Shown: positions 1 to 12,903 of the stretch, piece by piece
How the letters are laid out: the number at the start of each line of letters is the position of its first letter
How positions within the stretch are numbered: position 1 is the stretch's first letter
From: a virus
Taxonomy: Duplodnaviria > Heunggongvirae > Uroviricota > Caudoviricetes
Length of the DNA stretch: 12,903 nt
Reading direction: 5' to 3' (one strand)
Virus record (IMG/VR): IMGVR_UViG_2531839662_000018
Span: 1-12,903 of that record
The notes under the pieces: model-generated
Databases searched by the model: none
Seen by the model: the letters and a program-made list of their open reading frames with translations, nothing else
Told to the model about the DNA's origin: nothing
Position numbers and translations under genes: made by a program

Positions 1-1242
1 ATGGCACGAAAAACCACCCCACTAACCATTACGGAGATCAAAAACGCACGACCAGGGGAAAAGGAATACACCCTGCAGGATGGTGGAGGATTATTTCTTC
101 TGGTGAAACCCTCCGGATCAAAAATCTGGCGTTTTACGTACTATCGCCCGGCAGATAAAAAACGGACTATCATCAGCCTCGGATCGCTGAATGATGTTTC
201 CCTGTCCGATGCCAGAGAACGACGGAATGAATACAGGTCACTCATAGCGAAGGGAGTTGACCCACAGGACCACGAACGCCGGAAACGTGAAGCAGAGAGT
301 CGGAAAAAGGGCAACACGTTCGAAAAAGTTGCCTCGGACTGGTACGAGATGAAAAAAGGCCAGAATCTGGCTTACAACACGATTAAGGATATCTGGCGAT
401 CCCTGGAAAAATACGTATTCCCGTACATCGGAAACACGCCAATAGATACCCTCACAGCTCGCCGCTTTGTTGAGATACTCACACCCATTAAAGCACGCGG
501 CAACCTGGAAACCCTGAAACGCGTTTTACAACGCATCAATGAAGTGATGGATTTTGCTGCCAACAGTGGGCTGATTGACATCAACACCGCCGCGAACGTC
601 CGCAAGGCATTCCCCTCACCCACCAAAAAGCACATGCCAACCATCCGACCGGAACAGCTACCGCAGCTAATGCACGATTTATCGGTCGCCAGCATAGAAC
701 GGCAAACCAGATTGCTGATTGAGTGGCAACTGCTGACCGTAGCACGCCCAGCCGAAGCAGCCGCCGCACGCTGGGAAGAAATAGATCTCGATGCCGAAAC
801 CTGGACGATTCCAGCCGGACGCATGAAGATGCGCCGTGACCATGTGATCCCTCTTTGCGGTCAGGCGATGGCTGTACTGGAAACAATGAAGCCAATCAGC
901 GCACACAGGGAACATGTTTTTCCCAGCCTTAAAAATCCAATGCTGCCAATGAGCAGCCAGACCGCTAACGCTGCATTGCGCCGGATGGGATACGCTGGTG
1001 TGCTGGTGTCTCACGGATTACGCGCCATATTCAGTACAGCAGCGAACGAGGAAGGATTCGAGCCGGACGTAATCGAGGCCGCACTCGCACACGTGGACAC
1101 GAACGAGGTAAGGCGAGCATATAACCGAAGTAACTACCTGGAAAAGCGCGTGGTGCTTATGCGCTGGTGGGGGGAATTTGTAGAGGCCGCAGCTACCGGA
1201 GTGACCATAGCCAGTGGTAAAAGGGGTATCCGTGCCGTGTAA
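1..1242 (+). CDS. int: P4-type tyrosine integrase/recombinase (413 aa)
   Basis: Full ORF from ATG at position 1. N-terminal arm-binding region with the DGGGL motif typical of P4-family integrases (KEYTLQDGGGLFLLVKPSGSKIWRFTYY). C-terminal catalytic region has HGLR, a later AHV, and the nucleophile Tyr in RRAYNRSNYLEKRVVLMRWW. Identified by eye from conserved motifs. Confidence 0.95.
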   Translation: MARKTTPLTITEIKNARPGEKEYTLQDGGGLFLLVKPSGSKIWRFTYYRPADKKRTIISLGSLNDVSLSDARERRNEYRSLIAKGVDPQDHERRKREAESRKKGNTFEKVASDWYEMKKGQNLAYNTIKDIWRSLEKYVFPYIGNTPIDTLTARRFVEILTPIKARGNLETLKRVLQRINEVMDFAANSGLIDINTAANVRKAFPSPTKKHMPTIRPEQLPQLMHDLSVASIERQTRLLIEWQLLTVARPAEAAAARWEEIDLDAETWTIPAGRMKMRRDHVIPLCGQAMAVLETMKPISAHREHVFPSLKNPMLPMSSQTANAALRRMGYAGVLVSHGLRAIFSTAANEEGFEPDVIEAALAHVDTNEVRRAYNRSNYLEKRVVLMRWWGEFVEAAATGVTIASGKRGIRAV

Positions 1243-1340
1243 CTGTACAAAAAGCCAGTGCAACCAGTGAAAACCATGCCAAACCATCGTATAATTGCCA
1301 CAAATTTAACGACAAGGCCGGAGTATATGAAAATTCTATT

Positions 1341-1571
1341 ATGCAAAATACCACCGCCTACGGCGAAGGCCTGCAACTGGCCTTAATGGCAAATCGTGAA
1401 TTCTGGTCAACGTACGATCCGGAAGACAAATCAACAGCCCCCACAAAACACGAGGTAGTCAGTTTTTTGCGCTCGCGTGGCGCATCGAAAAATCTGGCTG
1501 AAAGCATCGACAAGGTGCTGAGACCCACCAGCCTTAAATGCGGTGGACGACCTAAGAAGTGGAAGCGGTAA
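1341..1571 (+). CDS. hypothetical small protein (76 aa)
   Basis: Open frame between int and alpA with a protein-like, charged composition. Its stop is followed immediately by an intrinsic terminator. The ribosome-binding site is weak: the nearby GGAG (1319-1322) is better placed for a 19-codon ORF at 1327. A TATAAT hexamer lies at 1290-1295. Confidence 0.4.
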   Translation: MQNTTAYGEGLQLALMANREFWSTYDPEDKSTAPTKHEVVSFLRSRGASKNLAESIDKVLRPTSLKCGGRPKKWKR

Positions 1572-1576
1572 TCACA

Positions 1577-1607
1577 ATAGCGGCCCTTTGCGGTCGCTAT
1601 TTTTTTG
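1577..1607 (+). terminator. rho-independent terminator after the int / small-ORF unit
   Basis: A roughly 9-bp stem (ATAGCGGCC / GGTCGCTAT, one G.T pair) with a CTTTGC loop, followed directly by a T7 run (1600-1606). Confidence 0.6.
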
Positions 1608-1636
1608 CAAAAAGAAAAGCGTAATCAATGAGATAA

Positions 1637-1676
1637 AAAACAGTGGGTACCGTTTTAAAACGGTGGGTACTGTTTT
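1637..1676. promoter_or_regulatory. two tandem 20-bp near-palindromic sites upstream of alpA (candidate operator)
   Basis: AAAACAGTGGGTACCGTTTT (1637-1656) is followed directly by AAAACGGTGGGTACTGTTTT (1657-1676), 18/20 identical. In each unit the 8-bp arms are inverted repeats of one another. They lie about 65 bp upstream of the alpA start. Confidence 0.4.
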
Positions 1677-1741
1677 TCCCGCCCTGCCCTGTTTTACCGT
1701 ATTTATCACCGGAATACGCCGGATTAACGAGGTAAAACATA

Positions 1742-1948
1742 GTGGAAACAATCAGAAAAATCCTTACCCGTCAGGAAGTAAAAAATATTCTGCGCATCAA
1801 GGCAGACAGTTCGCTACAGGACATGATCAACGCCGGAAAATTCCCGAAAGGCTTCAAAATCGGTCTGCGTCGTGTTGGCTGGTATGAAGATGAGGTGCTG
1901 GCCTGGCTGAAAGAACGCGAGGAAGAAGCGCGCGGAACGGCTGCGTAA
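1742..1948 (+). CDS. alpA: AlpA-family (excisionase-like HTH) transcriptional regulator
   Basis: 68-codon ORF with a GTG start and a GAGGT Shine-Dalgarno about 10 nt upstream. The sequence fits the AlpA pattern (FPKGFKIGLRRVGWYEDEVLAWL), and int followed by alpA is the canonical order in these islands. Confidence 0.85.
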   Translation: METIRKILTRQEVKNILRIKADSSLQDMINAGKFPKGFKIGLRRVGWYEDEVLAWLKEREEEARGTAA

Positions 1949-1967
1949 TGGTGTGAGGCGTAACGCG

Positions 1968-2954
1968 ATGAACATAACAAAAAGCGCCCCGTTGCCGGAG
2001 CGCCTTTGTGAACGAATAGCCTACTGCGCCATATTGCTTACTGTCTACGAGGCAGATTATAGCGTTGTGGTCGCACAGAGTGAAGGCGCTGATCACCGTT
2101 ACTACAGCACGCCAGAAATGCAGAATATTTTGCTGCAAAATGCCGTTGGTCACGCCGTCCGGAAAGCAAAAAATTTTGCTGGTGGCGCGACTGATGCGAT
2201 TTTGTCAGGTCGCCAGGTGCTGATCAATCTGATGTCTGATTTCGTTCTGGATAAAACAAAGGCGACCGCAGAGAGCCGCCAGTGGAAAAGCTACATACTT
2301 GAACGCATCACCAACAATGCCACATTTGCGGCTGGTGGGCAAAGCGTAACCGGAAAAAAATTCCGGTGGGGCTATTCCTGCTCTTTGGCCTTGCGACGCT
2401 GGCGGTATTCAACTTCTCGCTTTAATGCTGCTGTTACAAACTGCCCTGTACTTTCACCAGGCATTTTTACCGCCTCAACATTGTTCATAACTTCATGCGG
2501 AACCCTTGCCGCAACTGTTTGTGATTTTGCGTTTACTGCTTTTGTTGCCATGTTGTGTACCCCTTACAAAAAACAAATGCAGTATGCAGGAAAAAAAATA
2601 AGTGTTCAACACTTGACGTGTTTAACACCAGGGCTTAAATTGGTGTTCAACACCTTACTGATGCAAGGTGCAGAAACGACGAAACCCGGCAGTGCGCTAA
2701 CACTAACCGGGCTTCTAACCACCAACGATAGAAAGCGTATCGAGGTAGCTATGAGAAATTATACCAGACACCCGCAAGGGCGGGACTCGTACAACCTGAA
2801 TAAATACATCTGGCGTTTTATCGCCCTGAGCACGGCACAACCGCGCGTGATTCACATCGTGGCCACCAGCGAACAGGAAGCACGCCAGCAATCCCCGGCT
2901 GGCTGCGTGATGGTATTCGCTGCCCGTATTCGCCAGGAGGTACGCCATGATTAA
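1968..2954 (+). CDS. long stop-free frame (328 aa from ATG 1968); probably a composite, not one protein
   Basis: The 5-prime 400 nt has a GAGG ribosome-binding site 9 nt upstream and coding-like, purine-rich first codon positions. The middle (2372-2654) reads as Cys/Ser/Thr/Phe-rich junk, is antisense to a well-formed RHH ORF, and contains three perfect palindromes plus a promoter. The 3-prime 204 nt (ATG 2751, GAGGT site) ends in an ATGATTAA overlap with the next gene. A gene finder would likely call the whole ORF; I consider that call doubtful. Confidence 0.3.
   Translation: MNITKSAPLPERLCERIAYCAILLTVYEADYSVVVAQSEGADHRYYSTPEMQNILLQNAVGHAVRKAKNFAGGATDAILSGRQVLINLMSDFVLDKTKATAESRQWKSYILERITNNATFAAGGQSVTGKKFRWGYSCSLALRRWRYSTSRFNAAVTNCPVLSPGIFTASTLFITSCGTLAATVCDFAFTAFVAMLCTPYKKQMQYAGKKISVQHLTCLTPGLKLVFNTLLMQGAETTKPGSALTLTGLLTTNDRKRIEVAMRNYTRHPQGRDSYNLNKYIWRFIALSTAQPRVIHIVATSEQEARQQSPAGCVMVFAARIRQEVRHD
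2372..2551 (-). CDS. ribbon-helix-helix (Arc/CopG-like) transcriptional repressor candidate, 59 aa
   Basis: Minus-strand ORF MATKAVNAKSQTVAARVPHEVMNNVEAVKMPGESTGQFVTAALKREVEYRQRRKAKEQE, below the ORF-track length cutoff. It has a beta-strand/helix/helix RHH pattern, an AAGGGG Shine-Dalgarno 8 nt upstream, and G/A-rich first codon positions, while the opposite strand looks antisense. It is transcribed divergently from the adjacent palindromic operators. Confidence 0.55.
   Translation of the reverse strand: MATKAVNAKSQTVAARVPHEVMNNVEAVKMPGESTGQFVTAALKREVEYRQRRKAKEQE
2601..2654 (+). promoter_or_regulatory. rightward sigma70-like promoter overlapped by three palindromic operators
   Basis: Palindromes AGTGTTCAACACT (2601-2613), GTGTTTAACAC (2618-2628) and GGTGTTCAACACC (2642-2654). 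Candidate -35 TTGACG (2613-2618) and -10 TTAAAT (2635-2640) with a 16-bp spacer. One operator sits just upstream of the -35, one in the spacer and one just after the -10. Confidence 0.55.
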
Positions 2955-3312
2955 CCTGTCAATTTCTGACCTTAACAGCATTCAGTTTGATGAGAAATTC
3001 ACCGGGCAGCTACTGGTTAACGTGGAGAATGGACGCGTGGCAAGTAATTATCACCTGCCGGATGGTGCAATTGCCGGAAGCGTTGAAGCATTGCTGGAGC
3101 TGGCAGAACGTGCGCGACTGATTAAGCCGTTAACGAGCCATCACGATGATGATCTGCATTTTACCGGACGCATGGTGAGTCACTACGAAAACGGCGTTGA
3201 AGTATCCCGAGAACGGCTGCGAGATGATTGCTGTTTCGGAACACTGCCGGAATTTATCGAATTGCTGACCAGTTGCGGTTATCAGGTTATTCAGGGGGTG
3301 AATCATGGATAA
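2947..3312 (+). CDS. hypothetical protein (121 aa); paralog of the next gene
   Basis: Strong AGGAGG Shine-Dalgarno 6 nt upstream. The start overlaps the upstream frame stop (ATGATTAA). Its N-terminal half resembles the downstream 66-aa protein. Confidence 0.75.
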   Translation: MINLSISDLNSIQFDEKFTGQLLVNVENGRVASNYHLPDGAIAGSVEALLELAERARLIKPLTSHHDDDLHFTGRMVSHYENGVEVSRERLRDDCCFGTLPEFIELLTSCGYQVIQGVNHG

Positions 3313-3505
3313 TCAGCAAGCAACAATGACAATTACCCTGAGTGTGCCAGATGATTTCACCGGACGCATACTGGTTTACCTGGATAAAGGGAAAGTGAAA
3401 TCACAATGCCGACTGAAAAGTAATGAGATTGTTGGTTCTCCTGAATTTTTTTCTGAACTCTGTATTCGTGCGGAAATAAAACCGGAACTGCTGACAGGAA
3501 AATAA
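3305..3505 (+). CDS. hypothetical small protein (66 aa); paralog of the N-terminal half of the previous gene
   Basis: Overlaps the previous gene by 8 nt, with a GGGGGTG ribosome-binding site. The two proteins share an alignable block (DDFTGRILVYLDKGKV ... IVGSPEFFSELCIRAEIKP versus DEKFTGQLLVNVENGRV ... IAGSVEALLELAERARLIKP). Confidence 0.7.
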   Translation: MDNQQATMTITLSVPDDFTGRILVYLDKGKVKSQCRLKSNEIVGSPEFFSELCIRAEIKPELLTGK

Positions 3506-3509
3506 AACC

Positions 3510-3809
3510 ATGAAAAAGAAAAATTCTGGCTTTACTGCCAGTGGTCTCCCTCGGCCTGAAATCCGCCCCGGCGATATTTTCCGGGATAACTACGGCGGCA
3601 CGGTAACGATTAAAAGTATTGCCGGACGGTGCGTTACTTACCGCCGTGATGGGTACAGCTACGACTGCGTGATGCCTGTTTATCAGTTCCGGCGTGATTT
3701 TTCACTGATACAGGCCACACCACGCAAACAGCCCACCAGCAACGCAAAGGCACGGGCAAATATTCAGAAAATGAAAAACATGATTAACGCATTCAGGGGC
3801 ACAAAATGA
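3510..3809 (+). CDS. hypothetical protein (99 aa)
   Basis: Tightly packed in the operon; its stop overlaps the next start (ATGA). No family recognised. Confidence 0.7.
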   Translation: MKKKNSGFTASGLPRPEIRPGDIFRDNYGGTVTIKSIAGRCVTYRRDGYSYDCVMPVYQFRRDFSLIQATPRKQPTSNAKARANIQKMKNMINAFRGTK

Positions 3810-5221
3810 AACTGGCACCGAACTTAAAAAAACAGCCACACGACAAAATGACCGAAGTCATTATTTTTGCGGGTAGTGATGCCTGGGCGCACGCGAAACA
3901 GTGGCAGGAGCAGGACGGGCGACTTGCTGGCGACAACGTGCCGCCTGTATGGCTGGGAGACAGCCAGCTTGACGAACTGGCAGACCTGAAAATTATCGAC
4001 GATGGTCGCTATTGTGTCCGGCTGTACAAGGCAGGCCACATCAAGCCGTCAAATATTAACGCCATCGGGCAAAAGCTGGCGGCGGCAGGTGTACGGGATG
4101 CGAATTATTACCCCGAGGGAATGCACAGCCAGAAACGCGAGGAGTGGCGCGAATATCTGGAACGAGAGCGCCAGAAAAGACTGTCCGGAGAGATACCAGA
4201 GGAAGAAAAAAACGACCAGCGAAAAACCACACTGCCAATGAGTATTGGATCTGCAGGGTACGACACACAGCTTGATTATGTCGTTAAGGGCGTGATTCCG
4301 GCTAATTCATTGTGCAGCACATACGGCGCGAGCGGTTCCTATAAATCGTTCCTCGCGTGTTCCTGGGCGTGTCATGTTGCCACGGGTCGCCACTGGGGAG
4401 GCCGCAGGGTGGCGCATGGTTCGGTGATGTATGTCGTCGGTGAAGGTGGCATTGGTGTCCCTCGTCGTATCAAAGCATGGGAAATCGTTAATGATGAACG
4501 GGTGAAAAATCTGTACCTGGTAAACCGCCCGATTTTTCCGGCGGTCCCGCTTGATGTTGATGAAATGGTCATCGCTTCCCGTCAGGTTGAACGGGAAACG
4601 GGTAAACCGGTACGCATGATTATTCTGGATACGCTGGCGCGTTGCTTTGGCGGTAATGATGAAAATGACGCGCGGGATATGGGGGCGTTTATCCGTGGAT
4701 GTGACGAACTGAAACGACGCACAGGGGCTACGGTACTGGTGGTTCACCATTCCGGCAAGGATGAAACAAAAGGGGCGCGTGGTTCCAGTGCATTTCGTGC
4801 ATCTCTGGACGCTGAATACCGTATTCGCCGTGAAGGTGCGGACAGTGAAGCCCTGGTTATCTCCTGCACCAAAATGAAGGACGCGGAGGAACTGAAAGAG
4901 GCTGCATATGATTTACGCGTGGTGGAGCTTTTTACCGACACTGACGGGGAGTTAATCACGTCGCTGGTGGTTGTGGATAAGCCGCGCCCACCTGTTGAAC
5001 TGGAACGCATCGAGGAGGCCGGGAACAAGACGGAAAATCACGCTGCGCTATGGCAGTGCATCAGAACGCGAACAGCACACGGGGAGGCGTGCACTATCGC
5101 CCTTCTCCGCGATGATATGAAAAAGCTGGGGTATGAAATGAAAAACTTCCGGCGCTGGCTGTACAAGCTGGAAAGCGACGGCGTAATCGCTATTGACGGT
5201 GATTATGTGCGCCCACTGTAA
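3806..5221 (+). CDS. replication protein with RepA-like RecA-fold helicase/ATPase domain (471 aa)
   Basis: P-loop-like YGASGSYKSF, Walker-B-like MIILDTLARCF and the LVVHHSGKD motif typical of RepA/AAA_25-type replicative ATPases. The N-terminal domain of about 160 aa is of unknown type. The gene is followed immediately by an iteron array. Confidence 0.85.
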   Translation: MKLAPNLKKQPHDKMTEVIIFAGSDAWAHAKQWQEQDGRLAGDNVPPVWLGDSQLDELADLKIIDDGRYCVRLYKAGHIKPSNINAIGQKLAAAGVRDANYYPEGMHSQKREEWREYLERERQKRLSGEIPEEEKNDQRKTTLPMSIGSAGYDTQLDYVVKGVIPANSLCSTYGASGSYKSFLACSWACHVATGRHWGGRRVAHGSVMYVVGEGGIGVPRRIKAWEIVNDERVKNLYLVNRPIFPAVPLDVDEMVIASRQVERETGKPVRMIILDTLARCFGGNDENDARDMGAFIRGCDELKRRTGATVLVVHHSGKDETKGARGSSAFRASLDAEYRIRREGADSEALVISCTKMKDAEELKEAAYDLRVVELFTDTDGELITSLVVVDKPRPPVELERIEEAGNKTENHAALWQCIRTRTAHGEACTIALLRDDMKKLGYEMKNFRRWLYKLESDGVIAIDGDYVRPL

Positions 5222-5612
5222 AAAGTGAGGAGCAAAAGTGAGGATGGCGGGTAATTTAACAAAAAATCAACGCCACTCCTCACTTTCTCACCTGTATATA
5301 GGTCAAAAAGTGAGGAATGAAAAACATATTGTAAAACAAGACATTACAACAACAAGAAAAACAGGTGAGGAGCAGGACGGGAATAACAAAAAGTGAGGAA
5401 CAAAAGTGAGGAATGGTGAGTTAATAGAAATGAGGTAATAAAAATAACAGGTAGGTTAAAAAACACACCATGCAAGATATTAACTAAAACTTAACTATTT
5501 ACCTCACTTTTGCGTATATATAAGGATTAAAAAGTGAGTACTTAAAAATACATTTAAAATCATATTGTTATTAACTTCATAAATTTTCACTGTGCAGCAG
5601 GTGAGGAATTAA
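5221..5612. repeat. iteron array / candidate replication origin
   Basis: At least nine copies of the core AAAGTGAGGA, with CAGGTGAGGA variants, in both orientations (for example 5221-5232, 5235-5245, 5278-5287 reversed, 5305-5319, 5361-5372, 5387-5399, 5402-5415, 5501-5510 reversed, 5598-5610). They are embedded in AT-rich DNA with no ORF, directly downstream of the rep gene. Confidence 0.75.
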
Positions 5613-5687
5613 AAAATCAGGAATGTTAAAAATGAAAACAGAATGTTGTGTCAGTGCCGTTGGGCAACGTAGCAATCAGTAAAAACG

Positions 5688-6230
5688 ATGGGGCAAAGCA
5701 TGACTAAGCTGACCATTAACAGAAAACCTAAAGGCATTTACGGCACGCCGCAGAAAACGACGCAGGCGGCGCAGGAGCAGGATAAAACCACGTCGGCGCA
5801 TAAAGTGATGCCCGGTAACCAGAAAGCGCAGCAGAAGCCCACAGGGGCGACACCGTGGCGGCATATGACCAAACGCCAGCGCAAAAACCGCAGGCGCGTT
5901 AACCGCCTTATCGAACTGTGGCCAGAATTATTCAGCCGGGAAGCACCGAAGCCGCTTAAGGTGGGGATATTTGACGACCTGATGCAGGATCTCGCCGTCA
6001 GGGGGCTGGCATTCGGGCCAGGGGCATTACGTGCGACGCTGGCATCTTATGCGCAGTGTCCGCGCTATTACCGCGCCTTAATGGCTGGTGGGGTACGCTA
6101 CGACCTGAAAGGCCAGCCGTGCGGCGAGGTGACACCACAGGAACAACAGGACGCAGAAACGCGGCTGGTGGCGCTGAATGAGAAGCGCAAACGTCAGCGC
6201 CGGGCAGCAAAGGAGAAAACAGGCGCATGA
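5688..6230 (+). CDS. ProQ/FinO-domain RNA-binding protein
   Basis: The central region (PLKVGIFDDLMQDLAVRGLAFGPGALRATLASYAQCPRYYRALMAGGVRYDLKGQPCGEV) matches, from memory, the conserved ProQ N-terminal/FinO domain. Basic Lys/Arg-rich N- and C-terminal tails. An alternative start at ATG 5700 has a better GGGG ribosome-binding site. Confidence 0.85.
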   Translation: MGQSMTKLTINRKPKGIYGTPQKTTQAAQEQDKTTSAHKVMPGNQKAQQKPTGATPWRHMTKRQRKNRRRVNRLIELWPELFSREAPKPLKVGIFDDLMQDLAVRGLAFGPGALRATLASYAQCPRYYRALMAGGVRYDLKGQPCGEVTPQEQQDAETRLVALNEKRKRQRRAAKEKTGA

Positions 6231-6514
6231 TTCACGACAGCAAAGCGGAAGCACTGGAAGCGCGTGGTCTGTACCGGAGAGCGGCGGCGCGGTGGGCTGA
6301 GGTCATCATGCTGGCGAATGATGACAAGGCACGGGAACAGGCGGCAAAACGTCGCGCGGAATGTATCCGCAAGGCAGCACGCCCACCAGCACGGCAGGAT
6401 AATTTCGGGGAGATGCGCGAAACCATCAGCCGGGCACATGCCGGGATGGGATTACATCAGCCCAATGGTAAGGCATTCAGGAAATACCCTGGATCGAAAA
6501 ATTGCAGTCAGTGA
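6227..6514 (+). CDS. PerC-like small transcriptional regulator candidate (95 aa)
   Basis: The start overlaps the previous stop (ATGA). The N-terminus (KAEALEARGLYRRAAARWAEV) resembles the conserved opening of PerC-family regulators, recalled from memory without alignment. Basic, Arg-rich protein. Confidence 0.6.
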   Translation: MIHDSKAEALEARGLYRRAAARWAEVIMLANDDKAREQAAKRRAECIRKAARPPARQDNFGEMRETISRAHAGMGLHQPNGKAFRKYPGSKNCSQ

Positions 6515-6519
6515 CGGAG

Positions 6520-6544
6520 GCCGGGATTTTTCCCGGCTTTTTTG
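6520..6544 (+). terminator. rho-independent terminator 1 after the ProQ/FinO-PerC unit
   Basis: 7-bp stem GCCGGGA / TCCCGGC with a TTTT loop, followed by TTTTTTG. Confidence 0.75.
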
Positions 6545-6555
6545 TGCCAGTAAAA

Positions 6556-6590
6556 AGCCCGCAGCCAGAAGTGTTGCGGGCTTTGTTTTT
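6556..6590 (+). terminator. rho-independent terminator 2 (tandem)
   Basis: 8-bp stem AGCCCGCA / TGCGGGCT with an 11-nt loop, followed by TTGTTTTT. Confidence 0.7.
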
Positions 6591-6715
6591 CAGGTGATTG
6601 AAGTCAATGGGAAGAACGCGATCATCATGCGTTATTGTTTCATAAATTGCAATGATGTAGATCGTCATTTCAGTTTGTGCAATCATAATCGTTGTTTTGT
6701 TCAGGAGATATGACT

Positions 6716-6889
6716 ATGAGAAAAGCCAGCGTGAAACCCGTTTTACTCGCTCGTGAGCAGATTGAAGCATTACAGCGCATCCAGGACGAGGAACGCCGCA
6801 ATTCTCCGCTGGGGATTGCTCCGAGCATTCATGAGGTCGCCCGGCGTTTAATGCAGCGGGCGCTTTATCCCGTAGAACGTCCGGCCTGA
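6716..6889 (+). CDS. hypothetical small protein (57 aa), first gene of the downstream operon
   Basis: ATG at 6716 with an AGGAG Shine-Dalgarno (6703-6707, 8-nt spacing). The ORF-track start at 6692 lacks a ribosome-binding site. An AT-rich promoter-like region lies at 6600-6700. Confidence 0.55.
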   Translation: MRKASVKPVLLAREQIEALQRIQDEERRNSPLGIAPSIHEVARRLMQRALYPVERPA

Positions 6890-6928
6890 TGGTCGTGATT
6901 TTTTGGTGAAAAAAGAGAGGTGGTAACA

Positions 6929-7513
6929 ATGCCAGCAAGCAAAGAAGATTTGCGATTAAAACTGATGGAGGTGGTTAACGCTCTGTCAGAGTCGCAGGGC
7001 AGCACTCCGCAGGAGATTATCGAAATTCTGAATGCGATCCCCGCACAGGATTTCACAAAAGCAGATGAGGACAACGCGAATCAAAACATCGTCGCGTCAG
7101 TCGAAGATGAATCCTCACTGGCAGAAGCCCAGGCTAAAGCAGATTCCGCATACAGCAATATGGGCCGTCGCGCTCCAGCCCCGTTTGCTGGTGAAAAGTC
7201 GATGGATTACCGCAAGCGTGCATTAATTGGTGCACAGAAGCTGGCTAAAAAATTCAGTGATGTGGATATTCGTTCCGTTTCAGATTCTGCAACGCTGGCG
7301 GTGCTGGAAGATCAGATTTACCAGGCTGCAAAAGACAGTGTTCAGTGGGCCGTGGAAAACACGCCGGGCCATTTGGGTAAAACCGTAAGAATGGATGAAG
7401 CTGGTCGTCGTATTACTGAATATCAGGGCGATCCGAACGTCTGGCTGAACGCCTTCAAAATCCCTCCCCGTCGCCTGGTCAAAATTAACACTGCAAGCCT
7501 CGCGGGGGCATGA
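6929..7513 (+). CDS. hypothetical protein (194 aa)
   Basis: ATG at 6929 with an AGAGAGG ribosome-binding site 8 nt upstream; the ORF-track start is a GTG at 6920. Acidic N-terminal half. No family recognised. Confidence 0.75.
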   Translation: MPASKEDLRLKLMEVVNALSESQGSTPQEIIEILNAIPAQDFTKADEDNANQNIVASVEDESSLAEAQAKADSAYSNMGRRAPAPFAGEKSMDYRKRALIGAQKLAKKFSDVDIRSVSDSATLAVLEDQIYQAAKDSVQWAVENTPGHLGKTVRMDEAGRRITEYQGDPNVWLNAFKIPPRRLVKINTASLAGA

Positions 7514-7577
7514 AAAACGTGCTGAGTTCAGCCCTGCCGGATTTGGCGGGGCTTATTGCTTATAACCGGATAACATT

Positions 7578-8249
7578 ATGCTTTTAACAGAAATTGAGGC
7601 GGCAAAGCAGATTCGGGACGGTCAGCTACCGTCGCCTTATCAGTTTTCCAACATGTGGCTGGTTAACCTGCGTATTACAGGAACCGGTATGGCCTACCGC
7701 GCCGAAGAAAAAGAATTTGTCTGGCGTTCACCGCAAACTTATCTCAATCCGCAGTTCCTGGAACGTTGCGCCGGAGTACCCGTCATTATCGACCATCCCG
7801 AAGGCAAAACCATTGAAGACGTTGGCGAACGGTCGCGCATTATTGGCACCGTCATGTTGCCGTATATTCGCGGTGACGAGGTGTGGGGTGTATGCCGGAT
7901 TTACGGGCAGGAAATCATCGATTACATCCAGAAAGCACGGGGGGAGGTATCCACCAGCCCGTCGGTTGTGTTTTGTGGTGCGTCCGGTGGGGCAGAAGTT
8001 CCTGATGTAATGGGCGAGGACAATTTTTTCATTGAGGGTACGCCATTCCTTATCGATCACGTTGCGCTCGTGCCGCTTGGTGTTTGGGATAAGGGCGGGA
8101 AACCATCGGGTGTGGAGGTAACAACGCCGACAGCAGAAGAACAGCTCGCCGGAATGGTCCGGGACGTTATTGATGCGGCCTGCAAGCCAGCCCTGGAAAA
8201 ACTGGAAGAAATATCCGGGCGGCTGGCTCAACTGGAAAAAACAGAGTGA
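7578..8249 (+). CDS. hypothetical protein (223 aa)
   Basis: Protein-like composition; only a weak ribosome-binding site. A faint resemblance to phage prohead-protease-like folds (PVIIDHPEG ... IGTV ... EVSTSPSV) is too weak to call. Confidence 0.75.
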   Translation: MLLTEIEAAKQIRDGQLPSPYQFSNMWLVNLRITGTGMAYRAEEKEFVWRSPQTYLNPQFLERCAGVPVIIDHPEGKTIEDVGERSRIIGTVMLPYIRGDEVWGVCRIYGQEIIDYIQKARGEVSTSPSVVFCGASGGAEVPDVMGEDNFFIEGTPFLIDHVALVPLGVWDKGGKPSGVEVTTPTAEEQLAGMVRDVIDAACKPALEKLEEISGRLAQLEKTE

Positions 8250-8256
8250 GTGAATC

Positions 8257-8874
8257 ATGAAAATTGCTAAAAACTTAAATCTGATTATCCCTGTGCGCAC
8301 TGAAAAGGGAAATGGCTGGATCCATGCCACGCCGATCAGCAAAGAGGTGTTTAAAGAGCATTTCTTCATCCTGAGTAAAACCTTTTCTGCCATTTTTTCT
8401 GAAGGTCTTGGTGTTGTTGCGGGTCCGCGCGTTGCCTGCCTTATGCTGGAGAAAATCTCCCGTGACTCCGGTTTATGGGATGGGGAGAAAGGCATACGTA
8501 ATACGCTCATAAACGAAATTATTCGCCTGGCAAACCTTGTTTATCCAGTGGAGGGCAAAGGCTACGACACAATCCCTCTCGATATGGCGCTGGAGCGTGA
8601 AATCGTTGATTTGGACGAAGTGGCGGGTGAACTTGTTTTTTTTACATGCGTCTCGTCGATAAATTCCCCGGAGCAGACGAAGGGGACTATGGATGCGGTG
8701 AATGGAATATGGAGCACTCAATGCTCGTCCTTGAGTCTTACGGAATGGATCGCTTCATTGCCGACATTGAAGCCTGCCGTCAGTTCTGGCGCGACGGCGA
8801 ACACGTCATCAGCGACATCCTCGACTACTCAGCCGGAGCCGGATTCAGAGACATCTGTGCAGATTCCGGTCTGA
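8257..8874 (+). CDS. hypothetical protein; zero-frame product 205 aa, candidate upstream partner of a -1 frameshift pair (G-like)
   Basis: The first 129 codons are protein-like. After the T8 run (8636-8643) the zero frame becomes Ser/Thr-rich low complexity until its stop at 8874, while the -1 frame carries a well-formed ORF. Confidence 0.6.
   Translation: MKIAKNLNLIIPVRTEKGNGWIHATPISKEVFKEHFFILSKTFSAIFSEGLGVVAGPRVACLMLEKISRDSGLWDGEKGIRNTLINEIIRLANLVYPVEGKGYDTIPLDMALEREIVDLDEVAGELVFFTCVSSINSPEQTKGTMDAVNGIWSTQCSSLSLTEWIASLPTLKPAVSSGATANTSSATSSTTQPEPDSETSVQIPV
8636..8643 (+). other. T8 homopolymer forming a U UUU UUU slippery heptamer (candidate -1 programmed frameshift site)
   Basis: Zero-frame codons GTT TTT TTT ACA. 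A -1 slip re-pairs both tRNAs on TTT and continues as TAC ATG into the frame of ORF 8646-8939. Confidence 0.4.
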
Positions 8875-8939
8875 ATGTAAAAACAGCAGCTCAGTTTCGT
8901 GAGCTGCTCAAATTCAAAAATCCCGCAGGAGTATTGTAA
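8646..8939 (+). CDS. -1 frame ORF (97 aa from its first ATG), probably the C-terminal extension of a frameshift fusion (GT-like)
   Basis: This frame opens at 8631 just before the slip site. Its stop overlaps the start of the 679-aa gene (TAATG). Protein-like composition (FIADIEACRQFWRDGEHVISDILDYSAGAGFRDICADSGLNVKTAAQFRELLKF). Internal ATGs at 8709 and 8721, the latter with a GGAG ribosome-binding site, allow independent initiation as an alternative. Confidence 0.5.
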   Translation: MRLVDKFPGADEGDYGCGEWNMEHSMLVLESYGMDRFIADIEACRQFWRDGEHVISDILDYSAGAGFRDICADSGLNVKTAAQFRELLKFKNPAGVL

Positions 8940-10978
8940 TGTCAGGTAATCAGATGCCAGTTCTAACGCTGGACGTTAATGAAGAACACCTCAAACGGCT
9001 TGAGGCAATTTTTGAAAAGTATCGCAACGGGCTGATGATCGGCCCTGCCGGAACGCCGATGAAAATACCGGGGCAAAGTGGGCGCAGCGTGGGGGCAGGC
9101 TTACCCGTGGCGGCAAAATCTGGTCGGACAGGACCGGATGTATCCGGGAGAGTGAGGGACGAAAAAGGGCGCTTTGTCGGCAGCGGAAAAACAGCAGATT
9201 CGTTCGTAAGCAACTATAAAGGTCGCGGCGAAACGATGTTTGATAAGTATCTCAGCGGGCTGGGGAAAAATGCCCAACAGACGCTGAAAACTTACAAGCA
9301 GATCAATTCTACACTACAGACGACCACTTCAAGATTAAACAACCTGTTTAAAACAACCGTATCGTGGGGAACAAAACTCTCGGTTATGGGCGTTGCCGGA
9401 CCGTTTGGCTTTGGCATGATGTCCCGTAGTGTTGTAGAGAAACAGAAAAATGCAGATGAGCTGGTGGCAACGCCAGGAGAGTTAAAGGCGGCAGAAAGCA
9501 CTTATTCGCCTTATTTTTCCGGTGTTGGCAATGTGCTCAATACACTGGCAGCAGCACAAAATGATATATCGCATCCTGCCCGCGTCGGCCTGCTTAATCT
9601 GGGGCTAAATCCTGATAAAAACGCGACTGAAAACCTGCCTGTATTCCTGAAAAAGGTTGCAGCGCTGGCAAAGGAATATCAGGGAACTGGTCTTACCCAG
9701 AGCAATTTCAGAGGAATGGGGCTTGGATGGGTAAATTTTGGTCTTACTAACCAGTTAGTCAAATATCAGGACAAAATACCTGAACTCAACAAAGAGTTTT
9801 CGTTACGTGCAGCGCAGAATGATTCGTTACTGACCTCTGCACATACAAGTAAATATCAGAATCTTACCAGTAACCTGGAAAAAAACTGGGATCGGCTTAC
9901 CAGCGGATTTCAGGGAGCAATGGCGGGGAATGAAGACGCTTTAATCAGAATGTCTGATGGTACCACGAATGCTGCCCTGAATTTCATGAATGGTGAGAAC
10001 TTTAAAAGGATTCTGACTGATGTTGAAACGGGGCTGGATAAACTTGGTAAGTACGTTAATGGCCCGGATTTTAATAACGACCTGAACAATTTTGCCGAAA
10101 ACGTTGCAAAGGTCACCAAGGCACTTAGCGGATTTGTTGGTTTTGCCGTTGAACATCCCTGGCTTTTTGGGGCCGCAGTGCTTGCGGGGCCATCAAGAGT
10201 TGGTGCCGTGGCAGCCACAACAACCGGAGTTGCCGCTCGTGTTGTCGGTGGAAGTCTTCTTGGGGCTACAGCCGGAACAGTAGCAGGATTGGCTATTCCT
10301 ACAAATAACACACCTACCACCAGTGAGGAAATGAAAGGGCTGGAGGGGCGTTTCAACTTTGATTATTTTAACGAAGTGCAGGAGTGGCAAAAAAACAATC
10401 CGGGTAAGGTCTGGCCTGGAGGATTGCAGGGATTTTCAAATCAAGTAAACAGATCTGCATATTTATCCAGAGGGATCAGGAATAACAATCCCGGAAATCT
10501 TAATTTCGCAGGACAAAAAGGGGCTACTCTGGAATCGGGGCCAAATGCCCGTTTTGCCAGCTTCCCGACGATGCTGGAAGGCATTGCCGCCTTAGATCGG
10601 CAGGTAATGCTATACCTGAAACGCGGCAAAAATACGATTGATCAGATTATTGATATTTATGCCCCTTCATCTGATGGAAATAACACATCGTCCTATAAAA
10701 GCTATCTTTCTCAGTACACCGGATTAGGTGTTAAGGAGAAAATTGATGGTTCTAATTTTGAGGTCATGAAAAAGCTAATTCAGGGCATTATTAACCATGA
10801 AAATGGTGCTGCCGCTAAAGCTGTAAGTGTTGAAGATGTGATCCGGGCGCTGGCTATGAATCGTGGGATTGTCCCTGCAGCAGGAAACAATGATCAGAAC
10901 GTTAAGTTGGAAATTGTTCGGAACGCTGGTGCCGATTACTTCGCGCAACTAATTGGTGCTCAACGGTTCCTGGGATGA
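8939..10978 (+). CDS. large protein (679 aa) with Gly/Ala-rich hydrophobic core; tape-measure-like candidate
   Basis: Strong AGGAG ribosome-binding site, coupled to the upstream ORF. An Asn/Thr/Gly-rich N-terminal 400 aa. A hydrophobic segment FAVEHPWLFGAAVLAGPSRVGAVAATTTGVAARVVGGSLLGATAGTVAGLAIP (nt about 10143-10300). A C-terminal domain of about 220 aa containing the motif RGIRNNNPGNL (nt about 10471-10503). Confidence 0.9.
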   Translation: MSGNQMPVLTLDVNEEHLKRLEAIFEKYRNGLMIGPAGTPMKIPGQSGRSVGAGLPVAAKSGRTGPDVSGRVRDEKGRFVGSGKTADSFVSNYKGRGETMFDKYLSGLGKNAQQTLKTYKQINSTLQTTTSRLNNLFKTTVSWGTKLSVMGVAGPFGFGMMSRSVVEKQKNADELVATPGELKAAESTYSPYFSGVGNVLNTLAAAQNDISHPARVGLLNLGLNPDKNATENLPVFLKKVAALAKEYQGTGLTQSNFRGMGLGWVNFGLTNQLVKYQDKIPELNKEFSLRAAQNDSLLTSAHTSKYQNLTSNLEKNWDRLTSGFQGAMAGNEDALIRMSDGTTNAALNFMNGENFKRILTDVETGLDKLGKYVNGPDFNNDLNNFAENVAKVTKALSGFVGFAVEHPWLFGAAVLAGPSRVGAVAATTTGVAARVVGGSLLGATAGTVAGLAIPTNNTPTTSEEMKGLEGRFNFDYFNEVQEWQKNNPGKVWPGGLQGFSNQVNRSAYLSRGIRNNNPGNLNFAGQKGATLESGPNARFASFPTMLEGIAALDRQVMLYLKRGKNTIDQIIDIYAPSSDGNNTSSYKSYLSQYTGLGVKEKIDGSNFEVMKKLIQGIINHENGAAAKAVSVEDVIRALAMNRGIVPAAGNNDQNVKLEIVRNAGADYFAQLIGAQRFLG

Positions 10979-11029
10979 TTTAAATACACGCGCTTTCCGG
11001 CGCATTAATACAGTCTGAGGGGAAGTGTC

Positions 11030-11554
11030 ATGTTTATGAGCAAGGCAGAATATGCCAAACACAAAGGCGTAAGCCGCCAGACAGTTTACGACTGGATCGA
11101 GAAAGGCGAAGTGGTCATGTCCGGTAAAAAAATCGATGTGGAAGCGACAGAGCAGCGGAACAGCCCACCAGCACAGGGAAAAGATACCGTTTCTGAAATG
11201 TGGCCAGAGAGAACGCTGGAAATGACGTGGGGCGAGTTCTGGAAAGCAGTTAAGGCCAGAGACGGTAAAATCCCTGCACCAGTAACGGACGATGACATAC
11301 AGCAGCGTGTGCAGGATGCAGCCGGGGAATTATGCTGTGAAGTGCAATTTCTTGATGATGGTGCTATCTGCCTTGAGGATTATGCTGGGCAATATTACTT
11401 TGAGCAGTATGATTTTCGGGAAAATGCCAGGCTGGCAATTCGTATGCTGCGTTGTGAGCTCTGCTATGTTGCAGGTGATTGTCCCGATGAGCTGGATAAC
11501 TGGAGTGAAGCCGGACTAAACGCCCTGGCTGAGTGGGAAAAATCATCCCATTAA
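11030..11554 (+). CDS. HTH DNA-binding protein (174 aa), excisionase/terminase-small-subunit-like N-terminal HTH with Cys-rich C-terminal domain
   Basis: GAGGGGAAG ribosome-binding site. The N-terminus (KAEYAKHKGVSRQTVYDWIEKGEV) is a classic HTH of the Xis/AlpA/TerS-Nu1 type. The C-terminal half has six Cys (CCEVQF ... CLEDY ... CELCYVAGDC). Confidence 0.8.
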   Translation: MFMSKAEYAKHKGVSRQTVYDWIEKGEVVMSGKKIDVEATEQRNSPPAQGKDTVSEMWPERTLEMTWGEFWKAVKARDGKIPAPVTDDDIQQRVQDAAGELCCEVQFLDDGAICLEDYAGQYYFEQYDFRENARLAIRMLRCELCYVAGDCPDELDNWSEAGLNALAEWEKSSH

Positions 11555-11565
11555 TGACCGTAAAA

Positions 11566-11857
11566 TTCGCGAAAAGTGTCAAGTCAGGCCGTCTGCCGGG
11601 TTGACACTTTACACTCTGAACGCGAAAAAGTGTCAACCTCGCTGTAAACCCCGCCGTTACTGGCTTTGCGCCAGATTTACCACGTCAAAAAGCCGAAAAA
11701 ATCGCGAAAAGTGTCAAGTTGCCATGCTTAGAAATGCTAAGGTTTGATAAGGTTTTTCGCGAAAAAGTGTCAAGTGTGTCAACCTGCGATGTTAAGGTTT
11801 GTTAAGGTCTTAAGCCGGAAAGTGTCAACCAGCCCCCTAAGATTTCCTAAGGTGTAA
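11566..11857. repeat. array of two interleaved short repeat families (candidate protein-binding or packaging/origin-like site)
   Basis: Family 1 is CGCGAAAAGTGTCAAG and variants (11566-11584, 11621-11638, 11702-11720, 11757-11784, 11817-11830, plus an inverted copy TTGACACTTT at 11601-11610). Family 2 is (C/T)TAAGGT(T/C)T in six copies (11738-11757, 11791-11814, 11836-11857). The region has no ORF. Confidence 0.7.
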
Positions 11858-11860
11858 ATC

Positions 11861-12040
11861 ATGACCATCACCGAAGCCGATATGCTGGAGATGATCCGCA
11901 GCATTGCCGGAATCAGACAACCAGCAAGCAAAATTAACAGGTGTTCAGCGCCTGTTTCCGTTGTGCTGCAACAGGAGCGCCACCAGCATGATGATGTGAG
12001 GCCGTATCAGTGGCGGAAACCGGACAGGCCGCGACGGTGA
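11861..12040 (+). CDS. short paralog (59 aa) of the terminal gene, with an internal deletion
   Basis: MTITEADMLEMIRSIAGIRQPASK ... RPYQWRKPDRPRR. Both ends are homologous to the 94-aa protein at 12619-12903 by eye at DNA and protein level, but about 40 central residues are missing. It has an AAGGTG ribosome-binding site and is below the ORF-track cutoff. Confidence 0.45.
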   Translation: MTITEADMLEMIRSIAGIRQPASKINRCSAPVSVVLQQERHQHDDVRPYQWRKPDRPRR

Positions 12041-12148
12041 GCGGAGCGTTCGGTAAGGCTACAGCCAAGCCTTACATTAAGCCTACGGGTAACCCTTCGA
12101 AGGGGCTTTAAAGGGGAGATGATTATCCTTACCCGTTGATAAACAAGC

Positions 12149-12168
12149 AAACCTCAAATTTGAGGTTT
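12149..12168. promoter_or_regulatory. perfect 20-bp palindrome AAACCTCAAATTTGAGGTTT (one of a pair)
   Basis: Perfect inverted repeat. A related copy AAACCTCGATTTGAGG lies at about 12349-12364, roughly 200 bp downstream. Confidence 0.4.
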
Positions 12169-12466
12169 GTATCTGCCTGACTTATTTTTGTGCTAAGTTG
12201 TTGATATATCCGACGACGCAAAATTGCGCTGGCTACATCCCTCACATCTGAGGACTGTTAACCAGCAGGCCGGAATATATTCACAAACTACGAAATTTTC
12301 GCAGTTTAATTACTCGCCAGCTTAATCGCTAACCCACTGATATTTTCGGAAACCTCGATTTGAGGAGACCGGAACGTCTACATGACTGCATCACCATAAC
12401 GATTTCCGTTACAGTTGATGTGCTTTTTTGCTGGTAAGGCCTAACCCGTTGATTCTTCCACAATTC

Positions 12467-12518
12467 CCCATTGGGGGAGGCTGGGCGGCCTGCTGTGGAC
12501 TTTTCCACCATTGGTGGG
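12467..12518. promoter_or_regulatory. pair of related palindromes upstream of the terminal gene (candidate operator)
   Basis: CCCCATTGGGG (12467-12477) and CCACCATTGGTGG (12506-12518) share the core CCATTGG, with centres 40 bp apart, about 100-150 bp upstream of the ATG at 12619. Confidence 0.4.
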
Positions 12519-12618
12519 AAACATGGCACCACATCCACCAGCTTAAACGCGCTTCACCTTCCCGTTATCAGTCGCCACAATTACGGCATTGTTTCCCCAT
12601 CCTCTGGAGGCCATGACA

Positions 12619-12903
12619 ATGACCGAAGCCGAAATGCTCAAAATGATTCGCCAGATTGCCGGGATCAGACCACCAGCAGGCAAACAGGAGGCCACGCAGC
12701 CGGACAGCGTGATAGCCGAAAATTACGCGCGTGTGGTGGCTGAGGTGATGCGCCGTGACGGTATCGAGCTTAACGGCGTTGATATGCGCGACATACGAAT
12801 CAGAGTTCTGGAGATGTTGTCATATCGTCGCCGCGTGGAGATGTACCGGGAGAGCGAGAAAAAGACTTACCAGTGGAAAAAACCGGAGCGGCTGCGTACG
12901 TAA
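12619..12903 (+). CDS. hypothetical small protein (94 aa)
   Basis: ATG at 12619 with a GGAGG Shine-Dalgarno at 8-nt spacing; the ORF-track starts at 12589 and 12613 lack a good ribosome-binding site. Highly charged, protein-like sequence (MTEAEMLKMIRQIAGIRPPAGKQ ... KTYQWKKPERLRT). The stop is the last codon of the window. Confidence 0.75.
   Translation: MTEAEMLKMIRQIAGIRPPAGKQEATQPDSVIAENYARVVAEVMRRDGIELNGVDMRDIRIRVLEMLSYRRRVEMYRESEKKTYQWKKPERLRT

Follow-up and report, generated by a model that had tools for sequence, protein, structure and literature searches.

Helper-dependent transfer of the E. coli PICI EcCICFT073, whose helpers are lambda or phi80, has been demonstrated experimentally (PMC6092414, PMC6739421), and no role in interference was detected for the capsid and decoration homologs that occupy its structural slot (PMC6092414). 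Putative tmp genes have been reported in some capsid-forming PICIs, or cf-PICIs (PMC12987554, Extended Data Fig. 10). The PLEs of Vibrio cholerae replace the tape measure protein (TMP) and tail assembly chaperone (TAC) of their contractile-tailed helper, giving chimeric tails, and PLE11 also replaces the baseplate hub, which not all PLEs encode (PMC12987554). In the PICI model of SatelliteFinder, tail and holin profiles are 'forbidden' (PMC10085698).

The window, i.e. the whole 12,903-nt stretch analysed here, was 100% identical to positions 2651638-2664540 of NZ_AGTD01000001.1 from E. coli UMNF18, a strain from pig. Its first base is the A of the int start codon (ATG), its last base completes the stop codon of the final gene, and it represents almost all of an island of ~13.45 kb located between tRNA-Pro (proL) and yejO. 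The annotated left flank consists of yejM and proL, the latter ending 210 bp upstream of int, and the right flank of yejO; comparison with the island-bearing locus showed that the site is empty in K-12. The same comparison placed attL at window positions -223 to -207 (~207-223 bp before the window start) and attR at 13223 to 13237 (320-334 bp beyond its end), with the common core CTCTCGTGCC, which does not occur inside the window. A tRNA search of the window found none. Arm-type sites are present at both island ends, with TAGCTA[CT]ACG copies and attL lying just upstream of the window. The integration target is the 3' end of proL, used by the P4-family integrase, and the element is a small island (~10-15 kb class) with a specific att site, direct repeats and int at one end, in the 11-13 kb size class of EcCICFT073 and other Gram-negative cos-type PICIs (PMC6092414, PMC6739421). 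An earlier sequence-only reading had seen the window begin exactly at the int start codon and had placed the tRNA/att junction outside it, expecting a tRNA gene and a direct-repeat att pair in the flanks; both were found there. The right boundary, for which it had considered the structured region at 12040-12618 or a position farther on, lies beyond the window and not in that region. Its proposal of a small autonomous island and not an internal prophage piece agrees with the flanking host genes (yejM, tRNA-Pro and yejO) and the empty K-12 site.

Six backbone proteins were 53-89% identical to those of EcCICFT073, a validated member of the class: YlcI (61%), the Icd-like protein (89%), DUF4222 (68%), the N-terminal 110 aa of Rep, common to the EcCICFT073 primase (66%; tblastn against L005), PerC (53%) and the last ORF (70%, and 95% to the last ORF of L007, another proL-site island). 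Because this backbone matches EcCICFT073, the island is a PICI and, judged from its sequence, the window comprises the coding portion of an EcCICFT073-family member, in line with the phage-inducible island or satellite first proposed. The gene order is also that of EcCICFT073: int, alpA, the divergent ylcI/icd-like operon, DUF4222, rep, the iteron origin, PerC, a helper-like structural slot, a winged-helix protein that in the island is a candidate packaging protein, and an ORF of phrog_1561 at the end (Table 1). The two elements differ in their integrases (25% identical), their att sites (proL versus ycfD-phoQ), their replication enzymes (a RepA helicase here, a primase in EcCICFT073) and the structural slot, which holds capsid and decoration homologs and RppA in EcCICFT073 but a protease, a targeting domain, TAC, TMP and o174 in the island.

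Table 1. Features of the island within the window (positions counted from its first base).
Feature	Position	Strand	Basis
P4-family tyrosine integrase, 413 aa	1-1242	+	Pfam Arm-DNA-bind_3, Phage_int_M, Phage_integrase
Hypothetical protein, 76 aa, int-alpA interval	1341-1571	+	annotated CDS
AlpA-family regulator/excisionase	1742-1948	+	PF05930, E 4.5e-8; phrog_66 (excisionase/regulator)
YlcI/YnfO family protein, 59 aa	2372-2551	-	annotation; phrog_949
Paired 22-nt repeats, ylcI/icd-like interval	2596-2658		repeat family D16
Icd-like protein, first gene of rightward early operon	2751-2954	+	annotation; phrog_6196
Two phrog_340 paralogs, small early genes	2947-3312 and 3305-3505	+	profile match
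DUF4222 gene, small early gene	3510-3809	+	profile match
RepA-type replicative helicase (AAA_25)	3806-5221	+	PF13481, E 3e-44; phrog_2850 and primase/helicase PHROGs
Putative replication origin, five or six AAAAAGTGAGGA iterons	5219-5613		repeat families D2, D9, D13
ProQ/FinO-family RNA-binding protein	5688-6230	+	PF04352; NCBIfam FinO/ProQ
PerC-family activator	6227-6514	+	PF06069
Small protein	6692-6889 (annotated from 6716)	+	annotation
o197, capsid-targeting/scaffold-like domain protein	6920-7513	+	homology to C-terminal domain of helper protease protein
o223, prohead protease domain (DUF2213) with assemblin fold	7578-8249	+	
Tail assembly chaperone (TAC)	8257-8939 (G frame 8257-8874)	+	phage gp55 homology
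Tape measure protein (TMP), 679 aa	8939-10978	+	phrog_7694, phrog_2276 (TMP)
TMP island-specific N-patch	~9059-9178		segment analysis
TMP peptidoglycan-hydrolase domain	~10460-10852		residues 508-638 match PDB 7q47 endolysin and 9vvp Gp29
TMP island-specific C-tail	~10871-10975		segment analysis
o174, winged-helix DNA-binding protein	11030-11554	+	occupies EcCICFT073 RppA position
Six exact AAAGTGTCAA sites, five direct and one inverted; candidate o174 binding array and candidate packaging site	11573-11828		
o59, truncated paralog of last ORF	11861-12040	+	repeat D1, 82% over 73 nt; phrog_1561
Three stable hairpins, after o59	12040-12180		fold z-score -3.5
86-nt element	12435-12520		96.5% identical to stretch near EcCICFT073 right end (blastn)
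Last island gene, phrog_1561 family	12589-12903 (annotated 12619-12903)	+	annotation

The P4-type int, alpA, and Rep with iterons named by the sequence-only reading were all recovered by Pfam and repeat analysis. The integrase matches NCBIfam PRK09692 along its full length (560 bits) and is 99% identical to that of L007, which also keeps the 76-aa protein (95%), a protein without a match in family profile searches. AlpA and the other genes are co-oriented with int, as is usual for PICIs, so that the one-directional layout described earlier holds for all credible genes except ylcI, the sole minus-strand gene, which is divergent from the icd-like operon. In each of the related islands that were examined, the DUF4222 gene stands directly before the replication gene. 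The AAAAAGTGAGGA iterons lie directly 3' of rep in an AT-rich stretch (34% GC), a placement that agrees with the PICI origin convention (PMC6092414); the island has its own replication protein and a putative origin immediately 3' of it. The earlier reading had listed a FinO/PerC module among what the island carries instead of head genes; both genes are present, but they are a standard E. coli PICI accessory and not peculiar to this island (PMC6092414), PerC being among the accessory genes listed for these elements (PMC6092414). Among 20 census loci, 9 have the small protein encoded here at 6692-6889 at a distance of 0.4-2.3 kb upstream of an o174 relative, i.e. the protein is conserved across genera upstream of morphogenesis and packaging genes. 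At the right end, the 86-nt element has no significant fold (z -0.5) and no Rfam match.

Other assignments were examined. Of the P4-like satellite set (sid, delta, psu, epsilon/ash and alpha primase, with int and alpA) only int and alpA are present, and sid, delta, psu and alpha have no Pfam or PHROG match in the island. The cf-PICIs share with it a PICI-type left arm and a prohead protease (bioRxiv 10.1101/2022.09.08.507074). Unlike them, however, the island has no detected major capsid protein, portal, head-tail adaptor/connector or TerL/HNH (large terminase); families for major capsid, portal, large terminase and holin were all missing by Pfam or PHROGs. The island cannot make its own capsid. 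The earlier reading had already noted the absence of recognisable P4 sid/delta/psu and capsid-forming head genes. A decayed Rac-type prophage remnant, or a P4-like or conjugatively mobilised island that is not a PICI, might be suspected from the P4-family integrase next to a tRNA, the phage structural genes, and the ProQ/FinO protein and peptidoglycan hydrolase domain, both also found on conjugative elements. We regard this as very improbable: EcCICFT073 has the same gene order and homologs of six backbone genes, only four genes are helper-like, two of them split and reordered and all under purifying selection, the hydrolase domain lies within a TMP that is itself collinear with the phage TMP, and no capsid, portal, terminase, sheath, tube, holin, sid/delta/psu, relaxase or T4SS family was found (Pfam, PHROGs).

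A myovirus prophage whose head, tail and lysis modules are complete occupies the Rac site of the same genome, and all four morphogenesis genes of the island are homologous to one phage type (TAC 86%, TMP 88-89%, protease 53%, C-terminal domain 59% identity). Of 5426 complete genomes, 34 had the scaffold/protease module and 81 had the phage at a coverage of at least 80%. At least 20 of the 34 module-positive genomes also carried the phage, compared to ~0.5 expected by chance (hypergeometric P ~3e-29, a value uncorrected for shared ancestry and inflated by related porcine ETEC isolates), and it was missing from at least two of them (STEC346, RMDEC465). This contractile-tailed, headful-packaging resident prophage is likely to be the helper, a phage type different from the lambda or phi80 helpers of EcCICFT073. 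Same-family islands in Enterobacter kobei and Pantoea stewartii encode TMP, baseplate hub, C-terminal domain, protease and o174.

Concerning the head, the earlier reading had recognised the chaperone and TMP but missed the prohead protease and the capsid-targeting domain. Residues 42-191 of o197 share 59% identity with the C-terminal end of phage gp46 and match positions 402-545 of phrog_6216, without the long Ala/Glu/Lys linker of the helper protein. The o223 protease, 53% identical to its helper phage-type homolog, retains the assemblin-type prohead protease fold and the conserved His/Ser/His positions. Among island copies, dN/dS was 0.1-0.2 for o197 and 0.06-0.2 overall for TMP, TAC, o197 and o223, which indicates purifying selection. 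Together, o197 and the separate o223 would replace the single protease-linker-scaffold protein of the helper and probably drive assembly and maturation of smaller capsids, fitting a genome ~28% the size of the helper's. In SaPI1 (CpmA/CpmB) and in the P2-P4 pair (gpO/Sid), the satellite genome is likewise about one third of the helper's (PMC6893505), and the principle of CpmB, a satellite protein bearing the capsid-binding C-terminus of the helper scaffold (PMC6893505), is similar. Unlike in SaPI1 and P4, the helper protease-scaffold fusion is split here into two genes in reversed order with the long linker lost, and the island has a prohead protease, as predicted from its genes, whereas those systems have no satellite-encoded one.

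Concerning the tail, the chaperone/tape-measure-like block first noticed (8257-10978) has 89% DNA identity to the chaperone and TMP genes of a complete myovirus and of the same-genome prophage. The TAC lies immediately upstream of the TMP. Its identity to phage gp55, whose gene stands between the tube and TMP genes, is 86% in the G frame and 79% in the alternative frame. The TAC gene has a slippery T8 at 8636-8643 and a -1 frame open from 8631 to 8939, so that a 227-aa GT fusion is predicted, as in G/GT chaperones; the T8 run and alternative frame are kept in 8 of 8 copies (3 islands, 5 phages). The island TMP (WP_000016442) is 87.8% identical to the prophage TMP (WP_000918395) and, with the hydrolase domain inside it, collinear with the phage TMP. 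Its N-patch and C-tail are identical in three island TMPs from three integration contexts, but their identity to the TMPs of five phages never exceeds 29-39%; the phages retain their own terminal versions across two core types only 45% identical. In comparison with the resident prophage, the island cores also showed patches of low dS, with values as low as 0.06. These patterns indicate that the TMP core recombines between island and phage, while the N- and C-terminal segments stay island-specific. Island and helper TMPs are nearly equally long (679 and 657-693 aa, respectively), so that altering the length of the tail is not what the island TMP is for.

Not all of these islands keep the TAC-TMP block, which is thus an optional part: the sister islands L011 and L013 lack it, and three genomes (cq9, U90, ETEC1738) carry a derivative in which it is deleted. 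This, the 89% nucleotide identity to the resident prophage with its very low dS patches, and the lack of a detected phenotype for the EcCICFT073 structural homologs (PMC6092414) would fit a PICI whose chaperone and TMP, and perhaps protease and C-terminal domain, are passenger DNA from helper recombination with no role in the particle. We consider this unlikely, if still a serious alternative, given dN/dS of 0.06-0.17 among island copies, the intact reading frames and frameshift site, the 100% conservation of the island-specific TMP ends between islands with different att sites despite recombination in the core, and the independent TMP and hub configurations in other genera.

The helper-like genes might otherwise serve mainly interference or defence, the altered TMP, chaperone, protease and targeting domain poisoning assembly of the helper or related phages and protecting the host population. 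There is precedent in Tai of PICIs and P4-like elements (PMC11364771) and Rta of PLE11 (PMC12987554); the TMP termini found only in islands could stand in the way of contacts with the hub or terminator, and a protease apart from its targeting domain could mis-process procapsids. The known tail-interference proteins are, however, small and have no relationship to structural proteins, a satellite needing helper tails would harm itself, no island ORF had a significant PADLOC family match, and the conserved frameshifted chaperone favours productive assembly, so that we judge this role improbable.

The candidate packaging protein differs from that of EcCICFT073. In place of RppA stands o174, the common part being the N-terminal winged helix only. 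The N-terminus has the Xis/TerS/Rpp fold, the C-terminal domain gave no informative structural match, and no sequence similarity to the helper TerS was found. The AAAGTGTCAA array follows o174 in each of the five E. coli islands with this gene that were examined, and the motif recurs downstream of only 37-58% identical o174 relatives in other genera; the helper prophage, EcCICFT073 and L007 do not have it. Rpp-type cos packaging, with an Rpp protein and lambda-type cosN, was not recognised: no lambda cosN was found in the island, whereas EcCICFT073 has two exact copies. By analogy with Rpp, o174 may bind the six AAAGTGTCAA sites and recruit the helper terminase to island DNA. It could instead be a transcription factor, given the lack of TerS similarity and of an informative C-terminal structural match.

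Overall, the genes point to an EcCICFT073-family PICI that probably uses the Rac-site prophage as helper and remodels its capsid and tail, an explanation we favour with reasonable though not high confidence. Helper induction would switch on AlpA and the rightward operon; the island would excise and replicate from its iteron origin with its own RepA helicase, and the late operon would make the four helper-derived morphogenesis proteins. The island chaperone (G/GT) and TMP would then enter otherwise helper-made tails, giving chimeric tails in which the satellite-specific TMP ends may confer specificity or resistance. The PLEs are alike in encoding TMP and TAC with a contractile-tailed helper (PMC12987554), a likeness that for the island is read from its genes, and its relatives in other genera resemble PLE11 in encoding TMP and hub. 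Unlike PLEs, the island has another backbone and host, with no sequence relationship seen to PLE proteins and no Rta-like inhibitor identified; PLE tail proteins are ~20-41% identical to those of ICP1, whereas the island TMP is 88% identical to that of the helper, most of the differences lying in two terminal segments.

The island has no holin or lysin gene but does carry a tail chaperone and TMP, and these tail genes break the operational definition of a PICI, not the biological one. More tentatively, and with rather less confidence than in the reading of this locus, there may be a subclass of enterobacterial PICIs that remodels helper tail and head through a TMP with either a chaperone (E. 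coli) or a baseplate hub (Enterobacter, Pantoea), its core kept helper-compatible by ongoing recombination while satellite-specific ends mark the tails or resist a tail-targeting activity. If so, this tail-and-head-remodelling subclass may be systematically missed by current satellite finders, because tail genes are among their exclusion criteria.

The window was 100% identical to positions 2651638-2664540 of NZ_AGTD01000001.1, from the porcine ETEC strain Escherichia coli UMNF18, and extends exactly from the ATG of int to the stop codon that ends the last gene of the island. Among 5426 complete E. coli genomes, 1964 contained pieces of it, and only five had at least 80% of the window. Within the 15 kb of flanking sequence inspected around the window, the island was bordered on the left by yejM and a tRNA-Pro gene (proL), whose end lies 210 bp before int, and on the right by yejO; in K-12, the yejO-side sequence directly follows tRNA-Pro (empty site). 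Comparison of the junctions with K-12 (attL, ...CCTCTCGTGCCGACCAAA / TCGAAT...; attR, ...GAATACTCTCGTGCCAAA / AATCCCAAG...; attB, ...CCTCTCGTGCCGACCAAAAATCCCAAG...) delimited an element of approximately 13.45 kb, with arm-type repeats TAGCTA[CT]ACG inside both ends. attR is four nucleotides (GACC) shorter than it would be had the tRNA end simply been duplicated, and the crossover can therefore be placed only to within about 15 bp. The circular attP is predicted as approximately GAATACTCTCGTGCC(GACC)AAATCGAAT. The window contained neither a tRNA gene nor a copy of the att core, in line with the sequence-only reading, which had placed the tRNA/att junction outside it, and the flank check proposed there recovered both proL and the attL/attR pair. 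That reading had called the right boundary unclear, suggesting the structured region at 12040-12618 or a point beyond; it lies beyond the window, and the position of attR rules out the structured region.

Coordinates of features in the window, its flanks and the compared records
Feature	Record	Position	Strand	Remark
Left island end (attL)	window	-223..-207
Right island end (attR)	window	13223..13237
333-aa ORF	window	1953-2954
Region between ylcI and icd-like gene	window	2596-2750
SymR-like match	window	2678-2750	minus
50-aa ORF	window	5244-5396		RefSeq
o197	window	6920..7513		capsid-targeting/scaffold-like domain
o223	window	7578..8249		DUF2213 prohead protease
Tail assembly chaperone gene	window	8257..8939
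TGA codon in chaperone gene	window	8628-8630
Start of -1 open frame	window	8631
T8 run	window	8636-8643
Tape measure protein (TMP) gene	window	8939..10978		679 aa
o174	window	11030..11554		winged-helix protein
o59	window	11861-12040		penultimate ORF
Indel relative to STEC346 island	window	~12229-13023
86-nt element	window	12435-12520
Its counterpart	EcCICFT073 (L005)	11799-11884
Last ORF	window	12589-12903
pPE4-like region	UMNF18	1706659-1716849		99.3%
Toxin genes	UMNF18 Rac-site prophage (L008)	16655-17873
'Acb1' gene	UMNF18 Rac-site prophage (L008)	23507-24943
abgR-smrA proximity in cq9	NZ_CP031546.1	2328881-2337796 vs 2367429-2377619

Based on Pfam, PHROGs, NCBIfam and RefSeq annotation, the gene order begins with a P4-family integrase, a 76-aa ORF, AlpA, a divergent YlcI/YnfO gene (the sole minus-strand gene of the island) and an Icd-like protein, followed by two phrog_340 paralogs, DUF4222, a RepA-type AAA_25 helicase, iterons (AAAAAGTGAGGA, in 34% GC DNA), ProQ/FinO and PerC. 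The validated E. coli PICI EcCICFT073 (located by the coordinates in the PMC6092414 supplement) has the same backbone order, with homologs identical at 61% (YlcI), 89% (Icd-like), 68% (DUF4222), 66% (Rep N-terminus), 53% (PerC) and 70% (last ORF). Neither Pfam nor PHROGs gave a match in the island to any sid/delta/psu, capsid, portal, large terminase, sheath, tube or holin family. Given this order, these homologs and the absence of such families, the island is a PICI of the EcCICFT073 family, and neither P4-like, capsid-forming nor a prophage fragment. A small phage-inducible island or satellite, as opposed to an internal piece of a prophage, had already been proposed, and the backbone, the proL/yejO flanks and the empty K-12 site bear this out.

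Two sister islands display typical PICI mosaicism. The STEC346 island differs from that of UMNF18 in its integrase, att site (abgR-smrA) and replication protein, while its ProQ-to-o59 block is 93-99% protein-identical; the SA53-3 island shares a 99% identical integrase and the proL site, and possesses a different packaging module. The UMNF18 island itself looks like a recombinant of two PICIs, since its int, alpA and repA resemble those of the SA53-3 proL island, and the stretch from icd to o59 inclusive is most like that of the abgR-site islands.

The source of the morphogenesis genes was sought by a distant DNA search of phage genomes, which matched two records, including PP818812, 'Actinobacillus phage vB_Apl-pPE4' (hereafter pPE4; 89% over 2.2 kb). 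In this 47.5 kb genome, the matching genes are flanked by the sheath/tube genes on one side and the baseplate hub on the other, which is where the tail assembly chaperone and the TMP are encoded. By tblastn, the 205-aa island protein was 86% identical to gp55, the overlapping 97-aa frame 79% identical to the same alternative frame in pPE4, and TMP residues 1-501 were 89% identical to gp56. The chaperone gene carries a T8 run shortly after the point where a -1 frame opens, and this run, together with a predicted 227-aa GT fusion, was kept in three islands and five phages. TMP residues 508-638 matched a phage endolysin of solved structure (7q47) and the N-terminal domain of the virion protein Gp29 (9vvp), and pPE4 encodes an SLT domain at the equivalent position.

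Two further island proteins corresponded to parts of pPE4 gp46 (440 aa), which is encoded between the portal/MuF-like genes and the major head protein and matched head-maturation-protease PHROGs. The DUF2213 protein o223 was 53% identical to its N-terminal 228 residues, and residues 42-191 of o197 were 59% identical to its C-terminal 145 residues (tblastn). The island therefore possesses the protease and the C-terminal domain as two genes, in reversed order relative to gp46 and without the approximately 70-residue Ala/Glu/Lys-rich linker. NCBIfam returned no match for the five morphogenesis/packaging proteins. A PDB profile search with the DUF2213 alignment matched only NUDIX domains fused to some relatives. 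Many metagenomic relatives of the protease have such a fused N-terminal NUDIX hydrolase domain (340-370 aa), and these fusions probably explain the PGAP name 'NUDIX hydrolase' on some o197/gp46 homologs.

The pPE4 record (PP818812.1), labelled with A. pleuropneumoniae as host, encodes recT, exoVIII, kil, dicA and ydaT, and its head-to-sheath region matches prophages of 81 complete E. coli genomes, among them E. coli W and assemblies labelled DH5alpha, at 95.6-99.6% identity. pPE4 looks like an E. coli Rac-family phage, and its host label may therefore be wrong.

At a coverage of at least 80%, this head-to-sheath region was found in only 81 of the 5426 genomes, among them UMNF18 itself. The Rac-site prophage of UMNF18 appears complete, with intR, xisR, recET and kilR, then lysis genes, TerS, TerL, portal, gp46, capsid, sheath, tube, chaperone, TMP, baseplate and fibres. 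Over the full length, the prophage TMP (WP_000918395; 686 aa) shares 87.8% identity with that of the island (WP_000016442); at the DNA level, the chaperone and TMP genes agree at 89.3% over 2634 nt. The scaffold/protease module was present in 34 genomes, at least 20 of which also carried the phage, compared to approximately 0.5 expected by chance (hypergeometric P ~3e-29, with related strains, many of them porcine ETEC, counted as independent); at least two module-positive genomes had no such phage. This candidate helper has a headful-type terminase, with a Terminase_2 TerS and a TerL whose N-terminus is T4-like.

The same prophage encodes, just upstream of the holin genes in a typical moron position, a scabin-related ADP-ribosyltransferase and a subtilase-family AB5 toxin B subunit. 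Another of its genes, with equivalents in more than 80 genomes, bears the PGAP name 'anti-CBASS protein Acb1 family protein'; it sits between TerL and the MuF-like gene, i.e. in the portal position, and has a Pfam Phage_portal_3 match in the phage, so that the label is likely a misannotation or reflects a fusion. Several islands of the family occupy the abgR-smrA site, at a distance of only about 8-30 kb from the site used by the candidate helper for integration, the Rac attachment site (strain cq9, Table; loci L006, the STEC346 island, and L009), a nearness that could matter for in situ (lateral) packaging.

The TMPs of three islands (UMNF18, STEC346 and TUM1881) were compared with those of five phages. 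The phage cores fell into two types, only 45% identical to each other, and the island cores were approximately 95% identical to type A. Residues ~41-80 (N-patch) were 100% identical among islands and only 29-34% identical to any of the five phages, whereas the phage N-patch was 83-100% conserved among phages across both core types. Likewise, the last ~35 residues (C-tail) were 100% identical among islands and had only 32-39% identity with any phage sequence; the five phages have the tail motif PGSDI[LV]AQLAG[TM]QQIPG in common. No real tblastn match to the island-type C-tail was found in 50,697 phage records, which hold only two phages of this group. The chaperone also carries an island-specific patch, just after the slip site. 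Relative to the resident prophage, dS was patchy in the TMP core (0.06-0.45; lowest, 0.057, at residues 201-300 between the UMNF18 island and its co-resident prophage) and saturated in both terminal segments. As dS is patchy in the core and the ends are diverged, we read this pattern as ongoing exchange of the core with helpers and retention of satellite-specific TMP ends.

Among island copies, dN/dS was 0.07-0.17 for the TMP, 0.07-0.15 for the protease, 0.10-0.21 for o197 and 0.22-0.47 for o174, and 0.06-0.10 for the chaperone (UMNF18 copy against the other two); near-identical island pairs, with only 3-4 differing sites and hence uninformative ratios, were left out. These low ratios indicate that the genes are maintained and are not decaying remnants.

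The TMP-to-o174 junction was present in 14 genomes, 11 of which hold true TMP-bearing islands. In the other three (cq9, U90 and ETEC1738) the protease gene is joined to the last part of the TMP gene, and these islands are therefore deletion derivatives. A one-genome-per-species scan for o174-family relatives recovered them in PICI-like contexts in Escherichia ruysiae, Pantoea, Rouxiella, Raoultella, Serratia, Erwinia, Pseudocitrobacter, Lelliottia, Enterobacter and Mangrovibacter. In the islands of Enterobacter kobei (GCA_032579055.1) and Pantoea stewartii (L026), the replication gene is directly followed by genes for a TMP of the same PHROG as in E. coli (phrog_7694; 673 and 632 aa, respectively), a homolog of the baseplate hub (phrog_196, with 45-49% identity to the phage hub), the C-terminal domain, the protease and o174. 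Pantoea and E. coli island TMPs share the C-tail motif GAD[YF]xAQLIG, with only 41% identity overall. In P. stewartii ATCC 8199, four separate loci carried o174 relatives (L018, L019, L024 and L026), at least one of them with TMP, baseplate hub, scaffold-like domain and protease.

The winged-helix protein o174 occupies the position of RppA, the packaging protein of EcCICFT073, with which it shares only a 25-residue helix-turn-helix (40% identity). Immediately downstream of o174, six exact copies of AAAGTGTCAA lie within approximately 260 bp, compared to about 0.025 copies expected per window. Each of the five o174-bearing E. coli islands examined had the same arrangement, and AAAGTGTCAA also followed o174 relatives only 37-58% identical in other genera; it was not found in the helper prophage, EcCICFT073 or the SA53-3 island (L007). 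We infer that o174 binds this array. Its role may be purely transcriptional; most likely, o174 steers the helper terminase to island DNA. Searches of o174 against PDB sequences, by single sequence and by profile, gave nothing significant, and it had no similarity to the helper TerS. Packaging of EcCICFT073 relies on Rpp and cos (PMC6092414, PMC6739421). Its genome holds two exact copies of lambda cosN whereas the island has none, and Rpp-type cos packaging was ruled out, as lambda/phi80 cosN is absent.

At the right end, an indel relative to the STEC346 island contains the last ORF, which is a paralog of o59 (5' ends 82% identical over 73 nt). The 86-nt element, which contains GGGCGGCCTGCT, is 96.5% identical to a right-end stretch of EcCICFT073 and 92% to the SA53-3 island, the ORF beside it being only 78% DNA-identical; it showed no significant fold and no Rfam match, and may be a conserved cis-acting site. 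In the region that separates ylcI from the divergent icd-like gene, two 22-nt repeat copies with an internal palindrome (GTGTTCAACAC) accompany a weak SymR-like covariance match (32.8 bits; gathering score 61), and by analogy with the P1/P7 c4-icd loci this may be an operator region with an antisense RNA. In a permissive Rfam scan of island and flanks, only the flanking tRNA passed, SymR-like, ncr1175-like and mir-like matches lay far below gathering scores, and the scan gave no known RNA as a partner of the ProQ/FinO protein. The 333-aa ORF was rejected as a gene, having no family match and overlapping the annotated ylcI and icd-like genes. The 50-aa ORF, wholly inside the iteron/AT-rich origin region and likewise without a family match, is probably not a gene. 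PADLOC detected no defence family in ten small island ORFs.

Overall, the island is an EcCICFT073-family PICI with a variable morphogenesis slot that contains diverged versions of the helper's protease, capsid-targeting domain, tail chaperone and TMP. Homology, conservation, co-occurrence and analogy suggest that it would redirect the helper to small capsids, form chimeric tails with island-encoded components and have its DNA packaged under the direction of o174. PerC has been described in E. coli PICIs, and EcCICFT073 also has capsid and decoration homologs (PMC6092414, PMC6739421). Satellite tail manipulation was demonstrated only recently, in Vibrio PLEs, which build chimeric tails from their own TMP and chaperone, PLE11, though not all PLEs, also encoding a baseplate hub (Nature 2026; PMC12987554); a TMP has been reported in mycobacterial satellites (2025 preprint, PMC12822802). 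Searches of open-access papers and bioRxiv turned up no description of a classical PICI with a protease/scaffold/chaperone/TMP module, nor of phage Rac-SA53. In the PICI and cf-PICI models of SatelliteFinder, tail genes are forbidden components (PMC10085698); such rules are likely a blind spot in satellite detection.

The co-residence of satellite and candidate helper in a sequenced, culturable strain is a practical advantage, as are the natural variants with and without the tail block. The predicted carriers of satellite specificity in the TMP are residues ~41-80 and the last ~35, and splitting of the helper protease-scaffold fusion is suggested as a new route to capsid redirection. The candidate helper suggests that headful myoviruses, and not lambdoid cos phages alone, are exploited by E. 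coli PICIs, and the island would extend satellite tail manipulation to the classical PICI family in E. coli.

Follow-up and report, generated by a model that had tools for sequence, protein, structure and literature searches.

Tandem 20-bp repeats upstream of alpA in an Escherichia coli satellite island as candidate sites of the island-encoded orf76 protein

Described switches at alpA and the left end of the island

In the Pseudomonas element ICEclc, the regulator BisR, a 251-aa protein that carries no Pfam domain and is made from a single-gene transcript, strongly activates PalpA, and AlpA represses the same promoter (PMC7423338). A DNA-binding domain was predicted in BisR, the paper giving no location for it within the protein (PMC7423338), and bisR (orf101284) appears, as read from the ORF numbering, to lie just upstream of alpA (orf100952). 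In the Gram-negative PICIs EcCICFT073 and EcCIMP1, a co-directional alpA follows int at the left end, AlpA is the master switch and is reported as an auto-activator, and the alpA promoter is the entry point of induction, with no operator defined; the literature on such islands names neither a phage inducer nor the DNA that it targets in the alpA promoter (PMC6092414, PMC11773190). No island repressor is known from the literature on Gram-negative phage-inducible islands. In the staphylococcal SaPIs, the island-encoded master repressor Stl acts on operators at the excision/replication switch, and stl is divergently transcribed. The AlpA of Pseudomonas aeruginosa is a Q-like antiterminator of eight helices that reads DNA with residues 128-142 and binds GGGACG between -35 and -10 (PMC9371919); it was rejected as an analogue because it is larger than and unrelated to the 68-aa PF05930 winged-helix AlpA studied here, with which it has the name alone in common.

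The window, that is, the whole stretch of 12,903 nt analysed here, is the left 12.9 kb of a PICI/P4-like satellite island of ~13 kb that porcine E. coli UMNF18 carries at tRNA-Pro, with yejM and yejO on either side; position 1 of the window is the integrase start. The left end reads int, orf76, terminator, two 20-mers and alpA, with all genes on the + strand, and these are followed on the same strand by Icd-like, DUF4222, RepA helicase (primase/helicase), ProQ/FinO, PerC and virion-protein-like genes. As in EcCICFT073 and EcCIMP1, int and a Phage_AlpA-family gene are co-directional, the island end lies beside a tRNA attachment site, and the alpA promoter would be the point at which induction enters; unlike the window, EcCIMP1 lacks a gene of the orf76 type in the int-alpA interval and has a quite different sequence 5′ of alpA. 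As bisR appears to do in ICEclc, a putative regulator gene stands directly 5′ of alpA as its own transcription unit, with a promoter-like site before it and a strong terminator (1576-1601) behind it. The features of the left end are as follows.

1..1242, + strand: P4-type tyrosine integrase (int), adjoining tRNA-Pro; attL is just beyond the window edge
1267..1295, + strand: putative promoter-like site for orf76, GTGAAA-17-TATAAT, 10 of 12 matches in a consensus scan
1341..1571, + strand: orf76, 76 aa, candidate binder
1576..1606, + strand: intrinsic terminator 3′ of orf76, 10-bp stem and T7 run
1637..1656, no strand: repeat 1 (distal), AAAACAGTGGGTACCGTTTT, with core AGTGGGTA at 1642-1649
1657..1676, no strand: repeat 2 (promoter-proximal), AAAACGGTGGGTACTGTTTT, with core GGTGGGTA at 1662-1669
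1690..1739, + strand: leader hairpin of 9 bp, arms TGTTTTACC (1690-1698) and GGTAAAACA (1731-1739)
1695..1700, + strand: putative alpA -10, TACCGT, a weak PWM match with no recognisable -35
1707..1726, + strand: 10-bp tandem repeat CACCGGAATA and CGCCGGATTA (CACCGGAWWA), candidate AlpA sites, invariant in types A and B
1742..1948, + strand: alpA, 68 aa, GTG start at 1742, Pfam PF05930 Phage_AlpA (E = 4.5e-8), annotated in RefSeq

Several observations were made beside these features. Among the genes in 5688-6514 and 7578-11554 are those for ProQ/FinO and PerC regulators, for a DUF2213 protein resembling a head-maturation protease, for a tail- or ejection-protein-like product of 679 aa that includes a lytic-transglycosylase region, and for a small protein of TerS/HTH-like type, a gene content that suggests a satellite of a podovirus-type helper with virulence-regulator cargo. 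The mechanically called 333-aa ORF at 1953-2954 (+) has its known-family match (Icd-like) confined to the last 48 residues, and RefSeq places there only a short Icd-like gene, plus an opposite-strand YlcI/YnfO gene at 2372-2551 (-) within the same stretch; the 333-aa frame as a whole is probably no gene. Just 5′ of the promoter-like site of orf76, CTGTACAAAAAGCCAG (1243-1258) resembles a LexA box (CTGT-N8-CCAG), which could link orf76 expression to SOS or could be chance. The CFT073 region examined was a lambdoid prophage, not EcCICFT073.

The tandem 20-mers and their conservation in close relatives

An earlier note on this DNA had described two adjacent 20-bp near-palindromes at 1637-1676 and had taken them for tandem dimer-type sites. 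The two 20-mers lie exactly at these positions, ~65-105 nt 5′ of the alpA start, directly abut each other and are identical at 18 of 20 bases. An adjacent 20-mer pair of this identity arose in 0 of 200 Markov simulations, the degenerate 20-mer pattern with at most three mismatches occurred at these two places only in the window (0.01 expected; 0 of 200 shuffles), and the AAAACNGT half-sites were found nowhere in the window outside 1637-1676. The tandem arrangement is thus non-random, whereas the palindromic character did not hold up: each copy pairs at 7 of 10 positions, no better than chance, as the window contains 52 20-mers with 7/10 self-complementary pairs vs. 46 expected. Neither 20-mer showed the dyad beyond chance and the symmetric conserved half-sites of a classic dimeric-repressor operator. 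What symmetry there is comes from the A5/T5 flanks and a GT...AC frame placed around the asymmetric core GGTGGGTA, the portion that is conserved in distant relatives. Because the symmetry sits in the flanks and frame while the conserved core is asymmetric, 1637-1676 is a real tandem site that is better called a direct duplication of an A-tract/GGTGGGTAC/T-tract unit than a pair of classic dimer palindromes. The whole 40-mer forms a 16/20 dyad with the perfect inner palindrome ACCGTTTTAAAACGGT.

A motif-blind AlpA-homology scan of IMG/VR, together with E. coli loci, yielded 28 distinct upstream sequences. The flanks of repeat 2 were identical in all 28, with the core at most one base off GGTGGGTA; the flanks of repeat 1 were kept in types A and B, and its centre varied (GGGT, GAGT, GGAT, GTAT, TCTA, TATA), type B having lost the GGGT core and kept the flanks. 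In the type B islands (~78% nt identity here), BLAST homology starts exactly at the repeats, and the terminator 5′ of them differs in sequence and occupies the same place. In L090 (IMGVR_UViG_2874945390_000001) and its duplicates, an exact 20-bp deletion leaves a lone 20-mer, AAAACGGTGGGAACTGTTTT, 5′ of alpA, the retained copy being repeat 2. The earlier note had held that absence of the motif from related islands would speak against its proposal; all type A and B relatives were found to carry the repeats, L090 with one copy. Located in the alpA control region of a satellite-type island and conserved there, the repeats are therefore retained as candidate sites for regulation of alpA. A view drawn from types A and B alone, in which the flanks are the contacts and the centre is free, was discarded, since distant lineages show a conserved centre core.

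orf76, its protein family and the core motif

The orf76 product is predicted to have three helices (residues 5-22, 36-45 and 50-60) followed by a basic GGRPKKWKR tail (AF2 model, pLDDT 79.5). It had no match in Pfam, PHROGs, NCBIfam or PDB sequences, and a fold search returned no convincing structural relative. Its dN/dS of 0.05 between types A and B indicated strong purifying selection, and orf76 is a real protein. When 1.84 billion representative proteins were searched with a profile, 623 relatives came up; in most of them the domain forms the very C-terminal end of a protein of 190-280 aa that has no Pfam domain, and the conserved family signature is QFWSTYDP..TAPTK.EV..YL...G.SKN.AEA.D..LRP....GRP.K. 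The full-length members (P0054-P0060 and others) share an N-terminal domain, ..DDYPNV.HWK.V.EF..E.AALLLAGIDP.., likewise without a Pfam model, which could be a sensor or effector domain. orf76 would then correspond, in stand-alone form, to the C-terminal DNA-binding domain found in an uncharacterised but widespread family, named X in what follows. The domain is putatively a three-helix unit of helix-turn-helix-like type with a basic, AT-hook-like G-R-P tail behind it.

Full-length X relatives of 210-260 aa may be comparable to BisR (251 aa) in size, in the lack of a Pfam domain and, on the ORF numbering, in position. Unlike BisR (CAE92957.1), the E. coli protein consists of the 76-aa C-terminal domain only; unlike the conjugative ICEclc with its parA-shi-bisDC genes, the elements found here are phage-satellite-like (int, X, alpA, Bro-type genes and primase). 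BisR has no published binding site to set against the 20-mers.

Every island of types A and B had both orf76 and the 20-mers (104 loci matched by tblastn). The alpA alleles without orf76, at similar distance (type C, L116, L114, L117 and EcCIMP1), had neither the 20-mer nor GTGGGT/ACCCAC upstream, with AlpA 65-66% identical to the window's over the full length in type C and 68% identical in L116. Stand-alone X homologues in Salmonella, Kluyvera and gut metagenomes (L222-L226) lie directly 5′ of alpA. A metagenome scan found 68 X loci; of the ~30 distant ones whose downstream DNA was long enough, 24 have an AlpA-family gene that begins 118-266 nt past the end of X. The distant X elements are satellite-like, with int, X, alpA, AntA/KilA-N/Rha and Toprim/DUF927. 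The X-alpA gene pair is ancient, and an X gene lies between int and alpA in many Gram-negative satellite islands.

GTGGGTA/ACCCACC beside A/T tracts was common to the five X-alpA spacers that were compared first, those of the window, type B, Salmonella, Kluyvera and a metagenome, and absent from five spacers without X. The 6-8-mers shared among the first five spacers, which are AT-rich, were non-significant alone after multiple testing, and the core GGTGGGTA (at most one mismatch) was therefore fixed beforehand and tried on held-out loci. The held-out X-alpA spacers (18 loci, 3,517 nt) contained 19 core matches, distributed over 9 of the 18 loci, vs. 1.94 expected from the background rate in the rest of the same loci, an enrichment of ~10-fold (Poisson p ~4e-13, an optimistic value because the held-out loci are partly interrelated). 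In 15 alpA upstream regions without X (3,900 nt), three core matches were found, all in one locus, in line with the background of ~2.1 expected. The AlpA proteins of the core group come from several subfamilies and are 21-100% identical to the window's, so that the core occurs also alongside AlpA of only 21-44% identity, and the putative recognition helix of X carries one signature throughout the group, xN[LMV]Ax[AS][IV][DN]..LRP. Lineages with other X helix signatures have other spacer repeats, namely CCGCGCC[TC]A, GACCCC and AACCGTTAGC, and the orientation and copy number of the core differ between lineages. As judged from these alignments, the core tracks the putative X recognition helix, not the AlpA subtype. 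It is mainly because of this two-way pattern that the 20-mers are assigned to the orf76 protein, and not to AlpA or a host or phage factor: on balance, the repeats are probably the cognate sites of the orf76 protein and would control a weak alpA promoter. Against this reading stands the tight linkage of orf76 to the repeats, types A and B being just two lineages.

Competing readings of the repeats and the control of alpA

The earlier note had assigned the repeats to a host or helper-phage regulator, docking there so that alpA transcription is coupled directly to helper infection, and there is reason to consider this. In other Gram-negative PICIs the helper phage induces the alpA promoter independently of SOS, in EcCIMP1 even without AlpA (PMC6092414, PMC11773190), and the alpA promoter of the window is weak and looks activator-dependent. 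However, a scan of IMG/VR for the tandem-motif pattern returned 48 contigs, every one from this island family; BLAST with the repeats gave no significant match in phage records; and single-site matches in viral contigs, among the matches listed, were random-looking and scattered or lay within coding sequence. The motif, moreover, co-varies with the presence of orf76 and with the helix type across hosts from Enterobacteria to GC-rich Proteobacteria, which is hard to reconcile with any single host or phage factor. The repeats also fit none of the known consensus sequences with which they were compared by eye. Relative to the LexA box, CTGT-N8-ACAG, their half-sites are in the wrong order; Ogr/Delta (TGT-N12-ACA), CII, IHF, sigma-54, sigma-E and T3/T7 promoters gave no fit; and for lambda CI a TATCACCGG half-site does lie beside the 10-bp repeats, but its position 2 varies and the second half is missing. 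Direct docking of such a factor is thus unlikely, and the claim gave way to one in which the helper input may enter upstream, via orf76 expression or activity. An exact match that recurred in viral contigs, AAAACCGTTTGAACGGTTTT (L121, L142-L144, L153, L163, L165, L179, L186 and others), is coding sequence (..KPFERF.., LLDEDGGLKPFERFLNDVQTI) of a head-morphogenesis-like protein; such a match misleads motif scans and marks no regulatory site.

AlpA itself was considered as the binder, the repeats then being autoregulatory sites for positive feedback as reported for E. coli PICIs. Direct repeats are frequent targets of winged-helix proteins of the AlpA family, and the 20-mers are specific to certain alpA alleles. 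[quoted passage not shown] Yet the motif is missing beside AlpA proteins of 65-68% identity when orf76 is absent, and the core is present beside an AlpA of 21% identity when X is there. As a recombination directionality factor (RDF), AlpA should also have sites near att, whereas the 20-mers were absent, by eye, from the attL arm and the right-end sequences. Such sites are better sought in the CACCGGAWWA repeats, which are present at both the attL arm and the alpA leader. In the leader they lie between the putative -10 and the alpA ribosome-binding site, with three copies in STEC2018-553 and L111, and they recur in tandem beside the attL core in the tRNA-Pro-to-int arm; apart from window 1707-1726, the coordinates are L001 13674 and 13704 and L002 1168-1262 and 3082-3092. 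In 6.3 kb of type B, the + strand holds the extended 10-bp motif at two places, the attL arm and the alpA leader, and nowhere else. Because AlpA-family proteins act at att (excision) and at their own promoter, these repeats are better candidates for AlpA sites than the 20-mers; they are the RDF-like sites of the island, and a third motif, TAGCTA[CT]ACG, makes up the integrase arm sites. That the 20-mers belong to AlpA is accordingly quite improbable. A third reading, in which the 40-mer is an RNA or DNA structure, either a second bidirectional-type terminator/attenuator insulating alpA from int-orf76 or an A/T-rich UP element, draws on the long imperfect hairpin (A-tract, stem, then U5) into which the 40-mer folds and on the resemblance of A/T tracts at -40 to -60 to UP elements. 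It has to contend with a canonical terminator already 35 nt upstream, with distant lineages in which the core is single-copy or otherwise arranged, and with variation at paired positions (an invariant T faces A, G or T, and an invariant G faces C or A), so that no stem kept by compensatory changes in relatives was found; in L090, one 20-mer leaves no hairpin. Because changes at pairing positions are non-compensatory and the single-copy L090 survives, the comparisons support 20-mers that behave as protein-binding sites rather than RNA structure, and we hold the structural reading to be very improbable.

The islands without X were informative on the same promoter. The type C islands (L006-L009) use the same tRNA-Pro site and have no orf76, no 20-mers and different tandem repeats. 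Their alpA promoter is a consensus TTGACT-17-TATGCT or TATTCT, with 1-3 tandem copies of CCCATTATTTAAAGTTAGAAGA 5′ of alpA, and their own motif CTCATTATT, related to CCCATTATTTAAAGTTAGAAGA, is common to the attL arm, beside the attL core, and to the alpA upstream repeats. Type C therefore represents a different control logic for a 65-66% identical AlpA. L117 (2090-2320; AlpA 52% identical in the best segment) carries about seven TTACCAAAGT iterons and the perfect palindrome TCTGGTATACCAGA 5′ of alpA, retains GCCGGAATACGCCGGA ahead of the start codon, and between its int and alpA lies an ORF of 253 aa. A scan of genome contigs for AlpA returned, among the matches listed, distant AlpA genes only (Acidobacteria and similar).

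Under the preferred reading, in which the repeats are sites of the orf76 protein, the conserved core GGTGGGTA would be read by the X helix and the flanking A/T minor groove by the basic tail, and the two copies, two helical turns apart, would present the same DNA face. From sequence alone we infer the physical binding, the promoter position, the direction of control and the point at which the helper signal enters. A sigma-70 promoter scan 5′ of alpA gave a weak match only, within an invariant block, TTTACCGTATTT, that holds TACCGT. With transcription starting near 1707, the repeats would be centred at ~-40.5 and ~-60.5, and the CACCGGA repeats would span +1 to +20. The arrangement then resembles that of tandem-site class I/II activators (OmpR/PhoB direct repeats, lambda CII at -35), with two same-face sites ~20 bp apart, abutting a -35-less promoter and centred, on the proposed start, near -41 and -61; the orf76 protein has no sequence or family relationship to OmpR/PhoB or lambda CII, and the start position is itself putative.

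Bound orf76 protein may switch alpA transcription on, as BisR does at PalpA. Activation is favoured because islands with orf76 have a weak alpA promoter and type C, without it, has the consensus one, and because of the ICEclc precedent; orf76 is thus most likely an activator of alpA. The opposite sign is plausible, since a constitutive repressor would agree equally well with the decent promoter that orf76 has to itself and with its want of the N-terminal family domain, and since alpA needs silencing in the absence of a helper; an alternative upstream -10 would put the 20-mers over the transcription start, as expected of repressor sites. If orf76 were a repressor relieved by a helper protein, it would resemble SaPI Stl as an island-encoded DNA-binding protein at a switch promoter; unlike here, stl is divergently transcribed, the fold and family are unrelated, and repression and a helper anti-repressor are not indicated for this island. 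Once made, AlpA would act on the CACCGGAWWA repeats in its own leader (~+1 to +20) and beside attL. The leader hairpin would mask the alpA ribosome-binding site (Shine-Dalgarno) in read-through RNA starting 5′ of 1690, whereas transcripts from the putative TACCGT promoter would be without the left arm; the type B arms, TGATTTACC and GGTAAATCA, show one compensatory change vs. type A, U-A to A-U (98.6% of cells paired).

A wider proposal, which we put forward tentatively and regard as doubtful, is that a large class of Gram-negative satellites has in orf76/X its missing master regulator, encoded on the island itself, with the N-terminal domain as sensor in the full-length form, GGTGGGTA-type repeats as operator at alpA, and X as a BisR homologue or functional Stl analogue. 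If true, it would unify alpA control across phage satellites and ICEclc-type conjugative elements and would give an entry point to how helper phages induce Gram-negative PICIs. The island family is not rare: a 379-nt query (spacer plus alpA) matched 442 of 5,426 complete E. coli genomes, and in 372 the match covered 80% or more of the query, which puts the family in roughly 370-440 of these genomes, including porcine ETEC and STEC O103 and O111, with PerC and ProQ/FinO as cargo. At its alpA switch lies a testable pair, a 76-aa protein and two 20-bp sites, and the X domain and the DNA core recur beside alpA in satellites of many Proteobacteria. If confirmed, the pair would define a DNA-binding domain and a recognition motif for a regulator family without a Pfam model, and may link the induction of satellites to the BisR step of ICEclc.

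Follow-up and report, generated by a model that had tools for sequence, protein, structure and literature searches.

Genes and Features of the Island

The stretch of DNA analyzed here, 12,903 nt in length and referred to as the window, is a ~13-kb island adjoining tRNA-Pro in the yejM/yejO interval of E. coli UMNF18, with which it is identical. Its genes are arranged in the order integrase, small ORF, alpA, the region of the long frame, a chain of small genes, and a RepA-type helicase; genes for ProQ/FinO, PerC, DUF2213, and others are found 3' of the helicase gene. This is the layout of a PICI or of a P4-like phage satellite. The AlpA/Vis-type HTH regulator is encoded on the plus strand at 1742-1948 (Pfam PF05930 Phage_AlpA, 4.5e-8), with its stop codon, 1946-1948, immediately 5' of the long frame. 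The chain of small genes begins with an Icd-like gene (2751-2954), the stop of which overlaps with the start of the following gene (ATG at 2947), and continues with orf121 (2947-3312), orf66 (3305-3505), and a DUF4222 gene (3510-3809), which is the last one before the helicase gene repA (3806-5221). From alpA to repA, start and stop codons overlap or abut. If the long frame is counted as translated, no untranslated gap between the start of alpA (1742) and the end of the helicase gene (5221) exceeds 20 nt; if it is not counted, about 800 nt of the transcript are left untranslated. A C-rich, G-poor segment, with a C/G ratio of ~1.8 on the plus strand, is found at 2400-2530.

The Long Frame and Its Sections

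A stop-free plus-strand frame of 333 codons at 1953-2954 had been reported in the first-pass annotation of this DNA, and it is indeed present, with 0 stops over 1002 nt, while the other two plus-strand frames of the same segment contain 21 and 15 stops and the three minus-strand frames 10-14. When the segment was shuffled 20,000 times, in-frame stops numbered 15.8 on average, and not a single shuffle had fewer than 2. The stop-free stretch opens as early as 1911, inside alpA. From the ATG at 1968, located 20 nt 3' of the alpA stop and preceded by GAGG at 1955-1958, the frame comprises 328 codons and ends at 2954. An AlphaFold model of the long frame, built from a shallow alignment, has a mean pLDDT of 30.5, with residues 1-295 below 50, and is uninformative.

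The frame falls into three unlike sections, as had been noted from the sequence; they are set apart by their composition, by an Icd-like gene at the 3' end, and by a YlcI/YnfO-family gene lying antisense in the middle. The ribosome-binding site and the coding-like purine bias that had been described for the first 400 nt are both there, the former being the GAGG mentioned above; codon position 1 is 65% purine in 1968-2342, which is comparable to the 64-69% found in int, repA, and alpA. The middle section is T-rich at first positions, again as described (36% T at codon position 1 in 2343-2551). The last 204 nt had been credited with a ribosome-binding site and an ATG of their own, and these are GAGG at 2742-2745 and ATG at 2751.

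The 67-aa product of this nested plus-strand gene (2751-2954) is Icd-like, that is, Kil-like; it matches NF033153 at 5.5e-20 (71.2 bits, cut-off 25) as well as phrog_6196, and the gene is annotated by PGAP. In the product of the full frame, the same model covers residues 285-328 (E 4.3e-19). The internal ATG and the ribosome-binding site are conserved in 7 other genera. Inhibition of cell division, or killing, by the Icd-like family has indirect literature support, obtained for a relative.

The overlap of the frame with a ribbon-helix-helix ORF and operator palindromes, which had also been pointed out, was confirmed. The ORF is a minus-strand gene at 2372-2551 for a YlcI/YnfO-family protein of 59 aa (NF041551, 2e-16, 59.7 bits, cut-off 30; phrog_949), and it is located entirely within the long frame. 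Going by its sequence pattern, the protein may be described as ribbon-helix-helix-like, and it is a probable repressor of divergent promoters. Three copies of an operator-like palindrome, GTGTT(C/T)AACAC, are present inside the long frame at 2602-2613, 2618-2629, and 2643-2654, and would be putative binding sites for YlcI. Interleaved with them is a sigma-70-like plus-strand promoter, TTGACG-17-TAAATT, at 2613-2641, with 9 of 12 consensus matches, in a region where the density of consensus promoter matches is about equal to that of shuffled sequence; from it, as a candidate internal promoter, both the Icd-like gene and the replication operon could be transcribed. A minus-strand YlcI promoter spotted by eye at 2609-2581 (TTGAAC-17-CATACT) has only 8 of 12 matches and is not claimed.

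The ribosome-binding site of the Icd-like gene is covered by a structured element on the minus strand (2673-2750), a predicted cis-antisense small RNA with hairpin 1 at 2742-2726, hairpin 2 at 2711-2685, and a U-rich tail at 2684-2673. In an alignment of 34 sequences from eight genera, 93.9% of the cells pair and compensatory changes are seen in 12 of the 16 pairs; this degree of pairing and covariation was not reached by any of 500 shuffles, and in slid controls 29-47% paired. The element contains 55 G-U pairs when read on the minus strand versus 8 on the plus strand, with 93.9% pairing versus 85%, so that the minus-strand RNA is likely the functional form. The plus-strand leader at 2640-2765 also folds better than shuffles (z = -2.8); the minus strand is favored despite this because of the covariation and the G-U counts. 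On the minus strand, TGGTATAAT at 2766-2758 can be read as an extended -10 element; it falls within the initial codons of the Icd-like gene and would start the antisense RNA near 2750. Either TGGTATGAT or TGGTATAAT is retained in E. coli-type relatives, a conservation that may partly reflect the Icd codons. The match of the element to Rfam symR (RF01809) is weak, with 32.8 bits versus a gathering score of 61 (E 4e-4 to 5e-3), and it is regarded as a predicted cis-antisense RNA rather than as a member of the SymR family.

Module Junctions and Terminator-Like Hairpins

Several hairpins are embedded in the 5' part of the long frame. The first one, a 12-bp GC-rich stem at 1980-2007 with a run of T behind it on the minus strand, begins 12 nt 3' of the ATG and may, judged by its terminator-like make-up, represent the end of the leftward (YlcI) transcription unit. 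It belongs to the most widely shared modules, being present in 40-48 of the compared loci. Another widely conserved module, 2251-2342, combines a terminator on the minus strand, which has its stem at 2261-2280 and its T tail at 2251-2260, with a hairpin (2319-2332) and a Chi site (2331-2338); its folding is favorable on the minus strand (z = -3.1) versus the plus strand (z = -0.27), and in many relatives the ATG of the long frame is found directly 5' of it.

Just beyond the stop of the minus-strand YlcI gene, at a module junction, lies a further hairpin, for which the first-pass annotation had given CCGGAA-AAA-TTCCGG at 2351-2367. The hairpin is real, but it reads CCGGAA-AAAAA-TTCCGG, has a 5-nt loop, and occupies 2350-2366. 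The exact 17-mer was found in the source genome (loci L001 and L004) and in L007 only, among 178 loci compared. Loci L002 and L003, which are close relatives, carry 207 and 258 extra bases, respectively, between window positions 2342 and 2370; both lengths are multiples of 3, and the additional segment encodes another small minus-strand gene, phrog_21027. Since the window is devoid of this segment, the mosaic junction suspected at this site is real, the module boundary being located at 2343-2369. The junction form of the window (query 2300-2420) was found at ≥80% coverage in 22 of 5,426 complete E. coli genomes.

Conservation of the Open Frame in Relatives

Relatives were gathered by the Icd-like domain alone, irrespective of the length of the ORF. 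Of 80 IMG/VR loci, about 70 have an in-frame run of 190-606 codons without a stop 5' of the Icd-like domain, with ~40 distinct lengths, and runs of 3-4 codons in the other two frames. A single-protein search of genome contigs yielded 8 loci. For seven species representatives of other enterobacterial genera (E. ruysiae, Cedecea, Enterobacter, Intestinirhabdus, Superficieibacter, Rahnella, and Rosenbergiella), the corresponding run measures 233-310 codons versus 0-40 in the other frames. The frame is open over 402 and 420 codons in L002 and L003, both despite insertions. Among more divergent variants, it is open over 411 codons in L005 as well as in L008, over 291 codons in L006, and over about 300-324 codons in a Klebsiella satellite.

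Nearly all loci have the YlcI/YnfO-family gene inside their long frame. The gene occurs in 43 distinct nucleotide versions, 41 of which are in the same phase, with 0 in-frame stops, the corresponding values for the other plus-strand frames being 1-8 and 0-6. According to synonymous resampling of 12 YlcI variants that are less than 70% identical, each would be open with a probability of 13-89%, and the joint probability is ~1e-4.6. The spacer exists in three types with almost nothing alignable between them, each of which is open (P 0.013-0.052 by dinucleotide shuffling), and for the upstream segments P(open) is ≤0.005. Six spacer lengths between 178 and 205 nt are all 1 mod 3. At least eight junction types provide an in-frame ATG, usually with a ribosome-binding site, at -7 to +20 nt relative to the upstream stop codon; the plus-strand gene preceding the frame varies across these junction types and may be alpA, antA, or another one. 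As many of the loci are close relatives, locus counts overstate the number of independent events, and the P values for dereplicated types are the safer measure.

Observed single variants were also put into the context of the window, which would place 2 stops in block A and 12 in the spacer, a part that aligns poorly; for block A together with the anti-YlcI part, the outcome of this test, 2 versus 18 and 14, is suggestive, while the divergent spacer is not clean. The would-be stops in the spacer and in block A were attributed to context and alignment, and the test was given little weight. One frameshift each breaks the frame in L059, L061, L069, and L073, four of the short cases thus being split long frames, and the frame is shorter in L007 and L030, where other repressor modules take the place of YlcI. 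Since the frame is broken or shorter in some relatives, openness is not indispensable. All the same, the stop-free state is conserved across variants, genera, and in-frame indels, and is no accident.

Selection on the Frame and the Search for a Parent Gene

The distribution of variable sites over codon positions 1, 2, and 3 is coding-like in alpA (16/8/26) and in the Icd-like gene (12/16/35). The YlcI/YnfO gene, with 32/20/45 in its own frame, likewise evolves like a protein gene. The distribution is flat in the first 400 nt of the long frame (8/8/7, 19/19/19, and 11/13/14) and in the spacer (40/46/51). The value of 19/19/19 is that of block A2 (2031-2250, plus strand), which is open, occurs in only ~19 of the compared loci, and has homologs solely among variants of the same locus. 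From the flat pattern it follows that what is conserved 5' of the Icd start is the absence of stops only, and not the peptide as such; constraint at the protein level is confined to alpA, YlcI, and Icd.

It had been proposed that the 5' part of the frame was the remnant of a truncated ancestral gene downstream of alpA. No such parent was found, and the proposal was rejected. The first 400 nt of the frame have no match in Pfam, NCBIfam, or PHROGs, and 1968-2342 has none in phages by tblastn. A comparison of the first 125 residues with 1.84 billion representative proteins returned 19 matches, 17 of which are variants of the same locus; the remaining two are unrelated repeat proteins and were judged spurious. 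As for a protein of about 330 aa with homologs over the whole frame, which the first-pass annotation had named as the finding that would speak against a chimera, such homologs exist with regard to the reading frame but not with regard to the amino acid sequence.

Comparison with P4 eta/kil and Other Known Systems

Satellite phage P4 offers the closest parallel. Its eta ORF (L010 8812-8168, minus strand) comprises 214 codons, and its start ATGs overlap the stop of the alpA homolog vis; NF033153 is matched at residues 161-208 (E 1.4e-20). In the account of Forti et al. (1999, J Bacteriol 181:5225) given in PMC10111431, a constitutive promoter is located within eta, Kil is a truncated nested form, and translation of Eta prevents termination; the same review text (PMC10111431) has the full-length protein arise solely from transcription at the upstream late promoter, with its translation coupled to that of the alpA homolog. 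Eighty P4-type loci served as a positive control; in 77 of them, the eta frame remains open over 115-156 codons, and the distribution of variable sites is 13/10/40 for kil and 25/22/62 for vis, versus 64/66/67 in the part 5' of the Kil start.

P4 and the window thus have in common a long ORF with an Icd-like domain (NF033153) at its end and with its start at the stop of an alpA/vis homolog, a shorter nested product in the same frame, control elements inside the ORF, a position upstream of replication genes, and a frame that is kept open while codon-position substitution is flat 5' of the nested start. They differ in the length of the frame (214 versus 328 codons) and in the elements which it contains. 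P4 eta harbors the C4-type CI RNA and the seqA target on the same strand, neither of which is present in the frame of the window; the window, on the other hand, possesses a complete opposite-strand YlcI/YnfO gene, palindromic operators, and a predicted minus-strand antisense RNA element. The covariance models RF01695, RF01394, and RF03163 (C4, isrK, and c4-a1b1, resp.), all three of which are found in P4, matched nothing in 1900-3000 at E values of 10 or below, nor anything across the whole window at E values of 1 or below, and none of the three reached the gathering score in 14 related loci; a C4/CI or isrK RNA inside the frame, as in P4, is therefore rejected at permissive thresholds. As both the C4/CI RNA and the seqA target are absent, the logic of termination may differ from that of P4. 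BLASTP detected no similarity between the product of the long frame and P4 Eta (E 8.6), so that the link between the two consists of the Icd-like domain model and the gene layout only.

In phage P1, translation of ant is coupled to icd and is controlled by the c4 antisense RNA. The immI operon of P1/P7 (c4-icd-ant; Rfam RF01695) resembles the window in that a small Icd-family protein comes first in the operon, its start being guarded by an antisense RNA, which in the window is a predicted one, and in that the downstream genes are translationally coupled. In P1, however, c4 RNA is encoded upstream on the same strand and acts through short complementary boxes, whereas the candidate RNA of the window is cis-encoded on the opposite strand; furthermore, the Icd-like gene of the window is the tail of a much longer frame, unlike icd of P1/P7. 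The type I toxin-antitoxin system SymR/SymE (RF01809) is similar insofar as a two-hairpin opposite-strand RNA of ~77 nt covers the ribosome-binding site and start of a small growth-inhibiting protein; the weak match in the window spans the full length of the model, yet its 32.8 bits are far under the gathering score of 61, and the partner is Icd-like instead of SymE. Finally, the part of the frame opposite the YlcI gene (2372-2551) resembles a shadow ORF, that is, an antisense frame which a gene finder calls opposite a real gene. Ordinary shadow ORFs do not extend through spacers and modules, do not keep their phase across indels, and are not conserved across genera, as the frame in the window is and does.

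Proposed Role of the Frame

The arrangement is best seen as a variant of the nested eta/kil genes of P4, with an embedded YlcI gene and a predicted, covariation-supported antisense RNA over the Icd start, and without the C4/CI RNA. We consider it probable that the frame constitutes a nested gene of the eta/kil type, belonging to a P4-family or PICI-type satellite integrated at tRNA-Pro, and that translation of this gene carries alpA-driven transcription into the replication operon. Since it is kept stop-free while its amino acids are mostly unconstrained, as in P4 eta/kil, the frame would most likely exist for being translated, not for a particular protein. Translation upstream of 2751 is proposed from the avoidance of stops, and its effect on termination by analogy with P4.

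According to this proposal, one frame would be entered at two starts. The internal start at 2751 would yield the 67-aa Icd-like (Kil-like) protein, while the upstream start at 1968 would add ~260 codons, which run antisense through the YlcI/YnfO gene, through the operator/promoter region, and through the site of the cis-antisense RNA; selection on these first 260 codons would act on the absence of stops and not on the peptide. In the quiescent island, YlcI would hold the internal promoter down and the antisense RNA would block the ribosome-binding site of the Icd-like gene. Once alpA is transcribed, translation of the long frame would keep ribosomes on the transcript up to the end of the helicase gene. 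This cover would protect the C-rich stretch of ~800 nt from premature, Rho-type termination, and the translating ribosomes would melt the hairpins. Transcription would be driven against the YlcI gene, and ribosomes would pass through the target of the antisense RNA. The replication genes would then be expressed regardless of YlcI, with the YlcI-controlled internal promoter being bypassed. The mechanism as a whole is modeled on the P4 precedent.

The first-pass annotation had favored an accidental chimera, that is, a truncated-gene remnant, a YlcI shadow frame, and an Icd-like gene that are in phase by chance and constitute a functionless annotation trap. Such an origin would be in line with the differing composition of the sections, with a middle that is dictated by YlcI codons and would, for any single YlcI variant, be open in this phase with a chance of 13-89%, with the omission of the long frame from the PGAP annotation of the source genome, and with its breakage in a few relatives. 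Chance would have had to recur, though, in at least 12 YlcI variants, in 3 unalignable spacer types, in 6 frame-preserving spacer lengths, in at least 8 start-junction types, and in 7 other genera; the truncated parent gene was not found, and P4 eta shows the same signature. The frame is thus not accidental, and the chimera is regarded as very unlikely.

Two further explanations, each of them improbable but less so than chance, accept the frame as functional. In one of them, the N-terminal extension of ~260 residues would itself serve a function in its fusion to the Icd-like effector, such as that of a disordered tether, sensor, or degron, making the frame a genuine long protein. The frame is conserved, its start is good, and NCBI lists such products as proteins; however, substitutions are spread evenly over the codon positions in the N-terminal and spacer parts, entire modules have been exchanged or lost among relatives irrespective of the peptide, the middle of the peptide is fixed by the opposite-strand gene, and no family or domain was found in Pfam, NCBIfam, PHROGs, or the representative proteins. 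The pLDDT below 50 for residues 1-295 points in the same direction, if weakly. The upstream peptide could still have a role that is independent of its sequence. In the other explanation, which does without Rho, ribosomes would unwind the antisense duplex or structure at the Icd start, either for making Icd or for coupling into the downstream genes. This would agree with the covariation-supported antisense element over the Icd ribosome-binding site, with the start/stop overlaps throughout the operon, and with the P1 parallel, in which ant is coupled to icd under the c4 antisense RNA. It would leave unexplained why the frame reaches back over ~800 nt to the alpA stop, as a short upstream ORF would do. 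At the same time, it is compatible with the eta/kil-type explanation.

On the basis of the eta/kil-type explanation, a broader generalization may be put forward tentatively, being held with less confidence than that explanation and with more than its alternatives. Enterobacterial satellites could possess a widespread class of "conduit" ORFs with a length of several hundred codons, in which only openness is selected and translation of the alpA transcript leads through a convergent YlcI/YnfO gene, operators, and a SymR-like antisense guard of the Icd toxin start; the ribosome traffic would be the switch, acting by anti-termination, by collision with repressor expression, and by override of the guard, and the arrangement would be a protein-repressor version of the RNA-based immunity bypass of P4. 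If true, the principle of P4 eta, a gene for being translated, would extend beyond a single model satellite to a large group of PICI/P4-like islands in the Enterobacterales, where it would be paired with a different immunity module and with a full sense/antisense gene overlap.

Annotation of the Locus in Databases

The expectation that gene finders would call the whole frame as one protein was borne out by the databases. The exact 328-aa product is present at NCBI as "Icd-like protein" on 106 contigs, and NCBI protein P0001 is identical to the frame over 328 aa. The current PGAP annotation of the source genome does not include the long frame and lists the 67-aa Icd-like gene. On relatives, PGAP is inconsistent, calling 67 aa, 134 aa, 310 aa, or pseudogene fragments. 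The annotation of such islands at the Icd-like locus is hence, for practical purposes, currently inconsistent; one and the same locus is named as an "Icd-like protein" of 67, 134, 310, or 328-435 aa, the YlcI/YnfO gene is sometimes omitted, and the N-terminal pieces appear as pseudogenes.

Organization of the Long Frame and the Downstream Genes

From the Icd-like gene, the nested 67-amino acid ORF at 2751-2954 (+) with which the long plus-strand frame ends, through the gene of the RepA helicase, consecutive genes are linked by start-on-stop overlaps (ATGATTAA and similar; window 2947-2954, 3305-3312, and 3806-3809). Judged from the sequence, these genes would constitute a single translationally coupled chain. 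The nested product is considerably extended in Escherichia ruysiae (L091 2164-3198), where approximately 65 additional residues separate the conserved start from the Icd-like domain.

On the minus strand, many relatives carry downstream of the YlcI gene a further gene, of the family phrog_21027, that encodes 62-66 amino acids (e.g., 2649-2837 and 2892-3092, both minus strand, in the related loci L002 and L003, resp.); the window lacks this gene, whose place would be between 2342 and 2370. In the relatives that carry this gene, the long plus-strand frame is also open across it. A cis-antisense RNA of approximately 78 nt, spanning the ribosome-binding site of the Icd-like gene, is predicted on the minus strand at 2673-2766; it has strong covariation support, and its G-U excess is strand-specific. 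The SymR model matches this predicted RNA weakly, and no description of such an RNA was found in a literature search.

Annotation of the Locus Type

RefSeq calls for this locus type disagree between relatives (L005 1749-2681; L002 2533-2878 and 3058-3462; L007 1520-1753; L008 1520-2107). In one version, a 310-amino acid "Icd-like protein" is annotated and the YlcI gene is left uncalled; in others, the product comprises 134 amino acids, overlapping the YlcI start, or 67 amino acids, and some annotations place "Icd-like" pseudogene fragments directly after alpA. In PHROGs, the Icd-like families phrog_6196 and phrog_1743 are labelled "transcriptional repressor", a term that probably goes back to the earlier naming of the ORF of satellite phage P4 as "cI gene product". 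The immunity factor of P4 is actually an RNA.

Chi Sites and the Region Upstream of alpA

The 12.9 kb of the window contain 16 copies of the Chi octamer GCTGGTGG, whereas 0.48 are expected from shuffles; none of 200 shuffles has as many as 16. Seven copies lie on the plus strand (1163, 2178, 2331, 4963, 6084, 6164, and 9460) and nine on the minus strand (1525, 2863, 3733, 6383, 7951, 11165, 11980, 12535, and 12670). Within the long frame, the copy at 2331 codes for the motif "AAGGQ". A plus-strand Chi is present in 75 of the 93 long frames, loci of other genera included, usually 74-89 nt downstream of the T tail of the minus-strand terminator. The sites may shield the DNA of the satellite from RecBCD, either during replication or in its packaged form.

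Upstream of alpA (window 1640-1680), the palindrome ACCGTTTTAAAACGGT is located between two GTGGGTAC repeats, an arrangement at which a regulator of the alpA promoter may bind. The int-alpA RNA (Rfam RF02996) has no match in the window; matches are found in L091 (117-185) and in another related locus, L030 (284-351).

Follow-up and report, generated by a model that had tools for sequence, protein, structure and literature searches.

The window analysed here, meaning the whole stretch of 12,903 nt, is an E. coli phage-satellite island that carries a predicted repressor gene and predicted operators on the promoter of its replication genes. The gene, a ylcI homologue hereafter called ylcI, occupies 2372-2551 on the minus strand, starts with ATG and encodes a 59-residue protein (MATKAVNAKSQTVAARVPHEVMNNVEAVKMPGESTGQFVTAALKREVEYRQRRKAKEQE); a Shine-Dalgarno sequence, AAGGGG, can be read at 2560-2565 (minus strand), 8 nt 5' of the ATG, in agreement with the original prediction of a 59-residue minus-strand ORF with a good ribosome-binding site. 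RefSeq annotates this ORF under the YlcI/YnfO name, and its product matches the NCBIfam YlcI/YnfO model NF041551 from end to end (positions 1-42 of 42) with 59.7 bits and an E-value of 2.1e-16, the curated cutoff being 30. The predicted layout is that of a probable ribbon-helix-helix (RHH) repressor, with a ribbon at about residues 10-17, helix A at 19-28, a turn at G32-E33-S34 and helix B at 35-58. In an AF2 model of the monomer (mean pLDDT 81) both helices are placed at pLDDT above 90, and the N-terminal segment is of low confidence and forms no strand, as is expected if the ribbon forms only in the dimer. The PDB structures closest to this model are RHH proteins, the antitoxins TacA, MazE6, ParD and VapB, although the similarity is weak and Foldseek returned no significant match against the PDB. 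Neither the family profile nor K-12 YlcI picked up a relative among PDB sequences, a Pfam scan of the window protein gave no RHH family at E-values up to 1 and only noise of the Med10 type, and among 38 family members only a few had matches, all sub-threshold, to PSK_trans_fac and CB_ParB_C. Fifteen columns of the alignment across genera are invariant, including R16 and the G32-E33-S34 turn, and S10 is invariant too. The product is very probably a small DNA-binding repressor.

Upstream of ylcI, GTGTTNAACAC is present three times, at 2602, 2618 and 2643, and nowhere else in the 12.9 kb at one mismatch or fewer. By simple arithmetic the whole window should contain about 0.01 exact matches, and shuffled sequence contains a mean of 0.51 matches at up to one mismatch, against the three observed, all of which are exact and fall within 52 bp. 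A consensus scan of the plus strand found a single promoter-like site at these boxes, TTGACG (2613-2618) and TAAATT (2636-2641) separated by a 17-nt spacer, and this is the predicted rightward promoter (2613-2641) of the Icd-like gene and replication operon, equivalent to PLE of P4; its TTGACG is near-invariant in relatives, where it reads CGTCAA in the ylcI orientation. Relative to this predicted promoter, the three predicted operators take up distinct positions: O1 (2600-2614, AAGTGTTCAACACTT) abuts the -35 and covers 2 bp of it, O2 (2618-2628, GTGTTTAACAC) fills the spacer, and O3 (2642-2654, GGTGTTCAACACC) lies one base 3' of the -10, over the expected start site. The first palindrome, AGTGTTCAACACT, spans 2601-2613, its perfect symmetry stretching to the full 2600-2614. 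The three palindromes previously described around the -35 and -10 of the replication-operon promoter are thus all in place and bracket the predicted promoter. O1 also covers the -35 of an inferred ylcI promoter (2581-2609, minus strand), which consists of TTGAAC (2609-2604, inside O1), a 17-nt spacer and the -10 CATACT (2586-2581); the consensus scan scores this promoter under its threshold, and in relatives a conserved TATACT takes the place of the window -10. In relatives the positions of O3 and O2 are kept, at about -102 and -77 from the ylcI ATG, and there is usually a third box at -32, directly 3' of TATACT and beside the ylcI -10. This -32 box has been lost in the window, so that autoregulation there would depend on O1 alone. 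Exact or near-exact boxes are confined to this one divergent promoter region, and a 'master' repressor of the whole island, as described earlier, is not supported.

On the plus strand, alpA (1742-1948; PF05930), an activator/excisionase gene, is directly followed by a long ORF (1968-2954; 328 residues) that runs antisense through ylcI and the operators and has an in-frame Icd-like end. The frame is open from GTG 1953 or ATG 1968, with a Shine-Dalgarno sequence, GAGG, at 1955-1958, and the ATG lies 19 nt past the alpA stop (1948); gaps of 8-90 nt between alpA and this ATG recur across genera, and the same 328-residue product is annotated elsewhere (P0075, 106 contigs). The original prediction had the long plus frame masking the minus-strand ORF; the latter does lie antisense within it, but a chance ORF is ruled out by the depletion of stop codons in 24 divergent relatives and by the P4 precedent, and the plus frame very likely represents a true eta-like ORF of the P4 type, inside which a promoter and an Icd/Kil-like gene are nested. 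That nested gene (2751-2954, plus strand; 67 residues; RefSeq WP_244422673.1), the equivalent of P4 kil, matches NF033153 with 71.2 bits, while residues 280-323 of the long ORF match the same model with 68.3 bits; its ATG at 2751 is in frame with 1968, and it is predicted to be the short in-frame product of the internal promoter's transcript. When the Icd-like protein was compared by tblastn with 50,697 phage records, the sole match was one 16.5-kb 'induced prophage'.

A further layer may be provided by a candidate cis-antisense RNA (2668-2750, minus strand), in which an anti-Shine-Dalgarno hairpin and a terminator hairpin lie over the ribosome-binding site of the Icd-like gene. The fold is kept in 22 loci, with 25 pairs of which 14 show compensatory changes, and many of its G-U pairs are compatible with the minus strand only, which supports a structured RNA on that strand. 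An inferred extended -10, TGGTATAAT, can be read at 2758-2766 (minus strand) within the first Icd-like codons, and TGGTATGAT stands at the equivalent place in five relatives (L002, L042, L043, L048 and L050). SymR is the cis-antisense antitoxin RNA of SymE, and the candidate is similar to it in being an RNA of about 75-80 nt that apparently begins at the start codon of a gene for a small growth-inhibiting protein and covers the ribosome-binding site of that gene. The whole SymR model (RF01809) aligns to the candidate with 32.8 bits and an E-value of 2.7e-4, well below the gathering score of 61, so that it is not a SymR member by the Rfam criterion; moreover, its Icd-like target is unrelated to symE. 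No Rfam family reached its gathering score in the window, and C4 and isrK gave no match within 2300-3000 at E-values up to 10.

Comparison of about 40 loci from over a dozen genera (including Edwardsiella, Pectobacterium, Kosakonia, Yokenella, Dryocola, Xenorhabdus, Proteus, Yersinia and Salmonella) indicates that the layout is kept and that the 11-bp boxes change in step with positions 12 and 14 of the protein, which lie in its predicted ribbon. Proteins with SQT[VLI]AAR are paired with GTGTTnAACAC, those with S[KR]KLEAR with GTGTCAGCCAC, those with SKRFDVR with GTGTCsGACAC and those with SQ[SA]LK[SA]R with GTGTGGCCCAC, and further classes exist. Among 30 unique proteins and 11 box classes, the adjusted mutual information with box class is 0.96 for residue 14 and 0.62 for residue 12, compared with 0.53 for residue 5, 0.46 for residue 13 and at most 0.38 for every column from 17 onward. 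In RHH proteins DNA specificity is set by alternate residues of the N-terminal strand, and this hallmark appears here indirectly, as covariation at residues 12 and 14, flanked by the invariant S10 and R16. Two predictions made beforehand were borne out: P0044 (SKKLEAR, E. coli) carries GTGTCAGCCAC and P0056 (SKRFDVR, Salmonella) carries GTGTCGGACAC. The same module is present in the prototype Gram-negative PICI, EcCICFT073, where the YlcI/YnfO protein is C_RS30120 and boxes of GTGGGCCACAC lie in the spacer and 3' of the -10 of a TTGACG promoter. The minus-strand ORF and the layout of the boxes, whose conservation the original prediction had proposed to check, are kept in relatives, but palindromy is no family feature, most relatives carrying asymmetric GTG-N5-CAC boxes. 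The repressor-operator reading of YlcI and the boxes is strongly supported by these sequence comparisons, and the interpretation given in the original prediction is supported in part: its core, a small RHH-type protein divergent from the operon and facing three boxes on the operon promoter, stands on family membership, the weak resemblance to RHH structures, covariation, the two predictions and the exclusion of AlpA as the specificity partner.

Part of this covariation could stem from linkage, the residues and the boxes belonging to a gene and the region just upstream of it. Two features count against this without excluding it: the covariation is concentrated on two alternate residues, and the loci have mosaic breakpoints. 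In locus L043, Int and AlpA are 100% and RepA 97% identical to those of the window, yet the YlcI N-terminus and the boxes differ; DNA identity by blastn is about 99% over 2369-2448, drops to 25-80% over 2449-2663, and after 2664 is mostly 90-95%, with 0.60 in the hairpin stem at 2684-2703. Conversely, in the Edwardsiella locus L002, the 58 residues of YlcI that align are identical, the C-terminal tail being different, and the boxes are the same, while AlpA is 65% and Icd 52% identical.

Given the computed family membership, box statistics and geometry, covariation, open frame and the exclusion of AlpA considered below, we infer binding by YlcI, a negative sign of regulation, autoregulation and a route of escape, in an explanation that as a whole is given a probability of about 0.75: a YlcI-type RHH repressor acting on O1-O3 within a P4-type layout in which alpA is followed by an eta-like long ORF that contains a promoter and, nested in its frame, the Icd/Kil-like gene. 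The YlcI dimer would set a two-stranded ribbon into the major groove of 11-bp GTG-N5-CAC boxes (GTGTT-N-AACAC in the window), residues 12 and 14 reading the variable centre and, more speculatively, the invariant S10 and R16 reading the conserved outer bases. On O2, in the spacer, and O3, at the start site, YlcI would block RNA polymerase at the rightward promoter, which is predicted to drive the Icd/Kil-like gene and the replication operon (a DUF4222 gene and a RepA-type helicase), and on O1, which holds its own -35, it would limit its own synthesis. Escape is likely to come from transcription that starts at the upstream promoter activated by AlpA and is translated in the eta-like frame; reading antisense across ylcI and the operators and on into the operon, it would circumvent the repressor as well as the antisense RNA that lies over the ribosome-binding site of the Icd-like gene. 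Given that overexpression of AlpA alone induces EcCICFT073 (PMC6092414), any repression by YlcI can be overridden.

Since the plus frame is very likely eta-like, the nearest known architecture is the immunity region of P4 and not that of a SaPI. In both P4 and the window an AlpA/Vis homologue is followed at once by a long ORF with a C-terminal Icd-like domain (residues 144-191 of P4 Eta score 73.3 bits on NF033153, against 68.3 bits for the window ORF), and in both a promoter, predicted in the window, lies inside the long ORF and serves a shorter in-frame product, Kil or the Icd-like protein. In P4, translation of the long form from the upstream promoter lets transcription read through (PMC10111431). 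Nevertheless, the N-terminal parts of P4 Eta and the window ORF are unrelated, BLASTP between the two is not significant, and the link is made through their common NCBIfam model, NF033153. Furthermore, P4 immunity is exerted by an RNA (CI/seqA), to which no C4 or isrK match corresponds in the window, where the RNA layer is a candidate cis-antisense RNA on the opposite strand, and P4 has no YlcI homologue, whereas the window has a predicted protein-repressor gene antisense within the eta-like ORF and operators on the internal promoter. A tblastn search with YlcI gave no match in the 50,697 phage records, indicating that P4 and the lambdoid phages among them lack a close homologue.

The analogy to Stl that had been drawn for this repressor is at most a functional one. 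Stl proteins are much larger and contain a helix-turn-helix, whereas YlcI is a 59-residue predicted RHH protein with no homology to Stl, and ylcI is not co-oriented with int, since int and alpA run with the operon. What stands is that ylcI, as in the Stl/Rpr systems, is divergent from the replication operon, which its product is expected to keep silent while the island is at rest (PMC6092414). In Gram-negative islands induction is known to proceed through AlpA (PMC6092414). To known small RHH repressors that have arrays of operators (Arc and Mnt of P22, CopG of plasmids and omega of pSM19035) no sequence-level relation of YlcI is detectable, and the YlcI box differs from theirs: it is 11 bp long, GTG and CAC being conserved at its ends and the 5 bp between them variable. 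YlcI of K-12 (in DLP12) and YnfO (in Qin) belong to the same NCBIfam family, K-12 YlcI scoring 37.6 bits on NF041551, but the K-12 gene is a neighbour of nohD, towards the packaging end of a cryptic lambdoid prophage, no comparable box array was seen in its upstream region, and its product matches only DUF3950 in Pfam, to which the window protein has no match.

It might be argued that YlcI is mainly a transcriptional 'antidote' that holds a growth-inhibiting Icd/Kil-like protein off, in the manner of an addiction or abortive-infection system, replication control being a side effect. The nearest structures are, if weakly, RHH antitoxins, the antisense RNA layer resembles an antitoxin RNA, and Salmonella loci carry the module outside a PICI context; in addition, the first repressed gene bears the Icd-like domain common to P4 Eta and Kil, and Kil functions in cell killing (PMC10111431). 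However, this is unlikely for three reasons: first, no toxin gene follows ylcI in an operon of its own, as would be seen in a type II toxin-antitoxin system, nothing being annotated downstream on its strand within the window and the downstream ORFs of relatives varying. Second, an Icd-like gene does not always head the repressed operon, its place being taken in some loci by Phage_ASH or KilA-N. Third, the repressed transcript carries replication genes too. An antidote role is, moreover, compatible with operon repression by YlcI and no exclusive alternative to it.

That the boxes are instead sites at which AlpA, or another island protein such as Eta/Icd, activates the operon, the role of YlcI being unrelated, would fit their location between alpA and the operon and the known activation by AlpA of EcCICFT073 genes and its own promoter (PMC6092414). 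AlpA as the box-binding protein is, however, ruled out by the dissociation of AlpA and boxes across loci: given that the identical AlpA of L043 occurs with other boxes and another YlcI N-terminus, AlpA does not set the boxes, and divergent AlpA proteins (65%, 45% and 36% identity in L002, L006 and L003) occur with the same boxes as the window. Icd and RepA dissociate from the boxes likewise, sites in a spacer and over a start site are positions of a repressor, and it is YlcI residue 14 that box class tracks so closely; this explanation is consequently considered very improbable.

Even less credence is given to the minus-strand ORF being unexpressed, with the eta-like ORF the only gene and the minus frame open as its wobble-matched antisense. 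The third codon positions of the two frames do coincide, so that each tends to hold the other open and an excess of third-position substitutions cannot be used to assign the coding strand, for which pN/pS was used instead; many assemblies, furthermore, annotate only the long 'Icd-like' ORF. Against this, the minus ORF has a start codon, a Shine-Dalgarno sequence, a constant length, invariant columns across genera and a match to a curated HMM, and its residues covary with the boxes. Its pN/pS is lower than that of the plus frame in 333/349 pairs, and it stays intact in loci where the plus frame is broken (L010 and L044-L046). A centromere-like or replication-control array for an omega/ParG-type RHH protein, serving segregation or copy control of the excised island, is just as hard to credit, for although five family members have weak Pfam matches to the RHH C-terminal domain of centromere-binding ParB, and the boxes are repeated and tolerated in either orientation, as are the heptads of the omega repressor, there are only two to four of them, which in every relative keep strictly to the -35, the -10 and the start site of a divergent promoter pair, and the annotation of the island includes no gene for a partition ATPase.

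Gram-negative PICIs occur widely and mobilise genes for virulence and defence. From 2018 onward they have been described as regulated through activation by AlpA; whether they have a repressor was called 'unclear', and the reason for the difference from Gram-positive islands 'a mystery' (Fillol-Salom et al., PMC6092414), in line with the original prediction's account of them as AlpA-activated without such a repressor. In the literature searched on YlcI, YnfO, DUF3950, RHH proteins in PICIs and AlpA repressors or operators, no function is assigned to YlcI/YnfO.

The presence of the module, with recognisable boxes, in the prototype EcCICFT073 makes the question of a repressor in Gram-negative PICIs directly testable. 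If a YlcI repressor does operate, a family of DUF-like proteins including YlcI and YnfO of E. coli K-12 would gain a function; the YlcI class of the window alone is present in 487 of 5,426 complete E. coli genomes. Such a repressor could also account for immunity groups among co-resident islands. The natural protein-operator pairs, which fall into at least 11 box classes, with 13 distinct combinations of residues 12 and 14 in 127 representatives, would then offer a recognition code, ready for use, on a minimal RHH scaffold. It is tentatively suggested, as a wider reading that is possible but doubtful, that RHH proteins of the YlcI/YnfO type supply the immunity repressors so far missing from the picture of Gram-negative PICIs and their related islands, falling into more than 12 heteroimmune classes that are set mainly by residues 12 and 14 and swapped together with their operators as a cassette of about 215 bp, and that the antisense overlap is the induction switch. 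With ylcI antisense inside the eta-like ORF, a rare case in which both strands are apparently under selection, translated AlpA-driven read-through would on this tentative reading clash with the expression of ylcI, run past the operators and overcome the antisense RNA; if this is true, it is the overlap of ylcI and the eta-like ORF itself that would commit the island to induction.

The minus-strand ORF at 2372-2551 is ylcI, a real and already known gene. The original prediction treated this 59-aa ORF as a gene on the strength of a good ribosome-binding site and this holds, given a Shine-Dalgarno AAGGGG 8 nt upstream of the ATG, a match of 59.7 bits (cutoff 30) to the NCBIfam model NF041551 'YlcI/YnfO family protein' and a RefSeq entry for the product, WP_000201462.1. 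PHROGs places it in phrog_949, function unknown, a Pfam scan of the window protein matched no family and a literature search found no paper assigning YlcI/YnfO a function. A family profile search gave 641 clusters, and the hosts among the clusters listed include Escherichia, Salmonella, Klebsiella, Pectobacterium, Yersinia, Serratia, Edwardsiella, Xenorhabdus and Proteus. The ORF is conserved across genera: 15 columns of the YlcI alignment are invariant, including S10, R16, H19 and G32-E33-S34, and of 349 pairs compared in both overlapping frames, 333 have the lower pN/pS in the minus frame (medians 0.29 minus vs 0.39 plus).

The gene faces three perfect palindromes, O1 (2600-2614), O2 (2618-2628) and O3 (2642-2654), read from the sequence and by search, which are exact and lie, as first described, around the -35 and -10 of the predicted operon promoter. 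Their shared box, GTGTTNAACAC, is present as three exact copies spanning no more than 52 bp and, allowing one mismatch, occurs only at these three places in the 12.9 kb, against a shuffle mean of 0.51 matches. A consensus scan of the plus strand from 1900 to 3000 identified a sole promoter-like site, a rightward promoter of TTGACG (2613-2618), a 17-nt spacer and TAAATT (2636-2641). O1 reaches the -35, the spacer is taken up by O2, and O3, which begins a single base past the -10, extends over the expected start.

The decisive evidence for a predicted pairing of YlcI with these boxes is comparative, and comes from 36 loci of other species collected with the family profile, together with further loci from exact protein look-up. 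Counted from the ylcI ATG the geometry is the same in nearly all loci: the distal box is at about -102, with a TAnnnT -10 just inside it, the second at about -77 is followed immediately by CGTCAA (TTGACG on the other strand), and there is usually a third at -32, directly after a conserved TATACT. The box sequence varies among loci together with YlcI residues 10-16. SQT[VLI]AAR accompanies GTGTTnAACAC (the window, Edwardsiella, Pectobacterium, Kosakonia), S[KR]KLEAR accompanies GTGTCAGCCAC (Pectobacterium, many Xenorhabdus, E. coli), SKRFDVR accompanies GTGTCsGACAC (Leclercia, Pectobacterium, Salmonella) and SQ[SA]LK[SA]R accompanies GTGTGGCCCAC (Dryocola, Yokenella, E. coli CFT073), with seven further protein/box classes. 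In a set of 30 unique proteins falling into 11 box classes, the adjusted mutual information with box class was 0.96 for residue 14, 0.62 for residue 12, 0.53 for residue 5 and 0.46 for residue 13, and did not exceed 0.38 for any column from 17 onward. Two predictions drawn from the class table before looking were both borne out, with three copies of GTGTCAGCCAC beside the E. coli protein P0044 (SKKLEAR) and three of GTGTCGGACAC beside the Salmonella protein P0056 (SKRFDVR). The boxes recur at conserved positions in relatives; the palindromy on which the original prediction relied mostly does not, as the common form is GTG-N5-CAC, most boxes are non-palindromic and asymmetric boxes are found in either orientation. 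Two Salmonella loci (L044, L045) have the ylcI-operator module in a setting other than the PICI gene order: a KilA-N gene stands divergent to it, dATP/dGTP pyrophosphohydrolase and methylase genes come after it, AlpA does not adjoin it and the antisense frame is not open. The YlcI of E. coli K-12 (6252-6446 of locus L051) is a member of this NCBIfam family too, at 37.6 bits, and also falls in Pfam DUF3950; its gene adjoins nohD, towards the packaging end of the cryptic prophage DLP12, in a context quite unlike that of the island, and no comparable box array was seen in its upstream region.

It is possible to suppose that AlpA or another neighbour partners the boxes, and these candidates are excluded by three cases in which they dissociate. 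In locus L043 the integrase and AlpA are 100% identical to those of the window and RepA 97%, nevertheless its YlcI carries the variant SQSVTAR and its boxes are GTGTCTTACAC. Conversely, the Edwardsiella locus L002 has a YlcI identical over 58 aligned residues and identical boxes, with AlpA only 65% and the Icd-like protein 52% identical, and the P0044 YlcI occurs with the same boxes in islands whose first genes, replicases, AlpA proteins and integrases differ. When the L043 DNA is aligned with the window, identity is about 99% over 2369-2448, falls to 25-80% over 2449-2663, and from 2664 on is mostly 90-95%, apart from the hairpin stem at 2684-2703, where it is 0.60. This sharp mosaic indicates that some 215 bp were exchanged as a unit and, since ylcI codons 1-34 lie within the unit together with both promoters and every box, 2449-2663 behaves as an exchangeable specificity cassette.

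The RHH pattern originally read in the protein is best regarded as a probable fold. In the AF2 model (mean pLDDT 81) helices 19-28 and 35-58 are confident and the N-terminal 18 residues are of low confidence, Foldseek returned nothing significant for YlcI against the PDB and none of the RHH sequence models (Pfam; PDB sequence searches) matched it, for which reasons the assignment goes no further, the indirect indications agreeing with RHH membership and the sequence models not. The DNA-facing side of the RHH ribbon in Arc, MetJ and CopG presents alternate residues, and residues 12 and 14, which alternate between the invariant S10 and R16, show the pattern expected of it.

The window is matched at 100% identity in E. 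coli UMNF18, where the island adjoins a tRNA-Pro gene between yejM and yejO. The plus strand encodes an integrase (1-1242), a small ORF, AlpA (1742-1948), the Icd-like gene, several small genes, a DUF4222 gene, a RepA-type helicase (3806-5221), ProQ/FinO and PerC genes and further genes. This is the order described for Gram-negative PICIs (PMC6092414; PMC10111431), to which type the island would belong. The prototype, EcCICFT073 (E. coli CFT073, 1377930-1388654), carries the ylcI-box module too: a YlcI/YnfO gene, C_RS30120 (N-terminal strand SQALKAR), is divergent from the Icd-like gene C_RS30125, and GTGGGCCACAC lies in the spacer and just past the -10 of a TTGACG promoter and nowhere else in 18.5 kb. 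The C_RS30xxx tags of both genes are out of series with their C_RS069xx neighbours.

The long plus frame at 1968-2954 was first seen as a mere mask of ylcI, a view that the depletion of stops across relatives and a P4-like arrangement overturn. Inside ylcI the two reading frames share their wobble positions, which is enough to keep the plus frame open there but does not explain the remainder. The 198-nt intergenic region is stop-free in the plus frame in 24 of 37 unique relatives, and in 0 and 2 of 37 in the other two frames, where most loci have 2-12 stops each; in 24 representatives below 70% identity the stop triplets number 32 vs 109 and 120, and 56 vs 155 and 157 in the 300 nt past the ylcI stop. 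In E. coli, Kosakonia, Tenebrionibacter and Xenorhabdus loci 8-90 nt separate the alpA stop from the start of the frame (in the window at ATG 1968, 19 nt after the stop, with GAGG at 1955-1958), which runs in frame into the first operon gene and ends with it. The identical 328-aa product and 435-aa versions are annotated 'Icd-like protein' in other assemblies; RefSeq leaves 1949-2371 unannotated in the window's genome. Stops interrupt the frame in loci (L010, L038-L041, L044-L046, L002) that keep ylcI and the boxes, so the open frame is not universal. In P4 a constitutive promoter lies inside eta, Kil is the truncated in-frame product of the internal transcript, and when full-length Eta is translated from the late promoter upstream, termination is prevented (PMC10111431). 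The C-terminus of P4 Eta scores 73.3 bits with the Icd-like model NF033153 and the window ORF 68.3 bits, and it is very likely that 1968-2954 is an eta-like gene, antisense to ylcI and containing the operators. No YlcI homolog was found in the P4 genome, nor a CI-type RNA in the window by Rfam scan. The C-terminal part of eta in phage P4 (L052, 8168-8584) is annotated 'cI gene product, transcriptional repressor' and the Icd-like families phrog_6196 and phrog_1743 are labelled 'transcriptional repressor', which looks like a spread legacy annotation, given that P4 immunity is RNA (PMC10111431).

A structured minus-strand RNA is a candidate for a second control layer. The whole SymR model aligns at 2678-2750 with 32.8 bits (E 2.7e-4), below the gathering score of 61. 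The putative cis-antisense RNA of about 80 nt (2668-2766 with its promoter) faces the ribosome-binding site and 5' UTR of the Icd-like gene on the other strand. Its start coincides with the Icd-like start codon, and an extended -10, TGGTATAAT (2766-2758), immediately precedes it within the first Icd-like codons. It has an anti-Shine-Dalgarno in or next to its first hairpin and a terminator-like hairpin at its end, and is kept in 22 loci of many genera, with compensatory changes in 14 of 25 predicted pairs and many G-U pairs, which the opposite strand could form only as A-C mismatches. A second, tandem module follows ylcI in the E. coli island L038 (4517-4864): it contains AT-rich GTGTATATACAC-type palindromes, a further copy of the SymR-like element and a 59-aa protein, distinct from YlcI, whose N-terminus is Arc/Mnt-like (PPFQFRLDPDLREKMEK...SLAAWIKRII).

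Every functional step for YlcI is predicted from these data. From their positions, YlcI dimers on O2 and O3 would prevent transcription of the Icd-like/replication operon from its internal promoter, and O1, which holds the ylcI -35 TTGAAC, would provide autoregulation; the antisense RNA may further block the Icd-like gene at the level of translation. Induction would most plausibly come from upstream, with helper-induced AlpA acting on its own promoter and the transcripts, kept translated through the eta-like ORF, running antisense across ylcI and then over the operators and the target of the antisense RNA. This read-through step is a model that draws on the P4 precedent and the stop-codon depletion. 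According to PMC6092414, which calls the existence of a repressor in Gram-negative PICIs unclear, AlpA activates its own promoter and its overexpression induces EcCICFT073. The AlpA of Pseudomonas aeruginosa is reported to be an antiterminator and not a classical activator (PMC7969949); if PICI AlpA were likewise an antiterminator, this would fit with transcripts from the alpA promoter that read through the eta-like ORF. The master repressor resembling Stl that was originally proposed survives in its operator layout, with boxes on the operon promoter, and not in kind, since YlcI is no member of the Stl/Rpr group and is predicted to work like the small RHH repressors Arc, Mnt, CopG and omega. 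The region is very likely a variant of the P4 vis-eta/kil immunity region, in which a predicted protein repressor encoded antisense inside eta replaces or supplements RNA immunity, and YlcI as a candidate repressor speaks directly to a question that the field itself describes as open.

Follow-up and report, generated by a model that had tools for sequence, protein, structure and literature searches.

Rem-family proteins encoded by two overlapping genes in a satellite island of E. coli: candidate prophage antirepressors

What do two small, overlapping genes do upstream of the replication gene of a phage satellite? The window that raises this question, the whole stretch of 12,903 nucleotides analysed here, is a satellite island at tRNA-Pro of E. 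coli UMNF18, which it matches at 100%, and in that genome PGAP labels the products of both genes, ORF121 and ORF66, as hypothetical proteins.

The two genes and their repeated module

The two genes belong to an operon that runs in the order Icd-like gene, ORF121, ORF66, DUF4222 gene and RepA, the last product being named helicase RepA family protein by PGAP (Table 1). Three of its junctions are overlaps (8, 8 and 4 nt) and one is a gap of 4 nt; such short junctions suggest translational coupling along the operon. The 3' end of the Icd-like gene overlaps the start of ORF121 by 8 nt; the adjacency of ORF121 and ORF66, and the overlap of the same length between them (3305-3312, ATGGATAA), are as the original prediction described them. 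Shine-Dalgarno-like motifs, AGGAGG for ORF121 and GGGGGTG for ORF66, stand 5' of the two start positions. Upstream of the operon, the region 2602..2653 holds a promoter-like site and three palindromes and is likely its control region.

Table 1. Features of the early operon and its surroundings, with positions in the window.
Feature	Position	Strand	Basis or remark
YlcI/YnfO-family gene	2372..2551	-	NCBIfam NF041551, 2.1e-16; divergent candidate island regulator
Three 11-bp palindromes GTGTTNAACAC	2602, 2618, 2643 (region 2602..2653)	+	Sequence matches only
Promoter-like site TTGACG-17-TAAATT	2613-2641	+	Consensus match only
Icd-like gene	2751..2954	+	NCBIfam NF033153, 5.5e-20; first operon gene
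ORF121	2947..3312	+	121 aa; two-module Rem-family protein, putative single-chain antirepressor
Module 1 core of ORF121	2998..3114	+	Residues 18-56, FTGQLLVNVENGRV...LLELAERA; sequence alignments
Module 2 core of ORF121	3160..3294	+	Residues 72-116, FTGRMVSHYENGVEV...FIELLTSCGYQVIQ; BLASTP, shuffles, module HMM domain 2
ORF66	3305..3505	+	66 aa; single-module Rem-family protein
ORF66 module core	3356..3484	+	Residues 18-60; alignments, AF2, hhalign to Rem
DUF4222 gene	3510..3809	+	Pfam PF13973, 2.7e-24; directly 3' of the cassette
RepA-family (AAA_25) replicative helicase gene	3806..5221	+	Pfam PF13481, 3.2e-44; last gene of the block

The two proteins are paralogs. BLASTP aligns residues 2-61 of ORF121 with residues 10-60 of ORF66 at 40% identity (E=5e-9), and the Smith-Waterman score of the pair, 79, is reached by none of 5000 shuffles (22.9 +/- 4.0), a significant similarity that upholds the alignable block of about 50 aa first noticed in both. 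The C-terminal half of ORF121 (residues 72-103) also matches ORF66 (BLASTP E=1e-4; 1/5000 shuffles), and the two halves of ORF121 match one another with a score of 56 that 0/5000 shuffles attain. By these alignments, ORF121 is an internal tandem duplication of one module. Since ORF66 matches both halves, and these match each other, the locus holds three copies of one module of ~45 residues, two in ORF121 and one in ORF66. Four residues, G20, G29, L37 and E51 in ORF66 numbering, are invariant in the aligned module copies and in the homologs.

AF2 models predict that the module forms a beta-hairpin followed by a helix. In the model of ORF66 (pLDDT 89), the hairpin spans residues 21-37 and the helix residues 46-55; in module 1 of ORF121 the strands fall at 21-27 and 30-37 and the helix again at 46-55, with a pLDDT of ~75 there. 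The model of the whole ORF121 is poor (pLDDT 62), too weak to judge whether its two modules pack against each other. A fold search gave no solved or predicted relative that ties the fold of the module to a mechanism, and the module profile found only chance-level matches among PDB sequences.

Membership of the Rem family

To which family does the module belong? Pfam and NCBIfam scans returned no family for either protein, ORF66 giving only a sub-threshold match to DUF7330; for the exact ORF121 and ORF66, precomputed tables show no PF27490 and a local Pfam scan returned no family. PADLOC assigned no defence family to ORF121, ORF66, the DUF4222 protein or the Icd-like protein. PF27490, "Rem", is recorded for P0157 and for P0022 and P0024, whose identity to ORF121 is 82-85%; a two-module protein of Hafnia has it as 'weak'. 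Both window proteins match phrog_340 (ORF121 at 9.5e-29 over two stretches, ORF66 at 4.8e-17), as does Rem of E. coli K-12 (4.4e-21). The module HMM finds two domains in ORF121 (5.6e-18 and 3.2e-17) and recovers both ORF66 (3.6e-28) and Rem (2.6e-10). When the module profile is compared with K-12 Rem by hhalign (95.8% probability, E=8e-9), residues 19-61 of ORF66 stand opposite residues 38-80 of Rem, with ~23% identity over 43 aligned residues. From among 1.84 billion proteins, a profile made from the ORF121 and ORF66 modules with their close homologs picked out P0200 (E=9.8e-5), which represents Rem's cluster. By profile comparison, both proteins belong to the Rem family (PF27490 / phrog_340).

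The concern that the 66-aa frame might not be conserved was not borne out. Homologs of ORF66 form ~30 clusters at 90% identity, are 64-97% identical to the window protein and are nearly all exactly 66 aa long, and both genes show purifying selection (dN/dS 0.22-0.43 for ORF66 and 0.14 for ORF121). A scan of species-representative genomes, for which the broader alignments are too divergent, gave one ORF66 locus only, in E. ruysiae, and in deposited phage genomes a tblastn search with ORF121 matched nothing.

The slot of P4 epsilon and the antirepressor reading

What could proteins of this family do for a satellite? Rem (b1561), encoded by the cryptic Qin prophage in E. coli K-12, is an experimentally shown antirepressor of DicA: it derepresses the DicA-controlled dicB promoter 165-fold, and ectopic Rem in K-12 leads to filamentation via DicB and DicF (PMC10448788). 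ORF121 and ORF66 are like Rem in sequence family, in small size (66-121 aa vs 83 aa for Rem), in their hairpin-helix module and in being encoded on an E. coli mobile element. They differ in build, Rem having one full module after an extra partial hairpin whereas ORF121 has two full modules and ORF66 one, and in neighbourhood: the rem gene is flanked by hokD and the ydfU/Q-antiterminator genes in a lambdoid prophage, while theirs lie in the early operon of a satellite. Because identity to Rem is only ~23% over those 43 residues, their target may differ from that of Rem.

Among satellites, P4 is the classic case of helper derepression, its epsilon protein acting against the P2 repressor. The order of its genes is cI-ORF, 8-nt overlap, epsilon, 8-nt overlap, ORF151, ORF106, alpha; like epsilon, ORF121 and ORF66 occupy the slot directly after an ORF with an Icd-like domain, entered through an 8-nt overlap, in an operon that ends in a replicase gene. 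That domain lies inside the cI ORF of P4 (NCBIfam NF033153, 7.8e-21): the Icd-like protein of the window and the cI ORF give no BLASTP match, yet both match this one NCBIfam domain. In sequence, the proteins in the slot are unlike each other, epsilon belonging to phrog_10016 and ORF121 and ORF66 to phrog_340. We considered homology of the module with epsilon and rejected it, hhalign giving 0.1%, the module HMM matching nothing in P4 and the PHROGs being different. Epsilon is thus, as judged from these comparisons, analogous to ORF121 and ORF66 and unrelated to them by descent. Elsewhere in the comparison with P4, the 154-aa protein of L005 has no BLASTP match to ORF151, and an Rfam scan of the window at gathering thresholds was empty, so that no C4/CI-type immunity RNA was detected upstream of the Icd-like gene.

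Membership of the Rem family and the epsilon-like slot both support the derepression function that had at first been guessed from position. The explanation that we favour, and hold with moderate confidence by analogy, is that ORF121 and ORF66, as antirepressors of the Rem family, disable a resident or helper prophage's repressor, a role of the kind that epsilon plays for P4. Once the satellite is activated, the early operon would come on and both proteins would be translated. By analogy with Rem and DicA, and with GfoA, GftA and the Gifsy repressors, we infer that they bind a dimeric short CI-like repressor and remove it from its operators. The likeliest target would be the repressor of a lambdoid prophage, either resident or helper, and loss of this repressor would turn on the helper functions that the satellite needs, as epsilon does for P4. 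ORF121 could act as a covalently linked dimer, an idea to which its poor model (pLDDT 62) gives no structural support, and with two genes and three modules a wider range of repressor types could be covered. Against the explanation stand the absence of any short CI-like or DicA-like repressor gene from the window, of a LexA box before the operon, of PF27490 from the records of the exact window proteins and of a fold relative that points to a mechanism, together with the weak similarity to GftA and the Citrobacter fusion described below.

A second set of antirepressors, GfoA, GftA, GfhA and FsoA of the Salmonella prophages Gifsy and Fels-1, is of similarly small size (73 aa). In published work, GfoA and FsoA were connected to Rem through PSI-BLAST intermediates (PMC10448788). 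Here, the module profile aligns with LT2 GftA in hhalign weakly (21%, E=1e-3) and in the same register as in the Rem alignment, and with GftA as query phmmer picks up P0158, a two-module member of the family, at 2.7e-5 in a database limited to 227 sequences; GftA itself falls in a different PHROG, phrog_4847. Control differs as well. GfoA and GftA are under LexA and FsoA is not (PMC3121763), whereas ORF121 and ORF66 lie in the island's own early operon, and no LexA box was found upstream of it when we looked near 2560-2750. Gifsy antirepressors bind non-cleavable repressors, with gel filtration consistent with A2B2 complexes, and an antirepressor of this set can act on the repressors of other prophages (PMC3121763); such cross-prophage action would provide a rationale for keeping several paralogs. 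Antirepressors of the Bro-N/Ant type are related in another way, as some of them end in a Rem-like module: it forms the C-terminus of the Gifsy-1 Bro-N protein STM2616 (hhalign 84%, E=7.6e-6), which matches PHROG families annotated 'anti-repressor' such as phrog_2379, and also that of P0157. Unlike these, ORF121 and ORF66 are free-standing modules without a Bro-N or AntA domain.

Could the target instead be encoded within the island? The Rem-like proteins would then bind a regulator that the island itself encodes, such as the YlcI/YnfO-family protein, which may occupy the palindromes at 2602-2653, and the operon, once fired, would stay on. The arrangement of the locus invites this idea: in the window the YlcI/YnfO gene diverges from the operon, and 58 of 65 related loci have it on the opposite strand; the three palindromes bracket the promoter-like site, and the island encodes no other target. 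We nevertheless consider it unlikely. DicA and the Gifsy repressors, which are the family's known targets (the latter if the relationship holds), are ~135 aa long and alike one another (PMC10448788), whereas the YlcI/YnfO protein is only a putative repressor of 59 aa, with no match to a helix-turn-helix family in Pfam and NCBIfam scans; moreover, an island of E. coli O157:H7 has a Rem module and no annotated YlcI/YnfO gene.

A target outside the island could also be a host-altering one. If DicA of Qin-like prophages were attacked, DicB and DicF would be released and, together with the Icd-like protein, could arrest division; superinfecting phages could be blocked too. Rem does this in K-12, where filamentation passes through DicB and DicF (PMC10448788), and the gene upstream of ORF121 is in a family named 'host cell division inhibitor Icd-like'. 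This is in effect the antirepressor explanation with one particular target, and we regard that target as decidedly improbable in view of the ~23% identity to Rem over 43 residues and of the distribution of dicA: 851 of 5426 complete E. coli genomes have it, so that a closely similar dicA is absent from most.

Variation of the cassette

How the module is packaged in other genomes bears on what the pair at this locus means. Among the inspected hits of an exhaustive profile search of 1.84 billion proteins, the commonest form is a single module of ~58-90 aa. In two-module proteins of other genera, the N-terminal modules group with module 1 of ORF121, and in one case, a protein of Cedecea, the C-terminal module groups with module 2. 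Because modules 1 and 2 group across genera, the duplication in ORF121-type proteins, which is also present in Hafnia, Cedecea and Serratia, is by this grouping old. The module of ORF66 groups with other single-module proteins and not with the N-terminal half of ORF121, which places ORF66, on the same grouping, in a separate single-module lineage. Thus, of the description of the pair as a full-length protein and a copy of its N-terminal half, the paralogy stands and the derivation from that half does not.

Nor do the genes always travel together. Relatives may carry both or one: of 65 loci with a two-module gene, 45 also have a single-module gene, separated from it by another gene in 36 of the 45, and 20 are without ORF66, while some E. 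coli loci have ORF66 and no two-module gene. Each gene occurs without the other, and the two are therefore not an obligate pair. These counts weaken the suggestion that the anatomy is that of a regulator and its decoy, in which ORF66, as a truncated copy, would heterodimerise or compete with ORF121 to tune its activity. The genes are adjacent, their overlapping frames suggest translational coupling, they have a module in common, and the single-module gene recurs in those 45 loci; against this, the form seen most often is the single module, which is no truncation, the ORF66 module clusters away from the N-terminal half of ORF121, and the intervening gene is frequent. We find the decoy reading very unlikely.

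Taken across loci, the small genes that stand between the Icd-like gene and the DUF4222 gene form a cassette that is, from its comparative anatomy, a mosaic of shuffled modules. It contains one to three of them, with recombinant forms joined at a common FTG motif, and it occurs with three types of replicase; the DUF4222 gene is next downstream in 65/65 related loci. Such variation in replicase and in module number is more readily explained by an interaction function that changes fast than by a core part of replication. A replication role, in which the module would be an adaptor that works at the island origin together with DUF4222 and the replicase, is very doubtful. In its favour, DUF4222 and the replicase invariably follow the genes directly, across a small gap or in overlapping frames, and a possible replication link is hinted at by Citrobacter koseri, where a Rem module is recurrently fused to a CHC2 primase zinc finger (16 Citrobacter cluster members). 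Against it, the cassette precedes three replicases with different family names or Pfam domains (RepA/AAA_25, DNA primase family and DUF5906), its module number ranges from one to three, and Rem, the experimentally studied member, acts on a repressor and is encoded in a prophage region apart from replication genes.

If ORF121 and ORF66 are antirepressors, the arrays of one to three modules in PICI and capsid-forming PICI satellites of enterobacteria could form a multi-specificity set with which a satellite wakes prophages, an extension by analogy that we offer tentatively. Each module would be tuned to another class of short non-cleavable repressor (of the DicA, RacR or Gifsy type), and unequal recombination at the common FTG-coding motif would create new combinations. 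In a polylysogen, such a satellite would actively wake a resident helper or a cryptic prophage rather than be passively induced. The usual account of E. coli PICIs and capsid-forming PICIs is that the helper phage switches them on through AlpA. Genes of Rem-family candidate antirepressors occupy the P4-epsilon slot in many PICI-type islands, which points to helper derepression, or to cross-talk with cryptic prophages, as perhaps a common trait of enterobacterial satellites. The antirepressor reading also offers a testable function for two widespread hypothetical proteins and for phrog_340, currently labelled 'unknown function'. DNA resembling the locus occurs in 690 of 5426 complete E. coli genomes, and further members of the Rem family are found in Salmonella, Hafnia, Cedecea, Serratia and Citrobacter.

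A repeated module in two overlapping genes

ORF121 and ORF66, the 121-aa and 66-aa proteins of two adjacent small genes, align at 40% identity over 60 columns (BLASTP E=5e-9), and none of 5000 shuffles reached their Smith-Waterman score. Their paralogy is real, which confirms the tandem overlapping paralogs of the original prediction and can be extended. In fact, ORF66 also aligns with residues 72-103 of ORF121, in its second half (E=1e-4), and ORF121 matches itself half against half (again 0/5000 shuffles), so that the locus holds three copies of one module. This module has the motif FTG(R/Q)hhV..(E/D)(N/K)G.V.S...L.......G....F.EL, in which G20, G29, L37 and E51 do not vary among the aligned copies and their homologs. 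ORF66 is confidently predicted (pLDDT 89) to form a beta-hairpin (21-37) and then a helix (46-55); a weaker prediction for ORF121 (pLDDT 62) contains this hairpin-helix unit twice.

Judged by conservation, both are real genes. When checked, ORF66 homologs formed ~30 clusters at 90% identity, nearly every one exactly 66 aa long, while ORF121 homologs, from E. coli and Salmonella, are mostly of 121 aa. Pairwise dN/dS values are 0.14 (ORF121) and 0.22-0.43 (ORF66). The exact proteins occur in well over a hundred indexed blocks of the assembly collection, on differing island backbones and twice within one genome.

ORF66 had been taken for a copy of ORF121's N-terminal half, and here the original prediction was not supported. 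An exhaustive profile search returned 113 clusters at 50% identity, and of those inspected most have a single module in 58-90 aa; the ORF66 module ranks with single-module proteins. Two-module proteins also occur in Hafnia, Cedecea and Serratia; all three of their N-terminal modules rank with the nearest relatives of module 1 of ORF121, and the Cedecea C-terminal module ranks next to module 2. Module doubling is thus an old event, and ORF66 did not arise as a recent copy of the ORF121 N-terminal half. Natural variants show in-register recombination among the repeats: in a 67-aa protein the ORF121 leader runs into module 2 at the FTG motif, in a 66-aa protein it runs into the ORF66 body, and proteins of 83 and 91 aa carry internal deletions between the modules. 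All three copies have the DNA motif TTYACCGGRC at the FTG point.

Further small cassette domains are also shuffled, at times fused to Rem modules. A 154-aa protein (L005, 5203-5667) has a helical phrog_5146 domain at its N-terminus and a phrog_24341 domain at its C-terminus, the latter fused elsewhere to the two-module Rem protein (L003, 4996-5589); by eye, the segment before the Rem module in P0161, P0195 and P0206 resembles the phrog_5146 domain. In Citrobacter koseri (L089/L090, 7001-7399), a DnaG-type CHC2 zinc finger and a Rem module form a fusion of 132-134 aa (cluster of 16 members), in the same slot, starting 8 nt inside the preceding small gene of an island that adjoins phage tail genes.

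Kinship with the antirepressor Rem

The local Pfam copy, NCBIfam, PADLOC and fold searches gave no match for either protein, but both match phrog_340, as does K-12 Rem (b1561, Qin prophage; 4.4e-21). The module profile aligns with Rem residues 38-80 (95.8% probability, E=8e-9), the module HMM matches Rem at 2.6e-10, and a profile built only from the ORF121/ORF66 modules and close homologs retrieved P0200, the representative of Rem's cluster. Precomputed Pfam tables assign PF27490 'Rem' to close homologs of ORF121, to the two-module protein of Hafnia and to a protein with a Bro-N fusion. Experiments have shown a 165-fold relief of DicA repression at the dicB promoter by Rem, which was identified by iterative searches from the antirepressors GfoA (Gifsy-1) and FsoA (Fels-1) (PMC10448788). 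Gifsy/Fels antirepressors bind short, non-cleavable CI-like repressors, gel filtration being consistent with A2B2 complexes (PMC3121763). Because the direct match to LT2 GftA is weak (21%, E=1e-3), we take the Gifsy link as literature-based. Gifsy-1 STM2616 ends in a Rem-like module; towards its N-terminus it matches PHROG families that bear the annotation 'anti-repressor', and Bro-N-type proteins match several of these families as well.

An early operon with a P4-like layout

The window is 100% identical to a stretch of the chromosome of E. coli UMNF18, a porcine isolate, where the ~13 kb island adjoins tRNA-Pro between yejM and yejO. Between the Icd-like gene and the helicase, the gene junctions are overlaps of 8, 8 and 4 nt and one 4-nt gap, as in a translationally coupled operon.

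Genes of the island
Feature	Position	Strand	Remark
Integrase	1-1242		
AlpA-family regulator	1742-1948		
YlcI/YnfO-family gene	2372-2551	-	divergent
Icd-like gene	2751-2954		
ORF121	2947-3312		
ORF66	3305-3505		
DUF4222 gene	3510-3809		
RepA/AAA_25 helicase	3806-5221		
ProQ/FinO, PerC, morphogenesis-like genes			after helicase in gene order

The P4 left operon reads ORF88/vis, cI-ORF, epsilon, ORF151, ORF106, alpha. Its cI-ORF has the same Icd-like domain (7.8e-21), and epsilon, which the P4 record lists as helper derepression protein, starts 8 nt before the cI-ORF end, as ORF121 does relative to the Icd-like gene. Epsilon works by binding to the C repressor of P2. It has no homology to the Rem module and was rejected as a homolog; the slot appears functionally conserved, with a different occupant. 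The earlier derepression-type guess thus gains support from homology (Rem) and synteny (epsilon). Satellite-driven helper derepression is a known concept (P4 epsilon) and the family itself is known (Rem, PF27490, phrog_340); the literature searched gave no description of Rem-family genes in this satellite context.

The identical 8-nt overlap (start codon, two bases, TAA) at 2947-2954 and 3305-3312 recurs between small genes of P4 (L022, 8168-8175 and 7888-7895) and related islands, and may be a junction for gene-cassette swapping.

Upstream, an 11-bp palindrome, GTGTTNAACAC, occurs at 2602, 2618 and 2643 (+) around a promoter-like site (TTGACG-17-TAAATT, 2613-2641); only 3 of 200 shuffles reached three matches, and the arrangement (2602-2653) looks like operators for a putative repressor. 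No LexA box lies ahead of the operon, in contrast to the Gifsy antirepressor genes. On the opposite strand of the leader, a sub-threshold Rfam match to SymR antisense RNA (2678-2750, -; E=6.5e-4; 32.8 bits, gathering score 61) extends to the start codon of the Icd-like gene and could be an antisense regulator of the operon. A 333-codon ORF (1953-2954), which some assemblies (L010, L011) call as a gene of 328 aa, is probably an over-call: family support is confined to its last 67 codons, the Icd-like gene, and the remainder overlaps the YlcI/YnfO gene on the opposite strand.

Relatives and possible targets

Among 65 IMG/VR loci with a two-module gene, the earlier pairing stood in 45, where a single-module gene is also present (adjacent in 9, as here, one small gene apart in 36), and failed in 20 that lack it. 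DUF4222 lies downstream in all 65 and an Icd-like gene upstream in 63, and the replicase belongs to one of three types. The locus was matched in 690 of 5426 complete E. coli genomes, with both genes, ORF121 only, ORF66 only, or only a single 70-aa module (e.g. O157:H7 islands at roxA). Of five contexts inspected, with annotated or called genes, four have capsid genes within the displayed stretch (O157:H7 ECP19-198 and 9234, strain 2013C-4538, Hafnia), as in capsid-forming PICIs. An identical ORF121-ORF66-DUF4222-RepA block sits on another morphogenesis module in L015 (SSB, lambda-E-like capsid, head decoration) and at two sites of CP122768.1 (L012, L013); it appears to move between satellite backbones.

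We envision that activation of the early operon would yield ORF121 and ORF66 along with replication proteins, and that both would bind and inactivate a dimeric repressor, most plausibly the repressor of a lambdoid prophage, resident or helper. As a single chain, ORF121 would correspond to an antirepressor dimer, and two genes would broaden specificity. No repressor target is encoded in the window, so we infer target and binding. The island's own regulator is an improbable target, the candidate being YlcI/YnfO, present in 58/65 loci. Slightly less probable is DicA in particular, with cell division arrest jointly with the Icd-like protein. A replication accessory role, hinted at by the recurrent CHC2-Rem fusion, is slightly more doubtful again, and we give equally little weight to the decoy pair first proposed.

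Farther downstream, adjacent ORFs match different parts of the 545-residue phrog_6216 in permuted order (6920-7513, positions 402-545; 7578-8249, positions 115-329), the second weakly resembling head maturation proteases and DUF2213. The ORF at 11861-12040 looks like a shortened version of 12589-12903, with the common start MT(I/M)TEA(D/E)ML(E/K)MIR.IAGIR (BLASTP E=1e-11).

Follow-up and report, generated by a model that had tools for sequence, protein, structure and literature searches.

Does a helicase gene that is followed at once by an array of short repeats form a replicon with that array, or do the repeats serve regulation, packaging or partition? This question is raised by a stretch of viral DNA of 12,903 nucleotides (the window), in which an initial annotation had seen the initiator and origin module of a satellite island. 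Comparison with published phage-inducible chromosomal islands (PICIs) supports that proposal at the level of sequence. We consider it highly probable that the gene, rep, and the repeats downstream of it constitute the replication module of a PICI in Escherichia coli UMNF18. The features of the module are collected in Table 1.

Table 1. Features of the rep gene and the predicted origin (positions in the window)
Feature	Position	Strand	Remarks
DUF4222 gene	3510-3809	+	Pfam DUF4222, E 2.7e-24; stop overlaps rep start (ATGA)
rep, initiator-helicase	3806-5221	+	Intact ORF of 471 aa, ATG start; RefSeq 'helicase RepA family protein', WP_000761764.1
Rep N-terminal domain, Toprim-like fold	3806-4195	+	aa 1-130
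Rep ATPase core, RecA-fold, SF4/RepA-like	4262-4765	+	aa 153-320; Pfam AAA_25
Rep C-terminal winged helix	5030-5218	+	aa 409-471; three helices and a beta hairpin; AF2 pLDDT 81-91
Predicted recognition helix, MKNFRRWLYKLES	5138-5176	+	aa 445-457, third helix; Asn447 codon 5144-5146
Predicted origin core (ori-1)	5222-5412		Conserved, ~190-200 bp; two direct iterons, inverted pair, A/T-rich spacer, two to three direct iterons
Left direct iteron pair, AAAGTGAGGA	5222-5231, 5235-5244	+	13 nt start to start; one base after rep stop
Inverted iteron pair	5277-5316	5277-5286 -, 5307-5316 +	Around CTCACCTGTATATAGGTC
A/T-rich spacer	5317-5361		Equivalent in every locus mapped
Right direct iteron set	5362-5412	+	Weak CAGGTGAGGA at 5362-5371; exact at 5390-5399 and 5403-5412
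Decayed tandem copy of the core (ori-2)	5413-5640		31% GC; inverted pair and weak copies

The island and its genes

The window matched the genome of E. coli UMNF18, a pig strain, at 100%. In that genome, an island of 13.25 kb is located at tRNA-Pro, between yejM and yejO. It is flanked by direct repeats of 16-28 nt, TTTTTAGCTACACGTT[T/A]AGCTATACG, at positions 8411 and 21637 of L001, which gives the length of 13.25 kb. The attachment site is duplicated at both ends, and a tyrosine integrase, in which three Pfam domains were matched, lies at one of them. The locus is shared with published yejM-site PICIs, and the insertion site is common with EcCIATCC25922. The att core published for yejM-site PICIs (TTTGTAGTTATACG...) was absent at up to two mismatches; the repeat of the island is related but different.

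The genes run in the order int, alpA, ylcI, icd, DUF4222, rep, ori and then perC, almost all rightward, with every annotated island gene except ylcI/ynfO on the + strand. The alpA-type regulator (1742-1948) matched Phage_AlpA with an E of 4.5e-8. This order parallels that of EcCICFT073 and EcCI042, and the size of the island fits the range of ~8-15 kb of Gram-negative PICIs. The gene layout and insertion site of these PICIs are described by Fillol-Salom et al. 2018 (PMC6092414). PHROG and Pfam scans of the window recognized no major capsid, portal, tail or lysis set; the only morphogenesis-type matches were a DUF2213 protein resembling a protease, a protein of 679 aa that is transglycosylase-like in part, and an HTH protein resembling TerS. 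A megablast search of phage genomes with 3500-5700 gave no match, and the phage proteins that matched Rep did so only distantly (<60%) and in the helicase core. We know of no helper phage for the UMNF18 island. By its gene content and location, the island belongs to the PICI-type phage satellites and carries a predicted replicon of its own.

Among the related E. coli islands examined, most have the DUF4222 gene immediately before the initiator gene, irrespective of initiator type; EcCIRM13514 is the exception. The DUF4222 gene is similarly placed in EcCICFT073, EcCI042, ATCC 25922 and the O104:H4 island. PADLOC gave no match that would assign a defence function to Rep or DUF4222.

The Rep protein

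The gene before the repeats had initially been described as a RepA-like helicase with a RecA-fold replicative ATPase. It is intact (3806-5221), the repeats follow from 5222, and the RepA/AAA_25 core is present; however, the protein is not a helicase only, as a Toprim-like N-terminus and a C-terminal winged helix were also found. Rep is matched over its full length by phrog_2850. Pfam AAA_25 (PF13481) matched residues 153-320 with an E of 3e-44 and 151 bits (cut-off 27). The ATPase motifs are the P-loop GASGSYKS, the Walker B motif MIILD, and HHSGK; they are kept in 73-78 of 78 homologues, and Walker B (IILD/VVID-TL) together with HHSGK is present in the Rep family. Every one of the 78 homologues, complete primase-helicase fusions among them, has a Walker A motif of the form GxSGS[YF]KS, in which an aromatic residue (Tyr or Phe) precedes the Lys where the canonical GxxxxGK[ST] has Gly. 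The only sequence match to Rep in the PDB was the RSF1010 RepA helicase (1g8y, E 0.004), and the RadA matches in NCBIfam were all sub-threshold. A Foldseek search with the AlphaFold model of Rep returned T7 gp4 (best), Rad51/RadA and DnaB. In the ATPase core, the full-length model is of low quality (mean pLDDT 60), so only its N- and C-terminal domains were used for detail.

The N-terminal domain resembles the Toprim domains of DnaG, T7 and Twinkle, but it seems to lack the catalytic acidic residues and is probably non-catalytic. The same domain stands at the head of four different E. coli PICI initiator types. No recognizable primase was found in Rep, and the zinc ribbon and catalytic Toprim primase domains of the T7 gp4 kind are absent from it. 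In homologues of 680-700 aa (Xenorhabdus, Serratia, Pectobacterium and Morganella), the same ATPase is preceded by a zinc ribbon and Toprim. This is the arrangement of T7 gp4, and it identifies the Rep ATPase as a replicative motor. At the other end of Rep, the AF2 model placed helices at residues 410-424, 431-440 and 445-457 and strands at 461-464 and 467-470; a homologue gave weak MarR/HTH_Crp_2 matches at the equivalent place. Since a Toprim-like N-terminus, an SF4-type ATPase and a C-terminal winged helix occur in one protein, the helicase and initiator roles appear to be fused in Rep. The layout of the origin and the covariation of Rep with the iterons, both given below, point to the C-terminal winged helix as the predicted iteron reader.

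The iterons and the predicted origin core

Eight matches to AAAGTGAGGA with up to one mismatch were found in the window, all within 5222-5540; 0.91 were expected by chance, and none of 200 shuffles reached eight. Six are exact (+ strand at 5222, 5235, 5307, 5390 and 5403; - strand at 5277) and two have one mismatch (- at 5501, + at 5531). Copies with two mismatches start at 5362 and 5598 (CAGGTGAGGA) and at 5613, and a weak additional copy lies on the - strand at 5287-5295. All eight occurrences of the motif AAGTGAG in the window fall within the origin. The array had been said to hold at least nine iterons in both orientations within AT-rich, ORF-free DNA. Nine is reached when weaker copies are counted, but the strong copies are the six exact and the two one-mismatch ones; both orientations are present, with two strong copies on the - strand. 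The DNA is AT-rich, with 31-34% GC over 5251-5700 against about 50% elsewhere. It is not literally free of ORFs: one of 52 codons (5238-5396), annotated by RefSeq as hypothetical at 5244-5396, overlies the iterons. This ORF is probably spurious, because it runs across the iterons and is without annotation in other islands that share the origin core. Duplex stability is lowest for the window in the AT-rich stretches of the origin, and it is low at 5284-5366; the spacer at 5317-5361 is thus a candidate for the first melting site of ori-1.

According to PMC6092414, PICI origins are situated immediately 3' of rep and have one iteron set on either side of an AT-rich region. The UMNF18 island has the same arrangement: a left set at 5222-5316, the spacer, and a right set at 5362-5412. 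The functional origin core is predicted to occupy 5222-5412, about 190 bp. Direct copies are followed by a - copy, a + copy 30-32 nt further on, the spacer, and direct copies again at about +133 to +195. This layout of ~200 bp is kept across ~80 Enterobacterales loci, independently of the iteron sequence; it was seen with the iterons GTGAGGA, GTGGGGGA, TGCGGCA, GTGGGGGC and GTGGGGAG, and the start-to-start spacing of the inverted pair is 30-32 nt in all iteron classes. Of 5426 complete E. coli genomes, 319 carried the ori-1 core, and seven E. coli origin cores align colinearly. No DnaA box was found in the origin (the only one in the window, at 4972-4980, is inside rep and at chance level), nor was an IHF or a sigma-70-like promoter consensus.

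Repeats in such a place could also be regulatory sites rather than an origin, bound by the C-terminus of Rep or by another island regulator. They might end or throttle the early operon, or control the proQ-like, perC and morphogenesis genes downstream. The array begins at the stop codon of rep and separates two blocks of genes, plasmid iterons often autoregulate as well, and covariation with Rep speaks to binding, not to the effect of binding. However, the core and its layout are kept before unrelated genes (a proQ-like gene here, a hypothetical gene and ssb in EcCI042 and others), and the core contains no promoter-like site. An inverted pair and an A/T-rich spacer beside a helicase-initiator are the published design of PICI and SaPI origins, and the analogous region of CFT073 acts as an origin. 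A regulatory role in place of an origin is therefore very unlikely. A dual role is possible, and it would leave the origin function standing.

The second repeat array

Satellites depend on a packaging signal, and pac, cosB and centromere-like sites typically contain protein-binding sites in repeated copies; the repeats after rep might thus be a packaging (pac/cos) or partition site. Yet they covary with the helicase-initiator and not with a terminase or ParB-like protein. Pfam and PHROG scans found no par genes in the window, and a lambda-type cos is absent from it. A better candidate for the packaging site is the separate array at 11573-11828, which consists of six exact copies of AAAGTGTCAA and sits after the gene for the terminase-small-subunit-like HTH protein. 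It is extremely unlikely that the repeats beside rep serve packaging or partition, and the origin remains the preferred assignment.

The two arrays had been linked through a shared AAAGTG. This motif is literally common to both, as it is contained in the six AAAGTGTCAA copies, but it is not a functional link to Rep, because the array at 11573-11828 is unchanged in islands with DUF927-type or primase-type initiators. A reading of this array by Rep was ruled out on the same ground. The 174-aa HTH protein, considered as a relative of the annotated TerS of EcCIATCC25922 or of the C-terminal domain of Rep, was unrelated to both.

Covariation of Rep with its iterons

The motif of the recognition helix was compared with the downstream iteron at 74 loci. 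A K-N-F helix occurred with TGAGGA (25 of 26 loci), K-K-F with GGGGG (28 of 29), K-S-F with GCGGC (all eight), and K-H-F with TGGGG (eight of nine). Residue 447 follows the iteron accordingly: Asn goes with GTGAGGA, His or Lys with GTGGGG, and Ser with TGCGGCA. In the colinear E. coli cores, each iteron copy reads either GTGAGG or GTGGGG, and residue 447 of Rep is correspondingly Asn or His, in C-terminal domains that are otherwise 95-96% identical. Because the covariation classes are largely clades, only about 4-6 switches of helix and iteron are independent, among them perhaps two between Asn and His within E. coli. The covariation of residue 447 with iteron position 7 provides strong indirect support for the specific binding of Rep to its own iterons.

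A decayed tandem copy of the predicted origin

Alignment identifies 5413-5640 as a decayed second copy of the origin core, in tandem with the first: 5256-5409 and 5480-5635 are 64% identical over 152 columns (z 8.8 against shuffles), and the repeats are offset by 224-236 nt between ori-1 and ori-2. The copy retains an inverted pair (5501-5510 on the - strand, 5531-5540 on the + strand) with one mismatch in each member, together with weak iterons at 5598-5607 and 5613-5622. The full 466 bp is largely present in only 21 of 5426 E. coli genomes. In Xenorhabdus beddingii, a tandem second origin of full GTGGGGA specificity stands beside a GTGAGGA core.

Such decay raises the question of whether the whole module is a relic, intact in sequence but non-working owing to an odd P-loop, a lost primase or the lack of a helper phage. 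Besides the visibly decayed ori-2, the Tyr at the canonical Gly position of the P-loop, the missing zinc-ribbon and Toprim primase domains of longer relatives, and the lack of transfer of EcCI042 in published tests could be read in this way. On the other hand, the Rep reading frame is unbroken, thousands of sequences conserve it at 59-94% identity, and the P-loop variant is universal among the homologues, primase-helicase fusions included. The co-evolution of the iterons and the recognition helix requires continued selection on the module, and the core persists in hundreds of E. coli genomes, as counted above. We regard a non-working relic as most improbable and a working replication module as the better reading.

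Comparison with known systems

The closest published relative is the Pri-Rep of EcCI042 (CBG34588 / WP_000833617, E. coli 042), which is 88% identical to the window Rep over its full length. EcCI042 has the same AAAGTGAGG iterons in the same order from the stop codon, and its upstream DUF4222 gene and island layout also match. Its origin is the ~200-bp core alone, whereas the window adds the decayed copy. The two islands also differ in their downstream genes, integrase and insertion site (tqsA in EcCI042, tRNA-Pro/yejM in the window). According to PMC6092414, the EcCI042 Pri-Rep is one of four allelic variants, its origin was described by inspection, and no transfer was obtained with the helper phages tried. 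Given the PICI gene order and a Rep so close to this Pri-Rep with the same iterons, the UMNF18 module belongs to an already published kind. Our literature search returned no study of a RepA-type PICI replicon beyond the 2018 paper.

In the same paper (PMC6092414), a pri-rep-ori segment of EcCICFT073 drives plasmid replication; its motor is of an unrelated primase/SF3 type. The syntenic position is the same as in the window, and over its first ~135 residues the initiator shares 63% identity with the window Rep. Short iterons in both orientations surround an AT-rich stretch directly after the gene, as in the window. The remainder of the EcCICFT073 initiator, a 584-aa 'DNA primase family' protein of D5/SF3-like type, is unrelated, and its iterons (GGTAGACA/GGTAGATA) are unlike those of the window.

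In SaPI Reps, a C-terminal winged helix reads iterons located directly after rep, and the helicase loads itself, with no loader known (PMC9371898). As in the window, the iterons of SaPIbov1, SaPI1 and SaPI5 are opposed around an AT-rich centre, and initiator and helicase are one protein. The SaPI motor, however, is AAA+ (SF3/MCM-like, 3'-5'), whereas that of the window is RecA-fold and SF4/RepA-like. Studied members of the SF4/RepA-like class move 5'-3'. No sequence relationship is detectable, and the resemblance to SaPIs is an analogy, not family membership.

By sequence, RepA of RSF1010 (IncQ) is the closest solved relative of the window ATPase; both are AAA_25 proteins, although the similarity is weak (E 0.004). 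RSF1010 is iteron-based, as the window replicon is predicted to be. In RSF1010, the RepA helicase, RepC initiator and RepB' primase are separate, whereas the window protein fuses a helicase with a DNA-binding domain, and no RepB or RepC homologue was found among the window ORFs. T7 gp4, the best fold match of the window model, has neither a C-terminal winged helix nor a cognate iteron origin, both of which go with the window Rep. Like Twinkle, the window Rep keeps a silent primase-like domain. The alpha protein of satellite phage P4, another initiator of several domains, reads repeated octamers through a DNA-binding domain at its C-terminus. Unlike the window module, P4 has a D5/SF3-type motor with an active primase and a bipartite origin (ori and crr) that does not directly follow the gene; alpha has no sequence similarity to the window ATPase or C-terminal domain. 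P4 is compared with PICIs in PMC6092414.

Proposed mechanism and significance

We infer the steps of binding, melting and self-loading, together with helicase polarity, primer source and the use of ori-2, in the following scheme. After induction of the island, Rep would be expressed from the rightward operon, its translation coupled to that of the DUF4222 gene. Its winged helix would read the AAAGTGAGGA iterons that start one base past its own stop codon, with Asn447 of the recognition helix reading the A at iteron position 7. Rep molecules may then assemble on the direct copies and the inverted pair and open the adjoining A/T-rich spacer. There Rep would load itself as a ring helicase, needing no separate loader and probably placing one ring per direction, and, if it follows its class, move 5'-3'. 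Priming and synthesis would be left to host enzymes; DnaG is the likely primase, since Rep has no recognizable one.

A broader joint reading is tentative, and we give it somewhat less than even weight. It holds that residue 447 sets the base at position 7, that tandem origins serve the Reps of other groups, and that the N-terminal domain is an adaptor. Residue 447 as Asn, His/Lys or Ser would specify A, G or C, respectively, at iteron position 7, and the Enterobacterales PICIs would fall into discrete, switchable groups of replication specificity. A tandem second origin may let the Rep of another group replicate the island. The silent Toprim-like domain, which heads four unrelated motors, would act as a shared adaptor, for instance to a host replication factor or to the DUF4222 protein.

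The conservation of the layout in ~80 loci, the tracking of the iteron by residue 447, and the decayed tandem origin add to what has been published. They leave the general view of PICI biology as it was; the module is well supported but ordinary. Recognition of the island as a PICI-type satellite helps to annotate hundreds of similar islands; the ~197-bp core occurs in 319 of the 5426 complete E. coli genomes. Asn447 with GTGAGG and His447 with GTGGGG, in near-identical proteins, form a directly testable recognition rule. This rule could explain the replication separateness of co-resident satellites, and it could serve for building orthogonal small replicons. A 17-kb circular Klebsiella 'plasmid' record is itself a PICI-like element with the same Rep class and layout, and it lends circumstantial support to the autonomous replication of elements of the Rep family.

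Relationship to known PICIs

Over 3500-5700 the sequence is 100% identical to the chromosome of the porcine isolate E. coli UMNF18, and the window corresponds to NZ_AGTD01000001.1 2651638-2664540. It starts with an integrase gene, 210 bp past a tRNA-Pro gene in the yejM/yejO interval. The direct repeat TTTTTAGCTACACGTT[T/A]AGCTATACG is found 90 bp ahead of the window and about 230 bp beyond its end; this bounds an island of 13.25 kb. Nearly all genes run rightward, in the order integrase, small hypothetical gene, AlpA-type regulator (Pfam Phage_AlpA, E 4.5e-8), ylcI/ynfO (opposite strand), Icd-like gene, two small genes, DUF4222, RepA-like gene, 466-bp gap, ProQ/FinO-like gene, perC, protease-like DUF2213 gene, 679-aa protein gene, 174-aa HTH gene, another non-coding stretch and a final small gene.

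Gram-negative phage-inducible chromosomal islands (PICIs) carry an integrase with a specific attachment site, alpA, rightward transcription and often perC, and several use the yejM site (PMC6092414, Table S1). Their origin lies directly 3' of "pri-rep", with two iteron sets flanking an AT-rich region; EcCICFT073's pri-rep-ori segment maintains a plasmid, and removing either part impairs maintenance (PMC6092414). EcCICFT073, EcCI042, EcCIRM13514 and EcCIATCC25922 were fetched for comparison. All four show a gene order parallel to that of the window, and EcCIATCC25922 has the same insertion site. The "Pri-Rep" of EcCI042 (RefSeq "helicase RepA family protein"), one of four allelic variants (PMC6092414, Figure S10 legend), is 88% identical to the window Rep, and the 200 bp 3' of its gene carry the window's iterons in unchanged order. 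Given this match and the PICI gene order and site, the module belongs to the published kind. The initial annotation of an initiator and origin module of a satellite island is thus supported, on comparative rather than experimental grounds. The kind itself is not new, the UMNF18 island being a further member; modestly new are the single-residue recognition rule, an origin geometry that stays constant between iteron classes, a decayed tandem origin, and a shared silent Toprim-like N-terminal domain.

The Rep protein

Rep has 471 residues, and the ATG of its gene overlaps the DUF4222 stop (ATGA). A Pfam AAA_25 match of 151 bits (cut-off 27) covers residues 153-320, and the iterons start one base past the stop codon, confirming a RecA-fold, RepA-like ATPase gene directly before the repeats. 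The sole solved structure found by sequence was the RSF1010 RepA helicase (E 0.004). The Walker B and HHSGK motifs of the ATPase core are kept, and the P-loop GxSGS[YF]KS occurs in 78/78 homologues examined. The last 63 residues, modelled as three helices and a beta hairpin (pLDDT 81-91), form a predicted winged helix whose third helix comprises residues 445-457, MKNFRRWLYKLES.

Xenorhabdus, Serratia, Pectobacterium and Morganella have homologues of 680-700 residues with a primase zinc ribbon and a Toprim domain before the same ATPase and C-terminal domain. This relates the family to primase-helicases of the T7 gp4 type, with the recognisable primase lost from the E. coli version. The first ~135 residues of Rep share 59-63% identity with the N-terminal ends of three E. 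coli PICI initiators that are otherwise unrelated: a 584-aa CFT073 protein, a 607-aa RM13514 protein and a 710-aa DUF927 protein of the O104:H4 island. Behind a constant Toprim-like head, initiator motor, DNA-binding part and origin seem to be exchanged as a cassette.

This head (~130 residues) is encoded by window 3806-4195 and by comparison loci L002 (5242-5650), L004 (6231-6640) and L091 (3089-3490), in one RepA-type, two primase-type and one DUF927-type initiator. In all of these islands but EcCIRM13514, thus in three of four, the gene immediately upstream of the initiator is DUF4222. L091, the island of E. coli O104:H4 2011C-3493, has CGGGATAT iterons and variants at 5222-5560, directly 3' of its DUF927-type initiator, in both orientations and flanking an AT-rich stretch; the rule of gene then origin therefore covers a third motor type.

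Iterons and origin layout

With up to one mismatch, AAAGTGAGGA occurs eight times in the window, every copy within 5222-5540 (0.91 expected by chance; 0/200 shuffles reach eight). Six copies are exact. Two of the eight lie on the minus strand, so both orientations are indeed present. The proposed "at least nine" copies are reached only with weaker ones (CAGGTGAGGA at 5362 and 5598, plus a few), which raise the total to 10 or 11. GC drops to 31-34%, and the origin stretches have the lowest duplex stability in the window. The region was also described as ORF-free, but RefSeq annotates a 52-codon "hypothetical protein", WP_001372362.1, across the iterons. Such a gene is not annotated in other islands sharing the origin core, and it is probably a false call. 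Within rep, ~240 bp short of the origin, there is one perfect DnaA box, TTATCCACA; it is the only match in the window, and chance predicts one.

Scanning a single genome from each species for Rep relatives gave 80 loci. Nearly all repeat a short word 5-12 times in the 450 bp past the rep stop, compared with 2-5 times in same-sized segments within the gene. Loci of every iteron class, mapped by distance from the rep stop codon, follow a single design (see table). The ~197-bp core is present in 319/5426 complete E. coli genomes. The repeats might instead be regulatory sites only; this deserves low weight, as the core is retained in front of downstream genes that are unrelated, and no promoter-like site lies in it.

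Features of the replication module and second array, with the layout shared by mapped loci
Feature	Window position	Shared layout or remark
rep	3806-5221 (+)	
DnaA box	4972-4980 (-)	inside rep
ori-1	5222-5412	conserved core
Left direct copies	5222, 5235	1-3 direct copies at very start
Inverted pair	5277 (-), 5307	opposite-strand copy at +40 to +57; forward copy 30-32 nt on, TATATA-like centre between
WP_001372362.1	5244-5396	probable false call
Spacer	5317-5361	A/T-rich, 50-60 nt
Right copies	5362 (weak), 5390, 5403	2-4 direct copies, 11-13 nt apart, ~+133 to +195
ori-2	5413-5640	decayed copy
ori-2 inverted pair	5501 (-), 5531 (+)	one mismatch each
174-aa HTH gene	11030-11554	
AAAGTGTCAA array	11573-11828	5 on +, 1 on -

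The gap between rep and the next gene, usually 201 bp in E. coli, is 466 bp here. An alignment of positions 5256-5409 with 5480-5635 has 64% identity across 152 columns (z 8.8 relative to shuffled sequence), and a repeat finder gave offsets of 224-236 nt. The alignment identifies the window origin as duplicated in tandem at a period of ~224 nt, the second copy having decayed: its inverted pair and right-hand weak copies are kept, and its left-hand iterons have drifted to GTGAGT, TGAGGT and GTAGGT. Most of the long form is found in only 21 E. coli genomes. Xenorhabdus beddingii (L007 5020-5540) has similar tandem origins of the same ~224-nt period, the first core with GTGAGGA and the second with GTGGGGA iterons. 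This hints that tandem origins with different iterons could serve two Rep specificities.

Covariation of Rep and iterons

In 74 loci, the recognition-helix residue between a conserved Lys and Phe was scored against the iteron. K-N-F accompanied (A)GTGAGGA in 25/26 loci, K-K-F GTGGGGGA in 28/29, K-S-F [A/G]TGCGGCA in 8/8 and K-H-F GTGGGG[A/C] in 8/9. Since iteron classes are partly clades, the cleanest evidence comes from within E. coli. Full-length alignment of seven colinear E. coli origin cores showed all iteron copies to be GTGAGG or GTGGGG, with Asn or His, respectively, at position 447 of Rep. Apart from this position, the C-terminal 77 residues reach 96% identity, and both Asn and His occur on two different sequence backgrounds. 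Contacts of Asn with adenine and of His or Lys with guanine are common preferences in protein-DNA recognition, and the pairing fits them. Together these are strong indirect evidence that the predicted winged helix reads the iterons. The alternative of packaging or partition sites carries low weight, as the repeats covary with a helicase-initiator and the array at 11573-11828 is a better packaging candidate. A relic is likewise improbable: gene, motifs and protein-DNA match are all evidently under selection.

The K-S-F class includes the Rep of CP018459.1 (Klebsiella pneumoniae pKp_Goe_795-4), a 16,971-bp record submitted as a circular plasmid; TGCGGCA iterons in the usual arrangement come after this Rep. 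The element encodes integrase, capsid, head-tail adaptor and terminase, and has the appearance of a PICI-type satellite that encodes a capsid and was captured in circular form.

In the SaPI Rep-ori system, a C-terminal winged helix binds iterons directly 3' of rep, the AT-rich centre opens, and the initiator is itself the self-loading helicase (PMC9371898). The window module is best explained as a similar self-contained replicon. The predicted winged helix would bind the iterons directly 3' of rep, the AT-rich centre would melt, and Rep would load itself as helicase, with priming left to the host. Unlike SaPI Rep, the window Rep has a RecA-fold, SF4-type motor.

The second array and neighbouring genes

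Six exact copies of AAAGTGTCAA (~1 expected) lie directly 3' of the 174-aa gene, whose product has an HTH and a weak terminase-small-subunit match. The AAAGTG noted in both arrays is literally shared. It is no evidence for one protein binding both: this gene and an identical array also occur in E. coli islands with DUF927-type (CGGGATAT iterons) or primase-type initiators, so the array goes together with the HTH gene rather than with RepA. A role as packaging signal is plausible.

Upstream, 6920-10978 encodes a phrog_6216 fragment, the DUF2213 protease-like protein, a phrog_11810 protein and the 679-aa protein, which in its C-terminal part is similar to transglycosylase or tape-measure segments; EcCICFT073 and EcCI042, in contrast, have capsid and decoration genes downstream. 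The last island gene (phrog_1561 family, ORF 12619-12903) has its start repeated ~750 bp upstream at 82% identity (11860-11898 versus 12612-12650). The upstream copy begins a 59-codon ORF (11861-12040), the start of which is a partial duplicate of the terminal gene.

Follow-up and report, generated by a model that had tools for sequence, protein, structure and literature searches.

We lean, with some reserve, towards reading the adjoining FinO-domain and PerC-family genes of the window (the whole stretch of DNA that was analysed, 12,903 nucleotides) as the two cistrons that close the early (replication) operon of a phage satellite of about 13.2 kb, encoding proteins that act independently of each other. 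The window is 100% identical to Escherichia coli UMNF18, where the element lies beside tRNA-Pro and is bounded in the annotated neighbourhood by yejM/tRNA-Pro on one side and yejO on the other. The finding is largely ordinary, since both genes are already named in RefSeq and are separable passengers of a common E. coli phage satellite; the exception is the FinO-domain protein. PerC homologues of Gram-negative PICIs have already been published and described as PICI accessory genes (PMC6092414), and the FinO-domain gene of such satellites is mentioned only in passing in the literature. The features on which the argument draws are as follows.

2613..2641, plus strand: promoter-like site TTGACG-17-TAAATT, from a consensus scan; it lies 5' of the Icd-like gene, where GTGTTYAACAC occurs three times.

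5218..5640, unstranded: satellite replication origin, where the iteron AAAGTGAGGA occurs at least 10 times, in both orientations, around a stretch of 33% GC.

5700..6230, plus strand: gene of a FinO-domain RNA-binding protein of 176 aa (Pfam, PDB profile, Foldseek and AF2).

6227..6514, plus strand: gene of a PerC-family (group-3 Pch/PchE-like) small regulator of 95 aa (Pfam, identity to PchE and AF2).

6517..6547, plus strand only: intrinsic terminator T1, GGAGGCCGGGA-UUUU-UCCCGGCUU, then a U-run.

6553..6590, unstranded: intrinsic terminator T2, AAAGCCCGCAGCC-AGAA-G-GUUGCGGGCUUU, then GUUUUU.

6638..6689, plus strand: promoter-like region of the downstream late/packaging-interference operon, TCGTCA-16-CATAAT with two TTTCAnnnnTKGCAAT repeats (6638-6653 and 6668-6683).

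The gene order is int, an alpA-like gene, YlcI/YnfO (on the opposite strand), an Icd-like gene, two small ORFs, an RgdR-family DUF4222 gene, a RepA helicase gene, the iteron origin, the FinO-domain gene, PerC and T1/T2. A separately promoted late module comes next, encoding a DUF2213 protease-like protein, a 679-aa transglycosylase-like protein and a TerS-like HTH protein; its products match head protease, terminase small subunit and transglycosylase entries in PHROGs. The element displays the marks of a Gram-negative PICI, namely int with alpA, a rep gene followed by an iteron origin, a co-oriented operon, a size within about 10-16 kb, no tail or lysis genes, and att repeats (16-bp direct repeats lying 13.2 kb apart). 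It is accordingly classed here as PICI-type, with dependence on a helper as a prediction. EcCICFT073, EcCIED1a and EcCIMP1 likewise carry int, alpA, Icd-like and DUF4222/RgdR genes, a rep gene with an iteron origin and a PerC homologue within 11-16 kb, with no tail or lysis genes, whereas most relatives have a DUF927 primase in place of the RepA/AAA_25 helicase of the UMNF18 island. All E. coli PICIs have been stated to carry RgdR next to PerC; RgdR was considered as a possible FinO-domain protein and rejected, being a 99-aa DUF4222 protein encoded upstream of the replication gene. The origin, whose repeats fall into families D1, D2, D9 and I12-I19 (GC 0.33), is laid out like the PICI origin of PMC6092414 and sits between the helicase gene (3806-5221) and the FinO gene, thereby setting the slot of both genes.

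The first-pass annotation had recognized a ProQ/FinO domain in the product of the upstream gene, and domain searches bear this out. Pfam ProQ/FinO (PF04352) matches residues 68-172 at E=6.9e-24 (84.4 bits, cut-off 27; profile positions 5-108 of 109), and PDB profile searches return the N-terminal domain of ProQ (5nb9, 1.1e-18, the best by sequence) and FinO (1dvo, 5.2e-16). The AF2 model has a pLDDT of about 90 over residues 58-175; a disordered K/Q/T-rich N-terminus (residues 1-50) precedes the FinO domain (about 58-145), which is followed by a long basic C-terminal helix (146-175). With this model Foldseek gave FinO as the best match (1.2e-6; rmsd 2.0 Å over 102 residues) and also found the RocC-terminator complex 7rgu (8.5e-6), with a probability of 1.00 to FinO 1dvo, RocC 7rgt/7rgu and NMB1681 3mw6, which places the protein in the FinO-domain fold. 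In an HMM alignment G89, R111, Y124 and R133 correspond to G52, R75, Y87 and R97 of RocC, residues whose roles in the 3'-nucleotide pocket have been described (PMC9674577); each is kept in 16-19 of 19 homologues. Equivalents of K35, G37, R58, Y70 and R80 of E. coli ProQ are likewise all present. In fold, and in the residues of its 3'-end-binding pocket, the protein matches FinO, ProQ and RocC, and terminator binding is the norm for this family (PMC9674577, PMC9977716).

It is neither ProQ proper nor FinO proper. Against the NCBIfam equivalog for ProQ (NF003434) it scores 57.5 bits where 127 are needed, and its chain ends after the helix at 146-175, so that the linker and C-terminal Tudor-like domain of ProQ are missing; the gene is also island-borne and restricted to about 6% of complete E. 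coli genomes. FinO of F-like plasmids and FopA of IncI plasmids resemble it in combining a FinO domain with helical or basic extensions, in lacking a Tudor-like domain and in being borne by mobile elements. The NCBIfam FinO model (NF010317), however, gives 63.7 against 136 bits, the N-terminus is predicted to be disordered rather than a long helix as in FinO, and the gene lies outside any tra or replication-control locus, and not, like that of FinO, in an F-like transfer region with FinP/traJ. All 383 E. coli matches are chromosomal and none is on a plasmid. That the protein represents a satellite-specific branch of the FinO/ProQ family, serving as a dedicated RNA chaperone in conflict between satellite, helper and host, is a doubtful reading of its sequence. 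On that reading it might bring together an antisense RNA of the satellite and an mRNA of the helper or island, or be a competitor of host ProQ for the 3' ends of terminators. The reading cites the absence of the gene from deposited phages and E. coli plasmids, and the O104:H4 outbreak strain among the carriers.

The ORF had been drawn from 5688 to 6230, of which the stop stands and the start does not. All homologues open with MT(K/T)LTINRK and DNA conservation begins only about 15 nt 5' of the ATG at 5700, and for these reasons 5700 (176 aa), in agreement with RefSeq, is taken as the true start; the alternative at 5688 lies four unconserved codons upstream. In the more diverged pairs dN/dS is 0.13-0.25 for the FinO gene and 0.17-0.40 for PerC, and neither ORF is thus a chance one, both being under purifying selection. 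Minus-strand ORFs within 5688-6590 were rejected as chance ORFs, having no homology support and lying in the GC-richest stretch.

The PerC assignment of the downstream gene was equally confirmed. Pfam PerC (PF06069) matches over its full length (positions 1-89 of 90; E=2.2e-32, 111.6 bits, cut-off 22.6), and the invariant motif E-x-L-E-x-x-G-x-YRRAA-x-RW is present. The AF2 model is a helical bundle (H5-13, H16-29, H33-50 and H61-73), for which a fold search against the PDB gave nothing better than E=4, with weak TPR/MIT-like helical matches only. The protein is 51% identical over 90 aa to the group-3 homologue PchE (ECs_1588) of the cf-PICI EcCIEDL933/Sakai Sp7/O-island 51. The positions of the two genes are also alike, each lying after the origin and before the late module with a small ORF next, and an RgdR-family gene precedes the replication gene in both elements. 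In contrast, pchE follows an 83-aa ORF and an SSB gene, from which it is separated by a 10-nt gap rather than joined by an overlap; no FinO-domain gene precedes it, and the module downstream of it carries genes for capsid, portal and terminase. The product labelled "single-stranded DNA-binding protein", encoded ahead of pchE, was considered as a FinO-domain candidate and discarded: Pfam identifies a true SSB (4.2e-17), and the FinO-domain protein shows no similarity to it.

Action on host genes, which had been proposed for the PerC-like protein, has precedents in its family. PerC/Pch proteins regulate LEE in EPEC and EHEC, and the effects of homologues vary, some activating LEE, some repressing it and some being inert. 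PchE, a repressor of csgD/curli, is made even when its island is uninduced (PMC6265319), its expression dropping on SOS induction, and the PerC-like EcCIMP1_025 of EcCIMP1 represses LEE1 (PMC11773190). PchE and the CFT073 homologue had no effect on LEE1 according to a paper citing Porter (2005). Repression of csgD/curli and flagella without LEE1 activation is a function of PchE, and a comparable role for the protein encoded here is suggested by homology.

The stop codon of the FinO gene and the start codon of PerC share ATGA (6227-6230), a 4-nt overlap that is kept in 49 of the 58 FinO loci with PerC downstream, at PerC identities of 61-100%. The overlap named in the first-pass annotation is real, but it is not distinctive, as three other junctions of the same operon overlap as well (icd with the next gene by 8 nt, that gene with its successor by 8 nt, and DUF4222 with repA by 4 nt). 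FinO-PerC is best described as a conserved overlapping pair for which translational dependence is predicted. In the related loci compared, no promoter or other sequence upstream of the FinO gene is conserved beyond about 15 nt, and in related islands an SSB gene lies 36 nt upstream; the FinO gene for these reasons looks like the tail of a replication operon and not like a self-contained cassette. The likeliest start of the operon ending at T1/T2 would be the site at 2613..2641, a consensus match of a kind no commoner in the window than in shuffles, and the window scan found no strong plus-strand terminator between it and T1/T2.

Both terminators consist of a GC-rich hairpin followed by 5-6 U, as expected of Rho-independent termination. 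In T1 a stem of 11 bp carries a UUUU loop and leads into a U6 tail (dG -18.3 kcal/mol), and T2 has a stem of 12-13 bp (dG -20.9 kcal/mol); T2 is terminator-like on both strands because of an A-run on its 5' side. It also ranks first among the terminator-like sites of the whole window. T1 is missing from the pattern-scan list, its fold and U-run being nonetheless plain in the sequence. The 101-nt stretch holding both folds with z = -4.7 against shuffles, none of 200 shuffles folding as well. The T1 hairpin is kept in seven sequence variants, while variants of T2 trace G-C to A.C to A-U at one stem pair. The two consecutive strong terminators of the first-pass annotation are thus real. The insulated unit that they were said to close is so at its 3' end only, since the 5' side has no conserved promoter. 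The tandem arrangement is limited to the clade of the window, other clades having one terminator, a decayed one, or the T1 hairpin without a U-run.

Under the preferred reading, transcription would enter from upstream, at the promoter-like site near 2613 and/or in the AT-rich origin, pass repA and the origin and end at T1, with T2 as a back-up. PerC may be translated by re-initiation or from an AAGGAG that lies 11 nt 5' of its ATG, in the final part of the FinO gene. The FinO-domain protein would bind intrinsic-terminator hairpins with a 3' U-tail and thereby stabilise or anneal a small set of RNAs, for which its own T1/T2-terminated mRNA and short antisense RNAs of island, helper or host are candidates. 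By analogy with PchE, the PerC-like protein may alter host transcription (curli/csgD, flagella, and LEE where present), probably via protein-protein or nucleoid-remodelling contacts, given that it has no recognisable DNA-binding fold. The adjacency of the two genes would then reflect the compact mosaic array that follows the origin.

This array, [83-aa]-[SSB]-[FinO]-PerC, was recognized in a comparison of about 160 related loci. Among the 84 FinO loci, 26 have an unrelated 82-aa ORF in the place of PerC, and in 28 of the best 80 PerC loci, as in Sakai Sp7, an SSB or other gene stands upstream instead of FinO. The 82-aa ORF that replaces PerC in cf-PICIs was considered as a divergent PerC and rejected, with no Pfam support even at E<=1. 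Synonymous divergence of the two genes is also discordant, for example dS 0.21 against 0.98 in one locus (L036). The pair occurs in 321 of 5426 complete E. coli genomes; a search of a one-genome-per-species contig set gave two loci only, in E. ruysiae and E. albertii. Its hosts include O104:H4 and a porcine ETEC, which we take to be LEE-negative; the pair of an O104:H4 strain is 95% identical to that of the window.

A slot beside the origin and the SSB gene fits a role in replication or the life cycle equally well, and a life-cycle module is the strongest competitor, though we consider it improbable. The PerC-like protein would switch on or de-silence the late/packaging-interference operon, which begins some 150 nt downstream, or the late genes of a helper, and the FinO protein would chaperone an antisense RNA that sets how much Icd, RepA or other island product is made, on the model of FinO/FinP and FopA/Inc of plasmids, where cis-antisense RNAs are the means by which FinO-family proteins govern replication or transfer (PMC9977716). 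The slot right after the origin, which is common to SSB, is within the core co-oriented block, away from the 3' accessory hotspot that in the O104:H4 island carries an AAA ATPase/DUF4435 pair, and across the loci sampled the one constant gene of the post-origin array is PerC. The layout here, in which a strong terminator precedes a promoter-like region with a poor -35 and two direct repeats, also resembles that of an activator-dependent late promoter, and TTTCAnnnnTKGCAAT has 12 matches in the window against 4.0 expected, the two best being those at 6638-6653 and 6668-6683. A role of the motif as a PerC operator was nevertheless not supported. It tracks the downstream module independently of the PerC allele and is missing beside PerC genes 92-94% identical (L003/L008); the first repeat also occurs in islands with a different first late gene. 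Furthermore, among cf-PICIs with the same capsid/portal/terminase module, Sakai Sp7 has PchE whereas OkiPb01710 has no PerC at all, and one island that ends right after PerC and has no late module (L007) keeps FinO and PerC intact. The expression of pchE without induction, and its fall on SOS induction, also speak against this reading. As for the RNA partner, no FinP- or Inc-like candidate was identified; Rfam gave over the window only a sub-threshold SymR-like match (2678-2750, minus strand, 32.8 against 61 bits), and the immunity RNAs C4 and IsrK, present in the L007 island, are absent here and in three other FinO-bearing islands.

The coupled cargo module of the first-pass annotation is supported in part. 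In its full form, an autonomous insulated cassette (moron) with which FinO and PerC jointly reprogram host virulence loci such as LEE, it is unlikely. It accounts for the frequent ATGA overlap, the strong 3' terminators, the GC peak of the window (0.625) and the LEE regulation by PerC/Pch in EPEC and EHEC. The overlap is, however, routine along the operon, neither a 5' boundary nor a promoter is conserved, and the two genes are found apart, with recombination at their junction. Its hosts also include lineages presumed to lack LEE, and the group-3 homologues, as the citing paper has it, did not activate LEE1. That both genes are decaying, functionless remnants in a defective prophage-like island, as the frameshifted PerC of PU-1, the shortened ones of L021/L022/L065 and the loss of the late module in L007 might suggest, is very improbable given that here both ORFs are intact with dN/dS well below 1 and the RNA-pocket residues kept, that the island's int, alpA, repA, origin and flanking repeats are intact, and that 321 complete E. 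coli genomes carry the pair.

The current view of PICI biology is unchanged by these findings. With the PerC gene, a family known to modulate adhesion, motility and type III secretion gains a further allele, which matters mainly for strain-to-strain differences in these traits. If the FinO-domain protein has RNA clients of its own, carriers would gain a FinO-family chaperone besides chromosomal ProQ (and FinO, where an F-like plasmid is present). A satellite FinO protein would then be a handy natural case for learning what governs the choice of RNAs by FinO domains, and whether satellites of phages deploy RNA chaperones against their helpers or hosts.

Both open reading frames passed the Pfam domain check: the first matched ProQ/FinO (PF04352, E=6.9e-24, 84.4 bits against a cut-off of 27) and the second matched PerC over its full length (PF06069, E=2.2e-32, 111.6 bits against 22.6). 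The ATGA at 6227-6230 contains the FinO stop and the PerC start, the latter ATG being preceded at 11 nt by AAGGAG, and the FinO and PerC observation reported in the first-pass annotation is thus confirmed, apart from one start codon. This had been placed at 5688, whereas 5700 is likelier: MT(K/T)LTINRK is the N-terminus of every FinO homologue, DNA similarity among islands starts only about 15 nt 5' of the ATG at 5700, the ATG at 5688 is missing from islands with an SSB gene before FinO, and RefSeq starts the gene at 5700. Selection on both genes is purifying: among the more diverged pairs, dN/dS is 0.13-0.25 (FinO) and 0.17-0.40 (PerC).

The window matches the E. coli UMNF18 chromosome at 100% identity; this strain was isolated from porcine diarrhoea, and RefSeq names its products 'ProQ/FINO family protein' and 'PerC family transcriptional regulator'. 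The window covers almost exactly one integrative element, with yejM/tRNA-Pro on one side and yejO on the other. Copies of the 16-bp direct repeat TTTTTAGCTACACGTT lie on both sides of the island, 13.2 kb apart, the left one 119 nt 3' of tRNA-Pro and the right one 233 nt beyond the window end; these are likely the att sites of an element of about 13.2 kb.

Features of the island, in map order (window coordinates unless stated).
L001 (the island with its flanks) 6511-6526 and 19737-19752, outside the window: copies of TTTTTAGCTACACGTT
Gene 1: tyrosine integrase
Gene 2: AlpA-like HTH
Gene 3, opposite strand: YlcI/YnfO gene
2613-2641: promoter-like site, TTGACG-17-TAAATT
Gene 4: Icd-like gene, then two small ORFs
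3510-3809: DUF4222 protein, 65% identical to RgdR (ECs1581)
Directly 5' of the origin: RepA/AAA_25 helicase gene
5218-5640: replication origin, at least 10 iteron copies of AAAGTGAGGA in both orientations around an AT-rich stretch (33% GC)
5700-6230, +: FinO-domain gene (ORF call, Pfam)
6227-6514, +: PerC-family gene (ORF call, Pfam)
6517-6547: T1, hairpin and U-run after the PerC stop
6553-6590: T2, hairpin and U-run after T1
6638-6689: separate promoter-like region of the late operon, two direct repeats TTTCAnnnnTKGCAAT 30 nt apart
Late module, first gene: 57-65 aa ORF
6920-7513 and 7578-8249: two phrog_6216/DUF2213 (head-protease-like) proteins
Late module: 205-aa protein
8939-10978: 679-aa protein, transglycosylase/endolysin-like C-terminus
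Late module: TerS-like HTH protein

Gram-negative PICIs have this layout, including the origin directly after the replication gene (PMC6092414). RgdR is a published regulator of T3S and motility (PMC3378721), and with PerC and an RgdR relative the island holds members of two 'LEE regulator' families; the DUF4222 protein has P-G-D at the name-giving R-G-D motif of RgdR (residue 20). In the late module, the 6920-7513 product matches phrog_6216 (545 positions) at 402-545 and the 7578-8249 product at 115-329, in swapped order, the latter also matching DUF2213 and head maturation protease; the two look like a split, permuted protease/scaffold-like gene. The C-terminal third of the 679-aa protein (about 466-637) matches tape-measure, endolysin and injection transglycosylase PHROGs, which a satellite lacking tail genes would not usually carry. 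The ORFs at 11861-12040 and 12619-12903 are paralogous (common N-termini MT[IM]TEA[DE]ML[EK]MIR[SQ]IAGIR and C-termini YQW[RK]KP[DE]R), the former resembling an internally deleted copy of the latter, and their flanking DNA is duplicated as well.

The overlap had also been taken as a functional tie between the two genes, which proved an over-reading. Among 84 loci with FinO relatives (drawn from E. coli, two further Escherichia species and 77 contigs of IMG/VR), the ATGA overlap was found in 49, with PerC identities of 61-100%; two have a 2-nt gap, two distant ones a spacing of +19 or -11 nt, and five an extra 120-aa ORF between the genes. The remaining 26 lack PerC and carry an unrelated 82-aa ORF there, likewise overlapping the FinO stop. 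PerC relatives were found in 275 IMG/VR stretches, and in the best 80 of these the gene directly 5' of PerC is FinO (52), SSB (19), an 83-aa ORF (4) or another gene (5); the order in Sakai Sp7 is 83-aa/SSB/PchE. These tallies describe the post-origin region as a mosaic array, [83-aa]-[SSB]-[FinO]-PerC, whose first three members can each be absent. Recombination at the junction is confirmed by the discordant dS against one related locus, L036 (0.21 for FinO, 0.98 for PerC). Overlaps are routine elsewhere in the operon (Icd-like gene/next ORF 8 nt, the following pair 8 nt, DUF4222/repA 4 nt), and the ATGA follows this operon's general habit and is not a special tie. Of 5426 complete E. coli genomes, 321 matched the pair, with every match chromosomal. 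In E. coli OkiPb01710 a FinO-bearing cf-PICI is inserted into the terminase large-subunit gene of a prophage, a position like the helper-embedded configuration of PMC10111431.

The two consecutive strong terminators reported earlier are present (T1 -18.3 kcal/mol, T2 -20.9 kcal/mol); the 101-nt stretch that holds them is more stable than 200 of 200 shuffles (z = -4.7), and T2 is the top terminator-like site of the whole window. With an A-run 5' of it, T2 would by its sequence stop minus-strand transcripts too. The tandem is known in seven sequence variants, and G-C, A.C and A-U states of a single T2 stem pair suggest that this hairpin is maintained. T1 has decayed in O104:H4-type islands, islands with a different late module keep a T1 hairpin but have other sequence in place of its U-run and no T2, and another clade has an unrelated single terminator. 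The proposed insulation therefore holds for the 3' end in some islands, but not for the 5' end: in the compared islands nothing upstream of FinO is conserved past the ribosome-binding region, and FinO starts 36 nt 3' of SSB where that gene is present. A scan of the window found no strong plus-strand terminator from 2613-2641 to T1/T2, and the simplest reading is a single long early operon ending there. Between the minus-strand YlcI/YnfO gene and the Icd-like gene, the divergent control region (2560-2760) has three GTGTTYAACAC repeats around the promoter-like site, and then a two-hairpin leader; by analogy with P4 CI, this may be an element of immunity or antisense RNA type. The late-promoter repeats may be an operator for an activator or repressor, the first being kept in islands with a different first late gene and in L078, which has FinO without PerC.

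A profile of 19 FinO homologues matched the structure of the ProQ N-terminal domain (1.1e-18), FinO (5.2e-16) and also RocC. The AlphaFold model is confident for residues 58-175 (pLDDT ~90) and disordered at 1-50; Foldseek returned FinO (rmsd 2.0 A over 102 residues), RocC, including its terminator complex, and NMB1681, each at probability 1.00. The 3'-nucleotide pocket of RocC (G52, R75, Y87, R97; PMC9674577) aligns with G89, R111, Y124 and R133, kept in 16-19 of 19 homologues. The protein is neither ProQ nor FinO proper, scoring under both NCBIfam cut-offs; unlike ProQ it lacks a Tudor-like domain at the C-terminus, and no plasmid copy was found among complete E. coli genomes. Among deposited phage genomes, relatives are confined to distant ones (27-39% identity) in phages of Cronobacter, Sodalis, Aeromonas and Shewanella. 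One IMG/VR contig (L081, 5001-6193) has a tandem pair of FinO-domain genes, with a small Cys-rich (zinc-finger-like) ORF in PerC's place.

Rfam revealed no RNA partner for the FinO-domain protein in the window, the one match being a sub-threshold SymR-like one at 2678-2750 (-) in the Icd-like leader (32.8 bits against a gathering score of 61). In L007, a related yejM/yejO island (FinO 79%, SSB present) that ends after PerC, IsrK and C4 antisense (immunity) RNAs, both above their gathering scores, lie at 4236-4424, upstream of the Icd-like gene; three other islands searched, two with FinO, gave no C4/IsrK match at the equivalent place. As T1 and T2 are shaped like FinO-domain ligands, it might be conjectured that the island's own terminators are the partner.

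The PerC-like protein, which shares 51% identity with O157 Sakai PchE, is predicted to be a small helical bundle: three helices are confident (residues 5-50) and a fourth is less so. A structure search gave no significant solved fold, and no DNA-binding motif was recognisable. E. coli PICIs carry PerC homologues as accessory genes, and some of these activate LEE (PMC6092414). LEE1 is repressed by the EcCIMP1 homologue and unaffected by those of EDL933 and CFT073 (PMC11773190). PchE represses csgD and curli; pchE is active on the chromosome without induction, and its expression drops upon SOS induction (PMC6265319).

That FinO and PerC serve the satellite itself is a serious rival reading. Against it, cf-PICIs with the same capsid, portal and terminase exist with PchE and without any PerC, both genes are intact in the island truncated just 3' of PerC, pchE is on without induction (PMC6265319), and the late-promoter repeat motif does not track the PerC allele. 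Of the earlier view of a cargo module acting on host or helper, a host role for PerC is kept as likely, by analogy with PchE. Against a classic cargo cassette, the slot lies within the core block adjoining origin and SSB and has no promoter of its own, and the recognised accessory hotspot is the island 3' end. In the O104:H4 island that hotspot carries an AAA ATPase/DUF4435 pair, which we take to resemble the PARIS defence system. With points against both a strict life-cycle role and a cassette, most weight falls on reading the two as distal genes of the early operon that work independently: PerC would be host-directed and the FinO-domain protein would bind terminator 3' ends of RNAs.

Both domains are already annotated and PerC in PICIs is already published; one earlier paper lists, in passing, a PICI with a ProQ/FinO-like gene (PMC13612085). 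Our literature searches turned up no work on the function of the FinO branch in satellites, and it is on this FinO-domain protein of satellites that the interest of the finding, low to moderate, rests.

Follow-up and report, generated by a model that had tools for sequence, protein, structure and literature searches.

A split and reordered copy of a helper protease-scaffold in the predicted late operon of a PICI-type satellite of Escherichia coli UMNF18

Introduction

The window analyzed here, a stretch of 12,903 nucleotides of Escherichia coli UMNF18, holds between positions 6590 and 8249 three genes previously read as a promoter-led operon of uncharacterized proteins of 57, 194 and 223 residues (hereafter p57, p194 and p223), located directly upstream of genes of chaperone- and tape-measure-like appearance. 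The locus raises the question of what kind of element carries such an operon, where its proteins come from and what they could do for it. An earlier note on this DNA, made from the sequence alone, had proposed that the three proteins may be further morphogenesis components if the downstream genes are tail-like, and that the six genes otherwise form an unrecognized system. In this work, we present a computational characterization of the operon, its neighbors and its relatives in other genomes.

Results

The window corresponds to a PICI-type satellite

The 12.9-kb element lies beside a tRNA-Pro gene, and its backbone is composed of integrase, AlpA, RepA helicase, ProQ and PerC genes. The tyrosine integrase (1-1242), displaying Phage_integrase and Arm-DNA-binding domains, is located 210 bp from tRNA-Pro; the AlpA regulator (1742-1948) was recognized by PF05930 (33.3 bits, cut-off 21); and the replication module contains an AAA_25 RepA helicase (Pfam, E = 3e-44), whose place is taken by DUF927 primases in sister islands. 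Capsid, portal, large terminase, sheath, tube and lysis genes are all absent from the island according to RefSeq annotation, Pfam and PHROGs; homologues of Sid, Psu and Delta were likewise not found with Pfam and PHROGs, and a PADLOC search for defense systems gave zero matches. Judged by this gene content, the window represents a phage satellite of PICI type integrated at tRNA-Pro of UMNF18, and not the prophage that had previously been assumed. Our literature search found nothing specific on this island, on UMNF18 as a PICI host or on a satellite-borne DUF2213 protease.

The gene of a PerC-family regulator (6227..6514, plus strand; Pfam PF06069, E = 2e-32) closes the unit upstream of the operon. 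Among related islands, it adjoins the 57-aa gene in L034-L037 and L042, and lies two genes upstream of it in L033; it constitutes regulatory context of the operon and is no member of it.

Two terminators and a conserved promoter region precede the operon

Fold energies and U-tracts revealed two tandem intrinsic terminators (6516..6590, plus strand) closing the PerC unit. The first stem-loop, within 6512-6550, folds at -18.3 kcal/mol (z = -3.6) and is followed by U6, and the second, at 6554-6584, folds at -20.9 kcal/mol (z = -4.4) and is followed by a U-rich tail. Downstream, the promoter region (6640..6708, plus strand) was delimited by a promoter scan, a motif search and the cross-genus conservation of its proximal block and Shine-Dalgarno sequence. 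It contains a weak sigma-70-like site, TCGTCA-16-CATAAT, at 6662-6689 (weak -35 TCGTCA at 6662-6667, -10 CATAAT at 6684-6689), which taken alone is at chance level, with 8 such sites found and 6.1 expected. The repeated TGCAAT(G/C)AT motif pointed out in the earlier note stood in part: TGCAATGAT (6648-6656) and TGCAATCAT (6678-6686, overlapping the -10 CATAAT) are exact copies and the only ones in the window, but one-mismatch matches showed no excess over chance in the window, and the first TGCAAT copy is conserved across the islands only as GCAA.

The promoter is best supported by comparison, since a terminator upstream of the operon, the block GATCnnnATTnCnGnnTnTGCAAnnATnATnnTTGT and the Shine-Dalgarno sequence TCAGGAGA (6701-6708) are kept in the island set from four genera while the flanks have diverged. 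Together with the two stem-loops, this conserved region bears out the view of the operon as a separate promoter-led unit. The spacing from the Shine-Dalgarno sequence places the start at the ATG at 6716, and not at the ATG at 6710, and the poor -35 suggests that the promoter is activator-dependent.

The three genes are under purifying selection

The three open reading frames, all on the plus strand (6716-6889, 57 aa; 6929-7513, 194 aa; 7578-8249, 223 aa), are the same as those annotated by RefSeq in UMNF18. When the island copies of E. coli, Citrobacter, Pantoea and Klebsiella were compared, dN ranged from 0.09 to 0.44 and dS was at least 1.3 or saturated, giving dN/dS values not above 0.2 wherever estimable; therefore, they are real genes under purifying selection, as the previous reading had taken them to be.

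The leader protein p57 (6716..6889, plus strand), with dN/dS of approximately 0.07-0.11, belongs to a small family of 56 clusters among 1.84 billion representatives. It displayed no Pfam, NCBIfam, PHROGs or PDB profile match, including when 21 and 25 members of the family were scanned. A strand-helix-helix pattern was read by eye from the alignment, and p57 may regulate the operon as a small DNA-binding protein of ribbon-helix-helix-like architecture; no known ribbon-helix-helix family was matched, by profile or structure, with Pfam and PDB profiles over 21-25 family members. The missing match to a known DNA-binding family is a point against the regulatory role. Homologues of p57 head operons with identifiable virion genes in five of the six distant contexts examined, namely TMP_3 and Dit; TMP_3 alone; TAC_7 and a 601-aa protein in tape-measure position; P22 gp7 and gp16; and a capsid gene, the sixth locus having no recognizable genes. 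As judged from gene neighborhoods, p57 is a leader protein common to related satellites.

The gap between the p194 and p223 genes contains a stem-loop (7530..7553, plus strand) with a 10-bp stem and a poor U-tail, and the whole intergenic stretch (7514-7577) folds at -22.7 kcal/mol (z = -2.8). Stem-loops occur at this gap in all four lineages, with a different sequence in each, and those of the Pantoea and Klebsiella islands are canonical terminators with U6-U7. The hairpin suspected earlier at about 7529-7553 is thus real, and it would plausibly attenuate or partially terminate transcription. At the end of the operon's third gene, the terminator scan found no terminator between 8249 and the next gene start at 8257, in agreement with the run-on previously described.

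p194 and p223 match the two ends of one phage head protein

p223 (7578..8249, plus strand) is a DUF2213-family prohead protease, of the kind used in capsid maturation, that stands alone as a protein; it is constituted by the protease domain proper (residues 1-180) and a C-terminal helix (186-222). Its resemblance to prohead proteases, at first too faint to call, was substantiated by a PF09979 match (27.5 bits, cut-off 22) and by an assemblin-like fold of the prohead protease/T4 gp21 type. In the alignment, H73, S125 and S127 never vary and H161 hardly does, and these residues are predicted to be catalytic.

p194 (6929..7513, plus strand) is a scaffold-like protein with an island-specific helix pair (residues 1-40), a disordered linker (44-58) and a helper-homologous part (39-188). 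Its AF2 model (pLDDT 75) displays a helix-loop-helix at residues 56-103, which gave no significant structural match. RefSeq names its homologues NUDIX hydrolases; p194 itself has no Nudix domain and no Pfam or NCBIfam match. Such a domain is found N-terminally in some phage homologues of the protease-scaffold. When our A1 profile was compared with solved structures, Nudix proteins were the sole matches, owing to the N-terminal domain of distant homologues in phages. Both this name and "TolA" were corrected as misleading database names.

Both proteins correspond to parts of a single protein, rac43 of phage Rac-SA53. p223 is 53% identical to the N-part of rac43, and the C-terminal 150 residues of p194 are 59% identical to its residues 280-423; p194 also matches positions 402-545 of phrog_6216. 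The C-terminus of p194 includes GRRITEYQGDPNVWL, identical in the helper, with approximately 4 differences over the last 30 aligned positions. The rac43 gene is situated downstream of the portal and head-morphogenesis genes, with the major capsid gene two genes further downstream, whereas the p223 gene has neither portal nor capsid neighbors, both genes being absent from the island.

In all phage copies examined (24 fetched loci and 14 GenBank records), the protease precedes the C-domain, and the annotation of the records checked gives both as a single gene, the polypeptide being laid out as protease, long charged coil and C-domain. Both parts were found, always in this order, in 16 of the 20 phage-type loci of our species scan, as well as in Rac-SA53 and PdC23; the other four loci were short or cut contigs with the protease part only. 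Conversely, the order in all islands examined is p57, p194, p223. Judged by homology, p194 and p223 are two halves of one helper head protein in swapped order, and not the unrelated unknowns of the earlier description: in the satellite version the gene is cut, the order swapped, the charged coil lost and a terminator-like hairpin placed between the halves. Morphogenesis components had therefore been the right guess, by the homology of p194 and p223 to a helper head protein.

Pa193 gp24, the namesake of PF09979, has been located by cryo-EM at the five-fold vertices, where it is bound to the capsid interior, and a scaffold role was proposed for it (PMC11456595). By likeness to it, p194 may bind the capsid interior; neither p194 nor p223 showed a sequence link to Pa193 gp24 or to other solved structures.

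Downstream genes comprise an optional tail cassette and p174

The gene following p223 (8257..8874, plus strand) codes for a 205-aa tail assembly chaperone, 83% identical to rac52 of Rac-SA53, which is located between the tube and tape-measure genes, and 86% identical to the copy in the resident UMNF18 prophage. It carries a -1 slippery run, T TTT TTT, at 8637-8643, where a shift would extend the protein to 8939; the -1-frame ORF matches phrog_14324 and is conserved in phages. The next gene (8939..10978, plus strand) encodes a tape-measure protein of 679 aa with a C-terminal lytic transglycosylase-like region, which matches phrog_7694 over its full length as well as phrog_2276 (tape-measure protein), with 50% identity to the N-terminus of the Rac-SA53 tape measure and 88% full-length identity to that of the resident prophage. 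Hence the downstream genes are tail-like, as had been suspected. The six genes are not, in turn, one unrecognized system: some islands with identical p194 have the optional chaperone and tape-measure genes and others lack them, and in the islands of Citrobacter and Pantoea the trio is preceded by the tape-measure gene. Nor is the block fixed in other genomes, as in the Klebsiella island an Sf6-type small terminase gene follows the trio, in the position of p174. The Pantoea island has, in addition, a baseplate-hub homologue, a 339-aa ORF that was initially considered as a capsid protein.

p174 (11030..11554, plus strand), with an N-terminal helix-turn-helix, constitutes the end of the operon core, and homologues follow the trio in L007, L034 and L035. 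It matches phrog_57 (small terminase, E = 5e-7) over its N-terminal 42 residues only, and Pfam HTH_17 under the cut-off, which makes it a candidate small-terminase-like packaging-specificity protein. It is not a copy of the helper small terminase, as it has no similarity to TerS of Rac-SA53, and no relatives of it were found in the PDB.

A Rac-SA53-type prophage is the most likely helper

UMNF18 harbors a complete Rac-SA53-type prophage whose packaging, head and tail gene set is full and intact. The head module of this phage was found in at least 19 of the 34 island-bearing genomes, compared with 81 of 5426 (1.5%) overall (odds ratio of approximately 109, Fisher p = 3e-27), a co-occurrence uncorrected for shared ancestry, in a sample with many related porcine ETEC strains whose clonal relatedness was ignored. 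The myophage resident in UMNF18 is the most likely helper, and mobilization of the element by it is predicted from their co-occurrence. Among complete E. coli genomes, 88 carry Rac-type myophages, those of E. coli W and its derivatives among them.

We also considered an operator common to island and helper. The 14-nt sequence TGTGCAATCATAAT of the island promoter occurs in Rac-SA53 as well; however, it overlaps there the start codon of kilR and the similarity stops at that point, and the match is probably due to chance. The helper late-promoter region downstream of Q, compared by eye, showed no likeness to the island promoter.

Discussion

A probable role in the assembly of helper capsids

We consider it reasonably likely that 6590-8249 is the start of a late virion-remodeling operon, with its promoter and first three genes, by which a PICI-type satellite redirects the capsid assembly of its helper; p194 and p223, given their homologies, are probably used for this hijacking. 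Upon helper induction, the operon would be switched on from its activator-dependent promoter, and p194 would be made in excess over p223, for which we propose the intergenic hairpin as the cause. The C-terminal domain of p194 would then bind the helper capsid protein, p194 acting as an alternative internal scaffold, and p223 would supply, or compete for, the maturation cleavage. As a result, helper capsid assembly would be redirected, probably to small capsids fitting the 13-kb element, and p174 would direct packaging. Redirection of size is not required by this proposal, as multimers of the element could be packaged in full-size heads instead. Two observations are points against it, namely that p223 is devoid of the C-domain of the phage protein, and that p174 is weakly terminase-like and unrelated to the helper TerS.

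A less probable interpretation is that p194 and p223 only interfere, as dominant-negative inhibitors that poison the assembly of helper capsids, lower the helper yield and thereby defend the population, the satellite having no capsid of its own. Such a same-site competitor would need the extreme C-terminus near-identical to that of the helper that p194 displays, and satellites commonly block their helpers, as PLE does with Rta (PMC12987554). Nevertheless, the predicted catalytic residues of p223 are invariant in all island lineages, although a poison could lose them, and the constant linkage of the trio to a terminase-like gene in packaging-module position argues for a part in particle formation. 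The two effects, interference and redirection, could also coexist.

It seems rather improbable that the diverged protease and scaffold, sometimes with chaperone and tape measure, are compatibility parts with which the satellite uses several helpers or escapes factors targeting them, leaving capsid size unchanged. The optional chaperone and tape-measure cassette, a recent near-identical copy of the helper genes (86-88%), would suit this idea, as would the baseplate-hub homologue of the Pantoea island and the substitution by PLE of its own tape-measure protein, chaperone and hub (PMC12987554). It does not explain, however, the split, the reordering and the loss of the coil in every island, where a mere spare copy would be expected to retain the architecture of the phage protein.

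A function outside the virion, for instance a defense in which the capsid-binding domain senses a phage capsid protein and the protease is the effector, is very unlikely. Capsid-sensing defenses do exist, and islands with identical p194 have defense-like cargo nearby (SEFIR/TIR and DUF4747 genes); against this stand the zero PADLOC matches, the prohead/assemblin fold of the protease, and the tight linkage of the trio to packaging and tail genes and to one specific helper. Finally, we give hardly any credence to the trio as functionless leftovers of a degraded Rac-like prophage, to whose structural proteins they are homologous, given their dN/dS not above 0.2, a non-phage order shared across E. 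coli, Citrobacter, Pantoea and Klebsiella (at least four genera) and found at no fewer than three integration sites, up to four trio copies per genome, the conserved promoter and terminators, and a compact island with integrase, AlpA and replication module.

Beyond the redirection of capsid assembly that we favor for UMNF18, we tentatively raise the possibility that the p57-led operon of enterobacterial AlpA/PerC satellites is a swappable slot for helper-derived proteins destined for the virion interior or for ejection along with the DNA. So far, the cargo comprises the split protease-scaffold (for Rac-SA53-type myophages), chaperone, tape measure and hub/Dit (for long-tailed helpers), and P22 gp7/gp16-type ejection proteins (for podophage helpers). 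If so, both the inside of the capsid and the apparatus of DNA delivery would be customized by the satellite; cutting and swapping the protease-scaffold would be a new means to resize or re-program capsids, and the attenuator between its halves would reset the scaffold to protease ratio. The module is a re-engineered copy of the protease-scaffold of the Rac-type helper itself. Most E. coli PICIs have a packaging module with no assigned role; here, the donor gene and the most likely helper are both identified. This makes the system directly testable, and a natural experiment on how scaffold to protease ratio and linkage affect capsid assembly.

Comparison with known systems

Satellites hijack capsids by scaffolds of their own, such as CpmB of SaPI, Sid of P4 and TcaP of PLE. 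In Staphylococcus, CpmB of SaPI1 replaces the helper scaffold, and its gene is located in the packaging operon next to the small terminase. The capsid-size redirection by SaPI1 CpmB/CpmA is a parallel in principle to what we propose, as a satellite protein with the capsid-binding C-terminus of the helper internal scaffold alters assembly (for context see PMC12409344, PMC8569155). There is no sequence relationship between both systems; the donor here is a protease-scaffold fusion whose protease half is kept as a separate gene, and small capsids are a prediction for the UMNF18 element. The P2/P4 pair resembles our system in that the helper has a protease-scaffold fusion (P2 gpO) and the satellite changes capsid size. 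However, P4 does not copy gpO, and Sid is an external scaffold unrelated to it; the island, for its part, lacks homologues of Sid, Psu and Delta.

With regard to DUF2213 proteins (Pa193 gp24 and rac43, with T4 gp21 and the herpesvirus assemblins as more distant relatives), p223 shares the fold and the conserved His and Ser, and the C-part of rac43 is homologous to the C-domain of p194. In phages, one polypeptide of 430-550 aa serves as protease-scaffold, its gene sits between those of the portal and the capsid protein, and a Nudix domain is present at the N-terminus of some of these proteins; the islands instead have two genes in reversed order, without Nudix domain or charged coil and with no capsid gene nearby.

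Gram-negative PICIs such as EcCICFT073 and EcCIMP1 share with the element an integrase at one end, AlpA, a primase/helicase module, a PerC-family gene, a size of approximately 13 kb and site-specific integration, as well as a module resembling helper virion proteins downstream of the replication genes (PMC11773190). EcCIMP1 in particular is a related AlpA/PerC island with helper-like virion genes, and is itself a PICI that was mobilized experimentally (PMC11773190). Unlike here, the described E. coli PICIs either redirect packaging (Rpp) or carry a module without assigned role, and we found no DUF2213 protease, split protease-scaffold or tape-measure gene reported for them.

Hijacking of tails by satellites has been shown only recently, in Vibrio cholerae PLE, whose own tape-measure protein, chaperone and hub replace those of the helper to give chimeric tails (PMC12987554). 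The chaperone and tape measure of the window and the hub found only in the Pantoea island would have the same functions as that module. The element family and helper are different, and the likeness concerns the neighbors of the trio rather than the trio itself; moreover, the cassette is optional here and 86-88% identical to the helper genes, compared with 20-41% in PLE. Satellite tape-measure genes are, hence, not confined to the PLEs of Vibrio.

Gene content and location of the island

The studied DNA is identical to positions 2,651,638-2,664,540 of the E. coli UMNF18 chromosome, beginning at the start codon of an integrase located 210 bp from tRNA-Pro, after yejM, and ending with the last island gene before yejO. 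The genes for the integrase, AlpA (PF05930, score above cut-off), an Icd-like protein, DUF4222, a RepA-type AAA_25 helicase, ProQ/FinO and PerC are followed by the operon studied here, and this gene content is that of Gram-negative PICIs. EcCIMP1 is a related AlpA/PerC island whose induction and transfer by a helper were demonstrated experimentally, and which encodes helper-virion-like proteins downstream of the primase (PMC11773190). A sister island in STEC719 (L032 34527-48355) carries the same late operon with a different integrase and a DUF927 primase, and is located between smrA and abgR, ~6 kb from the Rac attachment site, ttcA, which is occupied by a Rac-SA53-type prophage.

Other features of the island were observed. 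A 333-aa ORF with a GTG start (1953-2954), of which RefSeq calls only the last 67 codons as an Icd-like cell-division inhibitor, gave no match in a Pfam search; a 319-aa gene is called at the equivalent place of a sister island (L037). At the far end, the 59-aa (11861-12040) and 94-aa (12619-12903) proteins are paralogues with ~29% identity, both belonging to phrog_1561. In two islands with an identical p194, the cargo following the 59-aa gene differs (L034 12671-14163 and L035 12504-13943, equivalent to ~12040-12620 of the window), being a DUF4747 pair in one and a SEFIR/TIR protein in the other, while the window holds only the 94-aa paralogue in this slot, which looks like a hot spot for defence-like genes.

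Transcriptional signals of the operon

The three-gene unit described in the earlier note was confirmed: the plus-strand ORFs p57 (57 aa, 6716-6889), p194 (194 aa, 6929-7513) and p223 (223 aa, 7578-8249) were recovered, and all three are under purifying selection (dN 0.09-0.44 with saturated dS; dN/dS ≤0.2 where estimable). The double terminator placed upstream of the trio corresponds to two strong intrinsic stem-loops on the plus strand after the PerC gene, each with a U-tract, one within 6512-6550 (-18.3 kcal/mol, z = -3.6) and the other at 6554-6584 (-20.9 kcal/mol, z = -4.4).

Of the TGCAAT(G/C)AT motif noted in the promoter-like region, the whole window contains just two exact copies (6648 and 6678), with no enrichment when one mismatch is allowed, and the promoter scan returned a weak site, TCGTCA-16-CATAAT at 6662-6689, of a kind not commoner than in shuffled sequence. 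More persuasive as promoter evidence is the conservation found by aligning the regions upstream of p57 from islands of E. coli, Citrobacter, Pantoea and Klebsiella: amid divergence, the four genera kept a terminator, a proximal block comprising the second TGCAA and the -10, and the Shine-Dalgarno TCAGGAGA, whose spacing supports the ATG at 6716 as the p57 start. The 14-nt promoter motif TGTGCAATCATAAT (6676-6689) also occurs once in the myophage Rac-SA53 (L005 7896-7909), overlapping the kilR start codon; this match is probably due to chance, since similarity ends within ~16 nt, an operator common to island and helper being the less probable reading.

The weak hairpin noted near 7529-7553 was recovered as a 10-bp stem at 7530-7553, within an intergenic stretch (7514-7577) folding at -22.7 kcal/mol (z = -2.8). 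A stem-loop occupies the same position between p194 and p223 in all four lineages examined, with a different sequence in each; the Pantoea and Klebsiella versions, ending in U6-U7, are textbook terminators. The Klebsiella aerogenes sister island encodes, immediately before PerC, ProQ, SSB and the trio, a protein with a Q-like antiterminator domain (PF03589, L033 7253-7906), a hint that antitermination may govern whether transcription passes the terminators near the operon.

p223 and p194 correspond to two parts of a single phage protein

The faint prohead-protease resemblance of p223 proved well founded, as this protein matches Pfam DUF2213 (PF09979) above the gathering score as well as PHROG head-maturation-protease families. 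An alignment of 27 homologues from islands and phages showed H73 and the S125-T-S127-P motif to be invariant and D160-H161 nearly so, a pattern that an assemblin-type Ser-His(-His) protease would be expected to keep. No Pfam or NCBIfam match was obtained for p194. In BLAST comparisons against Rac-SA53, p223 aligned with residues 1-228 of its 430-aa protease-scaffold protein, rac43 (53% identity), and p194 residues 39-188 with rac43 residues 280-423 (59% identity); similarly, positions 115-329 of phrog_6216 match p223 and positions 402-545 match p194 residues 44-188. In the phage, the rac43 gene comes after those for the portal and head morphogenesis, and the major capsid gene lies two genes further downstream.

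In its AF2 model (pLDDT 75), p194 begins with two island-specific helices (residues 5-23 and 27-36) and continues with a disordered linker (44-58) and a helical domain with a beta-hairpin; a structural neighbour search with this model gave nothing significant. The newer Pfam name of PF09979 is Pa193_gp24. In Pseudomonas phage Pa193, the gp24 gene lies just before the decoration and capsid genes; cryo-EM revealed a helix-turn-helix of gp24 bound as pentamers inside the capsid at the five-fold vertices, and the protein was put forward as the scaffold (PMC11456595). Therefore, DUF2213 proteins are best read as putative protease-scaffold fusions, with p194 carrying the scaffold-side domain.

Gene order was surveyed by scanning a single genome for each species, alongside GenBank records of phages. 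Among the 20 phage-type loci of the scan, 16 hold both parts, the protease being directly followed by the C-terminal scaffold-like domain, and the remaining four, on short or truncated contigs, hold the protease part alone; the same order was found in Rac-SA53, PdC23 and throughout 14 phage GenBank records. Where the flank is sufficient, phage-type loci carry the chaperone, frameshift ORF and tape-measure gene 6-7 kb downstream. Conversely, all island-type loci are arranged p57, p194, p223, and the permutation is therefore specific to islands.

Several RefSeq names were also noted. Protease-scaffold homologues appear as 'NUDIX hydrolase', 'TolA' or 'IF-2', likely annotation artefacts; the first two are transferred names, a true Nudix domain being confined to certain distant homologues in phages, where it is N-terminal. 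The Rac-type prophage portal (L045 17806-19242, L032 921-2357; phrog_146, DUF1073) carries the RefSeq name 'anti-CBASS protein Acb1 family protein', likely another artefact.

The tail genes form an optional cassette

The suspicion that the genes downstream of the trio are tail-like was borne out. The 205-aa chaperone (8257-8874) shares 83% identity with a Rac-SA53 protein whose gene lies between those for the tail tube and the tape-measure protein, and the 679-aa protein (8939-10978) is a tape-measure protein with a transglycosylase-like C-terminus. The chaperone gene contains an eight-T run with a slippery T TTT TTT at 8637-8643, shortly past the stop codon that bounds the -1 frame upstream; slippage by -1 at this point would lengthen the product by entering an ORF (8646-8939) that is conserved in phages and overlaps the tape-measure ATG by one base. 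This layout, known as G/GT in long-tailed phages, is absent from the RefSeq annotation.

The idea that the six genes form one block did not survive a co-occurrence check. An identical p194 is found both in islands having the chaperone and tape-measure genes and in islands lacking them, where p223 is directly followed by a homologue of p174 (11030-11554). In Citrobacter and Pantoea islands the tape-measure gene lies upstream of p57, the Pantoea island has a baseplate-hub homologue between p57 and p194, and in a Klebsiella island the trio is followed by an Sf6-type small terminase. In UMNF18, the island tail genes (8257-10978) are 88% (tape-measure) and 86% (chaperone) identical to those of the resident prophage (L045 27101-29843), versus only 53% for p223 and 59% for the p194 C-domain. 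Consequently, the tail cassette looks like a recent and optional capture from the helper, and the split protease-scaffold is an old, island-specific adaptation.

The p57 family

No match to known families was found for p57. Its family is small, counting 56 clusters out of 1.84 billion representatives, with lengths of 45-115 residues in nearly every case, and the strand-helix-helix pattern of its alignment (KPVLL, Q..L..IQ..ER, S..G.AP.IH.IAR.L..KAL), read by eye, suggests a ribbon-helix-helix-like protein. Six distant homologues were traced to contigs, most of them at the operon head just after the replication module or PerC gene. Their cargo differs among islands (L038 2878-7322, L039, L040 209-3499, L041 9001-13028, L042 2793-6100), comprising TMP_3 with a Dit-like protein; TMP_3 alone; a P2-type chaperone (TAC_7) with a 601-aa protein in tape-measure position; an 800-aa protein followed by a capsid gene; or P22 gp7 and gp16 ejection proteins. 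The sixth locus held no recognisable genes. This variety points to a generic role not bound to one capsid type, most simply operon regulation. Satellites with podophage ejection proteins of the P22 gp7/gp16 type appear to be undescribed as such.

Association with a probable Rac-type helper

UMNF18 harbors a Rac-type prophage at 1.69-1.73 Mb with a complete and intact set of packaging, head and tail genes. The island-specific p57-p194 segment was present in 34 of 5426 complete E. coli genomes and the phage protease-scaffold-to-capsid segment in 81 (≥80% coverage), with at least 19 genomes carrying both (odds ratio ~109, Fisher p = 3e-27, a calculation that ignores shared ancestry, several strains being related porcine ETEC). 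The helper also occurs in laboratory strains, E. coli W among them, and having an identified helper available in such strains makes the case moderately interesting.

Discussion

Homology, fold, conserved residues, gene order, selection and linkage to a specific prophage were established here. We consider with good confidence that this satellite operon encodes helper-derived head-assembly proteins; that these redirect helper capsid assembly is the reading we favour overall, with less assurance, and a change in capsid size specifically is put forward tentatively. Upon helper induction, the operon would be transcribed from a promoter whose poor -35 suggests activator dependence. The hairpin would lower transcription into p223, leaving the scaffold-like p194 in excess over the protease; as a rule, assembly requires many more copies of a scaffold than of a protease. 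p194 would bind the helper capsid protein through its near-helper C-terminus, and its short island-specific N-terminus, in place of a long charged coil, could alter procapsid geometry. p223 would supply the maturation cleavage, being recruited perhaps by way of its C-terminal helix (186-222), the counterpart of the helix that directly follows the protease in rac43, and p174 would make packaging specific. The island, 12.9 kb long, amounts to roughly a quarter to a third of a 45-52-kb helper genome, a ratio that would be consistent with redirection to small capsids of the kind seen in P2/P4 and 80alpha/SaPI1.

The trio may plausibly do no more than interfere with helper assembly, a reading compatible with redirection. 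A role of the trio as compatibility parts would leave the constant split and swap of the protease-scaffold without explanation. A defence function finds no support in a PADLOC search, and a dead prophage remnant is contradicted by purifying selection, conservation across genera, multiple integration sites and several copies per genome.

Regarding known systems, Vibrio PLEs build chimeric tails with satellite-encoded tape-measure, chaperone and hub proteins, and that study also pointed to predicted tape-measure genes in further satellites (PMC12987554), whereas a 2025 preprint describes tape-measure proteins as otherwise absent from satellites (PMC12822802). PICIs, capsid redirection by scaffold mimics and satellite tape-measure proteins are each already known in kind. 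In the accessible literature we found no satellite module derived from a helper protease-scaffold that is cut in two and reordered with an attenuator between the parts.

Follow-up and report, generated by a model that had tools for sequence, protein, structure and literature searches.

The first demonstration of satellite-encoded tape measure proteins (TMPs) dates from 2025-26 and is confined to the PLE satellites of Vibrio. PLEs encode a tail assembly chaperone (TAC), a TMP and a hub, and their own TMP is incorporated into chimeric tails (Nature 2026, PMC12987554). A PLE without its own TMP loses 96-99.9% of transduction; the PLE TMP is 95 aa shorter than that of the helper, and PLE proteins are 19-41% identical to the helper's (PMC12987554). 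Why satellites alter tails is an open question according to that work (PMC12987554). By definition PICIs lack phage structural genes (PMC6092414, PMC11773190), and SatelliteFinder treats tail genes as forbidden markers. Putative tmp genes have been noted in cf-PICIs and in mycobacterial EPIPs (PMC12987554 Extended Data Fig. 10; bioRxiv 10.64898/2025.12.02.691453).

The locus described here lies in a window of 12,903 nucleotides (the whole stretch of DNA analysed; IMG/VR record IMGVR_UViG_2531839662_000018) that carries a satellite island. An earlier note on this DNA had read two overlapping ORFs and the gene that follows them as a chaperone pair and a TMP, and had found no described parallel for such an island. 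The latter claim does not hold, since PLE satellites encode TAC, TMP and hub (PMC12987554). The PLEs of Vibrio cholerae are the closest precedent, although their lineage and host are unrelated to those of this island. PLE tails are built on parts of the lytic phage ICP1, whereas the putative helper of the island is a temperate prophage; island and helper alleles share ~63-90% nucleotide identity, compared with the 19-41% protein identity between PLE and helper; and the length of the TMP is almost unchanged in the island, while that of PLE is 95 aa shorter. The gene set is PLE-like in that chaperone and TMP are present here and a hub homolog occupies the same slot in a sister island. Unlike in PLE, however, the cassette is optional within the island family.

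In its backbone the island resembles EcCICFT073, EcCIEDL933 and EcCIMP1 (PMC6092414, PMC11773190), with int, alpA, a primase/helicase plus iterons, and PerC; its size (~13 kb), single coding strand and adjoining tRNA gene are those of Gram-negative PICIs. It departs from PICIs as defined by its two tail genes and its two genes of scaffold origin. cf-PICIs and EPIPs also encode capsid, portal or terminase functions, whereas the island has chaperone and TMP only; EPIP tails are much longer than those of the helper, while the island TMP is close in length to the helper's; and, unlike for cf-PICIs and EPIPs, the helper of the island can be identified by near-identity.

Gene order in contractile-tail modules

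In phages the order of genes around the trio is sheath, a 143-aa gene in the tube position, chaperone pair, TMP and baseplate hub. The sheath was assigned by phrog_205 (E 7e-54) and the hub by phrog_196 (E 5e-43), the tube by position only. This synteny was found in six close loci (the prophages of E. coli W, C3, M8 and UMNF18, and phages pPE4 and Rac-SA53) and in seven distant loci with 30-45% identity (four phages and three metagenomic contigs), which were taken from a phage collection and from contigs encoding homologs; viral contigs scanned with the distant homologs gave no match. ORF1 homologs in phage loci always lie between the tube-position gene and the TMP, and in every related contractile-tail module the TMP is the one long gene that separates chaperone from hub. 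ORF1 and ORF2 matched nothing in Pfam, NCBIfam or PADLOC. Comparison of the chaperone with solved chaperones gave no sequence match and no significant fold match (those considered were HK97 2OB9, PLE1 5IR0 and the Pfam TAC families). It is the position of the trio, together with the conserved heptamer and the conservation of both reading frames described below, that points to a tail assembly chaperone pair followed by a TMP. This reading, which agrees with the earlier one, and the -1 recoding that goes with it can be held with high confidence.

Table 1. Features of the tail-gene cassette and its flanks (positions in the window)
Feature	Position	Strand	Size or remark
197-aa protein	6920..7513	+	diverged C-terminal part of the same helper DUF2213 protein as the next entry
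DUF2213 protein	7578..8249	+	223 aa; Pfam PF09979
ORF1, very probable tail assembly chaperone, zero-frame product ('G-like')	8257..8874	+	205 aa
Slippery heptamer T_TTT_TTT, -1 ribosomal frameshift phase	8637..8643	+	codons Phe128-Phe129
-1 frame extension ('T-like')	8643..8939	+	98 codons + stop
Dual-coding overlap	8646..8874	+	76 codons in frame 0, 76 in frame -1
Perfect hairpin CAGCAGCTCA-gtttcg-TGAGCTGCTC	8884..8909	+	between ORF1 stop and TMP start
Very probable TMP	8939..10978	+	679 aa; coupled to -1 frame (TAATG; AGGAG at 8927-8931, ahead of the start)
Gly/Ala-rich hydrophobic segment of TMP	10124..10300	+	aa 396-454; Kyte-Doolittle windows >=1.2
C-terminal peptidoglycan-hydrolase-like domain of TMP	10460..10858	+	aa ~508-640; RGIRNNNPGN motif
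174-aa HTH protein	11030..11554	+	right edge of variable slot

A conserved recoding signal in the chaperone gene

The two overlapping ORFs are linked by a slippery run, as had been claimed. A run of eight T's (8636-8643) contains the heptamer, which lies in X_XXY_YYZ phase with ORF1. ORF2, in the -1 frame, opens at 8631. Its ATG (8646) has no Shine-Dalgarno sequence at a usable distance, and its TAA (8937-8939) overlaps the ATG of the 679-aa ORF (8939-8941), the TAATG coupling previously noted. A -1 slip is predicted to render a product of 227 aa (129 aa + Tyr + 97 aa). The sizes proposed before stand as regards the part that precedes the slip (129 aa) and the extension (about 98), but the zero-frame product is the full 205 aa, not 129 aa. 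Since the slip site is codon 129 of these 205, 76 codons ahead of the ORF1 stop, the 205- and 227-aa products share 129 aa and have alternative conserved C-termini. When a stimulatory RNA structure was sought, the 100 nt 3′ of the slip site were found to fold no better than shuffled sequences (z -1.1). The hairpin at 8884-8909 was invariant in seven close homologs.

A conserved -1 frameshift in the G/GT tail assembly chaperones of lambda-type phages was reportedly described by Xu et al. in 2004. The present pair is like lambda G/GT in lying directly upstream of the TMP, in having overlapping ORFs joined by an in-phase slippery heptamer, and in that the second ORF lacks a conserved start of its own and ends at the TMP start. 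Unlike in G/GT pairs of the lambda type, where the long form takes in essentially the whole short form, the slip occurs mid-gene and not close to where the first ORF ends. The longer form would thus lack the last folded helices of the shorter one, and two conserved proteins share ~230 nt of coding sequence.

The heptamer, its phase and a -1 ORF reaching the start of the next gene were kept in 13 of 14 close loci, the exception being an island with a run of seven T's. The same heptamer, phase and -1 ORF, in a run of exactly seven T's in three cases, were present in all seven distant loci. Such conservation exceeds chance by far. There the -1 frame becomes open just 0-10 codons ahead of the heptamer and runs up to or into the TMP start; its start codon is not conserved. 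The translated -1 frames can be aligned (Y1, Y33, G34, L60, G67, F68 and R86 are invariant), and the extension matches phrog_14324, where it is annotated as a separate 97-aa family; chaperone versions of 226-227 aa encoded by a single ORF exist but are rare. The zero-frame product is conserved as well. ORF1 has ~700 relatives of 185-205 aa, alignable across residues 1-185, and among 100 sequences F128, F129 and W152 were invariant and S167 and L168 nearly so. Its AF2 model (pLDDT 83) is folded to about residue 170, and residues 130-170, which lie past the slip site, are both conserved and folded. Variable sites in the three codon positions of the overlap numbered 9/21/21 when read in frame 0 and 21/9/21 in frame -1, compared with 19/10/83 upstream of the overlap; both frames are conserved as protein. 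A sequencing error in the T run was ruled out: 13 of 14 loci have the eight T's, and it is the 205-aa form that predominates in the database.

Could ORF2 be translated alone from the ATG at 8646, or the -1 product arise by slippage of the RNA polymerase? In the E. coli group this ATG lies three bases after the T run, and ORF2 has its own family annotation; homopolymer runs can cause transcriptional slippage. Both routes are nevertheless very improbable. The ATG has no Shine-Dalgarno sequence ahead of it, the distant homologs have no start there, their -1 frame opening just before the heptamer, and what is conserved is exactly the in-phase heptamer, even in the three loci with only seven T's, which fits ribosomal rather than polymerase slippage.

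Domains and length of the tape measure protein

The central Gly/Ala-rich hydrophobic segment attributed to the 679-aa protein was recovered, with 37% G+A as compared with 21% overall. The C-terminal domain matched a virion lytic domain, the N-terminus of Gp29 (PDB 9vvp, E 3.6e-12), and an endolysin (PDB 7q47, E 1.2e-10). The assignment of 7q47 as the Pae87 muramidase was considered and rejected, Pae87 being 7q4s/7q4t; on these matches the domain is best called peptidoglycan-hydrolase-like, and nothing narrower. Matches to the PHROG families for endolysin, tail injection transglycosylase and TMP were confined to this lytic domain, and the TMP matches phrog_7694. In other islands and prophages, SLT-type domains replace the C-terminal domain. 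The non-lytic part of the protein had no match in Pfam, NCBIfam or PADLOC; DSSP of the AF2 model shows helix over residues 87-415, but at a pLDDT of 32, and the long N-terminal region is predicted to be helical with correspondingly low confidence.

The TMP is 87.8% identical to that of the prophage resident in UMNF18. Island TMPs measure 679-687 aa, and those of prophages and phages 657-693 aa. A reprogramming of tail length was ruled out, since island and helper TMPs differ by just 7-30 residues, too few for tail length to be meaningfully changed.

The island and its variable slot

The island is a 13-kb PICI-type element with int, alpA, repA, ProQ and PerC, flanked by 26-nt direct repeats that lie 13,226 bp apart, and with iterons by the replication module. 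Its int, alpA, replication genes and PerC are on one strand, with a tRNA gene adjoining, and no capsid, portal, terminase or lysis genes were found within it; the satellite context proposed for the locus is thus borne out. The island is one of a large family in E. coli whose helper-exploitation modules are interchangeable. Most homologs of the trio sit in complete prophages, yet the island junction was present in 15 of 5,426 E. coli genomes, in combination with several integrase and replicase types, as expected of an island module rather than of a prophage fragment.

The cassette occupies a variable slot that is empty in ETEC1747 and holds chaperone and TMP in this island. In strain 08-00022 the slot is filled by an 88-aa gene and a baseplate-hub homolog; among the islands examined, none combined chaperone-TMP with hub. 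ETEC6335 retains a truncated remnant of the cassette. The edges of the cassette coincide exactly with gene boundaries, in operon orientation. The empty slot, the remnant and the variant with seven T's indicate that the cassette is dispensable for maintenance of the island.

Probable helper prophage and selection on the cassette

The cassette is of phage origin, and a probable helper of the island could be identified. The sheath and tube genes of the prophage were also found in at least 9 of the 15 junction genomes as compared with 88 of 5,426 overall (1.6%), and the prophage was co-present for 20 of the 33 DUF2213-type islands listed in all, co-occurrence figures that are inflated by related ETEC isolates. 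UMNF18 itself contains the complete prophage. The island is therefore probably a satellite of the Rac-SA53-type myovirus prophage family. A search for a pac- or cos-like sequence shared with the prophage yielded nothing but a 26-nt match whose meaning is doubtful.

Between island copies, dN/dS was 0.08 in the chaperone gene and 0.19 in that of the TMP: the copies are under purifying selection. These values, the intact frames and the island backbone rule out a degraded prophage. The similarity of the chaperone and that of the TMP N-terminal region co-vary across lineages, which is how a cognate pair should behave. The N-terminal region of the island TMP has ~63% nucleotide identity to that of the resident prophage in TUM1881 and RM9088.

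Proposed function and alternatives

The explanation favoured here, with a probability of roughly 0.6, is that the region is a helper-derived tail-core cassette in a PICI-type satellite. Normal decoding would give the 205-aa chaperone form, and programmed -1 frameshifting by the ribosome on U_UUU_UUU (codons 128-129) the 227-aa form with the other conserved C-terminal domain; termination in the -1 frame would be coupled (UAAUG) to initiation of the 679-aa TMP. Upon induction of a co-resident Rac-SA53-type myovirus prophage, the island would express its own cognate chaperone-TMP pair, which would seed tube and sheath polymerisation on helper baseplates, while the target of its split scaffold homologs would be the capsid. 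The result would be particles with island DNA and chimeric tails, the island-encoded TMP serving as the DNA-delivery core. By analogy with PLE, the odds that the cassette has this chimeric-tail function are about even. The island would probably gain by not depending on the TMP allele of the helper, or by discriminating against it, for example through escape from TMP-directed exclusion or defence in recipients, or through the use of helper variants such as those with a TMP N-terminal region of only ~63% nucleotide identity.

Two other explanations were weighed, both unlikely and about equally so. The cassette might be passenger DNA, a slice of prophage captured by recombination, useless to the island and persisting only because its acquisition is recent. 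That it is nearer to prophages (80-89% nucleotide identity) than are the DUF2213 pieces of the island (65-70%) suggests a later acquisition, and TMP C-terminal domains common to particular prophages imply ongoing exchange; the presence/absence polymorphism, the truncated remnant and the seven-T variant would also fit. Island copies separated by a dS of 0.21-0.43, however, keep a dN/dS of 0.08-0.19 with ORFs and heptamer intact, and cluster apart from every sampled prophage. The clean junctions at gene boundaries, in operon orientation, and the different tail-core gene (hub) found in the same slot of the sister island likewise speak against a chance capture.

The island chaperone and TMP might instead interfere with the helper, acting as near-cognate competitors that poison its tail assembly, for instance through mixed TMP multimers or titration of the chaperone, and so lower its yield. 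Tail assembly is a common target of satellites and prophages, as with Tai and Rta (PMC11364771, PMC12987554), and the 80-90% identity to some helper alleles makes co-assembly plausible. Against this, both proteins are full-length, conserved and functional-looking, the ~63% nucleotide identity of the TMP N-terminal regions in TUM1881 and RM9088 is poor for dominant-negative mixing, PADLOC gave no match for the cassette, and the satellite itself depends on tails.

A wider generalisation of the tail-core cassette reading is speculative: enterobacterial PICIs may carry interchangeable tail-core cassettes (chaperone and TMP, or hub) drawn from the helper gene pool, so that satellite particles deliver their DNA via a core unlike that of the resident helper. 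If true, such cassettes would let a satellite enter cells guarded by exclusion or defence aimed at the TMP, and be effective with different helper variants. Satellites of this kind would break the 'no tail genes' rule used in the definition and detection of PICIs, and standard satellite finders would miss them because tail genes are treated as disqualifying. For the question of why satellites alter tails, the E. coli locus offers a tractable system, with an identifiable temperate helper in the same genome. UMNF18, with the cassette, and ETEC1747, without it, provide a natural near-isogenic pair of islands at one site, and the hub-bearing sister island adds a third natural comparison. The unusual recoding layout (mid-gene slip, ~230 nt of dual coding and alternative conserved C-termini) is common to a poorly annotated group of myoviruses.

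Genes flanking the slot

Both genes upstream of the cassette derive from one 440-aa DUF2213 protein of the helper, which is a putative scaffold like gp24 of Pa193, itself a putative scaffolding protein (PMC11456595). The 223-aa protein is a diverged copy of its N-terminal half (52.6% identical to the UMNF18 prophage protein), while the 197-aa protein is 59% identical to the prophage protein over residues ~290-433 of the latter and matches positions 402-545 of phrog_6216. Their order is swapped in the island, the C-terminal piece being encoded upstream of the N-terminal piece. On the other side of the slot, the 174-aa protein is conserved whether or not an island has the cassette; the HTH at its N-terminus has weak matches to terminase small subunit and excisionase families, and a role in packaging or regulation is possible.

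Genomic setting of the cassette

The E. coli UMNF18 chromosome contains the window at 100% identity (2651638–2664540), as an insertion of ~13 kb with tRNA-Pro/yejM on one side and yejO on the other. Two 26-nt direct repeats, spaced 13,226 bp apart, flank the insertion just beyond the window ends and are candidate attL/attR sites. Every gene of the window lies on the plus strand (see the table below). The earlier note had read this stretch as a satellite or PICI-like island, which agrees with the presence in one island of an integrase, an AlpA-type HTH protein, RepA with iterons, and ProQ/FinO; the gene set matches the backbone described for the Gram-negative phage-inducible chromosomal islands (PICIs) EcCICFT073, EcCIEDL933 and EcCIMP1 (PMC6092414, PMC11773190). 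The iteron array is probably the replication origin of the island, and the CGCGAAAAAGTGTCAAG repeats may serve as an operator or in packaging. Pieces of this backbone occurred in ~1,960 of 5,426 E. coli genomes, and the replacement helper-exploitation modules of related islands include a major capsid protein, a ClpP-like protease-capsid fusion, a terminase small subunit plus DUF1441, and an SDH-family protease.

Features of the island (window coordinates unless a locus is named)
Feature	Position	Strand	Remarks
26-nt direct repeats, TTTTTAGCTACACGTT(T/A)AGCTATACG	3654–3679 and 16880–16905 of L001 (UMNF18 island plus flanks)		one beyond each end of the window; ~120 bp 3′ of tRNA-Pro
Integrase	1–1242	+	
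AlpA-type HTH protein	1742–1948	+	
Icd-like and DUF4222 genes		+	
RepA-family helicase	3806–5221	+	
AAAAAGTGAGGA-type iterons (n = 5)	5219–5613		spaced 67–141 bp; immediately 3′ of the RepA helicase gene
ProQ/FinO	5688–6230	+	
PerC	6227–6514	+	
197-aa protein and 223-aa DUF2213 protein	6920–8249	+	
ORF1	8257–8874	+	205 aa
T8 run	8636–8643	+	
Heptamer T_TTT_TTT	8637–8643	+	X_XXY_YYZ phase
ORF2 stop (TAA)	8937–8939	+	−1 frame
10-bp hairpin	8884–8909		perfect; between ORF1 stop and TMP start
679-aa protein (TMP)	8939–10978	+	
174-aa HTH protein		+	
CGCGAAAAAGTGTCAAG motifs	11558–11773		~135 bp apart; 3′ of the 174-aa HTH gene

The 440-aa DUF2213 protein of the presumed helper, a Rac-SA53-type myovirus prophage, has diverged copies of its N- and C-terminal parts in the island: the 223-aa and 197-aa proteins (53% and 59% identity, respectively), encoded in swapped order. 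Since a putative scaffolding protein, Pa193 gp24, serves as the structural reference of the DUF2213 family (PMC11456595), the split copies suggest a plausible role in redirecting the capsid or its size.

Between the DUF2213 stop codon (8249) and the HTH gene (11030) lies a slot whose content differs among genomes. It is empty in the same-site island of ETEC1747 (97–99% identical) and holds a truncated chaperone remnant in ETEC6335; in the sister island of E. coli 08-00022, the chaperone and tape measure protein (TMP) genes are replaced by homologs of two prophage genes, the 88-aa gene and the baseplate hub (78% and 72% identity; 10105–11408 of L009). Homology to prophages begins precisely at the ATG of ORF1. 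DNA 83–90% identical to positions 8257–8945 was found in ~90 of 5,426 complete E. coli genomes. Comparison of the neighbourhoods of homologs, suggested in the earlier note, placed most copies within complete prophages, yet the DUF2213-chaperone junction of the island was present in 15 of the 5,426 genomes; the islands concerned use two or more integrases and sites and have RepA, DUF927 or primase replication genes.

The cassette corresponds to the chaperone and tape measure genes of a contractile tail

The close phage loci inspected (prophages of E. coli W, C3, M8 and UMNF18, and phages vB_Apl-pPE4 and Rac-SA53) share the order terminase, portal, 440-aa DUF2213 protein, capsid, 445-aa protein, 143-aa protein and ORF1/ORF2 homolog, followed by a 657–693-aa protein, proteins of 222, 88, 335 and 237 aa, and baseplate J. 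The 445-aa protein is the tail sheath (E 7e-54, PHROGs) and the 335-aa protein the baseplate hub (E 5e-43, PHROGs), so that the trio between them sits where a contractile tail module has its chaperone and tape-measure genes; the 657–693-aa gene is the sole possible TMP in these modules. The same order was seen in phages Chronis, vB_YenM_21.09, PdC23 and vB_Sb_QDWS and in three metagenomic contigs, whose ORF1 homologs are merely 30–45% identical to that of the window. Pfam and NCBIfam gave no matches for ORF1 or ORF2, a BFVD search returned several annotated chaperones, all at poor E-values, and Foldseek against the PDB returned noise only. Gene position and recoding, rather than fold, are therefore the basis of the chaperone identity; on that basis it is well supported, as is the recoding itself, and the G/GT-like reading proposed previously is supported too. 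The portal gene (for example 478 aa, after the large terminase, at 2706–4142 of the prophage locus L003) bears the PGAP name 'anti-CBASS protein Acb1 family'; this is probably misleading, since the precomputed Pfam match of a homolog is Phage_portal_3.

A conserved recoding signal joins ORF1 and ORF2

The overlapping pair, the slippery run and the TAATG coupling to the 679-aa ORF, all described from the sequence beforehand, are present: the heptamer is in phase in ORF1, and the stop codon of ORF2 (−1 frame) overlaps the ATG of the 679-aa ORF, which has an AGGAG eight bases 5′ of it. The −1 product might be made by ribosomal frameshifting, by polymerase slippage, or from ORF2 as an independent gene, whose own ATG (8646) is preceded solely by the T run. 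Of 14 close loci, 13 have the T8 run at the identical position. Each of the seven distant loci has T_TTT_TTT in phase on the two invariant Phe codons (exactly seven T's in three of these loci); its −1 frame opens 0–10 codons upstream of the heptamer without a conserved start, and the stop of that frame lies at, or overlaps, the TMP start. The translated −1 frames can be aligned; they share seven invariant residues and the motif YG..RF.AD.E, then LDY/W.A..GF, then FR. Retention of the in-phase heptamer at the nucleotide level in loci so diverged favours ribosomal −1 frameshifting over both an independent ORF2 gene and polymerase slippage. No stimulatory RNA structure was predicted. In the favoured mechanism, frameshifting supplies the chaperone in two forms and TMP translation is coupled to the −1 frame. 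The hairpin listed in the table lies within the −1 frame and is unchanged in seven close homologs; it might act on coupling or on the stability of the mRNA. The chaperone gene of the RM9088 island (L019, 3808–4424) has a T7 run in place of T8, its frame 0 ends after 134 aa and PGAP labels it frameshifted; the missing T reflects either a genuine mutation or faulty assembly of the homopolymer.

Among the 1.84 billion representative proteins searched were ~700 relatives of ORF1, nearly all of 185–205 aa, with alignments reaching residue ~185, well beyond the slip site (codons 128–129). In a 100-sequence alignment W152 was invariant, and S167 and L168 nearly so. The AlphaFold model of ORF1 (pLDDT 83) places the slip site within a helix (119–135), with more confident helices up to residue 167. 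Variable sites per codon position in the overlap were 9/21/21 (frame 0) and 21/9/21 (frame −1), the pattern that dual constraint would give; upstream, they were 19/10/83. Since ORF1 is conserved and folded past the slip site, and the overlap bears signs of dual constraint, the products are of 205 and 227 aa, with 129 common residues and alternative conserved C-termini. The pre-slip part of 129 aa claimed in the earlier note is indeed shared by both forms, but the zero-frame product does not end there. In lambda G/GT and P2 E/E+E′ the slip occurs near the stop codon of the first ORF, whereas here it is mid-gene, a variant of the scheme that is a feature of the phage family of ORF1 and not of the island.

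The tape measure protein and evolution of the cassette

The central Gly/Ala-rich hydrophobic segment anticipated in the 679-aa protein was located at residues 396–454. The predicted structure model was unusable, and curated families were matched solely through the C-terminal domain (residues ~508–640), for which the PDB offers homologs in 7q47 (an endolysin) and 9vvp (Gp29, N-terminus). This lytic domain (window 10460–10858 and homologs) is of at least three types, one RNNNPGN-type and at least two SLT-type variants, whose exchange among islands and prophages does not follow the TMP N-terminal region. A meaningful change in tail length is ruled out by TMP lengths of 679–687 aa in the islands versus 657–693 aa in the phage loci.

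Island copies form a cluster (nucleotide identity 91–97% for the chaperone, 88–96% for the N-terminal part of the TMP) distinct from all sampled prophages. The dN/dS values between the UMNF18 and STEC005 islands, 0.08 (chaperone) and 0.19 (TMP), indicate purifying selection. Comparison of the TMP N-terminal regions of island and prophage in one genome gave nucleotide identities of 90% (UMNF18), 83% (STEC005), 64% (TUM1881) and 63% (RM9088). The similarity of the chaperone varies together with that of the TMP among lineages, as would be expected for a cognate pair.

Proposed function and link to a candidate helper prophage

PICIs by definition lack structural genes, and SatelliteFinder counts tail genes as forbidden components, whereas this island carries a chaperone-TMP cassette. 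Satellite TMPs were first demonstrated in Vibrio PLEs, which have their own chaperone, TMP and hub, form chimeric tails and need the TMP for transfer; in the same paper, PLE-like elements and some cf-PICIs are listed with putative tmp genes (PMC12987554). A preprint describes a TMP in mycobacterial satellites. No account of a classical E. coli PICI with such a cassette was found in the searchable literature. By analogy and context, this PICI-type satellite of Rac-SA53-type myoviruses would use its chaperone and TMP to place its own TMP in otherwise helper-built tails.

A complete Rac-SA53-type prophage occupies the Rac locus of UMNF18, its ORF1, ORF2 and TMP being 86%, 79% and 88% identical to those of the island. 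Prophage sheath and tube genes were present in nine of the 15 junction-carrying genomes, and in 20 of 33 with any island of the same DUF2213 type, against a background of 88/5,426; the p-values (2e-13 and 8e-29) exaggerate the significance, many of the isolates being related pig ETEC strains. The prophage was clearly absent from two junction carriers. Just 5′ of its lysis genes, the UMNF18 prophage, the candidate helper, carries genes for a scabin-related ADP-ribosyltransferase and a subtilase-family AB5 toxin B-subunit (11155–12373 of L017).

Follow-up and report, generated by a model that had tools for sequence, protein, structure and literature searches.

The locus and its genes

The stretch of DNA analysed here, hereafter the window, comprises 12,903 nt, and its positions 1–12903 are identical (100% identity) to positions 2651638–2664540 of the E. 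coli UMNF18 chromosome (NZ_AGTD01000001.1). The G gene, the T segment, the slip site and the two neighboring genes are on the plus strand. A gene at 8257–8874, a putative tail assembly chaperone gene, encodes a protein of 205 aa, here called G, which matches phrog_11810 over its full length (E 2e-87). It is read in what is referred to as the zero frame, and its 3′ part is overlapped by a second reading frame in −1, the T segment (8643–8939; 98 codons and a stop; phrog_14324, E 3e-60). The latter is composed of a variable linker (about 8643–8726) followed by a conserved helical domain (about 8727–8936) carrying the motif YG..F..D[IV][DE]..R[QE][FY]WRDG. The two frames overlap over 77 zero-frame codons, i.e. 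231 nt (8644–8874).

The next gene (8939–10978) encodes a tape-measure-like protein of 679 aa with a C-terminal lytic domain (phrog_7694, E 7e-290). As already proposed in the original prediction, the −1 frame is coupled to this gene: it is open from the heptamer described below to a TAA at 8937–8939, which overlaps the ATG at 8939–8941 as TAATG. The 679-aa gene is translationally coupled to the end of GT, the product in which G residues are fused to the T segment. The 64-nt "intergenic gap" that precedes the tape-measure-like gene is actually coding, and GT is missing from every record. On the other side of the G gene lies a fragment related to DUF2213 and head maturation proteases (7578–8249), as indicated by Pfam DUF2213 (E 3.7e-6), by positions 115–329 of phrog_6216 and by PGAP. 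This fragment occupies the place of the tube gene of phage relatives. The ORFs at 6920–7513 and 7578–8249 correspond to permuted parts of the 545-position phrog_6216 (402–545, then 115–329), and variants of the ORF at 6920–7513 are annotated as NUDIX hydrolase in other strains.

The slippery site and its conservation

The slippery heptamer at the junction of the two overlapping ORFs has precisely the anatomy that was first ascribed to it. A run of eight T residues extends from 8636 to 8643, and the zero frame reads GTT TTT TTT ACA across it, with GTT at 8635–8637. Within this run, the sequence T TTT TTT (8637–8643) forms an X XXY YYZ heptamer in the phase of the zero frame, whose P-site and A-site codons are those of F128 and F129. 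A TGA at 8628–8630, 7 nt before the heptamer, closes the −1 frame (−1 translation ...RSGG*TCFFYMRL...), so that entry into this frame must take place at or after the heptamer. A single run of this type is not unusual in the window, where 12 T7 runs are observed vs 9.5 expected. Since T7 runs are not over-represented, the significance of the site rests on its conservation and not on its occurrence.

Conservation was examined in two sets of loci. The first set comprises 77 loci retrieved by means of the N-terminal 129 residues of G (66–100% identity), and the second 80 loci retrieved by means of the T-domain motif of the −1 frame (33–100% identity), an independent retrieval that avoids circularity. 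In the first set, the in-phase heptamer is present within a T8 in 73 of the 77 loci. One locus reads T TTT TTC, and T9 is found in two, with a further frame disruption on the contig of one of these. In the second set, T TTT TTT is found at the expected place and in the phase of the G frame in 76 of the 80 loci, including two with GCT TTT TTT and therefore a run of seven only; T TTT TTC and C TTT TTT are each found in one locus, and a fused ORF with T9 in three. In every unfused locus of this second set, the −1 frame opens just 15–48 nt ahead of the T-domain match. Altogether, an in-phase T TTT TTY is kept by about 95% of the roughly 150 loci, even at 30–33% protein identity, and the wobble positions that flank it differ freely between loci (CTT G, CTC G, CTG G, ATT G, TTA A). 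Comparing the length of the T run between homologous loci had been suggested as a check of the site, and the outcome is that a T8, or at least a T7 heptamer, is fixed in about 95% of them.

The same heptamer follows ...VVFF or ...IVFF in the isolated myoviruses Klebsiella Chronis, Yersinia vB_YenM_21.09 and Shewanella QDWS (30–35% identity), in which the T domain of the −1 frame extends up to or over the start of the tape-measure-like gene. Both F128 and F129 are invariant in an alignment of 54 sequences (31–44% identity), and constraint is also seen at the nucleotide level. Among 35 non-redundant loci, the Phe codons of the site are TTT TTT in 34 and TTT TTC in one, which amounts to TTT in 69 of 70 codons; the other Phe codons of the same genes are TTT in 52% of cases. 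Similarly, the base that precedes the two Phe codons is T in 34 of these 35 loci, vs a baseline of 33%.

At the protein level, a phmmer search of 1.84 billion representatives with a natural fused variant as query yielded 626 relatives. The large majority are 186–205 aa in length, and their match to the fused query ends at about residue 130, exactly where the slip site lies; fused forms account for only about 5%. A search with the conceptual fusion gave 431 relatives, and all but five of the 120 listed are 205 aa long. Among these listed matches, some of the 205-aa relatives occur on hundreds to a thousand contigs, and the fused relatives of 226–227 aa are four singletons only. A single uninterrupted ORF in homologs had been named as the observation that would speak against a programmed frameshift. 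It is found in only about 3–5% of sequences, which look like T9 or indel variants of the two-frame arrangement. An apparent "71% coverage" of the fused query by 205-aa homologs had suggested slip sites elsewhere in the gene; reading of the sequences showed it to be an artefact of local alignment. The scan of genome contigs gave one locus only, and no match was found when viral contigs were searched with the single distant proteins P0139 and P0169.

Two C-termini encoded in overlapping frames

The original prediction considered that the zero frame degenerates past the T8 run into low-complexity Ser/Thr-rich sequence. This description is appropriate for residues from about 171 to 205 only, and it does not apply to residues 130–170, which are conserved across relatives of 31–44% identity and belong to the fold of the protein. 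In the AlphaFold2 model of G, built from the 54-sequence alignment (mean pLDDT 90, pTM 0.80), residues 1–170 are folded, with pLDDT above 93 through residue ~170, and residues 171–205 are disordered. A predicted helix (119–135) spans the slip site and is followed by a second helix (138–152), a strand and a third helix (161–167). The zero-frame consensus after FF is T.xSxM...L....LWG...TSL..TE...SLPTST, in which W152, S167 and L168 are nearly invariant, and the zero frame continues past FF for a median of 59 aa in 127 representatives. The disordered tail of G (residues 171–205; window positions 8767–8871) is rich in Ser, Thr and Pro. In the family, it ends with the motif S-V/I-P-S/H, represented here by ...QIPV, and this conserved terminal motif could be a docking peptide.

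The −1 frame is, as had been noted, protein-like. Both frames of the overlap were translated in 40 distinct relatives, and dN/dS was estimated by the Nei-Gojobori method from 51 distinct sequences for both frames vs a control frame, alongside codon-position entropy. Upstream of the site (gene nt 1–378), dN/dS is 0.12 in the zero frame and about 2 in both the −1 frame, which here serves as a control, and the control frame. Over nt 388–510, the values are 0.56 in the zero frame, 0.79 in the −1 frame and 1.6 in the control frame. The order of the two coding frames is then reversed: from about nt 511 to 615, the zero frame has a dN/dS of 0.95 and the −1 frame of 0.37 (control 1.27), and past the G stop the values are 0.94 and 0.28, respectively. 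Together with the codon-position entropies, these ratios characterize the overlap as a case of partitioned dual coding, in which the first ~41 codons are constrained mostly in the zero frame (the fold of G) and the rest in the −1 frame (the T domain). The locus thereby offers a clean natural example of this arrangement, each frame being constrained where the other is tolerant.

Since the zero-frame continuation is both conserved and folded, the 231 nt code in two frames, and the products G (205 aa) and GT (227 aa), which share residues 1–129, are isoforms that differ in their C-termini. The last ~40 folded residues of G and its terminal motif are absent from GT, which harbors instead the linker and the helical T domain. 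The GT model obtained from a shallow alignment is poor (pLDDT 64, with 40–64 for the T domain).

Probable programmed frameshifting and its alternatives

Of the three explanations that were first put forward for the junction, namely a programmed −1 frameshift, a homopolymer error in the assembly and a phase-variable tract, the comparative evidence strongly supports the first. The gene had not been recognized at that time as a tail assembly chaperone gene preceding a tape-measure-like gene, and its zero frame had been taken as non-protein-like. With these two points revised, the gene at 8257–8874 is very probably that of a tail assembly chaperone analogous to lambda gpG, with a programmed −1 ribosomal frameshift that leads to GT. 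Conserved G/GT frameshifting is established in long-tailed phages, according to the account given in PMC5009743 (citing Levin 1993; Xu 2004, 2013, 2014). As in such systems, a canonical in-phase X XXY YYZ heptamer is located in the overlap and is conserved among relatives, and the second ORF, in the −1 frame, overlaps the first and has no conserved initiation signals of its own. By contrast, the slip does not lie near the 3′ end of G: it takes place at codon 129 of 205, and residues 130–170 are part of the fold.

The analysis shows the site, its phase, its conservation, the constraint on two frames and the gene order in phage relatives; the slipping itself, its efficiency and the binding partners of the products are inferred. 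Most ribosomes would read straight through and produce G. A minority would slip back by one base with UUU UUU (8638–8643) in the P and A sites, where both tRNA-Phe could re-pair perfectly on U UUU UU, and would then continue in the −1 frame (TAC ATG CGT...) to the TAA at 8937–8939, giving GT with the junction ...GELVFF-YMRLV... The tryptic junction peptide predicted for GT is EIVDLDEVAGELVFFYMR, and the corresponding peptide of G is EIVDLDEVAGELVFFTCVSSINSPEQTK. G would complete its fold (130–170) and end in the disordered tail with the conserved terminal motif, and GT would carry the linker and the T domain. Extrapolating from lambda, the N-terminal part common to both products would coat the tape-measure-like protein, whose gene comes next, and the T domain would bring in the tail tube protein; the efficiency of the slip would set the G:GT ratio. 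In pairs of the lambda type, the GT:G ratio is fixed and low, G binds the tape measure and T the tube protein, and neither product is present in virions.

The alternative that survives best, although improbable, is a slippage of transcription, in which RNA polymerase would add an extra U on the T8/A8 tract and the resulting U9 mRNA would encode the same 227-aa GT. Its product would be identical to that of the −1 slip, T9 DNA variants do encode ...VFFYMRL..., and most enterobacterial loci have T8 rather than T7. Known sites of transcriptional slippage include the A9 of Thermus dnaX and the T9 of Shigella mxiE. Bacterial RNA polymerase slips on runs of nine A or T (PMC5009743), whereas the tract here has eight residues, not nine or more, and is a T7 in several relatives. 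Loci with GCT TTT TTT (T7) or T TTT TTC nevertheless keep the two-frame arrangement. In addition, FF is preceded by T, A, C, S or a similar residue in 57 of 131 representatives (44%), and the codons for these residues cannot extend the run beyond seven. Transcriptional slippage does not require a strict phase between run and codons, yet this phase is strictly conserved. A ribosomal slip is therefore favored, because the conserved unit is the in-phase heptamer and not the length of the run; a minor contribution of polymerase slippage to GT is allowed.

It is very unlikely that the locus consists of two separate genes, with a −1 ORF of 97 codons translated independently from the ATG at 8646. Such an ATG does follow the T run, and PHROGs keeps the −1 part as a family of its own, phrog_14324. 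However, no Shine-Dalgarno sequence is suitably spaced from the ATG (GGGTGA ends 15 nt before it), the start is not conserved in relatives, which read ACTTGC, ACCTGT, ACATCA or ACGTCA, and no Met is present in the −1 part of phage Chronis. The conservation of the heptamer at the nucleotide level would, moreover, have no reason.

Even smaller chances are left to the two other explanations first proposed, since both are ruled out by the ~95% conservation of the heptamer and the rarity of fused ORFs. Replication slippage that switches the gene between its two products would suit a mononucleotide run in a coding region with occasional T9 alleles. But the length of the tract is essentially monomorphic: T8 or an in-phase T7 is found in about 95% of both sets, with T8 nearly everywhere, T9 in a few loci and T10 in none. 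Of the four contigs with a disrupted or fused frame, three appear error-laden or are singletons, and known systems need both products together. A true run of nine T would indeed encode a single 227-aa protein; in the natural T9 variants P0001 and L025, the encoded sequence is exactly ...VFFYMRL... Nevertheless, and despite the error-prone nature of homopolymers and the existence of rare fused ORFs (P0001–P0004, L025, L105, L161), a sequencing or assembly error is the least credible reading of all, given that T8 is identical across independent complete genomes and metagenome contigs, that the 205-aa form is found on thousands of contigs when each fused form is a singleton, that the fused singletons shift frame at four places (one at the T run, the others later or as a compensating pair), as sporadic indels would, and that a conserved and folded zero-frame continuation would be meaningless if never translated.

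RNA context of the slip site

The programmed frameshift favored here appears not to need an RNA stimulator. A downstream stem-loop or pseudoknot, for which RNA folding had been suggested as a check, was not found: the 64–97 nt located 3′ of the heptamer fold no better than shuffled sequences (z +0.45 and −0.28), and RNAalifold identified no conserved pair downstream of the heptamer in 33 diverse loci. In E. coli, U UUU UUU promotes shifting only moderately (PMC5009743), and this fits the low GT:G ratio that such systems need.

A GGGTGA sequence (8625–8630) is located 6 nt upstream of the heptamer; the family pattern is GGNGA, which encodes a conserved Gly-Glu and lies 6–8 nt upstream. This motif could pair with the anti-Shine-Dalgarno sequence of 16S rRNA as in dnaX, at a spacing shorter than the dnaX optimum. 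As it is explained by the protein sequence, no stimulator role is claimed for it.

Comparison with known frameshift systems

The reference for this type of arrangement is the gpG/gpGT pair of phage lambda (Levin, Hendrix and Casjens 1993; Xu, Hendrix and Duda 2004, 2013, 2014; as summarized in PMC5009743). As in lambda, two overlapping ORFs immediately precede the tape-measure gene, a −1 slip on a heptamer of the X XXY YYZ type would give a minor fusion product with a common N-terminal part, no downstream RNA stimulator is evident, and the arrangement is conserved despite sequence divergence. A number of differences can also be noted. First, the heptamer is T TTT TTT instead of the G GGA AAG of lambda. 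Second, the slip falls within a predicted helix, at codon 129 of 205, whereas that of lambda is close to the 3′ end of G. As a consequence, unlike its lambda counterpart, G keeps ~76 residues that are absent from GT, 40 of them folded and the rest disordered with the terminal motif. Finally, the relatives are contractile-tailed phages, and no sequence similarity or significant structural similarity to the lambda chaperones is detectable.

The pair gpE/gpE+E' of phage P2 resembles the present one in belonging to a contractile-tailed phage, in lying between the tube and tape-measure genes, and in using a −1 shift on a T-rich slippery heptamer. In P2, this heptamer is T TTT TTG. The efficiency of frameshifting is higher in P2-like phages (PMC5009743). 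Unlike in P2, the proteins described here are much larger (205 and 227 aa), the dual-coding overlap is long, and no Pfam match to the P2 GpE families is found. A third system, dnaX of E. coli with its gamma and tau products, is similar in its −1 tandem slip on a homopolymer-like heptamer and in its two products with a common N-terminus. The dnaX heptamer, A AAA AAG, is flanked by a Shine-Dalgarno-like element on its 5′ side and a hairpin on its 3′ side, and its efficiency is about 50%. Here, by contrast, no conserved hairpin was found. The mechanism is a textbook one, here in an unannotated family that is set apart by an atypical slip within a domain, a long dual-coding overlap and an unusual genomic host.

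The family defined here has no Pfam, NCBIfam or PDB relative and comprises 626 cluster representatives: searches of Pfam, NCBIfam and PADLOC with G and GT gave no match, and a sequence-profile search of the PDB found no relative of the family. Structural comparison gave weak matches to viral proteins named tail assembly chaperone. No description of this chaperone family was found in the literature searched. The gene is annotated as "hypothetical" in all 14 GenBank phages, and PGAP gives it the same name in hundreds of prophages of E. coli and Salmonella; the present analysis corrects this annotation.

Gene order in phage relatives

At the DNA level, the 205-aa gene and the beginning of the 679-aa gene are 85–87% identical to phages Rac-SA53 and vB_Apl-pPE4. 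In both phages, the order is a sheath gene (phrog_205, E 2e-54), a 147-aa gene, the gene described here, a gene for a 657-aa SLT-domain protein, three genes and the baseplate hub gene (phrog_196). The same gene order as in Rac-SA53 is found in Klebsiella Chronis, Yersinia vB_YenM_21.09 and Shewanella QDWS. Judged by its neighbors in these phage relatives, the 205-aa gene stands at the position of the tail-chaperone pair, before the tape-measure gene. The complete series of tube or major tail gene, pair and tape measure is found in the phage relatives; the window itself has only the downstream half. The 147-aa gene at the tube position (phrog_6566; L002 5561–6004 and equivalents) has no Pfam or NCBIfam match. 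The sheath gene of these myoviruses matches its PHROG only, and their whole tail module is poorly annotated.

Residues 1–443 of the 679-aa protein are 50% identical to the protein encoded at the tape-measure position of Rac-SA53, and the first 40 residues are identical. The C-terminal lytic region of the island protein differs from that of Rac-SA53: its residues 466–637 match tail, endolysin and transglycosylase families of PHROG, and Pfam SLT was not detected at E ≤ 0.01. Near-identical copies of the 679-aa protein are named "lytic transglycosylase domain-containing protein" by PGAP.

Two peculiarities of the database records can be mentioned. The entries for Shewanella phage vB_Sb_QDWS and "Hujiaoplasma phage zrk29-1" (OK094664.1 and OP650936.1) are both 47,902 bp long with identical match statistics, and they are probably one sequence deposited under two very different hosts. 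As for "Actinobacillus phage vB_Apl-pPE4", it has 87% DNA identity to E. coli prophages.

A satellite-like island as genomic host

The window belongs to an island of ~13.5 kb inserted between tRNA-Pro/yejM and yejO. The island encodes an integrase, a small HTH regulator, an Icd-like protein, a DUF4222 protein, a RepA-family helicase, ProQ/FinO and PerC proteins, followed by the DUF2213 protein, the 205-aa and 679-aa proteins and an HTH protein with weak resemblance to TerS or excisionase. This gene content points to a satellite of the PICI type rather than a phage, and the island is therefore considered a candidate, PICI-like element. A second copy of the chaperone gene is found in UMNF18 outside the island, and up to five copies in some ETEC genomes; the second UMNF18 copy possibly marks a helper prophage.

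Measured by dN/dS, the genes of the island are under purifying selection where divergence suffices for an estimate: the ratio is 0.08–0.09 for the N-terminus of G, 0.10–0.31 for the tape-measure-like gene and 0.09–0.14 for the DUF2213 gene. The T segment of the island gives 0.66 or is not estimable. The T8 run is kept between island variants.

No precedent for satellites encoding tape-measure or chaperone genes was found in the literature searched. That a satellite-like island carries such a module, chaperone plus tape measure, suggests a route by which satellites could interact with the tail assembly of the helper. As the module is selected in the island, the satellite may re-model or poison the assembly of the helper tail. 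In its fullest form, this proposal is tentative and perhaps rather doubtful: a PICI-like satellite would possess its own selected module, made up of G/GT and a tape-measure-like protein with a Rac-SA53-like N-terminal part of 443 residues and a different lytic C-terminus, that may re-model or poison the contractile tail of the helper, and the frameshift would swap, not extend, the C-terminus of G by means of an overlap of 177–231 nt conserved across phages of Gammaproteobacteria.

The junction between the DUF2213 and G genes that is typical of the island is present in 15 of 5426 complete E. coli genomes (91–100% identity), mostly porcine ETEC and STEC, and the gene is found in a prophage context in about 80 other E. 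coli genomes.
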